Of a DNA stretch of 64,000 nucleotides, positions 1 to 64,000 are shown piece after piece; position 1 is the first letter of the stretch, and every line of letters begins with the position of its first letter. A program made the position numbers and the translations under genes. The notes under the pieces are model-generated. The model had not been told where the DNA came from. It worked only from the letters and a program-made list of their open reading frames with translations, and did no database searches. This stretch comes from Klebsormidium nitens (taxonomy: Eukaryota; Plantae; Klebsormidiophyceae): positions 1-64,000 of the forward strand of contig DF237091.1 in assembly GCA_000708835.1 (NCBI GenBank), given 5' to 3'.

Positions 1-809
1 ACAGAGAGGCGCTCTCGCGTGTCTTCCTTGTCTGTTGGCTGTAAAGCTTGCCCATGGTTTCCGCACATGTGTAAGCAGACTGACAGCCGTATGTGTATTC
101 AGTCCAACGGCGTGCTAACTAGCCCAGCCGTCACAAGAAGCCTCTGACGTGGGACTCTTGTAATTTCTTCCGCTTAAGTTGGATCTAAGGTCGGTTGTGT
201 AATCGCACACTTCATGAAGTAGTATGCTTCAAACCGATTCTTCTATGTCCACCCGTCAAAACTGGCAAGGCGTTTCCGGACAAAGATTGATTGCGTGCGT
301 CTCAATGCAGATGAATAGATTGTGTTAGGACATGCAAAACTCATGGACGCGTGCATGAAATTCGCCTGTATATAACATGACCATTGCAAGGAGTCCTTTG
401 CATGGCGCTATGAGTCAGTAGGACCCAACTTAAGTCGTGGTCAGCAATAAGAACATGCAAAACACTAGGACCAATCACACACAAGTTGCTGTTCTCACAC
501 ATGTCCTACATGCATTAGGTGCTAAATTTGTCTAGCTAGCTGCAAACGAGATTTGGTGAATTTTGTCAACTAGGATACACCCTTTGGCTACTGTCCATAC
601 TCGAGAGCTGCCTATTGATCTTCATTACAAGATGTCAGTATGCATCTACTGCTGCCTTTTTCGATGAGCTAACCAAATCCTCTTTGCTCTCAAATAACAG
701 TCGGAGCCCTTCTTCCTCCCACCGTTTCGGTTTTTCTCTGATACCCTTGGGTACTGAATAGCCAGCCGCGTCGTGGCCTTCTCTTGGCTCGTTTTCGAGA
801 ATGTGTACG

Positions 810-829
810 CGCGCGCTAGCTAGCGCGCG
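810..829. repeat. 20-bp perfect palindrome overlapping the macro-domain stop codon
   Basis: cgcgcgctagctagcgcgcg is its own reverse complement; the TAG stop is at 816-818. Confidence 0.9.
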
Positions 830-1478
830 GCAGCCGCAGCCCCCTTAAGACATCGTGCATCCTGCCGCATGACTCATTTTCACATGGCGAGTAGCATGCA
901 CGGTGCCCATTCCATGCCTCGCTCCAAGTGGTAGGGTGCAGGCCATCCCATGCGGCCCTCATCTGCCTGGCGGCCCTAGCAGGGGGCATCTCGCCAGCCC
1001 CCGTGCATAAGGCAGTGCAGGCTATCGTGTCTATGCGATGTGGCCGGTTTCGTATGGCTGTCAATGCTGCATGTAGTGCCAGATAAGCATTTAAGGTGTG
1101 AGAAACGGGCTCCGGAACACGCATGGTAGGCGCATATGCTACGCACTTGACTGGTGCAGCTGCGGGGGCATCTACAATCATGCAAGAGCCGACTGGGAGT
1201 TCGCCAAGGTGACCTTCTCGTATGGCGGCTTTGACCTTTTCCGAGAAGCGTGGCTCCATCGGTGAGTAGCTGGACATCCGGGCATTGATCGCCCTGTCGG
1301 CGCCGCCGTCAGCGAATGCAAAGCTGTTCCCGGGGGCTATGATGCAGTCAGCTCTGGCAGAGCAGATGCTTCTCGTATGTACGGTCATCGAATCGACACC
1401 CGCAAACGCTGCATGTATAGAGCTTCGAAAACGTCCTGGTCGCGTGCATACACTGACAACCGTAGCATCGAAAGGCAT
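816..1478 (-). CDS. Macro domain (Appr-1''-p processing / ADP-ribose binding) protein, intronless, bacterial/giant-virus type
   Basis: Motifs ADCIIAPGNSFAFADGGADRAI, YAPTMRVP and ALCTGAGEMPPARAARQMRAAW match the macro-domain consensus (ANSFGFMDGGID, APTMRVP, GLGTGVG..A.QM). The first ATG is at 1478, with an AT-rich ATTATATATT just upstream. The ORF track starts at a TTG at 1505. Confidence 0.85.
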   Translation of the reverse strand: MPFDATVVSVCTRPGRFRSSIHAAFAGVDSMTVHTRSICSARADCIIAPGNSFAFADGGADRAINARMSSYSPMEPRFSEKVKAAIREGHLGELPVGSCMIVDAPAAAPVKCVAYAPTMRVPEPVSHTLNAYLALHAALTAIRNRPHRIDTIACTALCTGAGEMPPARAARQMRAAWDGLHPTTWSEAWNGHRACYSPCENESCGRMHDVLRGLRLPRAS

Positions 1479-2341
1479 GCTTCTCTTGAGTGAATATATA
1501 ATCAAGATTTCATCTTACGCGGAGGCCTCAGAAACGAGAATGGGATAATCAGCCGTACCGACTCCTGCGGCCATCGAGTCCCAAAACCCTGTCACATAGC
1601 TCATGATCATCTTAGAGGCCGCATTCTCCAGCCAGTCTCTGTCTCCTTTGTATGCTGGAATTCTCCGTGCCGTCTCGATGTAACCGTCCCCCCTGCGTCA
1701 CGCGAACATTGGGAGTTCGTCTTCTCGAGCCACGAAAGTCATTGATCATTAAAGGCAAACATGCCAGGATAGGGGAAAGAGGCATGGGTGCATTGCATGA
1801 GCTATCAAATTTCGTTCGCCAGATCGATAAGTTGCGCATGGCCGCCTATAATATGTTGGATTCAATTCAACAAAAAATATCAGTACTGATTCGATCACAG
1901 TGTAGCTCGCCATGCATGCAGCATTCTGTCCTATCGCCAGGGCTGACATTCATGCAACCACGCAATCACTTATAAGACCACATCCATGGTCACCAGTACA
2001 TCATGCATCTCATGTGCATGGCGGCCGCCTGCCGCAGTAGCTAGAGCTTATGGCACTACTCGCTGCACTGAGTGTATCCGAAATCAGACCCGGCATCTTT
2101 GACGAATGAAACATCATCAGTTAAGCCTGGAACCATGGGGATGGTCGTGCGGATGTTTGAGATGACATACAAAGATGTTCAGCGTTACATCGTCGATGAG
2201 AGCAATATACCTTGTCAACGACGCGACAATTGTTCGGCCGCCCCTGTGGTAAGTGTATGTCCATTGGCGTCACCGGAAGCTGCCTGACTAGGATACAACG
2301 AACCGCTACCACCCGGTCCACCACCTCATCGCCCGGTAGAC

Positions 2342-5300
2342 TCATTCCTCCGGCCGCCTCAGCCGCCGCACTTGGCTGGGCGACGCTTCCGCAGCCTCCG
2401 GTTGCACGTCCCGAGGCCTCCTCCGTTGCCCCCCCAGCGCCCTCACTAACGAATCTACCAGCGAGTAACTCTGCCGGTGCGCAGCGGCGGGCGGTCTCGT
2501 AAGACCTTCCCTTTCTCGGGCTAACCCGACCTCTTGCCCCCCCCCCTCAGCATCAGCGCCATGTTGCGCAGGTGTCTCGCCGTTCGGCTCATGGAGCCTT
2601 CTCAAGGTACCCCCGCCCTCGGCCGTGACGTCAGCAGCGGTGAGGGTGACGTCAGCAGAATATCCATGGCTTACTGGAGGCCCCGTGCCACCCAAAGAGG
2701 CGTTTGCAGAGCCACCTCCACCGGCGGGCGGTGAGTCCGTCTGCATGTCTTGCAGCGTGCGCCGGCTATCGAACTGTGTCGCATACCCCGCCAGAAGCTC
2801 CTGCTCGATCGATCCTACCGCCGCAAAAGGTGCCCCCCCGGAAGCCGCTTCCCTCTCCGTAGCGCTCTGCTGTAATTCCCGAGCGATTACGGGTCGGGAC
2901 CTCTCAACGGACACTGTCGTCTGTGCCCCCAAAGACGGCGAATCTTCATTTCGAGCCCCCCCGCCAAAGCTCGGGTGTTCGGCGGCCGTCGAAGCGAGCG
3001 TCAGCATCAGCAGCCCGGCGCGCCGTTCCAGGGGGGACGCCGACAGTGCGCGGCGGCGGGGGGGAAGCGGGGGCAGCCCGTCCATCGACCGGCGCCTCCG
3101 GGGGCCGGGGGAGTCCCCGAGCCCCCCTCCCGTCTCCCAGGCGCTTCGGGACCGAATCATCGAGTCGGACGGGTACACTTGCACGCGGCGAATCTGCGGC
3201 CGGGGGGGTTCCCACGAGAGCGGGTCTTCCTCCGAGGAATTGTCGGGAGACGCCGACAAAGTGCCCGCGTCCACTACCCGCCGTTCCCGTTCCCTGGCGA
3301 CGTCACCTTCCGGCTGCTGCACCGAAGTGACGTCCGGCTCGTCCATCTCGACCTCCTCGGCTGCTGACGTCACCTCGGCTGCGGGCGGTTCCGGCAGCGG
3401 AAAGGGAAGCACGTGCCGCCGGCCGAAGCTCCGCCGCAGCCGTCTCTCCCCGAAACGGGGGGGTCGGACTTCCTGGCCTTCAACCCCCCCTTCGTGGACG
3501 TCGTGCCACTCCCCCCGGATAGATTCTCCATCAGAACCGGTACCAGAGTCGTTACCGCTCTGGTGCCCGTCTGCACTAGAACCCTCCCCGCGACTTCCCG
3601 GCCGCGACTCCGCCCCCGATCTAGTTTCTCTGGCAAACTGGTTCATCAGCCGGTTGTGCATCTCAAGAGCGCTCGTCCTCTCATCGCCGTCCCTCGCCAC
3701 AACGTCACCGTTCCTTAGTCTGACGTCACCGTGCCTCGCTCTGACGTCGCCCCCCCTCGCGCCGTGCCTGGCGGCCCTCTGCGGTTCCGGGTAGTCCGGC
3801 GGCATGGTTTCCAACCAGGCGCTTAACCTTCCTGCCCGCGGATCCGACAAGAACCCCCCGTCTACCCTCCTCAAGGCGCCCGGTTGGTTTGAACCGGGCC
3901 CACCCAAACGGCCAAGCCCTGACCCACCCCGGCCAGAAACCCCACCCAGTCTCGGGTCTCGCCCAACTCTTCTTGTCCAGACACCTAGACCGCCCGGTGA
4001 ATTGGATCTTTCGCTTGGGGGAGTTGCGTCGTTCGCTGGGGCGCCATCCGAGTCCCCCCCATGATGCCGCACTGCTTGAGACTCCCCCCCACGAGGAGAG
4101 CCCGGGAGTCGGAGCGAGCGCCCGATGCGGTGTCGGGCGACCGGAGAGTCGTATCCGAGACTGTCGAAGTCGCCGTCGAAGTAAGAGGGGTGATACTCGG
4201 TGCTGCGCGCGGTCGCCCGGAAGCCGCGTTCGGATGGCGGGTCGGACGGGGGGCCATAGCCGGGGTCTGAAGGAAAGCTCTGTGGGCTGTATAACGGAAA
4301 AACACAGCGTCAACATATAAGGAAGGCCTGACAAGGAAAGGACGCACATCCGCACAGCGAGTCCGGCCTGTTCGACCAGAAGTTCCCACCTGACCGATAA
4401 ATCTGCATCCACCAAGTCTCCCAACAGGCGATCGATCTCACGGTTTCCGAGACCCAAACTTCACAAGAATAACGGCCAGGACACTTGACAGTCTTTACAA
4501 CCTTGAAGCTGTGAATACAGAGGGTCACCTGTCAGGCAGAACTGTGTCGGGCGATACCTCAGCAAAACACCAAGCCCACGGCTCCTCCTTAACCGTAAAA
4601 CCGGAAGAGCAATACAAGATTCCAGAAAGAAGAATTACCTGTCCGGCAGATCCGCGTCTTCCAGCTCCCCTAGGAGGAACTCGAGCTCCCCGTCCCCGTG
4701 CATCTCGTCGCGCATGCGCTGCACCGCCTGGTATGGCAGCTCGGGATTGGTGAACAGCACGCGGTACGGGTCGATGCCGAAGTGGCGTGACGTCAGCGCG
4801 GCGAGCGGGGGGATCTTGACGACCCGATGCTGCAAAAGAGCGAATATACGGGTTTAGTAAGCATGATGATCTCGATCGAGAATTTTTGAAGGGGCAAGGA
4901 CTTCGGCGGACTCGAGAGAGGCAGTCTGACTCGGGGTACCTGGACAATGGAAAGAGATTGGTAAAGAGAGAGGAGACCAGCTTGCGGATAAGGCCTGGTG
5001 TCAAGTGGCGCCTCGTCATTGCAGTACGGGCGGAATTCAACCATGCGGTGTCAACGAGTCGAGGCAAATGGAATCGGTCTGAGGGGAGCGATTGTCTCAC
5101 AACATGAAGCAAGATCCACAACGGAACAGGTGAGCAAGTTCAGTGCGCACTGGCCCTAGTACGGGCACGCGGTGCAAGTCCGACTACACATTGCTGTGGA
5201 AGATCGTAAGAAGACTTGTGCAGGAAAGGAGGACAATATGTAAAGTAAAGCGGGATTAGGAGCATTGAAAGCCAAGACTCCATCAGTTCCAATCTGAGGG

Positions 5301-8300
5301 GAGCAACAGCGAGGGCGGGGGCTTTGACAAGAGTGCCTGATTGTGCGCAGGCAGGGGCATCAAAAGAGAAACAGTTGCTGAGCTCGAAATGCTCACAGCG
5401 TTCCTTCATCATAGCCAAAGTCCTTCCAGTCTTTGAGCAAAACACACCGCCGAAACACGCCTATAAACGCACCCCGAGGAGCAGACGCTTCAACTTAACC
5501 GGTAGAGCTGGCATGCACTGTTGAAACATCTGAGAAAGAGAAGTGAGCCAAATTGGCCTCAATTTCAAAGTCTTTGGACACAAGTGGGCGCAAGAGTGCC
5601 CGTCGGTTGGAAACCATCATCGCCAACTTTGTAAGAAGCAAGCGAGAGTCCACACCGAATCTCTCCAGACTAAATGAAGAACATGAAACTATGGCGTTTG
5701 AGCATGTAGCGGGGGAACCGGAACGGAAGCTCTCCCAGTGGAGAGTATATGGCCACGTATAGGGCCGATGAATGAGACAAACTTAAGCCTGTGAAAGGGG
5801 CCGCACTTCTGCCAATGGAACGTGCCCAGATGCTCAACGAAAAGGGGACAGCCACCCAAAAAGGTCTTCGAGGCAGCAACAATCTCAATAAAGGTAAAAC
5901 GCAACAGGTGCGAAGACCTCTGCAACGAAGTAGATGACTGAAGGACAATCGGCCCTCAAGGTCGCAAAGAACGATGGAGGCGGCTGTTCACAAAACAAAA
6001 TGTTGAAGATTGCTCAAAAGAGTGCGACCGCATACAGCCGGTTGTTAAACAGTTCCTACATCAAAAGGCGCCCGGACTCTGGTCGACTGGAGCTCTGAGC
6101 GAGAGATAACGTGCCCATGCCGCTTGGCTATCACTTCAGGTAAATTTGACAACAAACAAATCTGCGAGACCCTCCGAGGCCAACTGGCAGTGATGTCACG
6201 TCACAACATGAACGACAGGACTGGTCGAGGAACGGAATCGTTTCCTGCTTTTTGCATTTGCGCGAGACGACTGACAACTGTCGATAATCTCGGCGCGAGG
6301 CAGCTGCAACAACCTCCACCACAGTTTATCAGGTAACCAAACTTTTTCGCAGTGAGGAAGCAGTTGGCGACCTTTGAGAGATTGCAACAGGTATAAGAAA
6401 AGACCAAACGCTGGTCTCTCCTTTCAAAGTTGCGGAGGCCCTTTCGCCGAGGACCTGTTTTGAGAGGCTTCCAAGCTAGCAGATACTAGTTAGGCCAATT
6501 GACCCTCGGGAATTATCGTCTGTCCGCTGAGTTCGTCAGACTTTGCAACGTCGCACTGACACCTTCAAGACACTTTCTGCATGCGCTCCTGGACTGCCCC
6601 ATTTGTGCGTCCGATGAGTATCGCCAGAGAAGTATCTTCATTGGCACTTCCTGCTGTCATAGCGCCTTATGCAGATATTGTACAACGTCGGACTCAGCCT
6701 CCAAACTATACAATTACCTCCGCCCAGTGCACAGACAAATCCGCTCAGGTATAATTCCCGCTTTCATACCAGAGCTTGAAAAGAAGTTCAGCACAGGCGT
6801 GAATGCACCGGACAACCTCAGTACCTTTTCGACATCCTGTGAAAGTACGGGCGTGCAAGAAGGCCACGGAAGCACGCTCCGGCATGAAGCCTTGTAACTT
6901 CGAGTACGAAGATTGAGACTGGAGGATCACACTCTCTTTATGAACCTGAGATCCGTCAGTGGCAGCAAGGTCCTCATTTCCAAATGAATCATGACCACAA
7001 TTAACGGTATCAAAACGACGTGCCTTCGTCTGTCTTCAACTTTACAATTGCAGCAGAAGGCGGCTTGGCTTTCATGAAAAATGAATACCTCAAAGGTTGC
7101 TGTTGACAAGGTGGACCCGAAGTAGATTGGGCCTAACGGATGGCTTCATGAAAGACGCGCACCGCTGCGTCCTCCTACTTGCGTTGCATTGGACAAGCCG
7201 CACCTTCATCATGGCCATCGGCGTCGTTTACGACGGTATCTTTCTCTCAACGACATTCTCTGCAAGGCATATGCTTTGGCCACGTTGGCTCAAGGCGAAT
7301 CTTTGTTGGGGCTTAATGCCTATGCGCCAATGGTAGCTGCCGTCATCCTCGCCAATTTGGGCCCCTTTAACAAGTGCAAACTGAAATGTCCCGGAGAAAA
7401 TTTAAGCCCGGGAACTGAAGACGTCACCAGAAGCTGAAGGGGCAAGTAAGAGAACGCGCTTCTTGGAACCAAGTAACAAGAAACGAAGGACAAGGATGGG
7501 CAGCAAAAACCGATCGAGAAGTAAAGGTATAGGCTTGGCTTCCTGAAAGCGAAGAAGTCGAAACCAAGCAGCTTGTGGGCTTGGTAGCGAAAGACAACGA
7601 AATGAAGGCAAAAGGCACAAACTTGCAACGGCACTCTTCGAAGTTCAACGAGGGAAACCTCTTAACACAAGCTGGCTGAAACCCTCCGCTCAAAGTTGCT
7701 TTTCTTGGTCTCCAGAGCAAGCAGAGGCTTTGATACACACAGCTGTTACATCCCCTCCTTGACCGCACCCGTATTAAACCGGAGCACTGCACCCAATTTG
7801 CGTACCCTGCATGCCTACAGTAGTGCTCTACATTGAGCTTGTAATTATTCTCATGTCATCGAAACACATTTCTGGAGTACCGCTCGTTTGCTCCTTGCAA
7901 AAGAGTTTCCAACCCTATGTCCTTGCGACGTTCACAATTTGAGCCTTTTGGGCTAAGAACAGAAGAATACAGGCTATGAGCAGGAAGGCTGGCCATGCTG
8001 CTCAGAGTCCTCTCTTCATCGCGATTGAAGTCGTTCAACATGACACATCGAACACAAATCTGACAGGTTGGCTGATCCAAAACTTTGTGAGTCCAAAAGA
8101 TGTCCACACAGGAAAAACGTCCACACAGAGATACTTATTATGAGGTTTCTAACAGAAATGGACTTTGTGACTTCACCAAAGGAAACGTTCTCACTTCCGT
8201 CACGGTTCTGTCAGACAGACTCACATAACTTGAGTCGGATGACCAGTCTGGTATCTCAATGGTCTACTCAAAAATCACCGAAGTAGCATCACTTGACAGC

Positions 8301-11300
8301 CTCCGAGATCCCAAAATATGTGTGGGCAAAGAATCCTCAAGGCCCAGCGTTAGCTTCCGTCATTGCCACTTTCCCAAAATAAAGAAAAAGCCCAACCACT
8401 TCCCTCAATCACCGACATACGCAATGACTAACAAATGGCGCCAAGCGGGATCCAACGAGGCAGAGACGTGAAAGGGTGACCAAGTGGCTGACCCGAGCAG
8501 CGTCGCCCAGGCAATAGTCGGTTTTCTTCTAGATCCATTTTACACGGTTGAGAGTGCAAAAAGATTCCGCAATCATCATGGGCGAGATACGACAGTCTTC
8601 ACGAGGCATAGCGGCTCTTATTACCCCTTCGTAAAGCCAACTGGGGGACTTGCACAGAATATTGCAAGGCTGTGGGCCGGGCACGAGCCTAGCCAGACAA
8701 TGACCATATTTATCAGCCAAGATAAGGCTTTTATCCTAGACTTTACCGGTGCAATTTTCGCAACAGTAACCAGGTAGTCTTCTCCCGGCAAGGGGAGTTA
8801 CTTAGGGCCAGGTTGCAGCTGAGCAAAATGAAACCAAAAGCAACCCTTCTGAGGAAACCCCCAGAATACCAACAGTCCTTAGACGCCCACATTAGACACG
8901 GGCCACCTAAACGCAAGCTTTGTAATCAGATGCAGATTCGTCCTATGAAAGGCGAGCAGAGTTTTCCAGCTCGCTGGAACTTGTTACATCGAATCAATAT
9001 TGTGTCAGGTGCGTGTCAGGTGCAGGGAACGAAGGAAAAAGATCCGTCACGTCCCCTTGCAATCAGCGCCCGAGGCTGTTGAACCTTGAGCTTTGGCACC
9101 AGGAGAACACTGTGCTGCATCAGCAACATCGAGGATCACATCATTTGAGAGGAGTATCGCTTCCAATTCGTCTGCGCCGTACGCAGAAACAACTCGACGA
9201 CAAGAAACTTTCGAGACTGGTCGCAGCTCGGAAGTCTGCGACCAGGCTTTTGAGATAAAGGCAATCAAGAGTACTGTTCCGGAACAAAGCCCCTGGCTGG
9301 TTGTCAATATGAGTAGTAAGGGCCACGAACGCACGTTGAACTGCTTCAAGCAAAACGAGCTTTTCAAGATTCGGAGACGCAAATGGGCTCTGATGAGACT
9401 GTCGGCGCCCCACTGTGACTGTTATGCTCGTCCTGCGAGACTTGGTGCCAGGAGGACTGCCAGTGAGGCTTGTCGATATTGATTTGTTACAAGCGAGGGC
9501 GATCGTCCTTTCCCCGCAACCCAAACTGCTCAGAAGATGGCAGCATTTACCAGAAAGCAAGTGTGTAGCCTCACCACTGGAAAGGAATGTCAATTCATTT
9601 GACGAGATCCTTGAGATACTCATGGTTGGAACAAGGAAAGGCCACCAATGACAAGAAGGGGCTTGCAATGAAGTCAAATCTGCTTACGTTGCTCCGGCAG
9701 ATTTACCTACCAGCAGACCCCGCGACAATAAGACGACTTTGTTTTCAAAAGACACGAGTCCGTGCTGACAGGGATTCGGTCATCGGCTCAGCATTGCCGC
9801 TCAGCGAATGCTCGATAAGGGAATACCAATACCGTTGTAGCAGCAAAGGACGCAAGGCCGCCATTGAAACGGGAAGAGGAGATTGCGAAGCGCTTCAAAA
9901 TGCACCCCTTGCTTTCGAGACCAGTGGATTATCGGAAATCAGAGAAGGAAGCAGTACAATTGTGATGGGAAGTGCGCCGCGACACCGGAAAAAACACACG
10001 ACGAGTTCGATGACCGTGATATTTGCAGGTTTGGAACGCTAAGAAGTGGAAACTCAAACTAGCGCTCATCTCCACGGCTCAGAGATGTGAGCGACAACCT
10101 TTCGGCCCTGGAAGACGATGAAATCCAAAAGATCGCTCTTCTTAATATACTGAAACCACACTGAAGCAGCGCAATCGCGCCAGAACACCACTGTTCTTGG
10201 ACAACCGGTTTCAATGAAGGAAAGCGATGCTGTCCTAAAAAAGTTCGGCCTATGGCAAAAGGCGTCAACAGAATACGCTACCCTACCCTACTGGGCAGGG
10301 GCGCCCAAGTGGCTTAGCTGCATCATCGCCTTTCATTCCAACTAAATCTCGCAAAACCTTCCGTGTGGTGCCATAAAATTGGAAGACCAGGGCGCACGTG
10401 AACCAACGCCCTTCAATGTAGTCTGGACTGATGCAGATACTTAGTAAAGAGACGTCACAAAAACCTTTCCCCATTAATGTGCTGAGCGATTGTGGTGAGT
10501 AAGCCGAAGAAAGCAGTGCTCAGAAACGCAAGATCGTCAGGCAACGCTTCGGTTGCAAGTTCTCGGGGCACCAGCGAACTGGAACCCGCTTGATTGGAGG
10601 CAGACCTTGTGCAACAGACAGCCCGCACGAACGGAAACATCTTCGGGAAATTGCTAAGAAAGCTTCGCGAAAAACCTGACGCCGAACTTTCTGAGACCGT
10701 ACGTAAGGGCATGAGTTATCAAATCAAAGTCGTTTCTTTGCTACACAGAAGCATCAAGTCAAAATCTCGAGAAGAAAGCCGCTTGCCAAGATATGCCCCA
10801 CCGAGTGAAAATCCTAGCTCGCTGAGTCCGTCCACCAACGGGTGCTTCCGGTAGAAATTTGCAAAAGAATCGCGATGGCCTCTGACTGTGACATCGTGGG
10901 TAGCAGTCCATCAAAGGACACCCACTCTTACAACCTCAATCATAGCCAAAAATGGTGGTAGAAAGAGCGGAGCAAATACACATCACGACGTAAGTAAACA
11001 GAACTCAACCTTGTTAATCGTGGTTCGGGAAACTTCAGCCTGAGGCGTACCTCAGGACAGTTGCATGCGTGTCGTAAGGCAAAGAGCCCCTTTCCTGACA
11101 GCGTCTTTCACGTCTAGAAGGATCACCTTCAGACCTTTCAAAGATCCAAGAGGGAGGCACAGTGGACGCTGCTTTTACTGGTTTATTGGCCAACTGCCCC
11201 ACAATACGAGTCGTCCGTGTTGTGAGGGCCGGATTCCCCACCATGCGACACGCTTCCAAGCCCAGAAGCAAGGGAAGGGGAGCAATGGAGAAGAGCAAAA

Positions 11301-14300
11301 ATGGGACCAAAGACGAAGTCTAATCTTGGTAGAGAAGCAATTCATTGCAATCTTGACCTCTACCTTACCATCCGACCATGCAATCTGAACGCGAACCAGA
11401 GGAAGCAAGTTCGGAACCCCACCGGGACAATTGCTGCTGTTCGTACAGCCAGTCAATTGAAGTTCCCATCCCAAATGAGAACTCCTTGCAAGTTTGTTCT
11501 CGGGGAAAACGAAAACAACATTTGCCAAAGCAAAGCCAATCCTCTTCCCAGGACCCACCTCGCGAGAATGTCGCTGGTCGAACAGCCCCCGCACCGCGCC
11601 CCCCATCTCGTAGCAATGCCCGCACATGTCAAACCCCAGCGCCTCTTGGCAGCCCTTGCACTGATACCGCTCCCCAACGATCGGACTCTGCCCGCACCCA
11701 TCGCATCCCACCCCGAAATGCACCACGTATTTTGGGCCCAAGTCTTCAAGAAGGCGTTCCGTCATCGCGCGGAGGTTGAAGGGCTCCCCCCGTCGGACGA
11801 GATCGGCGTGCGCAGAAAGGAGGAGGGAGCGGGTGCGGGACATGGCGGCCTGGACGGTGGGGGGGCGCTCCGGGGGAGGAGCTGCGGGGAAGGGGACACT
11901 GTCAGGCGTTTGGCGTGATTTTGCTGGCTCTTCGGGAGAAAAACGGTCAAAGGCCGCGGAAATACGTAAATCAAGACAAAACGGAAGCAGTTGTAGCTCT
12001 TGGGTGAAATTACCCCTCCCAAAGGAGCCGTCGGAGAGCTACCAACGACGAACCGACTGATGACGGCGAAATCGAAGAGGTTGACCTCCGGGAGGAGGAC
12101 TCCGACGAGCCAGGTCCTGGCCGTTCAAAGTACCCCGACATTATGGACGACCACTCCGTCTTAGAGTACCTGGAGGACGGATAAGCTACAGAAGGGTGCA
12201 AGAACAGGAAGGGGATACAAAATTTAGCAGCATCTCTGAAGCATCTGAAAATCTTCTGAACGCAGTTGGATTTCGCAAACTCCCCGGTTAAGAAAGCAGG
12301 CATCTAGACATGATCACGGAGCGCCTACCAGAAATGATCTCTGACAAGGCCCCCGAACGCGTCAAGCGCAGCACAAAACCAGATACAAGAAAGAATTTCG
12401 AAGCTTCAACCAAGCTACAAAAGCTTACCCGTTGGCTCTGCTGCCCCACTTGATGCTTCCTGCGCCGCCGCTTCCCGTGCTCGGGCTGCGGACGCTTCTG
12501 GAAACGCTCTGGAAACTAGATCGGCGATGGTTGCACAGGGGACCAGGTTGCCCGGGCTCTCTGCTTGCATGATGCGGCAGAGGGGGCAGCGTGGGTCCGA
12601 GGAGCGGGTGCGGATGCACGAGAGGCAGAAAACTGCGGAGGACCACAATATGAGTATGGTTGGAGAAACAGTGTTTTCGTCCATTTGATTTTTGGAAGCT
12701 GTGAGGACACTTGGGGAAGGGGGAACATCGAGACGGCACAAGACAATCAGTAAAAGGTGGCGAAAGAACGAATGGGGAGAGTAGATGCAAATTGAAACCG
12801 TGGCAGATCGTTTGCACGCATATCATGCAGGATTCGGAATCGATGCCTCCAATCACAGCAAAGAGTAGCTTCTCGAACATGTCCCAAACCCTCAAAAGGA
12901 AATGTGCGTTTACTGTGTCCACATATCCATCGTCCAAAATCTTGTGTCCAACACTCTCTCCTCACCGTGTCCGCAGACAAGAACGGAAGGGTCGTGCAAG
13001 AGCCGCGAACAGAGTTTGCACCCAAAGTCGACACCCCGAAACGCAAACTTCGTCTCCGGACCCGCGTATGGATACGGACGCCGCTGACCGCCGCTGGTGG
13101 AGGCTCCGGACGGTCCGTTAAGTCTCAGAACCGCCCCAGTTGCGCCGCCGCTGAGAAACTGGTTAGGAGGTTGTTCCGAGCTGGATGTCTGGGCGATATC
13201 GAAGGTTTCGGCTGGAGGTTGAGGTCGGGGGGATGGTTCGAGAAGAACCGGGTCCGTTTCGAGGTCTTCTGCGGCGATCTCTCGTCGCTCCCTGTCCGCT
13301 GCAATCAACATGGGGAAGTTGACAATCGAGGAGAAGTAAGGCACCGACAACTTCCTTTGATAACATTCATTATGAGACACGTTTACGTATCTCGATCATC
13401 TAACACTCTGATTCATGGGCAAGGAAGATGTCGGTGTTGGATCGCAATCTGTCAACTGACCAGCAAAACAAGCCTATGCCTTTTTCCAAGCATAGTGCCA
13501 TCACAGACACGTCGACAACTATCTTACACATCACATAACGTTCCTTTTAAGAGGGCCTTCGAAATGGTCACTTCCGTCAGCAAGTCCACCGCCCTTGAAC
13601 TAGGGGGGTCTGGGGCCCAAGCTTGTGACTCCCCCCCCCACTCTCCAGGTATGTACCCTACGACCAAGTGATCGAAATAGCATTGCAACCTCAATCTTAA
13701 CGCCCAGAACGCCCTTGTTTGAAGTACGAAATGGATGATCCGCTGCCCACCTAGGATCTCAGCCTGGCGCTCTCTGTACTCTATGGGGAATGCATTCCCC
13801 AAGAAGAAGTGGAGGAGGCCGCACGTGCGTGCCAGGTGGCCATATTCGCGACGGCAGAGGGGGCAGTTGGACTCAGACACGTTGTTCATGCTCTGGTGCA
13901 GACACCAGAAGCAGAACATGTGCTGGCACACATTGACAGCGGGCTTGAAGACTAGGTCCCTGCAATGAAAAAAGCAAGGTCCATCGAATTGTCTTCAGCT
14001 CCAAGCAAGAAACTTGATATTAAACGGCTGCCTTATCAGTCATCTCCAGTCAGAATCCAGTAGAATGCCTTTCAGTGCCTTGGTAAAAAAAGCATGTTTC
14101 CTGGGTCTGCACTTTGCCCAATTATTTCTCACATCGGAAAGGCTTCCAGGATCTCAGCTTCTTCTAAGTGACACGAAAATCTGTTCATAGAAAAGGTGGC
14201 AGAATCAGGGAGAATGTTCACAATCACAAGTAGTTCTGGTATAATGGAATCGATGGCAGGAATGTGCCTCTAAAACAAGAAGCTGCAATGAGAGTCCCTG

Positions 14301-15101
14301 TAATCAAACTGGTAGCCTGGGTGGCAGATTCACTAGACTCTCACTAACTCAAATCTCAAGGTACTCGAATGACGGTCTCCAGAAAACATACCCACTCACG
14401 GAATCATTAGCCTTAGGTACAGAGGAAAAGCAAGCAAACCTGCTAGGGCAGGTAACTGAACAGCCTCCAATAGATAGAGCCAATCCCAAAAAGTTCGAGT
14501 ACACCACAGCCAACCGATGAGCTATTGTGCCATTTCCCAAAAAGGACTTTCCACCCATTAGAAGCGAGAGTTCTCTTCCGTCATCAGACCTATCTGCATT
14601 CCAGCCAGATTTGGCTGGACGTACTATCAACTAGTAGTATAGAATTTGTCTCTGCTCCAATGAAGGGCACCCGTGCAAAGTGGGGCGCCACCAAGGGTGC
14701 TCGATTGTAAACCTATTGCCAAGTGCAAAGTCAGAACTTAGCTGTCCCGTCAACCACTTCTGTTCACTACTTGTACGATACGGGCCTCTAGATCAGAGCG
14801 CCTTCTAAGAAACCTTCTTTCAGGCGCAGCGCTGGGCATGCACGAGTGTCATCAACTGGATGGAGAAATCATGAAAGCTGCTGGAAAATGCAAGCCTGGA
14901 CAAGCCTAAAGCGGGCGCAAAATTAGTGGACTATGATCTCTAATGCTCCTGCAAGGTTTCAAGTCCTCCTACAAACTTGCCAGAACATCTCAGCAATCAT
15001 CAAATCTCACCAAGAGCGTCTACAATTGACATCCACACTTACTTGCAAATGGCGCACTCGTATTCCTCCACACGGGGCTGAAATGCCGGCGCCAGCTCCA
15101 T
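2342..15101 (-). CDS. PRT1: PRT1 N-degron E3 ubiquitin ligase (RING-RING-ZZ) with long disordered C-terminal extension, about 1101 aa
   Basis: Exons 15101-15043, 13959-13751, 13298-12966, 12632-12429, 11881-11559, 4829-4639, 4389-4348, 4286-2342; all GT-AG, 3306 nt, phases compatible. RING1 CAICKDLVFKPAVNVCQHMFCFWCLHQSM..CPLCR resembles Arabidopsis PRT1. RING2 is CKLC..CGHVFCLSC..CPLC. ZZ is HFGVGCDGCGQSPIVGERYQCKGC..FDMCGHC..FDQRHSRE|H, with the last ZZ His supplied by the 4829 exon. Confidence 0.85.
4830..11558 (-). pseudogene. 6.7-kb PRT1 intron containing serial decayed copies of PRT1 exon 6
   Basis: Segments at 4960-5050, 5236-5334, 5721-5816, 9201-9362 and 10322-10447 translate to degenerate versions of HRVVKIPPLAALTSRHFGIDPYRVLFTNPELPY..LEFLL (by-eye alignment). 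Confidence 0.7.
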
Positions 15102-15708
15102 GCTGGTGCTACCTTGAGCGAGCTGCCTTTCCATCTGTCGACAGGACGTCCTTCCTAGAGGTAGCGAACCCCAATTGATCACAATCCTGTTTCCTGCTTT
15201 CTTGTCCCAACAACGGAAACTTAAGGTATGAAACGAGCGAGACCTCTGGCCTCTTGGTATATGCTATAACTTCTCCCGAAGCAGTGACTAGGGGAGACAC
15301 CAGCCTGAGGGTACCGCTAAGCAGACTCAGACGCTAGGGGTGGAGCTTTAGGGACGCCATTGTGGAGCAACAAAACTGCTCATTTAGCTGTGGCCACAAG
15401 CCAGGAGACGTGTCTGCGGATCTCGCCCTCTGCGTGGAACCCTAAAAAAGCTGACAAAAATGTCTTGAGAGGCTGCAGCAGCTGTTTCAAGATTTAGGGT
15501 TTGACTGTCAAGCATTTGAGAGTCGTTGGCCCTCTCCATTGGCCCTCTCCATTTGAGAGTCGTCGCTCTCTCTCCCTCTCCCTCTCTCGTCTCTCTCTCT
15601 TCCAGGTTCCATCTCAATTAGGCCCAAGAGCATCTAACCGCATGGTTGCAGTTCCCCTCGGCAACAGGTTTGAGAGTGTAGTCCTTGTGAAGAGCCCATC
15701 ACCTGAAA
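15102..15708. promoter_or_regulatory. Bidirectional promoter region between PRT1 and Aladin with telo-box and CT/GA tract
   Basis: The ATGs are head-to-head, 608 bp apart. Telo-box ttagggttt at 15494-15502, aaccctaa at 15438-15445, short direct repeats (ttggccctctcca x2, catttgagagtcgt x2) and a CT microsatellite at about 15565-15600. Confidence 0.6.
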
Positions 15709-18700
15709 ATGGCGCGAAGCATACCAGACGTGGAGGAGGCAACCGTATGTGAGGTCAATCGAGGATTGGGTGAGTATTTTAAACATCTGTTGAAAAGCAG
15801 TGGAGGGGAATCGTTTGAGGATGCACGTGCCTGGTACTTCAGCACGAGGTATCTGGCCAATGCTGATGCTGCTTTGTCAGTTGATTGTTGAGTGGTGCAC
15901 GAATGCTTGACGAAGTCACTCGTTTTCATGGTGTATTCCCCCACATTGCCGTTAAAGGGCGCCTAGATGAAGATGCTCTCTTGCGCAGCGAGAATTGAGG
16001 TGGAGTGCAGTTGCTGCGACTATTTGCCTTTGAAACCCAGAGGTTTGCTGCTTGATTCGTCCAACGTTTTTCATGAATTGTTTGGCTGCTCAATGCAGTC
16101 CATGTCCGCAGAGGCGATGCGCAGGCTCTCCAGGATGTCCAGAACTCTATTCAGGTGACTTTCTTTTGTCTAGAAGAGTTTATCTTCAGTTTATACCGTA
16201 GATTGCGATCATGAGTGTTTGTGGAATCCACCACCACCAACATCATTTTTCAAAGGCAGGATGCTCATTTACAATCTAAAGGGCCAGAACAATGTACGAA
16301 GTTTCCTGTGCCGCCACCATCAGCTTAGGGGCACTTCGAGAACCATGTGCGGAAAGCATGTATGAACCAAACTCATCAATGTTGGAGATTGTCATCTTCC
16401 AATTGTCCTGCAATTCTCCAAACCTTGTGCATTTCATTGTTTTCTATCCTGACCAGGGCGCACTGGTTCGTTTGTCAACTGGTGCAGAGTTGTCATGTCG
16501 TCTGGATTCTAGAGATCTGGAAGTTGCAGACAAATCTTTGTGGCCTCCTTCAAAGGTTTCTCAATAAGAAAAGTGACCTTCTTGCAGGCCTACCTCTACC
16601 CCACGCTCACCATCGACCTGAAGGACCCCACCGACCTCCTCGTTGATACAGTACCCATCCTTTCTTACTGGGGGGCAACAAAGGAGGCGCCAGCCGCCAA
16701 GTCACTCCCAGCTCCCGGTGGCCCCCCATCTGAAACCTCTCCAAAAGATACCCCCTCGTCAAGTCATGCCGCAACCTCTCAAACTGGGAGCCCATCCCAA
16801 GAAGGGGTGCAGAACAGCACACAACCTAAACTCGCTCTCCAGCAGCTGCAGACATTGGTCCTCACCCTAGTTGCTCGCGCCAGGTCGGCTTTGGGACCTC
16901 TTATCTCAGGACCCCCGCCGACGCTGCTCGAAACAGGGCCTCTACGAGATCTTAGCTGGCACAGCGCAAAGCAGAGGCTGGCAGTCATTGGCCCCTTTGA
17001 TCGCATCCTGCTGTATGACCTGGAAGCGCGAGGAGAGGCAGCGGCGACCCCCGGAGTACTGGCGCACGAGTTTCAGAAGGGGGCAGCTATGGTGCGGTGG
17101 CGGCCCAAGGCGGCGGGGGGCCTGGCAGTGGCATGCAGGTGCGCATCGTATGCTTCATTTGCTGTGATGTGTTCTAGGGTGACTGGCGTCACGTTTGAAA
17201 TGTCGAGTAGCTTGCTGGTGGAACCGACCGGGTGCACCCAGAGTGGCACACGTATATTTTTTTCTTTCCAAACAAAGTGTTCTCTTTCACTCTTGCTTTG
17301 TTCCTTATTGATGAGGCCAAGCCAACCTCGTGTTGTCCCTCGCACGAATGGCCGCGTACTTTAGAAGCATTTAAGGTGCTGAACCGAGTCGTTTGTCACT
17401 TGGGACTTAGTGGCTTTATAATGTGGACGGCGGCTTGTAGCAGCGGCGGCCTTGATATTCTTTGTCCTCATGACTGGGTCAGGTGAACTACGCCTGAGTA
17501 GTATCGGCCTGCACAATTACCATTGCTCTTTTCTCCTTCCTCATAAAACCCCTCTTTACTTCCCATTCTCCAGGACCGGTGTCTGCTTTTGGACTCTCAC
17601 CCCCCCCGTCCACATCTGCCCCCTCTCCCCCTCCCCCGCCGTCCGCGGCAGCCCCTCCGTCCGCCACCGAAAGCCCCTCCAAGCCACGATGGTCTTCTTC
17701 CAAAGCCCCTCGGGGGCCCCTTTCACAGCGGTAGAGTGGAGCCCCGACGGCCGGCTTCTGGCCGCCTCTAGTTCGCTGGACAGTAGCATCATGGTGTATG
17801 ACGTGGCAACGGGCGCGGGGGCGCCACTTCGGCGGGGGCTCGGGGGCGAGGCGCTGCTGCGGTGGGCGCCGTCGGGGGACTACTTCTTCTCGGCGAAGAT
17901 GTGAGGGGGTTTGTATTTTGTTTGGGACTCTGCTTCTGCAGCGGTGTTTGGAAGCTTCGTTGGCAGGGCGGGGGATCGAAAGTGTTCCAAGCGCGGCGTC
18001 AGATGGGGCTCGTTTCTCTACGAGAAGCGCTACTTTTATATCTAGGGGGGTAGCTATAGTCTGTGTCATTGATGAAAGTTTTGTAGCCGACGTCAGAGAA
18101 GCACTCTTCCCGCCCTTTGTGCATCAGTCAGTGAGTCCTGACCTCTCCAGAACACGTCGTCTATCAGAAATTTTGAATGAACGAAGCCCGCAAGCCTTCC
18201 CCTTCTCGCTCAGTTGTTCGGATGTTCACTTCTGAAAGTAGAAGGTATACTCGAAAGCCTGAAAGCACGAGGCATACTCGTCGTCAATGAAAAGCAACTC
18301 TCTGAGATAAATTCCCAAATCAAGTCGACAACGGATTCACCTCGTACTTTCAGAGTCGCTTTTCCACTTGCTTATGCTCCAAAGCATCAGCCGCTGAACG
18401 TTGCTCACATGCAGGAACGGCAACTTCCACCTGTGGGAGACAACACGCTGGACGTCAGAACCGTGGGCCTCGCAGAGCGGCCGGGTCGTGGTACGTATTT
18501 CTGTGGTCTCGTCCGAAACGGTCTCCGGTGTCGTCGTCCTTTGCTTACATCGCCGCTTCCTGAAGGCATTGCCTTTTTGTCCTGGTGAAAGCTTCAGCTG
18601 CTTTTCACTTTTTCCTGGTGAAAGCTTCAGCTCCTGTTCAATTTGTTGCGTCTTCTGCTGTAGTTCTTGGCACCGTTATGCTCAATCTTCTACTCGAACC

Positions 18701-20908
18701 GACGCCTATGTAAGTTCCGTGGCTAAGTGAAACGGGAGCCGTTCGATCAAACGAGTTCCTCCAGACAGCATGCATCAAGCATCCACTATGAGCCGGCATT
18801 TCGGCCCTAGAAGCGCAGGTCGCAAACGGCCGAGGCTTTTTGAGAATCAGAGGTGCAGAAGGCTTACTTCAGCGTGGTTGATGAGCAGGTTTGACGAGAC
18901 GGGCTCACGGGTCCTCGTTGGGACTCTGAATATCCTAGTCATTATATTTGCTCCCCTTTCGTTCTCGCCGAAATTTGGTCGCTTCTCGTTCTGCAAGATT
19001 CTGCGAGATTTGGGAAGCATTGGATCAGCGTCTTGGCTGGTCTTTTGTGTCGATTTGGATCGTCACAGCTTTCTGTGACGCAGCCTGTGCGAGCGGACTG
19101 CTCCAAGGTCGGGCTCAGGCAACGGTCCGTCAGAACGAAAAATTTGGTGCCCGCTTGGAAGGATGGATCTCACCATCCTATGGAATATGGGCTCAAAAAT
19201 CTTGACGGTCACCTTTAGGAAGTACAACGTTCTTCCTCTACAGGCGGCCGCATGGAGCCCCGACAGCCGCGCGCTGCTCCTTGCCTTCGAAAACAGCACG
19301 ACGCTAGGAGCGATCCACTTGACCGGGAAAGTGCCCTCTTTAGGTAAGCCGTTTCTGTTTCGTAGGTGGTGTGATCGCATTGACATGGAGGGTATCGAGG
19401 GGCCTCAGATTTTGACATAGTCCTGGGGCAAACGCGTGTACTGTATATGACACTAGGATCTCAAGCGCGCGGACTGCCAGTCACGAGCTTCATTCTTGCT
19501 TCAGAAGTGCACCACAAGGGTTCTTAAACGGCAACTTTGATCCGACCAGAAAAGTAGGTGCATCCTGTGTGCATGGAAGCGGACCGCATTCGCTTGGCCC
19601 ATTTTTGCAGCGGCAATCCGATTTGTATATTTTGAGGTCGGAATTGAAGCCTCGAAGATTCGCAGATTAGTCGTTGACTGTAGGGAAACCACACAGTCGT
19701 GGCAATCAAAGGTGGTCGAGCAACTTCCAAATCACAAAGTTCTGTTGTTTGTGGGCTTCAATCACGCTTTTTTTCTAGAAATTGGACGCGCAAAACATGA
19801 GGCCTTGTTTTCCGTCCAAGCAGACGCGCACCTCATACCCCTAGAGCTCCCTGAAGTCGAAGCCCTGGCCAGCAGGGCCTGCCCCAACCCGGGCATAGAG
19901 CATATGGCCTGGGACGCGGGGGGGGACCGCCTCGCGGTCTCATACCGGGGGGGTGACGAGCAAACGGGCGGGCTTGTAGCTGTGTATGATACGAGGCGAA
20001 CGCCCGTCGTGGCCGCTTCCTTCATGTGAGACGTTGTTTGATCTTGGGACCCTACCGTTTCCTGAGCTTCCAAGACCCTTCATCGAGATCCGGTCAGAAA
20101 CCTGTCAGAACTCACTGCCTAGTAACGGTGCTTCACATTTGCCGATCCGCCTTCTCGTCAGTCCGTCCTAATTCTGCGGGACGGCTGTGACAAGGTTTTC
20201 ACCGCTGATTTGTATTTAAAAAGTTCTGATGGACTAGCCCTACAATGCCAAACGGTGGAAACATTGATTTTCGTGCACGCTAGGACGATGTTTCCGCCCG
20301 ACGTATGTCAGCTGAACGCAACTCCTTCAACCTTCTCACCGATCAAAATTCACCGACGTTCTTTGGAATGATTTCATGCCAACAATCACAGGAGAAGGCT
20401 CGAACTATTCTCGTCTCGTTTGTACTCTTCGCATCCGTGCAACTCGCATTTGATCTTTGTAACAACCGCTTTCCCCAGCTCCATATGCAACGTCGAAGAT
20501 AACATTGTCCATTGTGATGCAGCGGACTTATCCGCGGACCGAAAGCAGACTCCCGGCCGCTGTCCCTCTCCTTCTTCAACAGATTTGCCCGTGGCTCGCT
20601 GTTAGCGGTGGTAAGTCGCTCCTTCGTAAATCTGCTTCACGATTTCAGCAATTGACATGGCGAGCAACGGTCTTCTCTTTTCGAATTCAGGCGGCGATAC
20701 TGATGGTCAGGGCGTTGTGATGAAGCTGCAGGACAGATACGCTTTTGACAAACAAGGCTCCTTCTTTCGAAGGCACAATTCGGAGAAGCTGATTCAACCC
20801 GCTGATATGAGTCAGAAGCACTCCGTCGGCCGTTTGATTGATTGTTTTCTGCAGGCCTGGAGCTCTTCCCAAATCTCGGTCTACCCTCTACTCTATAAAG
20901 GTCGATGA
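15709..20908 (+). CDS. AAAS: Aladin (AAAS) WD40 nucleoporin
   Basis: Exons 15709-15769, 16099-16154, 16588-17138, 17574-17900, 18415-18490, 19244-19343, 19824-20025, 20523-20610, 20855-20908. Peptides TVCEVNRGL, GAGAPLRRGLGG..LRWAPSGDYFFSA, LWETTRWTSEPW, DAHLIPLELPEV and AWDAGGDRLAVSYRGGDE..VYDTRRTPVV match plant ALADIN. Confidence 0.93.
18580..18632 (+). repeat. 20-bp direct repeat (period 33) in an Aladin intron
   Basis: tcctggtgaaagcttcagct occurs at 18580-18599 and 18613-18632. Confidence 0.9.
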
Positions 20909-22119
20909 GCAGGCGTCTTCCAGCTTGGTGCACAGCGCGGCAGCTTGGCTGGACATTGAGCAGTATCAAATCACGTTTTACACGCACGTTCGTCACTTCT
21001 TTGATGTAGATTGAGAGTTGGTAATCTCGTTGAAAAGTGGTCTTTGGAAGCGAGTGTACCTCGAGTCCTCCTACAATTGCAGTCTGCAGGCGTGCTGTGT
21101 TTGTCACATGTCCTGTAGGCGGTCATCTTAGCCTGGCTGCACACGGGGCGCTCCTTGAAGATCGAAGAGGAATGATCGTGACATTGGGCTGCGCTGCCGC
21201 GCGCTGTGTGACCGTATGCTCATCTGCTGATTGTTGGAGGGTGCGGCCTCATATGACCACCATGTTGGATGTACGGTAATATAACATACTAACAGCCGCT
21301 CATGAGCTCATGAGCCCATGCTGACTGACCGCGTCCGAACGTTCACCGGGATCTCGAGAGAGATGATCATACGCGTAACGTCTCCGATCCGATTGGTCCT
21401 TATGACGGTCGGACATAAGATTGTATAAAATTCACTGCGTGCATCATGAACATTGCCCGTAAACACAACCCGGCCATATGTCGCAATCATTTCCAGCTTT
21501 ACCGTTGAAGAGTAAAGCCGGAAAGGCAAGTTGTAGAGGCTTATCTCAGAGCGCTTAAGATCGATGACATAGTCAGCTAGAATACATTGGCGCGAATAAA
21601 CTCAAATTGACTCAATATCGCAGCTTCATGCGCGCTACTGTGTCTATGAAATTAACGCGTACGTCTAGACGTCTGCAATCATCATGAAATCTGAGTAGAA
21701 TGGCACCTTACAATGTAGCAGGCGGCCAGCTTTCCATGGCCTCCGACATGATTGATTAATGCTGTGAAGCCGAGCTGTGAAGCTTAATGCAGCCTGGCTA
21801 AACTAGAACGCTCAGCGCTCGCCGCTGGCATTTTGCTGACATGAATTACATACTCAAGAAACACAAAGTTCAAAAACAAAAGCTAGAGACCATGGAAGCC
21901 AGCCTTGAAGTTGCTTCTTCGAACACGGTTGATATCAGCGCGGACTGCCAGCAATCAGGACATACTACTTCTGCACTGCTTCGGAAGCTATGGCAGCTAG
22001 CTGAGTGGGAGCTGAATCATGCCATTGGAAGAAGGAGACCCAACACCCGATCGGGCAGCCAAAGGTGGAATCCTCCGGAGTTCTTGAAATTCTTGACGAT
22101 GTATACACAGTACTTTGGA

Positions 22120-23151
22120 TCATGTCTTATCATCTTCCTTTTGAAGCTTGGTCCTATCTCTCAACCAGACTCTCACCTCACCAGCCTTTGCCTCAAACCG
22201 CCCCAGATTTCCAATGCTCTGCTTGAAGGGAGAGTTCGTCAATTGAAGGACCAACTTGACTGCTGTGCTCAGTTCAGAAACCCCTTGTACACGGCTGTGC
22301 TTCCCCCACCCGGTGACTATCCGCACAACCAGTGGACTCTCGACTGTACTCAATCGCTTTCTGACCTCGCAGAACCATGCCAGCAACAAAACCTGCCCCC
22401 CATCAACGTCGGCCCCATGCAAATCCAGCTTCCACTCACTATCTGAAAACTGCCAGAGTCCAATTAGATCTTGCCTCTTGTGTTCCTTCAACAGCCTTTC
22501 AGAAACTTGAGCTGGCCCCAATGAGTCTAGTAGATCTAGAATTGAAGAAAGTCCTTTTCTGCCCATGCCTTTCCTTGTCCACACACTAGCAAGCTTTCTC
22601 AGAACGTCCGAGTCAATCCGTTTACCTTGGATAAAACGCTGCCTGAGGAGGCAGATTATGTTATCTAAACTGAGGGGGGGACTAGATTTCGGCTGCGGAG
22701 TGTACAGCGAGGCTTGCAGATCATCAGCAGCTTTGATGATTGCTTTCGAACCTGCCTCTTCTAGGCTTTCCCTTGGCACGGCATTTCTGTTGTAAGAACC
22801 ACAAGGGATGCTGCTCAGCACATGTGATGCACGGAAGCATGTTGACACTGAGAATCTACCTGCTCCTGGGAAGACAAGCCTACACAGTTGCCGGGAGAGT
22901 ACAGTGTGCGAACCTCCAGGGCTTACAGTCTGCACATTCTGCACAATTTTGCAGCATTGATTGGTGTCAGTTTGAAGCATCGGCATAAAGCGCGAGCTGG
23001 GTCTTCTGGCTGCAAAGCTGACATTTTGATCTTGAAAACGCGTGAGCAACCGCCTTTCTACCACCTCTTTTATGCCGCCGCCTCCTAGCGGGACACACCG
23101 CTTAGCGAAGAAGTCAATAAGCTGTCTGAGAGGGTTAGCCAGGCGCCTCAT
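22120..23151 (-). CDS. SMR-domain protein resembling the C-terminus of GUN1-type PPR-SMR proteins, with no clear PPR tract
   Basis: WKLDLHG..QVLLLAWF..VRIVTGWGKHSRVQG..AVKLVLQLTNSPF...NLGRF.....VRVWLRD matches the plant PPR-SMR SMR consensus. The ORF is 343 aa from an ATG; the true 5' structure is uncertain. Confidence 0.75.
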   Translation of the reverse strand: MRRLANPLRQLIDFFAKRCVPLGGGGIKEVVERRLLTRFQDQNVSFAARRPSSRFMPMLQTDTNQCCKIVQNVQTVSPGGSHTVLSRQLCRLVFPGAGRFSVSTCFRASHVLSSIPCGSYNRNAVPRESLEEAGSKAIIKAADDLQASLYTPQPKSSPPLSLDNIICLLRQRFIQGKRIDSDVLRKLASVWTRKGMGRKGLSSILDLLDSLGPAQVSERLLKEHKRQDLIGLWQFSDSEWKLDLHGADVDGGQVLLLAWFCEVRKRLSTVESPLVVRIVTGWGKHSRVQGVSELSTAVKLVLQLTNSPFKQSIGNLGRFEAKAGEVRVWLRDRTKLQKEDDKT

Positions 23152-23471
23152 ATTGGAAACATACCCACTTTCTCCAGAATTTACCAGGGAGAAATATAAT
23201 GCTTGAGTGCAGTGCTAGGTGCAGCTGTTATAGATGTCAACAGGAGGTAGCAACATTCTCCACGTTTGCCACTGTTTGGAAATTGGCATGCTCTCATTGC
23301 ATTCATGACACTTGCTGCGCAGCAAGTACAAGCGCAAGTACAAGCGCTCTGTTCTGCTCCAAATGCACGGTTGCGCTAACCCGGAAATTTCTTTGCTACC
23401 GGGTTGTACCGTGTGCCACTCGGTGCCACTTCCACGGTTCTCAAAATAGTACAAACATTGAGGGATCAAAC

Positions 23472-23684
23472 CAGTGTTCGACACGAGCCGTCACACCAGG
23501 CAAACGACGGAATTGCCATCCGGCCGACTCAACCGAAGGGCGTCGGCCGAAAAGCCGACAAAATCGAGATATATTTCGATCAGGGGTTTGGCAGACACAA
23601 GCCGACCGGTTCAGAGGTCCAGCCGACTGACCGGTGAACTGTCGGCTCCCAGCCGACAAAATAAAAACTCCGTGTCGAACGCTG
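23472..23684. mobile_element. 213-bp non-autonomous hAT-type MITE
   Basis: TIRs cagtgttcgacacg / cgtgtcgaacgctg (1 mismatch), exact 8-bp TSD gatcaaac (23464-23471 and 23685-23692), and several internal gccgac/gtcggc subterminal motifs. Confidence 0.88.
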
Positions 23685-23892
23685 GATCAAACATACAAAC
23701 TGTGTATCAGCGGGAGCTCAGGAACCGGCAACACAGCCACGGAACAGTGTCGGTTTCGGCTTCCTACTTCGTGGACAGGGGGTCGGTTGACGTGGATAAC
23801 CCCCTGGTTTATGGGTGACTAGCAAGCGGGGTGACTACGTACGAGCACGCTTGATGTCAAGCAATGTTGAGCCCACAACTGACGCAAGAGGC

Positions 23893-24307
23893 ACAAAACT
23901 CGTGAACTCCTTTCGAAATTTCGGACGCGGACGGTTCCTGTCGCCGGTCATGTCGACAAGGCTTCCGAGCAGTCTATTTTCCGTCCGAACAACCGGGTAG
24001 TCCTAACCACACTTAAAACCTAAGAATGAGTGCTCAGCCGTTAGTGGGAACCCTAATCTAAGAGCAGTCACAGGGAAGGAACGCGACTCTGACAAATCGT
24101 CACAGTAAGTGGCGTGACCCTAACACACCATCAGTGCGTTATGACTCAACCCTAATGTCACAAAGACTGCCCGGTTGTTCTGCCGGGTACCGTACGGGTT
24201 CTAAATGGTTCATACCGTCCGCTGAATCTTATCGCGACGGTACCACTCGAAACACTGGGCAAAGACCGTCCGCGTCCGAAATTTCGAAAGGAGTTCGCAA
24301 GTTTTGT
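23893..24307. mobile_element. About 415-bp inverted-repeat (MITE/foldback-like) element
   Basis: Perfect 32-bp inverted repeat at 23904-23935 / 24265-24296, extendable to about 43 bp with mismatches. The interior has several (a)ccctaa/cctaa motifs. No TSD identified. Confidence 0.65.
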
Positions 24308-24409
24308 ACGTTTTGCACAACCAGTGGGGCCCGGGGTTTGAACTTGAAGGGAGATATTAAGGTTTAACTTTCAAGTGGAGCGACTTTGGTCCGCTCAGGA
24401 CATCTACTA

Positions 24410-24601
24410 CCGTACTGCTACGTAATTTCGGCAAAAAATAAATACTTATGTGCCCTGCCGAATTCCGCTGGAAAATATTTTGGAGCGATAATGGTCGATA
24501 ACGGTATATTTTAGCAGGTAACAATAGGTCTGCCGAAACGATAGAAAGTTTCATAATTAAATTTTCGGCGTCGAAGGTGCCGAAATCAAATAGCAGTACG
24601 G
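24410..24601. mobile_element. 192-bp Tc1/mariner-like MITE just upstream of the F-box gene
   Basis: TIRs ccgtactgcta....atttcggca / tgccgaaat....tagcagtacgg. TA on the left (24408-24409) and (g)TA on the right; internal tgccgaa repeats. Confidence 0.7.
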
Positions 24602-24642
24602 GTAATACATGCCGCATTGGAGCTACCTTAGCGACGCACACA

Positions 24643-26025
24643 ATGGTGAGGGAGTATGCAGGTCTGCAGAGCCCATTCGAGAGGTTATCGGACGATCTCA
24701 TGCTCCGCATTCTTGTTGCTGCTGCCGATGATACTGAGGAATCTGAAGGCTTTGCGAGTTTGGAAAAGCTCTGTCAACTGAGGACGGTTTGTGCACGATT
24801 TGACGCAATCATCCCTGGCGCAGCAAAACTAGTGTGCGCGGAGGTGGACACAAGTCTTGAATGTTACTGGGTTGACATTCTACGATTCCTTCAATTGAGA
24901 CGAGCAGTGAAGTCTCTTCAACTACAGATCAAGGTTCCGCAACTGTTCTTTGAAGCTCTTTCAGGAGCAGCTCCGCATCTTGAATCCCTAGACATCAACA
25001 ACGGATTTCTGCAACTCGAATCTGATATTTTCGAGGACAGAGGTATTGAACTGTTCAAGGCCTTGTCAATGTGCCATCACCTGAGTGCCTTGAAAGTCGG
25101 TTGTGTTGACACCAGGGATGAGGAATCTATTTTCCGCGGACCCCTTGAGAACAGATTTCCGTTACGAGCTTTGAGAACGTTGGAAATAAGCGAGACCAGT
25201 TTAACGGACTCCTTTGCAGCAAGTATCGCACACAAGTGCCCGTGCTTGGAAACCCTAAACTTAGTGGAAGTACAAGACCTTAAGCGTACGGCGATCCGCT
25301 CAAGCACCCTCCAACATCTGTCCAAAAGTAGCTCTTATAGGAGGCCGCACGAGCCTTTGCTAGAAGTAGAAGCGCCTCAATTAAGCACTTTGAAGGCCTT
25401 GAGCGTTGATAAGCTTTTGGTTGATGCCCCGAACCTTGAGAAGCTTGTCCTGGACGGCACGAACGAGTTTGTGAAGAGAAGCCCCTGGAGAGTGACCACA
25501 TTAGATGTGAGCGGGGAACTTTGGACAACTAAACAGCTCCTTGATATGTTCAGCTGGTGTCCTGACGCAAAAGTGGTGCTGATGCGAAACCTCGCGGTGC
25601 TCGCTGACGGGGGAAATGTGGAAAAGGTCGCTTTGTCCTCGCTTCTTCACCCGTTCAAGCAACTCGAGCATTTGGAACTTCCGAGCGCCCTTCCGGAGTT
25701 CCCCTTTGTAGAGCAACATGCCCCCGTCGATCTCAAGCCGTTGGCTACTCTTAGGAACTTAACGGTGGGCTTTAGAGGTGTTGATGAACATGATCTTTGT
25801 GTAGAGTTTGCCAAGGTTGCCCCAAAATTGAAAAGCGTGACCATCAACCTGAAGCACATGTCCAAGGGCGCTGGGAAGGCAGCAGTAGATGCTATGGTCA
25901 AGCGCTCTGTACGGCTCCAAAAGCTATATCCTCATCTTGATCTGAGAGTGGAGTGGCCTGAGCTGAGAATTGTTTATCAAAACTCTCGGAGGAGAAGGAG
26001 GCAGACAAGTGTAGTACTTCATTGA
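24643..26025 (+). CDS. F-box / LRR (RNI-like) protein, intronless, 460 aa
   Basis: N-terminal F-box SPFERLSDDLMLRIL...LCQLRTVCARFDAII, followed by LxxLxL repeats (PHLESLDI, PCLETLNL, PNLEKLVL, PKLKSVTI). The ORF-track GTG start at 24577 lies inside the MITE, so the ATG at 24643 is preferred. Confidence 0.88.
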   Translation: MVREYAGLQSPFERLSDDLMLRILVAAADDTEESEGFASLEKLCQLRTVCARFDAIIPGAAKLVCAEVDTSLECYWVDILRFLQLRRAVKSLQLQIKVPQLFFEALSGAAPHLESLDINNGFLQLESDIFEDRGIELFKALSMCHHLSALKVGCVDTRDEESIFRGPLENRFPLRALRTLEISETSLTDSFAASIAHKCPCLETLNLVEVQDLKRTAIRSSTLQHLSKSSSYRRPHEPLLEVEAPQLSTLKALSVDKLLVDAPNLEKLVLDGTNEFVKRSPWRVTTLDVSGELWTTKQLLDMFSWCPDAKVVLMRNLAVLADGGNVEKVALSSLLHPFKQLEHLELPSALPEFPFVEQHAPVDLKPLATLRNLTVGFRGVDEHDLCVEFAKVAPKLKSVTINLKHMSKGAGKAAVDAMVKRSVRLQKLYPHLDLRVEWPELRIVYQNSRRRRRQTSVVLH

Positions 26026-27165
26026 AGTGACAAGTGAAAGCCGCAAACGGGGGAGATACGTGCAGCCAAATCAGGACCACCAAAGACTTTCTTGTCACGG
26101 CGGGATCATTTCGGTCACCAGCCAAGTTTCTGATCCCTGCGCACATCGTCCATTAGATATGCACTGGGACCATACATGTGTAAACATGTAATTCGTCGCT
26201 TGCCAGAATCTCTTAAATTAGCCACTAATTTAGTTTGTATGTAGAACATGTTGGATCAATCAGCATGCTGAACTTGAAGCTCATTGAATGTACGATTTTA
26301 CATACAACTTACATGGTTCCATCATGCCACATGCACGTGTCTTGGCGTGCAAGTTCGAAAATGGTTCCAAGATATGAGTCACTCGTACAATCATTTCGTG
26401 CTAGCTGGCGGGCCTAGCTTTGTCACGTAGTCGGAATCTATGCATAAAGATCTCGCTCGGAAACAATCATGTGCATGTGAGTCCGGCCTGCTATTAGAAA
26501 AGCCATGGCTGCATGGCGCAGTCTGCTGTCGCACGTACGGTACAAGGCACCAGCTGTCCGTTTATAGGCATAATTAATTGTGCGCTTGATCGAGATCAGA
26601 TCTTTCAAATATTGCAGCGGTATGTTCCGACGATTTAATCCTATCCTAAAGTGTATCATGATACAATGAATAGGGTTCGTCTATTGCAAGAAGACGTACG
26701 GTTAATCCGATCGAGCGGAGCTCTGGCTTCTAAAAGTTGGGAACTTCGGAAGATCGACTGCAATAGTTATCTACAATACATATGCGTTGATGCTGGCACG
26801 TCGCGAGCATGCGCAATGCTTCCGACGCCCCCTCAATAGCACAATGCCAGAACCTGAGCCGCGCTTCAACCAAACTTTGCGAAGCGGGAGATCATGGCAT
26901 GCAAGGAACCGACAAGCTCAAGCTAATTACTGTACTTTGCTTCAATGTGTCAGACCGTCTACTCATTCAGCGAATGCGGATGCCGTTGAAAGACCCCGAG
27001 CAGTATGCAGGTGGCAAGGACCATTGGTCGCTTCAAGACTAGAACTTTAAGCTTCCTGTCACAGAGCTGCTCGTTATTCTTAGATTCAAGTAAGGTAGGT
27101 CTTTTATGCAAGGCAATCTATGTTGGTGCTAGTAAATCATGTTGGTGCTTAAGGTACTAATGCTT

Positions 27166-30100
27166 TCATGCGATAGCAGCCGCGAAAGCCGCTGCATTAA
27201 GCCGCTTCCCAGTGATGTGCTCCGACAGCTCGTCCCACGCAAGGCTTTTCCCTGGGGCAAACACCCGGTCCCTAAAAAACCGCCCAATCGCCTTATCGCC
27301 CACATAGATCGCCTCTCCGGGGACAACTTTTTGGACCTCCCGAGCGACCGTATCGTGCACCTGGCTTGCAAAAAGCTCCCCGAGCATGTAATTATGGTAA
27401 TAGCATGGTGCGACTGGAATATGAATCTTACTGGCATAGTCGGGGGCGTCTCTGCCGGAAGGCCTTGTAATCCCCTGGTACTCCTCAACCAAGTCCCACC
27501 ACAGGCTGTTTAGGTTTGCATCGGGGTTGCCGTACAGGGCCTTCTCAAAGCGGAACATGACCTGCGGGGGGAAAGACGATAGAGCTTTTGCTACGAGAGC
27601 GAACGGTGTGATCGAGGAAGAGCGATTTTGAACCCGTCAAGCTTCTGTGGGACGCTTTCTTACCGACTTTCGTTGAGCCTGAAACCGACTTTCGGCATCG
27701 ATGCGAGGCCCCAAAGAAACGTGTACACTCGTTGCAGTTCTGGCATACTGATTCACGGCGATTGCAGAAGGGGCTGACTTTTAACAATCCGCAACGCCTA
27801 TTCATCTGAATGTGGTCGGAAACACTGTGCTGGATCTGAGAAAAAGGTACAGTGAGCACCATAGCTTCGCCAAAGCTCCGGTAGGAAAGCCCTGGCAGAC
27901 TTTTGGCAGACGTGAGCGAGCAGACTTAGCATTTGTGTACGTCAACCCTTCACAACGAAAGACGTAATAGACGCCGCACCTGGTACCACCGCGAGAAGAT
28001 GAGGAGGTGCGCGCGCGTCGCCCGAGTTTGCGCCGCGTCAAACTCCTTCTCCCCCGCCACCTCCACCCCCATCGCTTTCAGCCACGCCGCCTTCCGCCCA
28101 AACTTCTCAAACAGCATCGCGACGCCTTCGGTCGTCAGCGTATGCGATTCCACCCGTAAGAAAAACGGCAGCCCGGGGGGCATGTTCCGACTGCTGTACA
28201 CGGAGTGGCCCAGCTCGTGCAGCATGGTGTTGGTCCAGTACTCGCCCGGTTGGACGTTCCCGAGCACTCGGACGTCGCCGGACCGGTCGATGTCCGTGCA
28301 GAAGGCGTGGGGGGACCTGCGGGCGGGTTAGCGGCTGAGTTAGGGGCTGACTTCGTGGTTCGGTCAATCGCTAGACGGTGCTTAAGTCTGCGAAGGCTCT
28401 GAGAGGAAGGGTGGCATATTTCAGTCTGGTCGTTATCCGCACGGACGGTTTCACAACCAGCCGGGTTAGCGGCTGGTTTATGAACGGGTTGGCGGACAGA
28501 CATTCGAGGGCCGTTTGAAAAAAAGAGTTAAAGTCCAAGTGCAGTGCACGAAGTTCGGGTTCCATTGGCGGGTCAAGTGGCCGGAGCGAGCAATGAATCT
28601 AGGAGCGGGGCAATCCGGCAAGAAAACCGAGCTAGCTTGGTTTGAGTGGAAAGACGTGATCCGTCGAGCGACCGAGTCAGCAAGCCAAAGTTCGCAATCG
28701 GCCCCTCAGTCAGCTTTAGGAGCGGGCGACAGTCTGTACGAACTTCAGATTGCGGACTTCGACCACTCACTTGCCGGCCCACTCGCTTACAAAATTCGAT
28801 CACGTTGACCAAGACGGACTCTCTCTGTAGACGCGAATCAAGTCGACCTTGGTGTATTGAAGAACTTCGTCGGATGACAACTTGACACGATCCAGACAGA
28901 CGTAATCCCTTTGCAAGAGGCGTCCAATCTTCTGAGCATCTTTCAGGCCTCAGAATGACTCTCGAAGGTCGAGCAGGCAGACTCGCTATCACTGAACGAG
29001 CAGTCCTGCGACTCATTCAATCCAAACGACCTCCTAAGAAAAAACTTTACAAGGAAGGCTGACTTTCTCTGTACACAGCCCTTTCACTTACTTGCCAGGG
29101 CGCTCGTACAGGTCGCTCCGCTCGATGACGTCATCGATGGGCAGCCCGATGGAGGCGTAGAAGCGCGAGCACATTCCCACTATGTCCAGGCGTGAATAGG
29201 GCCCGGCGGTGTCCCCGCCAAAGACGGCGGGCACTTCTTGGAAGAAGAGGTCGTGGTAGTGCCAGGGTCGGAGGGCTTCGGGGGGGATGCCGTAACTAGA
29301 GGCGAGGGCTTCGTCGATCTCGGCCTTGAGGGAGGCGAAGAGGGGGCGGGTGAGGGCGTCCAGCTCGTTGAAGATTTGGAGGACCTGGGATTCAAACGAC
29401 AAGAGTTAGGCCCGGTTCGTGTTCCTCCACTTTCGCTTGGTCTGCTGTTTTCAGCGTATTGGATTGAGGTGACACTTGCGAGACCAGCGGCGACGCGTGT
29501 AATACTAATCCGGAAAAGGGAGCGAACCTAAGCTGCGTTTCACAACTCGCTGTTGTGGGTTGTAATGCGCATGCAAAAACCAAACACGGACAACGTAGAG
29601 CAATCTAGAGACTTAAACCGCCGCTCTTTACTTGCATACGTTTTCAACCCGTTGGAAGCCGCATGAGAACGACGATTCCTAGCTCAAACTGCTCCAAGAA
29701 ACGGGTTCCTGAGGCGCTTTGAAGAGGTGTCTTGTCGAGTGCTGAGATCGAGAGGCAAGGTAAAAGAACACTGGGAAGGAAGCCAAGAAGCATTAGGGCA
29801 GAATCCAGCTGGTCGAAGAACCTCAGGAGTAGATGAACGGAAATGGCAACTCTGTCAGGATCTGGATATGGATTCAAAAATACTGCTAACATTTTTTGAG
29901 GCAGGTTTAGAAAAACAGTAGCATGGTTTTCAAGAGCCCGACAGGATTGAGAACTCGCCGAGAGAAGCGAGCAGGAAATTAGGGTCCGCAGTCAAGAGTG
30001 ATTCATTACAGGAGAGGTGAAATACCAAACTTAAGGAAAACTTCCATAAAATTTCCCTTTCTAGGGTCGAGTACGAGATTGGGCTAGGAAGTGGGAACTA

Positions 30101-31499
30101 AGAGCTGTTGGGTTAAGGAGGCAGTTGAACCGTCGGTCAAGAGGCAGCAAGGGAAGTACACCGTTGAAGGAGAGCTGGTAGCTCGTAGTAAAAGTGTCAA
30201 GGAAGGAACTGCCAGAGCGTATTGCCAGGGCGACTAACTCACCAAGGGTTTCAAAGACCGTCAAGGGGATCAGAAGCGAAGTCACAATTGCAGTCTAGCC
30301 AGATTTAGATGATAGCATTTGGAATAAAAGACGGATTACAAACTTTGATGTTTGAAGGCCCCTGAAAGAATCCACACCTGCAATTATGCTGGGCAGTCAA
30401 TTGATTTGACTGCCACGCTTTTGAGTTGGACATCAGACTTCACCAAAGGGCATCTCACTTTGATCAGCGTACACATCTTTAACTTTTGCCGCCCCAAAGA
30501 GATGAGTAGGGATAGATTGATGCTTGATGAGAAGCCTTCTACAAGCTATTATTGGCTTCGCTGCCAAGAGCCCCACCAAGCCCTCTTCTCATCCAATCAG
30601 AGCAGTAGAGACTCTCATGTCAAGGCAACGGCATCAGCTCTTAGGAACAGTCCTGACTGCCAAGAGCAAGAGTAACCGTGAGTCCCCGGAAGTCCTTCAA
30701 GCAGTGTGACTCCAGAGACTCAATGTTCAAAGATGCATCATAAGTTCGAATTGAGAGACCTCTTCGTCTGTATTCAACTTACGAGTCTATACAACATAAG
30801 TCCCCTGCTTTGGCCAAACACCGACCGTCAGCTGCAGCTCTATGACCGCCGCTTGAACCATGCCATGCACAGGTCTCAAAGACGAAGTTGCTAATTTTTT
30901 TTGAATATCACCCTCACCTGCTCTTGGCTCTGCTCGCCAACACTGAGCTGCATCGCATGGTAGTCCGCAAACCCCAGGCCCTTCGCCGCTTTGTTCCTCA
31001 ACTTCACTAGCTCCAGCAGCTCCTTTTCCACCACCTTCCCCACCCCCTTGCTGGCTTCCCATGCCTCCTTTCTGAGCGCCTCATCCTTTGACTCCCTCAA
31101 TAAATCCCTCACTGCATTCTCTGTCACTTCCCTACCCCCCACAACCGGCCGGAACGTGTTGAACGCCTTCTCCACTCGGTTGCTGAGGTCGTTCAGCCGC
31201 TTCAGCGTCTCCCCATCCACCTGCTTCTCCAGATGCATCAAGTACAAAACCTCCACCTGTCTCCTCTCAAGTGGTGTGCCTTTTCCCAGAGCTTCTTTCA
31301 CTTCTTTCAGATCCCCAAACCGCTGTTTGTTACTGAGAGCGAAATCCAGGGCGTTCTGTGCTTGCTCCTTGGCCGCAAAGTCACTATCCTGCCCGCTCGT
31401 GCTGGCGTCCCACCAGGCGCGTGACGCTTGGATAATGAGGGGCTTCAGCTCTTGCTCAAGCGTGGTCAGGAGAATGCTGACCTGGCGCGCTCCGGCCAT
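27166..31499 (-). CDS. Bacterial-type M2/M3-family zinc metallopeptidase (peptidyl-dipeptidase A-like), 535 aa, 3 introns
   Basis: Exons 31499-30918, 29384-29092, 28316-27980, 27561-27166 (1608 nt). Contains HEXXH (MLHELGH), TTEGVAM, RPWHYHDLFFQE, SPHAFCTDIDR and PDYASKIH....YYHNYMLGELFASQ. Confidence 0.92.
27562..27979 (-). pseudogene. Intron consisting largely of a decayed copy of peptidase exon 4
   Basis: YVFRCEGLTYTN (27966-27931) vs VMFRFEKALYGN; ALAKLWCSL vs NLNSLWWDL; VSGSTKVGKKASHR (27685-27644) vs VPGEAIYVGDKAIGR. The intron is 418 nt and the exon 396 nt. Confidence 0.75.
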
Positions 31500-32076
31500 C
31501 GTGGGGCTCTGCAGGGTGCTGGCCTTATGAACCAGTTGTTTTGCAACTTGTTGATGAGAAGTACCGAAAGTGGTGAGGTGGTGTGCCGTTTTATTCTCTT
31601 CTGTTTGAAGAGGCCGTTCACACCACCTCTCCTAGCCAACCTCAATTTGCGATGAATCAGCTTTCAACTGTGCTAAGCAGCTAGACTTTGGTCTCATGCA
31701 ATGAACGACCAACATGCTCAGCCATGAAAGAAAATTCGCCCAGCCAATGCTGAGAATCAAAGACGAGAGTCAGAAAACCAGTGCCTGAGCCTGAGGCTGA
31801 AGGAAAGTGACTAGCTTCAAAAGTAGAGTCTTCAGGAGCAGATCAGAGCTCAGAACTTCAGAAGTCGTAAATTGTGTATACACAGTGCGGCAATACCTAA
31901 TCTGAATTGAAGAAAGGCCGCATCTCTGCTGATGTCAATTTGAATAACACCTCCCTCTAGTCTTAGAATGCTGAGTTCTGCAATGAAACACATGTCCCTG
32001 AGCTGAATCCTGAGGAGGCAGGTCAGCTGCAATTGGACACGAAGATTCGCAATAGACCTGCTAGCAAGTACACCCG

Positions 32077-35000
32077 ATGGAGGAGGGGGATGGGGACGCA
32101 GGAGCTGGGCGCAGGAGCTCTCTCAGGAAGCGTCATGTGGCACCCAAGCTGGCTGTTGTTGATGAAAGCACTCGACGGCAGGTGCGTGGATGATGTTTCT
32201 CCTTCTTCAAGTCGAGGGCAACCGACCGAGCGCTGCGGTGAATGAGGATGTAGGAATGAGCTTGCGCAAGAAACTTTTTGCAGCTTCAGCTTGTGCTGGC
32301 TTGGCTGTGCTATTGAGGGCCTGAACCTGCCCCAATTGGTGGTACAGCAGGTTCTTGCGATTACAAAGCTGCCATGACGCAAAATTCGATTGGTGCAGCG
32401 TGTATGCGAACAAGGAACTTTCCCTGGAAATTTCAGACTTGTCTTTTGCAAAGCTCATAAGTAGCATCAGATCTATGTTTGCATTAGCCTGACTGGATCG
32501 TATAGCAGGGCGTCTGTAACCAAGGAATCTCAATCTGAGGATAATCCTATCATCAGTGTTCCCTGGATGTAACCAAGGTTGATGACCGCGTGCGCTGCCT
32601 GCATACTCACCCCTGAGATCATGTCTCCTCAATTGAGCGTGATGGACATTCCTCTTTCTGTACTTTCTTTCTTCTCATCGCTCATGCCACCTAGAATTCT
32701 GCTGTGGAGAACCCGCTTCTCCATCCCCCTTGTCTCTTCTGCTCGTTGAGTGGGTTTGTCAATGCCCGCTGCAGGCTGCGGCGGCACGCCTAGATGCTCT
32801 GGAAAATGACAATGCAATGGCCCCAGATGCCATTGAGGTGCGGGACGATGATGAGGCCTTCAACATCGATGAAGAGATGGAGGAAGGTGAGAAGCCATTG
32901 TTTGGCTTGATAAAACAGTCAGATTCCGATACTTCCCACAAAAGGCTTTTTCAGGCACTTTGACACATGATAATCAGGGTCTTTTCGACCATGCCGCATG
33001 ACTAGCCTGTATCTTGATGTTGGCGGTGTCACTCAGCAGCAATGAGGGGCCTTGTTGGTGCTCTGGGACGTTGGGTCCCTATGGAGTTGTCCTCCACGGT
33101 TTTGCAATTGCCTGGTAGGCAAGGATTCTCGTATCAAAACTGATTCTTTAGTGATTGATGGTCCTGGCAAGGGAACCAGATTTGATGAGAGGTTGCTTTG
33201 GTCTTCTGGCGATTTTGCAATATCCGATCGGACCACCTCTTATTGTCAATCTGCGTCGTGGTTCCCAATCAAAGCTTTCCTTCTGGTGAATGGAAACCAG
33301 AGTTCTTGTCTCCAAATTGAAAGAAAAGTGATTTTGTTATTGTGACAGGCCTTTGCACTTCTCATCACGAATTTATTATGCGTTCCCTTCCCCAACGCTG
33401 TTCCAAACCCCCTGGATGTTTCCTTGCAAGAATGTTGGTGTCTTTCTGAGGTCCAGATTTTTGGCTGGTCCGAAAGCTGGACAGAAAGTGAAGCAAAGGC
33501 ATAGCTTTTCTAGAAATTGGGAAAGCATATGGGTTTCGAGCATCGGGGAAACCCCCAACCATCACATCCGCCACCATGTTGTCCTTTTCAAATCCTTTGA
33601 AAGTGGTCTACAGACAGAAAAAGGTGGACGCTTGCCATTGGCTCTTGTCATATCGTAGACCATCCTACGAGAGGATTCGATCCAGATTTTGTGTCCTCAA
33701 ATGAAGAGCCGCAGAGATTTTGGATAGCCCCTCGCAGCTCTTTGTAATCCTGGCTTACTTTACAGTACTTTCCAGTGACCCGTCCGTTCAAAGTTCTTAG
33801 CGTATTTTTTTAAATGACGATACCTTCACAAAAGGAAGAGGCGGCTCCATTGAATTTTTCCCTCAGAAAAGTATGGAACATTCCCACAGGATCTGGTCTT
33901 CGTTTTGTCAGAGAGCTTAAAATCTCTACAAATCTGCCCTGCCATTCCGACAGAGTAGGTATCCCTTTTCTTTGGCATCGACACAAACAGTCGCTTAGCA
34001 ACACGCAATCTGTTTGCCACCTTCATTTACCTTCACTAGACGGAGATGACGTCACTTACTCTGTGCCACGTGTCTCAGCTTGCATTCACTCATTCCCGCA
34101 CAGTTTATGGAGACAAGCCTAGGTCCCGGAACAAGCGGAGGACGCGGCAGCGAGCCACGGAAGAGAAGCAGATGGCGGTCAAGAAGGGGCCTAAGACGTT
34201 CGAGGAGCTCTTGCAAGAGGTGAAGAACATCCAACCAACAACTTTCCAAAAGATGCATGATATCACGCCAGGCAGCATCCTTCCATCGGTAGTCCAATCT
34301 CTATCAAGTCTGCGTACTGCTTGGCTTGGTCCCTCTGTTCGAGGAGGTTGCATGATTTGCTGACCGCCCAACTAACACGAATGGGAATTGGCTCCTTTGA
34401 TTTCAAACTTCCGTCTCAAAAAGACTGCTTACTCTAATCTTTTCGCCAGTAAAGTCGAACGCGTGTCACATAAACGCACGCTTAGCACGATCAGACGAGG
34501 ATACTGGATCCGGATTGTCATTTAATGTTTAGTCGGGCGTTCAACCTTGCGACCCTGCTTTGTTCCTGATGGTGGTTGAAGAGGCGAAACGAGACAAGCA
34601 TCTGTAAACTTCTTCAAATAAAACACCTCAATTCCTTTCTCGCTGCTATTCTTGTGCGAACGCGGCCGTTGTGACGAAGTCCTCGTCGTAAAGCGACCTC
34701 ATCTGTCATTGGTACTAAGCGAATGGCCACTTTCAGATCGAACGTATTCACAACCAGCTGTTTGTCTCCAAGATCTGGAAGGGCGGCTCATCTCATTGAC
34801 AAATTGAAGCAGATAGCCGCACCCTTTGTACATTGCCTCCTTCAGATTGCAAGGGTCCACAGGCCGACTTGCCCATGCACTCGTACAGGAAGCCCCTTCC
34901 CGCGAACATCAACTTGCTACTTTAACAAGTTACTTACAGCCACATGCCAAAATGTCACACGTCAAACCTTTGCAGGCGAATCTCGAGTCGTTGCCAGCCC

Positions 35001-35179
35001 ACGTGCCTTCTTACCTGACAGCAGGAGTAGGTCCTCCTAGAACAGCTTCTCGAAGACACTTTTGTCAAGTATGTGGCTTTATTGCTCCATACACGTGCAC
35101 TAGGTGTGGGACCAGGTTCTGCTCCCCAAAATGCCAAGGCGTTCACAATGATACACGTTGCTTAAAGTTCGTTATTTAG
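32077..35179 (+). CDS. SWC6: SWR1 complex subunit 6 (SEF/ZNHIT1), HIT zinc finger, 178 aa
   Basis: Exons 32077-32181, 32775-32886, 34104-34219, 34976-35179. Peptides AAAARLDALENDN, RRTRQ..KGPKTFEELLQE|ANLESLPAHVPSYLTAGVGPP..RRHFCQVCGFIAPYTCTRCGTRFCS..C..VHNDTRCLKF. Confidence 0.95.
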
Positions 35180-36784
35180 AATGGCGTTTGAACGTGTTTA
35201 CTTAAGTTGTTTCGTGAACTTGTTTGGAAGTCTAATAACCAGCGTGCATAAGCAGCAAGACTGATGACCTTGAGGTGCACCCGCCATTCGTCTTCGAATT
35301 CATGAAGTATGTATATTTCATCAATGTATTTTACATTCATATTGCTAGTCATTTCTAAGACGCTTATTCGACTTCGCCTCAAGGTCATGTTTAGTTTAAT
35401 TCTACATTTGAGTGGCCGAAAGTGTCTCGAGTGGGCTCTTTTCGTGAATATATCAATGACCAGTTGAATCCTTTACATGCAATTTGTAAAATGCATATAT
35501 ATCTTGTACACTACCTAGTACCTAGTCATTCTTTCCAACCAAGTATGCAAATTTGTACAAATCAAGCATGATAACAAGGCATGTGCTTATCGTCCGGCCA
35601 TTTTGTTGAATGCTACCACTAAACCGATAATCGGATTGGCTGCTTTTAATAAGGAGCTGTTGGAGCTGCTTACAGCAAGCGCAACGTCTTCAGAGTTCTG
35701 GCCAGTCCGGCTCTAGGCACCCGGCGGAAACAGACTAGCCTCCAATTAACCCTTCGCGAGTTCAGATTTCAGGGTCATCTTACCAGTAATTTGTAAACTC
35801 AATCCCACATCCTTCGGGATTTTTCCGGGTCAGATAACAGTCATATGATTGCGTTTTCAATACGTCACATTTTTTTCGTGAATCTGCGCCAGCGGATCGC
35901 GACGTCAGAAACGGCAAGAGTGACAACAGACAGAAGGTGAACGACCGTCCATTTCATCCATGACCAACGAAATCAGCTCTAAAGGCCGTCGATCTAAAGA
36001 CCGGATTGCTCACGTAACTGGTTGTTTTCTGTCGGGTTGAAACCGGCTCTGGTAATGATGAAAGCCGAATCCTCTCCAGACGAACTGTCTCCATAAGCAT
36101 TGTGCAACTCAGCCTCAAGGCCGGTTGGCACCCCGGTTGGACTGATGTGTACCCCGGTAGCCTAGACCATGGGGCTAATGTGCTGTACAGCCTCAGTACA
36201 GGCCCCACGGTACATGCAAAAGTGCACGGTACGACAATCCGGGTCAGAACACCCGGTCAGTCATGCGTTTCCAAGTACTGAACATTGTTGCTACATGATG
36301 ACATTCGAAATGGTCAAAACTTCAAGAAAGAAGCCTGGGCAACATTGAGTGCCATGGCGGAGAAGGGGAAGGACTCAGGAGCGCATGAAGAGGCTTCTGC
36401 ACGTTTCCATCTGCATTTTCAGCTGAAACGTTTATGTTGAGGCTGGTGACTAGCGGTATTGCGGGTTTGCTGACCCTGATGTGGCGGTGTGATGAAGTAA
36501 AGGTTTGCGGCGCCGACCCTGGGCGCAAAAGTCCCTCTGAGGCTTGCAGGATTTGTCTGGCCTGAAGGCGAGCAGCAAACTGTCTGAGCTTCATCTGGTC
36601 CTTTTCCACTGCGGTTGCTCGTTGTTTCATGCTCGGCTCGGCAATCTTGTCACAGATGGGGATTCATGGTGGACTGTATTGAGCAAGGGGCTCATTGCAT
36701 CAGCATGTGTCAAGTGGCCATTCTCAGCGCATAATACAGCAGGTCAACAAGAGGAGGAGGGTGGCACTCGTCCGGACGAAGGAG

Positions 36785-39700
36785 ATGGCTTTGATGATGA
36801 TGGATCAAAGGCCCACTTCAGTGGTGCAATCGGGCATCCGCTTGAAGCTCATCTTTCTTACACTGTTGAGCGTAGTACTCTGCCTCGCAAGTGTAGACGC
36901 AGCATTCTATGCAAGCACAGCCACCGAGGCTTCTATCAAAGGAACGTGCCAACTGCCTGGTGAATCAAATGAAAGCAACTCAGGAACGAAGCCCCTTGTG
37001 TCAGAAGCAGTCAAGGATCTGGTGCTTGTGCCTGTCACCATTGCAAACGGTTCCACATTCACCATGGCAACGCACGTGTACACCACTCGGCCTGAAGATT
37101 GGAGAGAGACACAGGGGAATGGATTTGATGGACTGTGCAGTCACCGGCAGGACATTGCTCTGGTAAGCTGAATCGCAATGACATGCCTATTTAGACTTCC
37201 CCTATTGGATAGAGTGTGGCTGAGTTGATTGTGATACTTACCGTGACTAGCTCTGGTGCACTTTGAAAGGCCCTGTCTGCTTCGTTTTGAATTGGTGAAA
37301 CGATCATGACAGTGGTTTTCTGAGTTTCAATCTTCTATAGTTCGTCCACACCCTGGACATTCTGCAAATCAGCTGACAAACAACAACCATGCTTTTCATG
37401 GATCTTTCTGACTAAACCTTTTCTACTGAAGGCAGGACACTGTTGACGAATAAGTAATGATTTTCTAAAACGTTGTGTATCGGTACTGTCTGACACCTGA
37501 GCACACTGCTTTTGTTTAGGTTCTTCTGCATGGTGCAACATACAATGCTCGTTACTGGGACGCAGATGCAATTGATGGCCATCCCTATTCATTTGCAAGG
37601 TAGGATTGGTCAACTTCCAACTTATGAGGTTACAAGCCTCGATAATTGGTGTTTGTAATTCAATGTTGTGTATTATACGCTTGAGGGGAAGAAGTGCTCA
37701 CGTGTTGCATAGGCGTGACTGCTATACTCTCCGTCAAATCAGTTGCTGAAGTAGGTTGATCCTGGAAGGATTTAGATAGTAATCATCCATCCCGTATGAG
37801 ACACTATCGGTGTCTTTCAAGTTTGGGAAGCTGCCAAAGATAAAAAGTGAGGTACCCTGTGAAAGTTTCAGTCTTTGAAGGTGGTGCCAAAAACCTGGCA
37901 AAGAGACAGTGTGAACTTCCAAACTTTCACAAATCGCTGAAATGTTCAGGCCATCTCGGCATGACAGGTTCATGCTGTGGCCTGAGTCGTGCTTTTCTTT
38001 GTCTTGCAGGCACTTTGCAAGGCTCTGTTACTCGGTGATTGCTTTAGACATGCTCGGGGCGGGCCAGTCAGACAGGCCAGATGGCTTCTCACTCAACACC
38101 AATGATCACGTGCTGACCATACACCAGATCCTCAAGTGAGTTTGAAAATGTTGTGCTGAAGCAATCAATGTTTGTCCTTGAGCAATTTGGGATACAGGGT
38201 GCAAAAAGGCTTTCAGAAATCCCTCTCTGGCACTGCCTGGGTGTGTGCACAGAAGATGGCCTTCTCTCGCAAGTTGTCCTTTGCTCTTCAGCAGACTGGA
38301 ACACTCTGGACATTCGTTATCACTAAACCATTCTGAACCTGACTCTGTTCACTTTCAGAACCGCTGCTGTTAAAAGTTGAGCCTGGTAGTGCAGAATACC
38401 TTGAAGGAGGTGCACATATAGAAGAAAGCGTTTTACTTTATGAGCGCAGCAGGTTTCCGGCCTTAGAATTAACATGATTGTTTTAGAATCACCTTTCTTA
38501 CCTTGTCGGAACCAACGCTAATGTATCTACTGTTGTACCACGTTTGGACCTCCATCAGCATCATCTTCTAATGGAGCTCAACTTTTCCCCACAAAATATC
38601 TTCAATCTCTTCTCGGCAAGCTGAGCGATGATTGAAGCCAACAGAGCCATGCAGCTACCAGACCAGTGATCAAATAAACGTCCTTAGAATCCTTTAGTCA
38701 CTTCTTGGCAAGCATAGCCTTGATTGAAGCGATAAGAAAACAGATAAAAAGTCTCTCAAAGCAAAAACGACGTCTGGCACTCCTCGGCAGGTCGCTGCGG
38801 GAGAATGACAACCCCTTTCGCCGCCGGGCGTTCAAGCACGTGGTCCTCATGGGGCATTCTTTCGGCGCCATTCTCGCAAGGAGCGTCGTGGCCTCCTTCC
38901 CTGATTCTGCGGATCTCCTTGTCAATACCGCCGCGAGTTTTGGCTACGAGCCAACGTTGCCAGAGCTCGGGTTTCTGCTTTCAAAGAATCCAGGGCCGTA
39001 CATTAGTCTTCCCAGTGAGTGCTTCTTCGTTTCGACTGCCTTCACTCGCGTGGGATCCCTCCTGTCTTTACCGTCACGTTTGCAGCACATATTGGCAATG
39101 TGACAGGGGAGCAATTGTCCCGCACCTTCTTGGTACTTGTCCTCTCACGATTGCTCAACGCGAGAAGAGTCTGAAAGGCTCGGTCAGGTCTCGTTCAAAC
39201 CATCTTGACTGGTTCACTTCTGTAGGTTTTGTCAGACTCATCTGAGCCTGTCTGCTCAGTGATGTTCAATTTCAGGCTTGGACTGTTTCGAAGAGTACCC
39301 GTTCAGAGTCGTATTGACCACTTATCCGGCCTTGTCTTGTTTCAACAGCATTGCTCCGACTTCAACTCCATTGACTTGCATGAAAATGCTTCTTCCTGGT
39401 CAGTCTTAGCTGCATTTTGAGGAGCTAGGACATCGCTCCTCGGCAACTTCCTCTGATCTCATTGGTCTTCCCATGCTGGGTTGGTTCTGCCTAACTATCT
39501 TGTGTCCCGACGATTTTCTCCCTTTGGCCACTCCTCAGCGTTCCCTCAGCGTTCAAGAATTAAGTAGAACCGAACGGGACGGAGAGGCAGCGTCAAAGCG
39601 CCTCAATTCAGGTCGCTTGTGACAATCAGCTTGAAGCGGATGTTTCCCGCCGCATCCTAAAGAACTGCGTAAACCCCATTTGTCGGGCGTTGAAAGATTG

Positions 39701-40722
39701 AGATCACTCCAGGGGCATTAATTGATTGACGTCACGCATGCTGAGTGATTCGAAGCATCCTTTACAGTAGTCACCTCTTCATCTACCTCTCAAGGAGGTC
39801 GTCGCTAACACTCGGTCTATTTCCTCGCAGCCGAGGGGCCACGTGGCAATATGCGAAAGATCTTTCTGCACGAAGAGACGGTTGCGCCCTCGATGGTGGA
39901 CTACGATCTGACGGCTCTCGTGGAGGCCCTGCCGAGGGCGACCTTCATCGAGCTGGGCCAGCTGTTTGCGTACCGGCGGTCGCCGGAAAGCGAGGATGTT
40001 GCAAAGGTGGTCGAGAAGTTTCAAACGGACCGGGTGAGCGTGCCGTGCAGCTCCGGTTGACTTATCGTTTCTGAAACGGTTACGCCTCTCGAGCAGACCC
40101 TGCTTACAGATGAAAGTTTTGACGCTTGTCACTCTACCTCTCTTTTGCGGTCCTTGTCTAATCTTGTCGCGTGCTTTAAGCGGTACTGGCGACGAAGGCA
40201 GTTGACGTTTAATATGCGTCGAAGCAATACTTCTCGACAGGACATTCCTTGTAGGCGGGACGCTCTGTTGCGTTTCCTGTTCATTAGCTTTACCCGGTCC
40301 TGAAAGTGAGGACGCGAAAAAGCAAACGTCTTTTCGTACCTCTATTCAAGGCTATCTGGCGGCACATACTTCGATAAAAACGGCTTTGTTCTTGGAACCA
40401 TGGGCTTGGTAGTCAAAGAGGCAGCCTTGTAGCTTTTATGGAGCTTCGCTTAAGGGAGCCATGGAGAGTTGACTGAAGCTGTTCCTCTGTGCTACAGATA
40501 AAGATCCCAATCTTTCATCAGTGCGGGGACCGTGATCTTTTTGCGAGCCTGGAGAGCTGTCTACAAGGCCCGCTCTTCTTTCCAAATTCCCCGGAGGTTG
40601 TTACCGACCTGCTAGCCGACACGGGTCACTCGTTCAACCTGCACACAAACAACCTGCTCGGGTGGACGAACATCGCCCGATACGTTGCTGAAAAGTACCC
40701 GGTCGAAAGCTGCATTTTGTGA
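36785..40722 (+). CDS. Secreted alpha/beta hydrolase (GHSFG nucleophile elbow), actinobacterial/fungal-like family, 411 aa
   Basis: Exons 36785-37162, 37520-37599, 38010-38135, 38791-39014, 39831-40033, 40498-40722. N-terminal hydrophobic segment, LLHGATYNARYWD, ALDMLGAGQSDRP, LMGHSFG, GDRDLF and DTGHSFNLH (Ser-Asp-His triad). Confidence 0.88.
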
Positions 40723-42597
40723 CAAGTTCGAGACGACTTGAGGAGCGAACGACGTCAAAGGGAAAAAGGAAGCGATGAAGAGTAGTCAGTTGCGTCTAGC
40801 AGATACAGGCGAGTTTAGTCAGGCCGACGCTTCTTCCGGGGACCGTGAAACAGATCAAGGTTTGCGTCTTTGCGAAAAGGTAGTATTGTGTCGGAATAGG
40901 TAGGATAATTGGCGCTCGTTGAGGGTTATGATTCTGAATCCCATTGCCTTGTTCTCATAAATGCGTCGGCGAGCTATTGTCGTCAACCCATTTCCAAATT
41001 GAAACGTAAGCAGTTAGATACGTAGTCGACTTAGCAGATAGTGGAAAGCGTTGCCTCGAGTTGCTCGTATCAGCTTGCCAGGGGGGCAACACGCATTGAA
41101 GAGTCAGCTTGTGGAACATATATAAGTAAGCTAACGGCACATACTTGAGCAACTTGGGTAGCATGTAACCATGTCGAAAGTGGATTGCGGCCGGGAAAAG
41201 CGTGACACAGAGTAGAGAAAGAGCTGGGACCAGCACTGCGGCACGTACTGTTCTTCATGAGAACATGGATGATCTGATATTTTCGAAGGTAAGCTTTCAG
41301 GACAAGTATCCGTATCTGAGAAACTGACCTCTGAGACTTCTGTTTGGAGTGCATGTAAAGGAAGCCTCTTATCAGCCTCTTGCAACTTTGCAAGTAATCG
41401 CCAGCCTGGGTATCGTGTAACGTACAACGAGTGTCATGGGAGACGGTTGAGCGCTTTGAGAAGCATCAAATTGATCAGGCTGAGCTTGTTAACGTCGGAC
41501 TCACAGTCGACAGCATTCGATCGGCATGATCACGCAATGGACGGCGGTCTCGATGTACAACAGGGGCCTGATCATATGATGTATATATACTAGGTGCATC
41601 ATTGCATATGTGCTCAATCAACGCATTGCGGCGAATCAGAGCAAACCATGCATGAGTGACCGCAATGCTCTATTCAAGTGACCGGCCCGGCCCGCGCACG
41701 ACGAACAGCTAGCTGCATTGTAGCTGCACCACGCGCGCGGGGCGCGCGGCCCAATGATGAATGCATGTGACATTGAAATCGACCTAGCATGCAATAACGA
41801 GTGGATGTGAGTTCCATATGAAAGGCGATAGTTGGCGATAATATATCGCGATGTATATATGATTGGAATCAAAATTTAAAGCTAGATGTATGTTCCAAAT
41901 TATATACACTCATGGAAATGCAAATCATGAAATAATTGGCAGTGCGCATCACGTACCATATCTCCGCGTCGATACACCTTGGGCTACACACAAGCTCGAA
42001 TTTTTTCATGGTACCTGTTGCTATATGCAAACTGCTTGACACCTAATCACGCAGGCTCCACGTTGAAAGTTGGAGATGCCATGAGTGAGCGCCAGAATTG
42101 GAAATTCTGAAGCTTGAAAATCGATCATCATTTTTAGGCACTATATTTTCAGTAACTGCTTAGAATTCGTGGTACGGTCGCATGGAAAACGTTCCCAATT
42201 AAGATGTGTATATTTGTTATGCTCTAACGCCACGTATTGTGAGTTCGACTTCGCACAATGCTCGAAACACCAATTTGGCAACGTTTTAAGGCTCTCGCAA
42301 AGGATGAGAGCCAGGTTTGGACGACGTTTTCAACTACGATTTGACGCGCTGTATACTAGACTCATACCCGCGAAGTTTACTCACACATAGAGGCTTGTAT
42401 CCATGGTTTGCGGACTGCTCACATGCAAATTTGACCACTGGCAACATGTTTGTCACACGCATAATATCATAATGAATTATCTAGCTCCCTCACCTCTCAC
42501 TTCACGACCCTTACGGCAGATATTTGCGCCTGTTTCAACCACTTTTGGCGATAAACATGAGAAGTGGACAAGTAAAAGAGCGATTCAAGCTAGCAAA

Positions 42598-42653
42598 TCG
42601 GACGACCACGCAACTGCAGTCACTATCGGACGACCACGCAACTGCAGTCACTA
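42598..42653 (+). repeat. 28-bp perfect tandem duplication
   Basis: tcggacgaccacgcaactgcagtcacta x2. Confidence 0.92.
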
Positions 42654-42832
42654 ATTTGTACTCAGTGGAATCTTTCAATTTGCAAATCAAAAACGAGTCC
42701 TTACTTGTAATCAATTGAAACAACCAATGCAACTCTATTTTGATCTCGTCTCAGCAATGCGTTGACGCTGACTGTCCGTTGCTTGTGATCTATCATCTAC
42801 ATGCTATCACCAGTGTGCTGCATTTGAGTACT

Positions 42833-45800
42833 CTAGTAATCTGCGGGCGTGGTCACTTCGCCGTCCCAAAATTTGTGAACCGTTTCCACAGCACATCCCT
42901 CGCCGGCCCACATGCCCTTGAAATCCAGAATGCGCACCTGCAACCGGAATGCAGACGAATTCAAATACCATGTCACGCTGAAGTGTATTGACAGCTCAGC
43001 GGAATGACAATGAACCTTTCAAAGAACACGACCCGTACGGTCCATTCCTATGCACCCCTTTTTGCGCCTTATCAATCGATAGAGCTAGGCTTTCGAACCG
43101 TCAGCGCGGCAGCTGTGTCCAACTTTTTCTTTACCAGGTTTGAAGAAAACGAACGCGGAAACCCACTAAACCGTCTCGGCACACCAACACAGTCACCATG
43201 CTGCCCCTGCGCTTTTTGCTGTCGACCCAGGCTCTAGTCAAGTTTTCAAGATCCTACCTCAACATCTCACCTTGGGCTCAATACCGGACAGCGCCTTCAT
43301 GTCCTCGTCGGACAGTTCCCAATCTAGGACGTCCAAATTCTGCTTGATGCGGTCCGGGTTGGTCGACTTGGGCAGAACCGACGTCCCGCGCTGGATGCCC
43401 CACCGGAGGACCACCTGCCCCGGGCTCTTCTTCGTCTTCTCCGCAACCTGAGGGGGGCAAAGCAGATTGTCCGGATGCAGCTGCAGCTCACGTAAACGAC
43501 TGAAATATCCGGACGCCTTGCCCGCAACGGTTTGGATACGCCCCATCACCCAATTGCGACACAAGCACGGGCATGGTTTCTGGCACCGAATGTCACATTC
43601 CTGGAGCACGTCTAGACAAAAGGCACTCTGGACCTACCTCAAATTGTCCTAATTCGAGAGATCGAAGGCACGGAAAAGAAGAGAAGCGATACAGATTGCA
43701 CAGAAAAAAATGCAGGAAGGACAAAGCAGATTGCACAGATAAAATTGCTAAAAGGCGAAGGCAGACTTGGAACAATTTAGCAGAGTCACGAGGGAGAGAG
43801 CAAGAGGGCGGACATTGATCAAGCAGACACAAAATTGGCCGCAAAGTGAGGATGGGGCCAGAACGAAAGTCGGAAGGACGACGAAAGGAGGCCGGGATCG
43901 CTTACCTTCTTGACAACGTCGGTGTCGAGCAGAACGGGAGGCTCGGGCACTCCGTTCGCACGGGGGCGGTCGGCGGAGCCGAGCGGAGAATACGCCTGCA
44001 CCGGAAAGACAAGAGCACGCGTTAGAACGGAGCCGAAGAGAATGCTTCTAGGTCTACTTAGTTGCCATGAGGCAACATTTAAGATGCATCGCTTCGAAAC
44101 CGACCATTCTGTCGCACTGGTCCGAGACGATGGGGCGACGAACTTGTGACTTTCAACAAAGCGGTGAACCGTACTACAAGCAAGAGTGGGGACTTATCAA
44201 GTATCAAGGTTACGCATATGATTGAAAACCTCTTAGGCGTAGTAGGTGGTTAAGGGTGTCATGAAGGTTAAAAGTCGCGGACCAGAGCACAGATAAAAAA
44301 AGCGGAAAGAAGCTCACCGTCACGTGGATGCCCTTGGACTTGCAGAGGTTGAGCAAGTCGTCTTGTGGCCACAGCGGGTGCAACTCAACCTGCCCCGTCA
44401 GCAAACACGCGTCAGGAGCTTGATAACGTCATCTCGCCTGCTGCAACCGGTTATTTTTACAAGGAATCTTGTGCAAGTGTCTTGTGTACGGTTCCCGGTT
44501 GGAGCTGTGCCTCTGTGCAAGATGTATGTTTGCCACTTCAAAGTAGCATTCTTGAACAATAAGATGAAGAAACATGCATTCGGTTTAACGGTTGCCCAAT
44601 TTAGTCCACGCCGAAAGTCGACCCAAAAGGTACTAGCAACTGAGGGCGTCTACTGTGCAAGCCAGATTATTTTTGGGTGATGGTGGGCTTCGCATCAAAT
44701 GCAGATTTTCGGGTCATGAAAAATATCGGGTTTGGCAATAACTCACCTGGTTGACTGCCGGGACCGTACGCTTCAGACTGAGAACGTCGTTCAGCTTCTT
44801 CTGCGTCATGTTGCTGCGAAAAGAAAAGACGTTGAAATCTTGTTACAGGAGACTCGCTCAGGAGTATCTTCGAACAATACTTGCAGTGCATTCTCGGATT
44901 GACATGTAGCCCGACTCCTTGCAACGTTTTGACATATACAGGTGTACTGGTCTCCGTGACAGGTAAGTTCAGCTTTCTCGATTGATCGACTTGTTGGAAT
45001 TGAAGCCATCTGTCCGCCTTTACAGGTAACAAACCTCTCTCTCTACGAAGCCCTTTGCACACGAACATCGAGCATTCACATCCCGTTCGCGGATTTGCAA
45101 AAGTACAAGATTTCACGACAATCAGAAAAACGCAAGCAACAATTGCAATCCCTACCTGACTCCGATGGCCTTGGTCATCCCCTTCTTGAGCACCTCCTCC
45201 ATCTGCTTCCACGTCATGTCGATGTCAAACTCCTGGGCATGCTCGGGCTTGGCAGGGAACGGCGAGTCGGGGGCGAGGCGCACGGGGATATGGATAAGAT
45301 ACAGGTCCAAGTATTCCAGCTGAAGATCGCCCAGAGTCTTCTTCAAAGCGGGCTCAACCCGGCCAGGGCCCTGGAAATAAAAAGGAGGAAGGTAAAATCA
45401 GCTGAGCCTTGTAAGTGCTTCTTGATAGTCCCTTCTTGACAAAGGACGAAAGTCTTTTAAGTCTTTGTTTGTGGTCCCTCTGTGACGAGTATACAGCACT
45501 AGTCCTGGCAGATGAGAAAGCTAGAGTCTCGAAGGCCTCAAGTTGCCCAGAACTTGAGGGAGCTTCGTGCTGAGACCAATCAAACAGTAACTGCGTACTG
45601 CCTCCAACAGAATGGCATGACACAACAACGTGTGCTGTCGCCAATCTCATGAAAAAAAAATCTCAGTTGACTCCGAGAAGCCATGGTAAAGAGGTGTGGA
45701 TGGGTTCTCAAGAAACAGTGTCAGGAAAACATCCTCCAGATTGTCAGCATCTTAAACAAGGGTTTCAAGCTGGAATATTATCAGGGCTGACTGTTCCTGT

Positions 45801-47293
45801 CGATCCACTGACGCTCAGTGCAACCCAACTTGCAGTGACTGACTATTCGGCATCTATCTCGCTGTCAAGACAGCTGGTCTGGTGTCAATCTACAGAAGGC
45901 AGCAAGATCCATTATGAGATCGTTTGATTGAAAAGCTCCCAGTCAAAAAGTATCCCCCTAAGAGAGAGCAGTCAAATCACCTGCTCAGTGGACCACAGCT
46001 TGGAGGTCACCCAGATCTCATGTCGGTTCACAGTCCCCTTCTTGAAGGCAGCAGCCAGGGCCTCTCCAACCTGGTATACGTTGGAGAGGCATAGGTTCAG
46101 ACTCATAGTATGTTGCAGTTAAGCTTCAGTCCTGACTGTATAGTGCGCAAAAGCAAGCAAATCAGGATTGAACATACTGGTACATGTTTGAGGACAACAC
46201 CGAACCACTCATCCATACTTCATCAATTACTTGCATGCAAGCAAGGGCACTAGCTGAGCGATAAACCAGGGCCCTTTCAGATCGAGCATACCGCTGCCTG
46301 TATCCAATGATGCTCAATCTCCTTCGGATTGCTTACCTCCTTCTCATTCCCATACACAGCGGCACAGTCGATGTGGCGGTAGCCAGCCTGAATGGAAAAG
46401 CACGTTGCTTTCATTCGTGTTACCAATAAATTGTAAGGAACCTGGGAGACTGACTCATCCAGAACGTTCACAGACCAAGTAAGATTCAAACCACCACATG
46501 TATGCACACCCTAGAGCAGATTGCTTCTTCACAAGGTCAGATAGTGCTCAATTGTTTTTGATTCTCAAACCCATCTTCGTATGATCTTCGCATCCTTGAA
46601 GGATTAAGAACCATTTATCTTCGAGCTCAGTGAAACCATGCACTGTTCTCTCACCTCCAAAGCCGCAGTGACAGACTCTCCAACCTTCCCAGGCTCTGCA
46701 TCAAGTGGGAAACAGAGGATCAGACCAGCAGATTATGTGGAGGAATGAAAAACGATGAATAAGTGCGGCAAGATCCACCAAAGTAGTATTGCTGAATAGC
46801 TCCAAGGAAAGCAACCGGTCATTCAGAACTCAACAGTTACTCTACTCTGCTGGCAGTGCTGGAATTGTCAACAAGGTTACAAGCAAGATATTCAAGAGAT
46901 TGTTTCAAACACATACTTGCTCAGCTTCAACCCAAGGTAAGCTGCTGCTCATTGCATGCATACATACATGCATGTTGAAACTGTCATCTTATCTCAAGAG
47001 GTTTCGCATTCCCAGCAACTGTGATTCACCCTACACACTCCCTATGGCTGGTTGTACCCCAGAAAGGCAGCTGCAAGACCCTATCAGACGTGATCTAATT
47101 CAAACTTTTGATGGTGGTGATAAGTTGAGCTCCAATCAAAAAGTGCACATCTCATGGATCAAGTTAGCGCCACTAAGACAAAGGGTTTTATCCATAAATT
47201 CAGACAATGCCACCCACCCGACTTCCATGTTCCCAGGCCGACCGCTGGGATCGAGGCACCGGTGTTGAGCGCAAAGGTTTTGGGTAGGGCCAT
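42833..47293 (-). CDS. Aldo-keto reductase (AKR4C/AKR1-like), 327 aa, 10 exons
   Basis: Exons 47293-47218, 46695-46655, 46387-46337, 46070-45981, 45370-45156, 44813-44747, 44389-44318, 43995-43906, 43447-43271, 42937-42833 (984 nt). Motifs IPAVGLGTW, GYRHIDCAAVY, VTSKLW, YLIH, AIGVSN, NQVELHP, AYSPLGS, LPKS and FWDGE. Confidence 0.95.
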
Positions 47294-48139
47294 CGTGCTA
47301 TCTGATGCCGTAGCACAACCAAGTTGATGGTTAGTCTTGGTGCTGAATGCAACAGCTCAAAACCAGCTGAGGATGCCTCGTAATATTCTTGCGCTGCTCG
47401 AATTGGACAAAGGAGAAGCTAGAAACTTTTGTGAGGTTTCGAGCTGGTTTGAGAATCAGCAAAGTCTTGAAAGTTGCAAGGCCGTGTAAGATAGTGTGCT
47501 CTGGACAGGTCCCGACTCTGGTGGAGACGCACCCAGTGTATTAAGCTTGCTGTTCAGGCAGAATTGCTGAGCACTGCGAGAGCGGCCCGCCATTCTGCAT
47601 GCACAGCATGCATCGCACACCTCTTTCCTGCTCTGCCACGCGCTGGATACAGAAGGGTTGGAATTCGTACGTCAGGCTAGCGGGACGTCGAAGCAACCGG
47701 GGAAATGACGTTTGATAAGAAACGGTAGAAAGCAAACCACGGTGCCTCAGGCTTGGCATTGACGTAGGGGAGAACCGGCATAGCTGACGTTGTGTTAACC
47801 AGTGAGATCTGACGGACACAGACCATGATCTCGCAGGCCCAGACGATCGAAGAACAACTTCACAATCAAAACAGCTGGAGCCAGCTGTGCGTTGCCGTCA
47901 GCAAGAAACTTAGAAAGGCGCCGCCCATCGAAGGCCGACTTGAGCTACGTCATAGCAAGTCCCTAGCTAAATTGGCGTTTCTCGTTCTGGGGCAGAGGCA
48001 ACGCCTTCTTCAGGCTAGGTGGGAGTGCACAAAGTATAATATTATCCAGCTCTGCTAGCTCGTGCGCTGAAGAAACACAGCTTTTTGCAGGGATTGTCGC
48101 GCTACTGACTGCAATTCAAGTCAAGCAGCTGGGCTGAAG

Positions 48140-48682
48140 ATGGATATGCAGGACCAGAGCACAGCCACAGATGCGGCGACAGTCTCTGAAACGTCAACTT
48201 TGTCAAACCCACCAGCTTGTAGCAGCACCAGTGCACTTCGGGCACAGCTCGCAATGCTCGCAGCAACTTTAAAGCAGCTGCAGTTGGAACACCCCTTTCT
48301 CATGCGCTGCTTCCTTGCTCTTAGAATTTTGGCTGCGGTTGCGCTGGTCCTGGGCTCCATATGTTTGGCGTGGTTCCTGGCCTGGAAAACGGTCCTGCGA
48401 CATGTGGGTTTCATAAGAGACATTGTGCACGGGGTGCTGGGGGTGAAAAAGCCCCAGAAGAAGCGGCAGACATACGTGAGGAAGTCTGGAGTGGGAGTGA
48501 CGGGGCCGCAAGCGTCGGGTGTCATGGGACTCGGGAGCGAAACGGGGTTGAGGTCAAGCAAGAGCGAAGCGAGGGGTGGTGTGCAGTCTGAGAGAAACCC
48601 GGATGTTGAAAGAGTAATAGGTGGGACTGAAAAGTTTCCAATGCTGAGCGGTGCTGGAATGCATCAAAGAGGCACAGCCTGA
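48140..48682 (+). CDS. Uncharacterised small membrane protein (one or two TM helices); upstream exons possible
   Basis: 180-aa ATG ORF with hydrophobic stretch FLALRILAAVALVLGSICLAWFLAW followed by a basic tail; divergent from the AKR gene. Confidence 0.5.
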   Translation: MDMQDQSTATDAATVSETSTLSNPPACSSTSALRAQLAMLAATLKQLQLEHPFLMRCFLALRILAAVALVLGSICLAWFLAWKTVLRHVGFIRDIVHGVLGVKKPQKKRQTYVRKSGVGVTGPQASGVMGLGSETGLRSSKSEARGGVQSERNPDVERVIGGTEKFPMLSGAGMHQRGTA

Positions 48683-49883
48683 GCTTGTGTCCCCAGGTTA
48701 GGCAGCTGAGATCAAGGCTAGTTAAGATTGAATCGTAGTCTTTTGAGTAGGTAGAGCAACGCAGATAGTGTTATACACGAAGTTGACATGCTTGTGATCG
48801 TCGACTTTTGGGGCAACTTTTTCTGTGTCTGCCACTGTGGCCTGGTCAAGCTGGGCATAGTGTCCTTGTGACAATTGAAGGCCCTTAATCTGACTGAGGG
48901 TGCAATGGTCGATTGCTGGTTGTTTTTTGCAGTTTCCTCTCTTTCTTGACTGTGTCCTTTGCTCCCATGGTGCACTGCACATCAAAGGTCTTTCGCCAGG
49001 AGTGCTCAAGTGATGTAGGGTCCCGGCAGTGCGTTCTTCGTTTGGTGCCAAATGGCATGCATGATCGACTGCCATCATTGTAATCAAGAGGCGGCAGGCT
49101 GAACACCTGCTATCGATTCAGAACGATCAGCTCTCACAAATACTCCGTCGAAGGCAGACGATTGCTATTTGGTGCATGTATTAGCTGATAATTGAAGTCT
49201 TCGTACCTGCATGGGCATACTGCAGATCGGCATACTATGCAATATACTATAGTCGTGCGATTGAGTCTACCCGAAACCAATCCATATATGCTTTATCATG
49301 ACCATGACATGTTCGTGTTGGAAATTCTAACATGAATGACGAATCATTGAATGATGCTGAGCTCCGGCTGCGGCCCTGGCAACAACCGTCTGCAACAAGG
49401 CCACGCATGGAACTGAAAGACCCAGAGGTGAGCCCCGATCACATGGTCGTTTGCCCTCAGGTGATCTGCCATGCATCATGTGACCACAAAATTGCGGCAA
49501 CCATGCACACACTAGCGCTGCACACACTTGCATACAATTGACAACGATGACATAATAGTTAGGTGCGTGCCACATGTATGCACTGGCGCATCTCACAGGT
49601 TGCCTGCGCTGGCATCGGACCGACTGCCAACAACCGCGGGAACAATCAAATACAAATGTGCATGGCTGCCGCTTAGAGTTGCCACTGGATGTAGAAGATG
49701 GAGTGGGTCCACGTGTCCACACAAGCTGGTCGCCAGCATTATGAGGCGTTCACTGCCATGCCAACCGGTTCTTTGGGAATCTGAACATCTCTGTTTCCGA
49801 TTATTGTTTGCTCACCAGTCCCTTATTGCGGTTCCCATCTTGCAAGGCTTCCGCACGCTTCCTGACTCCTGCGAGATCCTTCT

Positions 49884-52800
49884 TTACACTTTCTTGGCGC
49901 GCGTCCGCTGCTTGGTGGCGTGCTCCACGATCTTCTCCTCCACCGGAAGGCCCTTCCGCCGGCGCACCTTGTCCATCATCCGCCGAGCAATGTTCTGGGC
50001 CAGGCCGATCCCGTCACCAAATTCTTCAAGCTCTTCTTCCGTCCGAGGAACGAAAAATGGATCCTACACCAACGAAGATAGATGAGAAAGAAGCATTCAG
50101 CGTGCGTGTCAGAGTGCGCATTCGTGTCGGACTCCTCGTTCCATTTTCGACCTGCCGGTCTCTGAATTGGAACTCACTTGCTTGACAGGTTTGTAAACAT
50201 CAAGCTAACACCGTGTACGTTCGACTTCATTGAAAGATTGCGGTATTTCGCCAATTGCTGAGCAGAAGTCCGATTCGTCGGAGTGATGAACTTCGCACCC
50301 TCAGTACTTCACGCCCACTGAAATCGTAAATACACCTAAAAAGTCAAGACTGGGTCATCAAAGGGCCGAGCTGACGTCACCCACCTCGGGCAGCGCCTCC
50401 CAGTGGCTGAGCACGAGCTGCGGCGACGCAGCGCCGGACGTCTTGCGGCGCAGCTCGTCCGCAAAGCCGAAGCTGTCCGCGACGGGCATGTGCGCGTGCA
50501 CCGTGAACATGGCCGTGCCCTCGCGCATCTCCTCTTTCAGCACGCGCGCACGCCTCTTGCCCAGAACCGCGTAAACCTGAGAGTGGAAGCGACAAGGAGT
50601 TGACAGAGAGCACTTTGCCAGTTTTAGTGGCTTACTTCTGCGTCTATCGGTCTAGTAGTGCAGGGCGTAGAATTCTTTATTGTGCGTCAGGTACTGCTAA
50701 GTCGACGTGACAGCGCTAGTTACGACTACTTGTGAAGTAAGATTCCGCTTGGCTTGCTTGACGCACAATGTGCAAACCATAATCTAGCAGAGGGGACCCG
50801 AGCAAACCCAAACTACCTTATCAGCATTTCGACCATTGCTGATGCACTCGTTATGCGATACCGAAGGGTCGTTCAATTTGATTCCCATGCCTGCCTCGTC
50901 AAGGACGCAGTCCTCTTATGACAAATCGAATGGTCGGGCATCAAATGGTCCCGAAGGACGTCGCTAATCATCTGTGCTTGTGCCAGAACTCTGTTCCTGG
51001 TCTGAAGGCCAGCGAAAAGCCAAGCGGTCTTCTCACCTGCCCCAGCGCCTCCGCCGTCGTCGACACCTCACACAAATACATCGCCTCCGCTAACCGCGGG
51101 TTAGCCGCCAGAACCGCCTTCCGGCACGCCTCCCTAACCGCGGTAATGACCTGACCCGAAAACGGACCATGACCGGTGGTCGCCCTGTCTTCGTTCTCCG
51201 CTTCCCCGCTTTCGGCCTTAACCACCGCTTCGACGATAAACCCTAACCCCCACAACGGTTCCTCACACAGCGGGCCAGCCGCCGTCGCTAACTGAAACCC
51301 GTTAACCACGCTGCTAACCGCGCTTTCGGCCAGCTCTTGGGCGCTCAGATCCCGGTCCGCGCTAGTAACCCCGCTTCTAACTCCGTCTTCAAAATCTTGC
51401 CCGCTTACGTCTTGGTCTGGGGACAGTGCGTTTGACTCGTCGTTTGACAGGGCCCCCGTTTCCAGTGCGGAAGGCACTGCAGAATCGGGCCCTTTGGAAG
51501 CGCCCGAGCTTTCGCCCACGTCAACAGAACCTGCCGTCGGCGGAGTTTTGCGCTTCTGCAACAGCCCCAGCCGACCACTGACCGTCGGTTCTTCCGTAAC
51601 CAGCACTCCCCGCTCTAACCCCGCACTAACGGCAGGGCTTGGAGACCGCGCACTCCGTGCTGCCCCCCCCTCTTTCCCCTCTTCCCGAACCCCCCCGGGC
51701 AGTTTCCCAACGTCCGGACGCCAAACCTCAGGGACTAGAAGCACGTTGGGCCCCACCCCTCGAGGGCCCAAACCCCACATCCCTTCCAGAAGCTTTCTCC
51801 ACGTGAGGGTTCTCGCCTCCAAACCCCCGGGTTTGGCGCCCGTTCCCCCCAGTTTGGTGTCCGAACCCACGGGTCTGGCGTCCGTACCCTCCCCACGGAC
51901 GTCTGAACCTTCGCTCTCGGCATCTGCTTCTTCCGCCGCTTGTATCAGCCGATCCCTCAGAACTGACACTGGGTCTTCCTCCTCTTTCCCCGCCGCCTCG
52001 GCGCCCCCCCTCCGTCGCCCCGCGCTCGACCCCCCCTCTTCGGTCAAAATTCCCCTTAGAAGCTCCGCGTGTTCGTCGAGAACTGTGGTGATGCCACCTG
52101 GCAGCCGGACGACTCTGACGCGGACGGTGCACCGACCATCGGGCGTGCTGTCCTCCACCAGGGGGCTCGCCGCCAGGCGTTTCCGTGCCCCCCATTTCGT
52201 AACGGCTCGGTCGGAGGCAGGTTCGGGCTCGGAGATGGTCTCACGGAATGCAACTAGGGGCGGGGACACCTCAAGCTTTATTTTCGCAAAGCGCTCCTGC
52301 ACAAAGGAACACAGAGGATTTGTCAGCGTGAGAGTGGGACGTGCGTCAGTTTCCGCGGCGCCGGCATGCTCCGGGATTCCGCGCTTTGAGAGGGGAAACA
52401 GAAACTCTAAAACTTGGCCCTCTTTAGTCGATCCACACGAAACAACCAGCCAAAGAAATTAAACGTGCTGATGTCATACCTGCAAATCGCGTATACACCG
52501 CTCCAGGTGCACCTCCCCTGCGGCCCCAATGACATGCTCCCCGCTCCCGGACACGAGCACCTCGACGAACGGATCCGCGCGGTTTAGTAGTCGCAGACCA
52601 CGGACTAGGGCCGGAATGTCCGCCGGATCCGCCGGCTCCACGGCGACCCGGACGATTGGCGCCGCCTAAAGCAAGAAAAAAGAGTCAACACCTATGAGCA
52701 AATCTATTCGCAACAGTAATGACACGAAAGCGCTGACTTCTACGGCATCTGCTGGCTCCTTGGTGTTGCACAATCATTGCCATGGGATGTAGCACACCAG

Positions 52801-55800
52801 TTAATATTGTTCGCAACAAACCGTTAGCAGAATCAACGATATGGTTGTTGACAATAATCGCGCGAGAGCGTTGAGCAGACGCCACCAATGCAAGATGCAA
52901 GATGCCTCCTCACTCCGCTCTCCACGAACTTCAAGCATCGCCAAAGCTAACATGTACAAGGTCTTGCTTGCGACTTTTCAGATGTCGGTATTTGCCACTT
53001 TCAGCTCCAGATAATTGCAACTTTTCAGAAGGAGCAAGCGAAAGAAGTGTATCGAAGCGTACCTGGAACATCATGCTGGCCATGGGCCAGGCCGCGCGCG
53101 TGTTTGTGAGCGTTGCCGCTTTCAGGATGTGCTGCCCAAGCCCCAGAATGCCGCATACGTTGCCCGCGGGGATGCTGTCCACCGCCTCGAGGCCGCGGCC
53201 CATGATGAGAAACAGGCCCTCTACGACAGCCTCCTGTGGAGTGCGGAAACGTATTGACTTCAGAACGCACTTTTTAAAATTGTTCGCTATTCGCTGAAGT
53301 TATCAGGAATGTTAGGTCGTGTTGGATCAATGATTCGGCGGCACCAGTGGGAAAGGAGTGACAACGAGAAGCGGCGGTTTTCGAATGTTTGAATCCGACC
53401 AGCACCTGACACAAGCAGGCTGATGAGAGAGTAGGATTTTGTTTCAGATAGTCTCCACCAGTCCTGAACATTTGGTATGTTCGTAACTTCACGCAGTAAG
53501 TTCAGGGCATCATCAACACCAGCTTGCCGCACCTTCCTTAGTGTTCCGAGACACAGTGTGCGGAATCGTCACGAAGTCTCACTTGAATGTGACGTTTCGA
53601 TCCCTCCGGATCCGTCGGATCGTACCCCCCCGACAGCACGAACACGCGCTGGCCCTCTCGCAGCCGCCCGCTGAAGACCCGCGCAAATGCGACGAAGCAC
53701 TCCCCCTTGCCGGACGGTCCCGCGTCCGTATCTTCGCTCCCTCGGACGTCCGCCTGGTCCAGGTGGTACTCGCGGCCGGGGGGCCGGCGGGGGAGTTGCT
53801 CAAAGGGTACGGCAATCATCTGCAGAAGGATGAGTCTGGTTTGAAGGCTGCAGCGAGAGTGAAGTCGAGATGCAATAAGCGACCTCAGATTCCAGCTGTG
53901 TCGCAACAAAGCTTCTTCCCTTCAAACCCGAATTCGCGGCCCGGGGGGCCGAGGGACAGTGGCTCGGAGGAAAGGACGATCCTCTGTACAGGTTGGGATG
54001 TAGAAGACGCAGGCCTTTCAAGCCAAGGGTATCTCTGCAACCGGTTCTTGCACCTGTGTCCAAATCGTCGCTTCCCTCAACGAACGTCTGATTCATCGGT
54101 GTCCATGACTGAGAGCCGGCGCAAGAGTTGCTCACAAGCTGAAAGCAGGGTCTGTGCCAACATCTGGGCCTACCTTGGACACAAACACCATGCAAGGCGC
54201 CCCGGGGACCCCGTCGCAATTCTCCACGGCAGTGTCGATGCGCGCAATCTCCTCCACGAGCTGCGTGGGCGCGCTCGCGCGCACGAGCCGCTTCGGCAGC
54301 AGGCGCGGCAGGCGGTCGGCTTGCGCCTCCCGGGGCCCCGGCAGGCAGGAGACGACCATGCCCAGGACGGCCTCCGAGAGAGGAAGCCACCTGGACAGAA
54401 CGAGTTTCAGTGAATATTGGAAGTGAAAAGCAACGGTTTTCTGGCAGCAATTCTCGTGACGGTAATTTGTTTAGAGGCCTTCAAAAATTTCCGCAGCAAC
54501 GAAGGGAGCGGGCAGACAGGAGACGATCATGCCCAGGACGGCCTCCGAAAGGGGAAGCCACCAGGTCAAACCGAGTTTCAATAGATTTCAACAGAACTAT
54601 CGCCGGTCTTCATGGAATATCTTTGACGACACTTGATTCGCTTCCAGCTCTTTTCGGCCCCCTGTGGTTCGTCAACATGGAACCAGACGTCGAAAGTGAG
54701 ATCGTTCTAAGACGGGCGTTCGGTGAGACTTTTCCCGATTTGAGACTTTGATGGCAATCCAACGATTCCATTTCCAGAATGATGTGGAGTGGTCGGTTAT
54801 ACCAGATCACCAATGTCTTTCGGAGGCAGCGACACACGCCTGACCCGAGAGAGCATCTACTTCACCTTCAGGAAAAAGCACCTCATACTCCTCCAACTTC
54901 GCGATATTCACCATCTCAGCAAGGCGTAACCCCACCTGCTCATCACCGCCTGCAATGCCACGCGCGTGTCCTTGTGCTGCAGGTCCCGCGCCGGCACCGC
55001 CAGGTTCATCGCCCTCACGATCTTGGCCACTTTCTCTCCCCGCTCTTGTTCCTCGCTATCCAGCACAGCTGTGTATGCCTGCCAGACGGGCTCCAAGCAG
55101 AACTGCGCAAACATGGGCTTAAGCCGCCCGGCTGCGGCCTTCCGCCCGACTATCTTTTTGGTCTTGGGGTGGTAGTAACGGTCGCCCCAGAGGGCGCGCC
55201 GAAGGGCCTTTTCGCTTGCGCCTAACTTGCTCGCGTACAGCTCGGCAAACTGCGGAGAAGTAGAGGCTAGGATGAGTTCGTGCTTCGCTTTGTGAAATGT
55301 GAACGGCTGTGTGCAATCCAATGAGAGAGCCCCGAGAAAGTCCAAGGGTTGCCGAGAGGTCCAAAATGACAGGTACACAAATTGGCAGCGAGCCAAAGTA
55401 CGCATTTGCTCGAGCTGATCCAAGCAATCTGCGCATACAAGGCTTCAATCCGAGCTTTCAACACACGTTCTCAGAAGGACGCAACCCCAACACGGAAGTA
55501 GCAGAAGAGCATTGGTCGCTCAAGTCACGGGGGGAGGAGAATGCAATGCCCATGAAACGACTCCTGCAGAAATACCAAGCCCAGGGAGCCAGATGCAGGT
55601 GTAATTGAAACGAACGCTGAATGAATGCTGCAGGCAAAAGCTCCGATTCGACGGTCGTGTGCGTGATATAAGACATGCCGGATCTGTCACATGTTACGAA
55701 CCTGTTCGATCCTGAACGCCCATCCGTCCATGGCGCTTGCAAACGCGACATTGCCCTTCTCAGGTGCGAACGCGTCCTCCTCGTCTTCGTCCAGCAGTTC

Positions 55801-57876
55801 GTCTTGCTCTTCCCCGCCATCCTCAGGTCCATTCACACCATCCGTGTTCGGACCGGCCAGCACTGCGTCCACGTCCGAGATCCACTTCTCAGAGCGGAAG
55901 CCGTTAATGATGTTGTTGACTTCAGCAATGATAGCCTGCAACAAGTGAAAAAGCGGAACCGGTCAATAGAGAGGGTTGGACTCGAAGCTTAGAGCGTCCT
56001 AGAGACTCCATGCGCAAAACGTTGTTGGGAAGGATTCGGAAATCTGAAAAGGAGAATCTGAATTCAAACACATATTGAATGAAAAGATCGTTATGCTACA
56101 ATCAACAGTCTTGAAGGCATAGTAGTACAACCATTGGGCTGCTATGACCAGCTTTCTCACAGCTGTGAAGAAGACAAAGCTGAGTCAAAGTAAGGATATC
56201 AGTGCCAGGCTTCGGATCTTCACTCTCTTTGGTCGTACAGGGTTACGAGTAAGGAGGGTTCTCCCAGTCCCTTTCTTGATTTCCTAGGACCGCATATTAA
56301 CAATCTCAGTCACTCGTTTTTTCAAAGTGAAGCATGTGACTGCGTCAGATAGTGATGCAACTTACAGACACAATGTGAACGCATCAACTGACAAACTCCC
56401 TACCTTCATTCGCTCATATGCCTCCAGAGGCGTCAGCCTAAGTTCCATAATGAGGCGGTCAATCTTGTTGAGCACCAGGCACGGCCGCACTCGCTCCTCC
56501 CACGCTTGCCGGAGTACTGCATGGGTCTGGATGTGAACGCCCTCTGCAACGTCCACCAAAACAAGGCCTCCGTCGCTCAACCGCGCCGCCGTAGAAACCT
56601 GCCACAAGAGACTTGGCAAGTTGCTTACTTGTCGATTAATCTCTTAGATGGTTCAAATGGTAGGTGGTGCTTCGACAAGAGTTTAGCATTATGTGATAAA
56701 CAGCTCGGTCCACCGTGATCACGAGAAATAGCAGTACTGTTTGGCAGCCTTGAAGGCACGCACAGTCAAGAAGTGTGGAATCAGGGTCAGCCAATGCAAG
56801 AGTGCTGAATGAGTGGGTGGCTTTGCTTCTGAAGACCGCTGAGCAACATGTTTGACAAACAACAGGGTGGGAAGATACCCGTTGCTATCGTCTCTCCGAG
56901 TCATTTAACTTAGTGAACGGCACCACTCAAGCACCTCCGGCATCACCCCAAGCTCCGCCACTTATTACCACCATTTGCTAGACAACACGCAAGACTTCAT
57001 CATCATCATCTTATGTGAGCTACCACACTCTCATGCCACTACTTCGTATCACTGAATCTCTTGTTGCCAATCATTACTGTTACTGCTCTGATTGGTGGTG
57101 TACTCCCTGGAATCCCGTAGAGCCCTCAGATCCTTCAAAGCTTAAGCCAACTATGCAAATGACCAGTTATTTTGCCTTGAAGTGGCTACAATTTCAGACA
57201 TATCCTGATGTTGCAAGTTCGTGTATGTCACGCAAAAGGTTTGAAGAGCGCACCTCGCTGCAAAAGTCCACGTGGCCGGGCGAGTCTATCAGGTTGACTA
57301 GATACTCAGGGCACTTAGCATCATATGCCGCCGGTTGCTTGGGGCGGAACAGCAGCGAGATAGAGCTGCTTTTCATTGTGATGCCCCTTTCCTGTGAAAA
57401 GGAGATACTTATTTGATTAGCTTACCTCTTTAAACGACAATTGCTTCCTAGCAGTGGTGCTCGGTGGTGGAACCATTTGATTGCATCATTACGACAAGAG
57501 CGTCATAGCTCCACTTGACCGCTTACCCTTCACCGAGGAGACTTGCAGCGGCAATGCAGAGAATCAACTACAGCAAGTCGTTCTCAGATATTGCACCACC
57601 ACTAACCACAAACAAAAGCAGGTTACAATGAAGCCATCTTTTTACCACAGCAAACCATTCACAAATCCAGTCTCAAGTTACCTGTTCATCCTCCCTGTAG
57701 TCCATGTACCGCAGCTTGCCAACCATCTTCGGGTGGATGAGTCCATTGCAGGCGATCAAGTTGTCGGAGAGCGTCGTTTTACCATGGTCCACATGCGCCA
57801 GCACGCAGATGTTCCGGATGCATTCGGGGCGCGCCTGCAGCGCCGCAAGCTGCTCGACGCTGGCGGTGATGCTCAT
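49884..57876 (-). CDS. EFL1: Elongation factor-like GTPase 1 (EFL1/RIA1, 60S maturation), 1172 aa, 12 exons
   Basis: Exons 57876-57682, 57391-57254, 56598-56404, 55935-55702, 55249-54936, 54390-54174, 53819-53583, 53233-53063, 52665-52480, 52296-51037, 50576-50385, 50063-49884 (3519 nt). G motifs [25 protein letters not shown] and NKIDRL; C-terminus [32 protein letters not shown]. Confidence 0.96.
54505..54561 (-). pseudogene. Young pseudo-exon copy of the 5' part of EFL1 exon 6
   Basis: Reads [19 protein letters not shown] vs real [19 protein letters not shown], 171 nt upstream. The acceptor reads gacctg instead of gtccag, and the adjacent intron sequence (aaactcg) is also duplicated. Confidence 0.92.
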
Positions 57877-58111
57877 GGTGGCGTAGCAGGAAAGTTAATT
57901 CAACAGAACCAAAAACATCAGCAGAACGTCCAAGCGGTGCATGTTTTAGAACCTTGAGCAGGAGTCATTGATGGATGCGCAGCTTCATGCGCGCCAGCAT
58001 TGCCGATTGAAATCACGTCTTCACTTCACTTCAACTCGAAAGGAAATTGGTGCCAGAAACTTTTTGAAACTCAGCTCTCAGCCTTTTCGGAATTTTCCGG
58101 AACTCAGACTG

Positions 58112-58391
58112 AGAGTCAGAGTCAGAGTCAGAAGTTCTCAGAACTGCCTTGGTATACACGTGGCAGGCATACACTGGCTATGCAGTGGGGGACGAATTCT
58201 TTTTCTGTGACGGAAAGCCGTACGATACTGCTTACATAAATCGGATGGTGCATATTGATCAAAACTGGCGCGGGATCATACAAAACCTCTGAGTCTGCCT
58301 CTGACTCTGAATCTGAGTCTGAGCAAGCACGAGCAGAATTCTGATTCTCACTTGAAGCGTCATCACGCTCAGAGTCAGAGTCAGAGAGCTC
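58112..58391. repeat. Three (AGAGTC)n / (GACTCT)n-like hexamer clusters in alternating orientation, in the divergent promoter of EFL1 and the SWIM gene
   Basis: agagtcagagtcagagtcag (58112-58131), ctgagtctgcctctgactctgaatctgagtctgag (58289-58323), tcagagtcagagtcagagag (58369-58388). Confidence 0.8.
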
Positions 58392-58723
58392 AAAGATTTT
58401 TGTAGGATACTTCTTTGAAAAGTCGCATCGTGAAACATTGCTGCCTCTTTGTCAAGGTTGATCACACTGTGCAGAACAACTTTGGCGCCCCAATAGTGCC
58501 AGGTCTGGCGTCAGCCGTCCATGTGTTTCAGTTCTGCCCCGTCACATTGACCCTAGAATCTCTTTGTACGGTGCCTGCGCAAAGCCGCCAGTACATCACT
58601 GGGTGCACTCGGTCGGCAGGATCCATCACTCGGAAAGGGCCTACAACGGATTTCGACCAAACGTAAAGTCAGGGCTTTCATTAGAGAGCTGCGAGACAGA
58701 CTGCGGTTGCAGCAGGATTAAAG

Positions 58724-61700
58724 ATGGTCCGAAATGTATATGGCAAGACGGCATGGGGAAAAGGTACGAGGTCAAGCTGTGCAGAGATGAATGATGCGCC
58801 TATTTCAAGCTGCTTGTCATTGCAACTGGAAAGTCCTGTGCATACACTTTTCTCTCGCTGCACACTCGTGTGCAGCGAGAGAATTTGCTGACTTTCATTG
58901 CTACTACAAGAGGCCGCGTTTGAGGTTGTAGATAAGAAAGTAAAAAAGCACAGTGTGAGCTAACGAGGGTCTGTGATGCAGCATTCCTTGACGCCCTGGG
59001 TGCTTTTGACGTCAGCAACAGGCTTGGCAGGGGCAAGACCTATGCAAACACTGGCAAAGTGCTCTCAATCAACATGCAAGGGAGCCAAGTGAGTTTCTTT
59101 TAGTGCTGATCTATCGCTCGTTCATTGCAATGCTGTAATCACAATTCCAGCTTGAAATTTTCTGCTCACAATCTGTAACATCTGTGTTAGGTCAGCTCAT
59201 ATGCATAGGGACTTGTCTTCTTTATCTCTCCAACTTAGGCCACATTGCTGCTTGGAGATGATGTATGATAGGGCTGATCAGGCTTTGGGGCTTGTTGCAC
59301 AACCTGCCTCTCTCTATCATTGCTTTCCTCTATTTCCAATCTAGCCCCAATTAAAAACTTTTATAGCCGGACTGGCAGCAACTGGCAGGGCCGTACATGA
59401 ATACTTTCTATGACTGTTCCAGGTGCAAGCCCGGGTGCAAGGCAGTTTTGCCCCTTTCTACAATGTTGGCATCCAGTTCTCAAAGATGCCAGACTCAGCG
59501 GTCCTCTTCGACGTTGTTGGGAAGAACCCGATGCTGCTTGCGCATATCCTGGTGAGGGCCATCGTCTACAACAACAGGAGCTCACCTGCAGGCTGGCTGA
59601 TAATCACCTTTCTTTGAAGAATACTAGGCTGGCTTCGACGCTTGGAACTTAATGCAAACGTCATTGCCTCCAAGTTGTCTCTTGCCAGCCATAGAGGGAC
59701 TCCTAATGTAAAGTTAGTAGAAGGGGAGAAAAACCTTCGTATCGTTTTTGCATGCCTGCCATCAGACCATCATGCACGCCTCTGATTTTTGGGTAGAATC
59801 TTCGTCACATACTTCTCCCAACCCTTTGAGGCATCAAAATCATCGATTGGTGAGAACTCCCTACTTTTCTCTATGCAGAACAACGAGCTCCCCAGCGAGC
59901 TGCTCACAAAGCTGCAGGAGCGGCGGGTGCAGTTGCTGCCCCGCTCATGGAGTGAGATGAAAGGCAGCTGCACCTGCCCCGACAACCCTGGCCCCGGCAA
60001 CCCTTGCAAGCACCTGGCTGCGGTGTACCACATCATCACTACGGAGATCGACCAGAACCCCTTCACGCTCTTCCAAGTGAGCCTCTCAGCGGAAGCGTTT
60101 TCTTGGTTTCATCTTGATTTGAAAAGTAGGCACGATGCAGATCTGTCTCTAAGGTCGTGTTCAGCTTCGTTTCTACCTTATAAGCCGAGTTTCACATTTT
60201 AAGAATTCTGCCAAAGCGTGCAACCAAATTTGTTTAAGGTGACAACTTATTTTGTTAGGCCAACCTTCTCAGACTAATACTCCAAACTTTCTGATGAAGC
60301 CCCTGCTGCAATGCAATTTGCAAAGAATCCGACCTCTTGTCCATGTCTTTGTTACGAGGATGCATGACGTCCATAGTATGAAATCCAAAATAGTCTTATA
60401 GAACTCTTTCACCAATGCATCTCTTCTCTGCGGTCATACCTGCGAGGCCTCAGATTACCAACTGATCCCCCATCAATCAGTTCGCCACGGAGGTGGCTTA
60501 TCTTTCACAAAGTACTCCTCTTTGATAGCTCCTATGCTGCCATCTCAAACCCCGAATCCTCTGCAGCTCCGCGGCGTCGACCTTGCCAAGCAGTTCTCCA
60601 TCAAGCAGTCCGCCACGGAGGTGCCATACCCACTCCCCGTCCAGCGAACACGAGACGCAGCAGGGGCAAGCACGAGCTCTGAGGAAGTCCCTCCAGAGGC
60701 GGAGGCAGTTCAGCCCGTGAAACTGCTCAAGATTGCCAGCAATGCCAACTTCGTCCTGGGATGCCTGGCTAACAATCCTCCCTTCTCGCTCTCGCTCAAC
60801 TACAAGGTGCGCAAATACTGGGGATCGAAGCATTGTCTTCAAGATTGATCCGCCAAGCTGAAAGTTAGAAGCTTCAAACACCCCTGTTCGGATCTACGGT
60901 ATTCCTTCTTGAGAAGCTTATCTGGTCGTCTCATGTCGTCTTACTTTCGTTTCATTGACCACAACGGGATCTGCAAAAGTAAACCCCCGAACCCTGTCTT
61001 CTTCAGGACGTAATGACGGAGTTCTACACCCACGTTGGCAAGAAGCACAAGGCGGTGATGCAGCTGACAGAGCCGTGGTGGACCGCTGCCCAGGAGGGCC
61101 CCGCTAAGGATCGCCTGCAGCGGGTCGTCTCTCACAGCAGATGCGCTTGCCAAACGTTTCTGCTTTTGAAGGGTCAGCCGTGTCCTTGTTTCTCGGCTAC
61201 AACCTATCGGCGATTCGCCATTTTCTTCGTCCTAACCGCTTTCCTTCATCTAAGGTGAAGTGCGGGAGCATAAATCCCTTACCCTCATGGGCGCGGGAAG
61301 GAGTTCGAGCCATGAACTATTTACAACATGACACGTTTTGAAACAAAATGAAACGGACACCTCAATCAGTCGACACGATAGCCGCATGATGGCCGGTGGT
61401 TTGTTGTGTGCCAACAGGGAGTGAGAAAACTGTTCCATTCGGACGGAGTGTGCAAAGCACTGAATCAGATCCAAGTCAACACTACCAAAAACTTATTCAG
61501 CTGCGTTTTGGCGTCGTTTTCTCCTTGTTCTGACGCGGCCTCTTTCCTCTTCCTGCAGCTTCTCTCTTCGACTAAGTAAAAACTTCGCCAAGCCCAAGCT
61601 TCTGCTGACCAACCAGCTTTTCGAGGCTGAGGCAGACCCTGCCGAGGTAAGCGGACCGTGTAGACCCGTCATTGACTTCAACTTTTCTGGTATTCCATTT

Positions 61701-64000
61701 GGCAGCGTGTTTGTTGACGTCCTTGTGCTGTAGGTCGGCTCTTTAATTTTCCTCATCACGTTTCTTGAGCAGGAACAAAACCACGAGGAAAGCGGCGGCC
61801 CTGCTTTCCACTGTGTGTTTGATTGCCGGGACGCCATCGCCCCACCTTCTTCAATTTTTGAAAGTGCCCGGATTGTCCTCTTTGAATTGACATTCTGAAA
61901 GCCGGCCTGTCCGCAGGTGTTTTGTGGGATGCCCTTCGAGCGGGTGGCTCCGGACACCATCTCTGTGGACGTCCTGCCGTTCTTCAAGGTGCTTCTTCAG
62001 CTGCCGTCCGATGTCGGCTCGCTCTCGTACCGCTTCTTCTTCTATGCGGCCAGGTGAGATGCAAACGAGTGGTATCCAGAGAACGGCAGCCTTCGAGCTG
62101 AGTCTTACAAAACGTTGAAGGACGTAAAGAAAGTCAAGCATCTGTTTGTGGAAACCTTTAGAGCTGCTCGTCTTTCCAGATATAAGCACAGTCGTTCCCA
62201 TTTCGGACGCTTTTGTTCGTCCAATCTGTCAGTATTCCACCTTATGATTATTCCATATGGTTCTGACTTGTATGGGAACATGATATACAGCTCAAAGGAG
62301 AGCACCAGAGAGGCGTATATAGAGACAGGGGGGTCATCGATGTAATCCTTTCTGCCTCCTCGCAGGGTGGCGTACCTTCTCTTCTCCACCTGCTCCTTCA
62401 CGCCTGCGGTGCTACCCCTGGACGAGCGCCGCTTCAAGATCGTCTTCAAGCCGCTCGTTTCGTCAGCCGCGGTTGCGGAACAGCTCGAGAGCGTGAGAAT
62501 TTCTTCGAATTCAAAACCTGAGCTTTTGCGTATGCTGCGCAAGATGGTCAACGATGCCTTCGGTATCGTTCGCTAGAGTCTCCCAAGGTTTGTTGCCTGC
62601 AATTTCCTGAAGGAACGACGACTCCTCACATTGCCTGCCAGTATTTTCTGGATTGATTCTCGACGATTCTCAACCGCATTGGCCATCACAGCAATTTGGA
62701 AGTCCTGCTCAGAAGTCATTTGTCCGCATTCCGTTGCGAACAGCATTCGCCTCGTCCTTGACAAGGATGATTTGAGTGTGGATTCATTGCGAAGCCTTCT
62801 ACCTTTTCCCGTAACGCTTTTCCCGGTTAATGGCCAGACCCGAAGTCTGTTTCCAGCGGGCTCGTGGGTGCATTGCTTGCGCCCCCCCGTCATCTGCACA
62901 AGAAATAGTCACTTCCATAGCGATCAGACCCACTTCTTCGGCTCCAGACAAATCAACCACCGATAACTCGAAATCTGCATGATCGCTGCAGCTGGCTGCT
63001 GCATACCCTGCAAACGACCCGTGCGTCGTTCTTGATGGGGAGGGCCCCCTGGCCGCCGAAAGCGGCACGCTGCACTGCGTCATGGCGGCCCTCACGCGGA
63101 GCGTCGCCAAGCTGGACTTCATGCACAAAAAACTCAAGGTGGGTGACGTCCTATCTTAGCCTATCGTTGAGCTTCTCAAGAGCGGAGGGGGGCCTTTGTT
63201 GAGCAAAGGCGCATGGGCGCGACAAGTCGTAATACCGCCCCTTTCGGGCAAGTTCTGATCGTTGTGGAGGAACTCGACTACTGCTTACCAAAAATGAAGT
63301 ATTGGTATCCTATCCTCTGACGGGTCCGTCTCACCCAGGAACATGTAAAAGCCGGAAACGAGGCCTCACCTGTAAATAGCCGCTTTGTCAGCAACGCCGC
63401 TGACGTCCTCACGAAATGCCCCCTTCAATTGATTCTGTTCAGCTTGCTTTTAATCAGTCTCGTTATGGTCGTCTTTGCAGGACAACCCTCCCAAGGAGTC
63501 CCTTGCCTTCTGGCGCCAGCAAGATTTCCACATCATGGCCCTCTCGGAACCGAGCACGGCCGCGGCCATTGCCAAGTACTTTGGTACGACCACCACTTTC
63601 TTCGACTTCTGGACCAAAAAAGCTCACCTTTGGCGCCTGAATTCAAGATTCGAAGGCCTATCGTTTGGAAAGTAGGAATCCACGGACTCGCTTCTTCCAT
63701 TTCAAGGATGCGAAACTTTCTACTAATCCAGACTTTGCGCAAAATAACTTCTGAAAGCATGCGGGAAGACGGAATAACCCTCTTGGTGCCTTTCAGCATT
63801 TTTTCGCCTCAAATCACTTGGTGGCCTCTTCCGCAATCTAATTTTCGAGACGCCAACAGTTGTTACGGCCCTCCCGACAACCGACCTGTTCTCTCGCAGG
63901 CCTGTTCGACCTTCTCAAGTTCGACATTGATGTCGAGATTCGGGTGCTTAAGAGCGAGACCGAGGCCCCAGACCCAGCCACGGGCATCAGCCCTTACACC
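58724..64000 (+). CDS. Bacterial-type SWIM zinc-finger protein, probably the N-terminal part of a SWIM-SNF2 helicase; truncated by the window end
   Basis: Exons 58724-58763, 58982-59088, 59423-59551, 59879-60076, 60567-60806, 61007-?, about 61558-61647, 61917-62055, 62366-62492, 62992-63138, 63481-63574, 63901-end; the junction near 61.1-61.55 kb is unresolved. Peptides YGKTAWG, RLGRGKTYANTG, ARVQGS, SWIM motif CTCPD..PCKHLAAVYH and EIDQNPFTLFQLRG. The helicase domain is not in the window (inference). Confidence 0.8.
60440..60505 (+). pseudogene. Pseudo-exon copy of the 5' end of SWIM-gene exon 5
   Basis: ccccatcaatcagttcgccacggaggtggcttatc vs real ctccatcaagcagtccgccacggaggtgccatacc, 127 nt upstream of the live exon start. 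The preceding bases are atac rather than gcag. Confidence 0.88.

Follow-up and report, generated by a model that had tools for sequence, protein, structure and literature searches.

The 64-kb window of Klebsormidium nitens DNA analysed here carries eight spliced genes with about 52 introns. The genes were curated by hand from dynamic-programming candidates on the basis of splice sites and Pfam matches, the predictor having over-split or merged genes; a codon-usage-only exon finder was dropped as too weak. RNA supports only eight introns, all of them in EFL1, and the remaining gene models are hand-curated ab initio predictions, with Pfam matches on some exons. Using statistical tests across the window, we found solid copies of the next exon in 3 of the approximately 52 introns, or about 6%, belonging to two of the eight spliced genes (EFL1 and the SWIM gene). 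These introns hold four decayed copies (ghosts), amounting to about 630 nt of about 26 kb of intron sequence. In all three introns, the copied unit lies on the same strand and comprises the 3' end of the intron and the first 54-101 nt of the following exon, the alignments spanning -27 to +58, -29 to +54 and -10 to +64 relative to the exon start in EFL1 intron 5, EFL1 intron 6 and SWIM intron 3, respectively. The copied share of the exon was 58 of 217 nt, at most 101 of 237 nt and 64 of 240 nt in the same order, and was never a whole exon with both splice sites.

The youngest ghost is hosted by EFL1 intron 5 (54391..54935, minus strand), a 545-nt intron with GT..AG ends whose splice joint is present in RNA contigs of four runs. 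The ghost core (54504..54588, minus strand) duplicates 27 nt of the acceptor region and continues for 58 nt from the start of exon 6. It is identical to the live source copy, made up of the 3' end of intron 5 and the start of exon 6 (54333..54417, minus strand; exon 54174-54390), at 70 of 85 positions (82%), with a Smith-Waterman score of 290, a K2P distance of 0.20 and an nhmmer E value of 6e-14. On the same strand, 54340-54409 and 54511-54580 share 88.6% identity across 70 nt. The EFL1 example put forward by a sequence-only reading of this DNA is real and strong. The full unit extends from about 54507 to 54677 with a period of 171, and weaker, gapped similarity continues through its intron part. 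The exon part and the acceptor are more identical than the remaining intron part, and the higher identity of the exon part is expected if one of its copies has been under constraint. The acceptor CAG has become CTG in the ghost, and of four differences within the exon part, three affect the third base of a codon (p ~0.11). Spliced RNA contigs skip this ghost, and one low-depth unspliced contig overlaps it.

EFL1 intron 6 (53820..54173, minus strand; 354 nt), the splice joint of which is also found in RNA contigs, is filled almost completely by two ghost units, as judged by a three-way unit alignment. Ghost 1 (53930..54008, minus strand) sits about 160 nt upstream of the live junction and consists of 29 nt from the acceptor region followed by ~54 nt from the start of exon 7 (Smith-Waterman score 141 against a 99% shuffle-null value of 113; nhmmer E=9e-4; 70% identity, K2P 0.39). 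Ghost 2 (54053..54166, minus strand) begins 7 nt past the donor and reproduces the initial ~101 nt of exon 7 (score 161; 99% null value 113; 74% identity, K2P 0.33), its nhmmer E value of 0.06 being that of the second match in the same intron. The live source copy is formed by the 3' end of intron 6 and the start of exon 7 (53719..53848, minus strand; exon 53583-53819). The three units align in register, and each has CAG at the site corresponding to the acceptor. The period is ~160-180; two copies and short gaps make up nearly the whole 354-nt intron, leaving only ~25-30 nt for any ancestral intron, unless there was later deletion or the intron itself was made by duplication.

We weighed this last possibility, in which EFL1 intron 6 (53820-54173) arose de novo by tandem duplication of coding sequence (a Rogers-type gain) and is not an older intron that was lengthened. 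As in such gains, one coding copy becomes intron and the mRNA is unchanged. The length of the intron, close to two units of about 160-180 nt, the start of ghost 2 just 7 nt past the donor and the near absence of non-ghost sequence would all fit this origin, but the exon junction reads AAG|AT and not AG|GT, the unit length is not divisible by three, and each unit includes 29 nt of non-coding, acceptor-like sequence in which CAG is in register. The model also predicts similarity between the 3' end of the intron and the end of the upstream exon; none was detectable, in a comparison of low power for 30-nt pieces at such age. More generally, and in contrast to Rogers-type gain, the units described here incorporate sequence of an intron that already existed, along with its acceptor. 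In EFL1 intron 6, the ghost starts 7-25 nt past the donor and includes acceptor-like sequence. The junction of EFL1 intron 5 is CAG|GT, but its ghost likewise includes intron sequence. Taken together, we regard a de novo origin of EFL1 intron 6 as improbable and favour the lengthening of an existing intron.

The third case is SWIM-gene intron 3 (60077..60566, plus strand), a predicted intron of 490 nt with GTGAG..CAG ends in our own gene model, whose upstream exon has a SWIM zinc finger Pfam match. Its ghost (60424..60502, plus strand) comprises acceptor-region sequence followed by 64 nt from the start of exon 4 (Smith-Waterman score 160 against a 99% null value of 101; nhmmer E=1e-4; 74% identity, K2P 0.32), the live source copy being the acceptor and the start of exon 4 (60557..60630, plus strand; exon 60567-60806). 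The period is 127-133. At the acceptor-equivalent position the ghost has CGG in place of CAG, and its frame is disrupted by a 1-nt deletion.

In each of the three introns, the copies stand head to tail on the same strand and adjoin the live junction (periods 171, ~160/~180 and 127-133), and their ages are graded, with K2P distances from 0.20 to 0.39. The acceptor in use is the downstream copy, as indicated by RNA contigs for both EFL1 introns and by the predicted gene model for the SWIM intron. We considered whether the upstream copies could be functional, serving as decoy or alternative acceptors for regulated unproductive splicing, or as mutually exclusive exon starts. CAG is indeed kept at the acceptor-equivalent position of both EFL1 intron 6 ghosts, but the two best-preserved ghosts have lost the AG, reading CTG in EFL1 intron 5 and CGG in SWIM intron 3, and the ghosts carry frameshifts and stops. 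The preponderance of third-position differences in the EFL1 intron 5 ghost could likewise speak for a function, but its p is ~0.11, and purifying selection acting on the live exon would be expected to produce it in any case. RNA contigs of the four runs splice past the EFL1 ghosts, and inclusion of ghosts in RNA, a check named in the sequence-only reading, was not seen, as no contig of the four assemblies joins to any ghost, although this is a weak negative given that contigs drop rare isoforms. A function for these copies is thus extremely unlikely, and we treat them as dead sequence.

Searches over the whole window point to the same junctions. When the window was compared with itself by BLAST, a single nucleotide-level tandem pair was obtained, located at the EFL1 acceptor. 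A search by nhmmer of 120 exon-edge units against all introns returned four matches, each of them between an acceptor-side unit and its own upstream intron. Neither self-BLAST nor the nhmmer search with junction units gave any cross-intron match in the window, where the dispersed, near-identical copies in unrelated introns that mark introners or transposon-derived intron sequence were thus not seen. In an annotation-free scan, in which 90-nt windows were compared with their own 1.2-kb same-strand flanks, the three acceptor-spanning pairs scored 290, 160 and 141 and were within the top four outside GC-rich exon interiors, the fourth being an exon-to-exon pair in the AKR gene (score 135). These data are consistent with the three introns holding relics of small local tandem duplications across the acceptor, which we consider the probable explanation with good confidence, and they lend no support to an extension of the pattern to most introns.

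Such an extension had been the central claim of the sequence-only reading, according to which most introns in all eight genes are built of decayed next-exon copies as a general architecture. All the peptides quoted for it were located, at the right place and on the right strand, and three cases are real, one of them an intron consisting almost wholly of ghost units. When 51 introns were compared all-against-all with 59 exons, downstream exons had a median z of 0.06 at the nucleotide level and -0.36 at the protein level, equal to that for random exons. Without the three solid cases, next-exon similarity in the remaining 48 introns did not differ from that to three control exon edges (Wilcoxon p=0.50, nucleotide and protein). 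The sensitivity of the test, measured with planted copies, was 100% at a divergence of 0.4 substitutions per site, falling to 90% at 0.6 and to 29% at 0.8. Anchoring the comparison on the first 90 nt of the downstream exon gave z>3 in 5 of 49 introns (KS p=0.0035), and anchored tests with exon ends or upstream exons were flat, with no enrichment. A six-frame tblastn of the window against itself showed a modest same-strand excess (34 versus 17 at >=24 bits, i.e. at least 24 bits), mostly from GC-rich low-complexity exons, and recovered none of the weak examples of the sequence-only reading.

For the individual examples named in support of the general claim, chance alone would give 0.03 to 2.65 matches per intron, and approximately 52 introns were inspected. 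The hydrolase example has a protein p value of 0.87, 2.65 equal-or-better chance matches to the peptidase word are expected in that intron, and 0.52 are expected for the AKR example. The SWIM FSGIPFGSV and SWC6 CTRTGSPF examples, with 0.07 and 0.03 expected matches, also fit chance over ~52 introns. Two of these weak examples, SWIM 61683 and peptidase 27931, do line up with the very beginning of the exon (z=3.6 and 3.1 in a test of the first 30 residues) and speak for a wider occurrence. A claimed ghost array in a 6.7-kb PRT1 interval scored 120, short of the 95% shuffle value of 130, and was rejected. By the yardstick that the sequence-only reading had itself proposed, intron scores against control scores, 48 of 51 introns are no better than controls and a pervasive intron architecture fails in the window. 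We therefore hold it to be very unlikely that next-exon copies are the general make-up of these introns; the tandem duplication process that was invoked stands for three introns, each with a dead copy of an exon start, and falls as a general rule.

Several weaker signals deserve description as candidates. A possible ghost of the start of SWIM exon 8 (61683..61758, plus strand; FSGIPFGSV / FCGMPFERV) has the anchored z of 3.6 at both nucleotide and protein level; its score of 89 is below the 95% shuffle value of 100, and it has no nhmmer match. On the donor side, a candidate echo of the last part of SWC6 exon 3 and its donor (34337..34377, plus strand) has a Smith-Waterman score of 101 (shuffle p=0.002, z=4.3) and likewise no nhmmer match. 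In PRT1, an open in-frame copy (4388..4451, minus strand) of the end of exon 5 and its donor (4637-4700) was found at a period of 249, with a score of 118 (shuffle p<0.001), a 64-nt ungapped exon part and the donor in register. Judging from its sequence, this copy, which overlaps the 69-nt "exon 6" of PRT1 (4390-4458), may be either a retained mini-exon or a donor-side ghost.

Other signals were rejected. The PRT1 segment 12633-13750 (whole-exon Smith-Waterman z=4.2) proved to be a gappy GC-rich alignment of 54% identity, and the "intron" concerned probably includes exons that were missed. For EFL1 52666-53062, protein z values of 3.0-3.6 did not survive the shuffle tests, nor did the z of 4.0 at peptidase 28317-29091; both are kept as unproven. 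Some RNA studies show transcription over part of the 6.7-kb PRT1 interval, which may therefore not be a simple intron. Among its ORFs, the sole Pfam match had an E value of 0.046, far short of the cut-off set for that family.

We propose that the ghosts would have arisen by head-to-tail tandem duplications of units of roughly 130-170 bp, each placed across an existing acceptor. A unit would thereby include 27-116 nt of terminal intron sequence and, from the exon that follows, the initial 54-101 nt. The duplication itself may have occurred by replication slippage or break repair, and the copies are presumably neutral. The downstream copy would stay the working acceptor because it is the sole copy still joined to the rest of the exon, and the upstream copy would turn into intron sequence, lose its AG and decay, so that the intron grows by one unit per event. 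The sequence-only reading had added a step of exon "replacement"; with partial copies, of which the downstream one alone is still joined to the remainder of the exon, no such step is needed to account for the polarity. The acceptor lies at about nucleotide 116 of 171 in the unit of EFL1 intron 5 versus about 29 of 164 in that of intron 6, and this difference fits untargeted placement of the duplications.

The type of event is already known, from the potato RdRp case and from tandem-duplication models. As in potato RdRp, the unit comprises the branch and polypyrimidine region, the acceptor and the exon start, is repeated in tandem on the same strand, and inherits its splicing signals from the parent junction. 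In the potato gene, however, the upstream exon copy stays partly coding and an additional new intron is formed via a cryptic donor, whereas in Klebsormidium nitens the whole upstream copy falls within the existing intron, no new intron is formed and the protein is unchanged; moreover, the event recurs here, with four copies in two genes. Tandem exon duplication, which yields mutually exclusive exons or dead duplicate exons, similarly places a same-strand exon copy in an adjacent intron, but here the exon start only is copied, not both splice sites, and the RNA contigs reveal no alternative use in EFL1. In work on internal gene duplications spanning exon-intron borders, Gao and Lynch (PNAS 2009) are said to have found small intragenic duplications to be common, and those that include a splice site can reportedly leave the transcript unchanged.

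All four solid copies are acceptor-side, with unit sizes of 127-180 bp, and no equally clear donor-side ghost was found in the window; with three introns against none (one-sided p=0.125), the asymmetry of acceptors over donors is only suggestive. One could imagine a process in Klebsormidium nitens that favours splice junctions, acceptors above all, works through repeated, approximately nucleosome-sized units (130-170 bp) and forms a main genome-wide route of intron growth, of which the window would be a sparse sample. We find this doubtful; three introns have no statistical power for it and cannot separate random duplication followed by selection or detectability filters from a junction-aimed mechanism. 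Events are sparse in the window, and they represent a known route of intron lengthening and not a general architecture.

A genome with introns consisting mostly of exon copies would, if real, matter for models of intron growth; the window does not support one. The analysis has yielded a calibrated test, in which junction units are compared with their own and with foreign introns at a sensitivity established by planted copies, and this test is applicable genome-wide. The origin of intron sequence is rarely traceable, and here it can be read for part of three introns and for almost all of EFL1 intron 6. These introns thus serve as clean examples, with dates, of how junction-spanning tandem duplications lengthen introns in a streptophyte alga.

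Three introns of the window, in two of its eight spliced genes, were found to carry ghosts, that is, decayed copies of the acceptor region and the start of the next exon. These genes stand in an intron-rich eukaryotic stretch, and the labels assigned to them by the sequence-only reading were upheld by Pfam matches on single exons: an EFL1-type GTPase, an M2/M3-like metallopeptidase, an alpha/beta hydrolase, an aldo-keto reductase (AKR), a SWIM finger protein, a HIT finger protein (SWC6/ZNHIT1-like), a ZZ/RING protein (PRT1-like) and an aladin-like WD protein. Eight EFL1 introns were defined exactly by RNA contigs from four public runs (51500-57400). For the other genes, a splice-aware gene finder trained on the EFL1 exons and long ORFs was used, and its candidates were curated by hand according to splice sites and protein sense, one missed AKR exon being added later. 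The curated set comprised 8 genes and 52 introns; the models are approximate, and errors in them would weaken a signal but could not generate one. An ORF with a DUF4750 domain (48140-48682 (+), E=1e-11), between the AKR and EFL1 genes, lies outside these eight.

Self-BLAST of the window returned a single nucleotide-level tandem pair, 54340-54409 versus 54511-54580 (88.6% identity over 70 nt), spanning the last 19 nt of EFL1 intron 5 (54391-54935 (-)) and 51 nt at the start of the exon that follows. The repeat period is 171 nt, identity over the core (27 nt of intron and 58 nt of exon) is 82% (K2P 0.20), and the live acceptor CAG reads CTG in the copy. Fainter gapped similarity runs on through about 116 nt of intron, so that the full head-to-tail unit comprises this stretch and about 55 nt of exon. 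The spliced RNA contigs of the four runs all skip the copy. An unspliced contig over the ghost region (54530-54777; depth 2.4, one run, with an A>G difference at 54726) is probably a retained intron or pre-mRNA.

EFL1 intron 6 (53820-54173 (-)) contains two copies of the start of its next exon. The nearer, which lies about 160 nt before the live exon begins, covers 29 nt of acceptor region and 54 nt of exon at 70% identity; the farther, about 330-345 nt upstream, covers about 101 nt of exon at 74% identity and starts 7 nt after the donor. The three units can be aligned in register, each of them with CAG where the acceptor lies, and the two ghost units fill almost all 354 nt of the intron. The predicted SWIM intron 3 (60077-60566 (+)) holds one copy, 127-133 nt upstream, which is 74% identical over the acceptor region and 64 nt of exon, has CGG at the acceptor-equivalent position and is frame-shifted by a 1-nt deletion.

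The sequence-only reading had claimed such copies for most introns of all eight genes. To test this, all introns were aligned to all exons on their sense strands, using Smith-Waterman at the nucleotide level and at the protein level in three frames, and scores were corrected for length. The median z for the downstream exon was 0.06 (nucleotide) and -0.36 (protein), equal to that for exons of other genes, with a tail of strong pairs (z>3 in 4 of 51, versus 1.2% of foreign pairs). For upstream exons and reverse-complemented introns the nucleotide tail was absent and the protein tail was at the background rate. Anchoring the test on the first 90 nt of the downstream exon sharpened the signal relative to the whole-exon test (z>3 in 5 of 49 introns, KS p=0.0035), while the end of the downstream exon was flat, as were the two ends of the upstream one. 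Junction units, in which 30 nt of intron were combined with 60 nt of exon, agreed with the anchored test, as did peptides of 30 residues, and the mean fell to control level once the top five were dropped. When 120 junction units were searched against all introns with nhmmer, four matches were obtained in total, each from an acceptor unit to its own upstream intron: EFL1 intron 5 (E=6e-14), SWIM intron 3 (E=1e-4) and the first and second copies in EFL1 intron 6 (E=9e-4 and 0.06).

Once these three introns were removed, downstream-exon scores in the other 48 did not differ from the averaged scores of three controls (Wilcoxon p=0.50, nucleotide and protein levels alike), contradicting the claim for most introns. 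For mutated 120-nt junction copies planted in these introns, the detection rate of the anchored test was 100%, 90%, 29% and 10% at 0.4, 0.6, 0.8 and 1.0 substitutions per site, respectively. Copies whose identity to the exon exceeds about 59% are thus excluded for most introns, and older ones are indistinguishable from noise for any reader. The observation is confirmed in part, for three of about 52 introns in two of eight genes; likewise, a duplication process is upheld in three introns, but its pervasiveness is rejected in this window.

All the peptides quoted in support of the claim were found at the implied place and strand. Each was rated by the number of equal-or-better matches expected by chance between any exon word and an intron of that length. 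The EFL1 example, with an expectation of 0, corresponds to the nucleotide-level tandem pair. The five other pairs are short peptide resemblances that did not exceed shuffled controls at the nucleotide level. The SWC6 (0.03) and SWIM (0.07) words have values to be expected when about 52 introns are inspected by eye, the AKR (0.52) and peptidase (2.65) words are at chance level, and the hydrolase FHG/LHG pair scored under the shuffle mean (p=0.87). SWIM 61683 was the sole weak example with several concordant hints; having failed both the shuffle and nhmmer tests, it is a candidate only.

Segments of 90 nt were also scanned, independently of annotation, against their own 1.2-kb same-strand flanks, and the three ghost pairs were within the four best matches outside GC-rich exon interiors (scores 290, 160 and 141). 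Next came an exon-to-exon AKR pair (135) and, in the hydrolase gene, a duplication internal to an intron (period 93). The latter, 38589-38657 versus 38682-38746 (+), is a tandem duplication with 68% identity and the only clear intron-only one of its kind in the window. In the AKR gene, exon 5 and its donor resemble the end of exon 4 and its donor (44733-44820 versus 45143-45228 (-), score 140, shuffle p<0.001), even though the two stretches code for successive, conserved segments of the aldo-keto reductase fold. Unannotated sequence downstream of this gene contains a perfect 28-nt tandem repeat in two copies (42597-42653). Just upstream of a single-exon F-box/LRR gene (24577-26025), an inverted repeat (23884-23935 and 24265-24316; 90% over 52 nt, arms about 330 nt apart) possibly marks the ends of a small mobile element.

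No donor-side ghost as clear as the acceptor ones was found. A weak candidate in SWC6 (34337-34377 (+)) lies 118 nt inside the intron after exon 3 and resembles the end of that exon plus donor (shuffle p=0.002), but gave no nhmmer match. In PRT1, the end of exon 5 plus donor has a copy of 64 nt, open and in frame, 249 nt downstream (4388-4451 versus 4637-4700 (-); LLGELEDADL versus LLGDLVDADL; shuffle p<0.001), where a weak GAAG acceptor and a GT donor enclose 69 nt; the copy may be either a donor-side ghost or a duplicated mini-exon that was retained. The difference between acceptor and donor sides, three introns versus none, is not significant. Of the words sampled within the supposed 6.7-kb PRT1 intron (4900-11500), up to 26% were present in RNA contigs from one study, whereas other studies had none. 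Something inside this interval is transcribed under some conditions, whether a non-coding RNA, a nested gene or exons that were missed; the ORFs in it gave no Pfam match reaching the family cut-off.

The simplest account would be that small tandem duplications arose without targeting and then passed through two filters. Duplicates wholly within exons would be eliminated by selection, and copies sharing sequence with a constrained exon would stay recognisable about twice as long as intron-only copies. An acceptor-spanning copy would be harmless only when the downstream acceptor is used, and the loss of AG in the two ghosts that are best preserved is consistent with this. The acceptor falls at differing places within the units of EFL1 introns 5 and 6, arguing against a fixed anchor. 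The polarity noticed by the sequence-only reading follows from geometry, since a partial exon-start copy can only be the upstream, dead one. With introns of about 450 nt and units of about 150 nt, an acceptor should lie within about one in three of the duplications that survive, so that three acceptor-spanning cases versus one intron-internal case represent no significant excess (estimate, p ~0.1).

That tandem duplication can create or alter introns is an established model backed by in vivo evidence (review PMC3443670), and Drosophila cases have been described (PMC2891723). In the potato RdRp gene, duplication of the branch/polypyrimidine region, acceptor and exon start gave an additional intron, whereas here the upstream copy is entirely intronic, so that the intron was lengthened and no new one was made. 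Our literature search found no published account of such duplications in Klebsormidium; the three introns are new instances of an already known kind of event.
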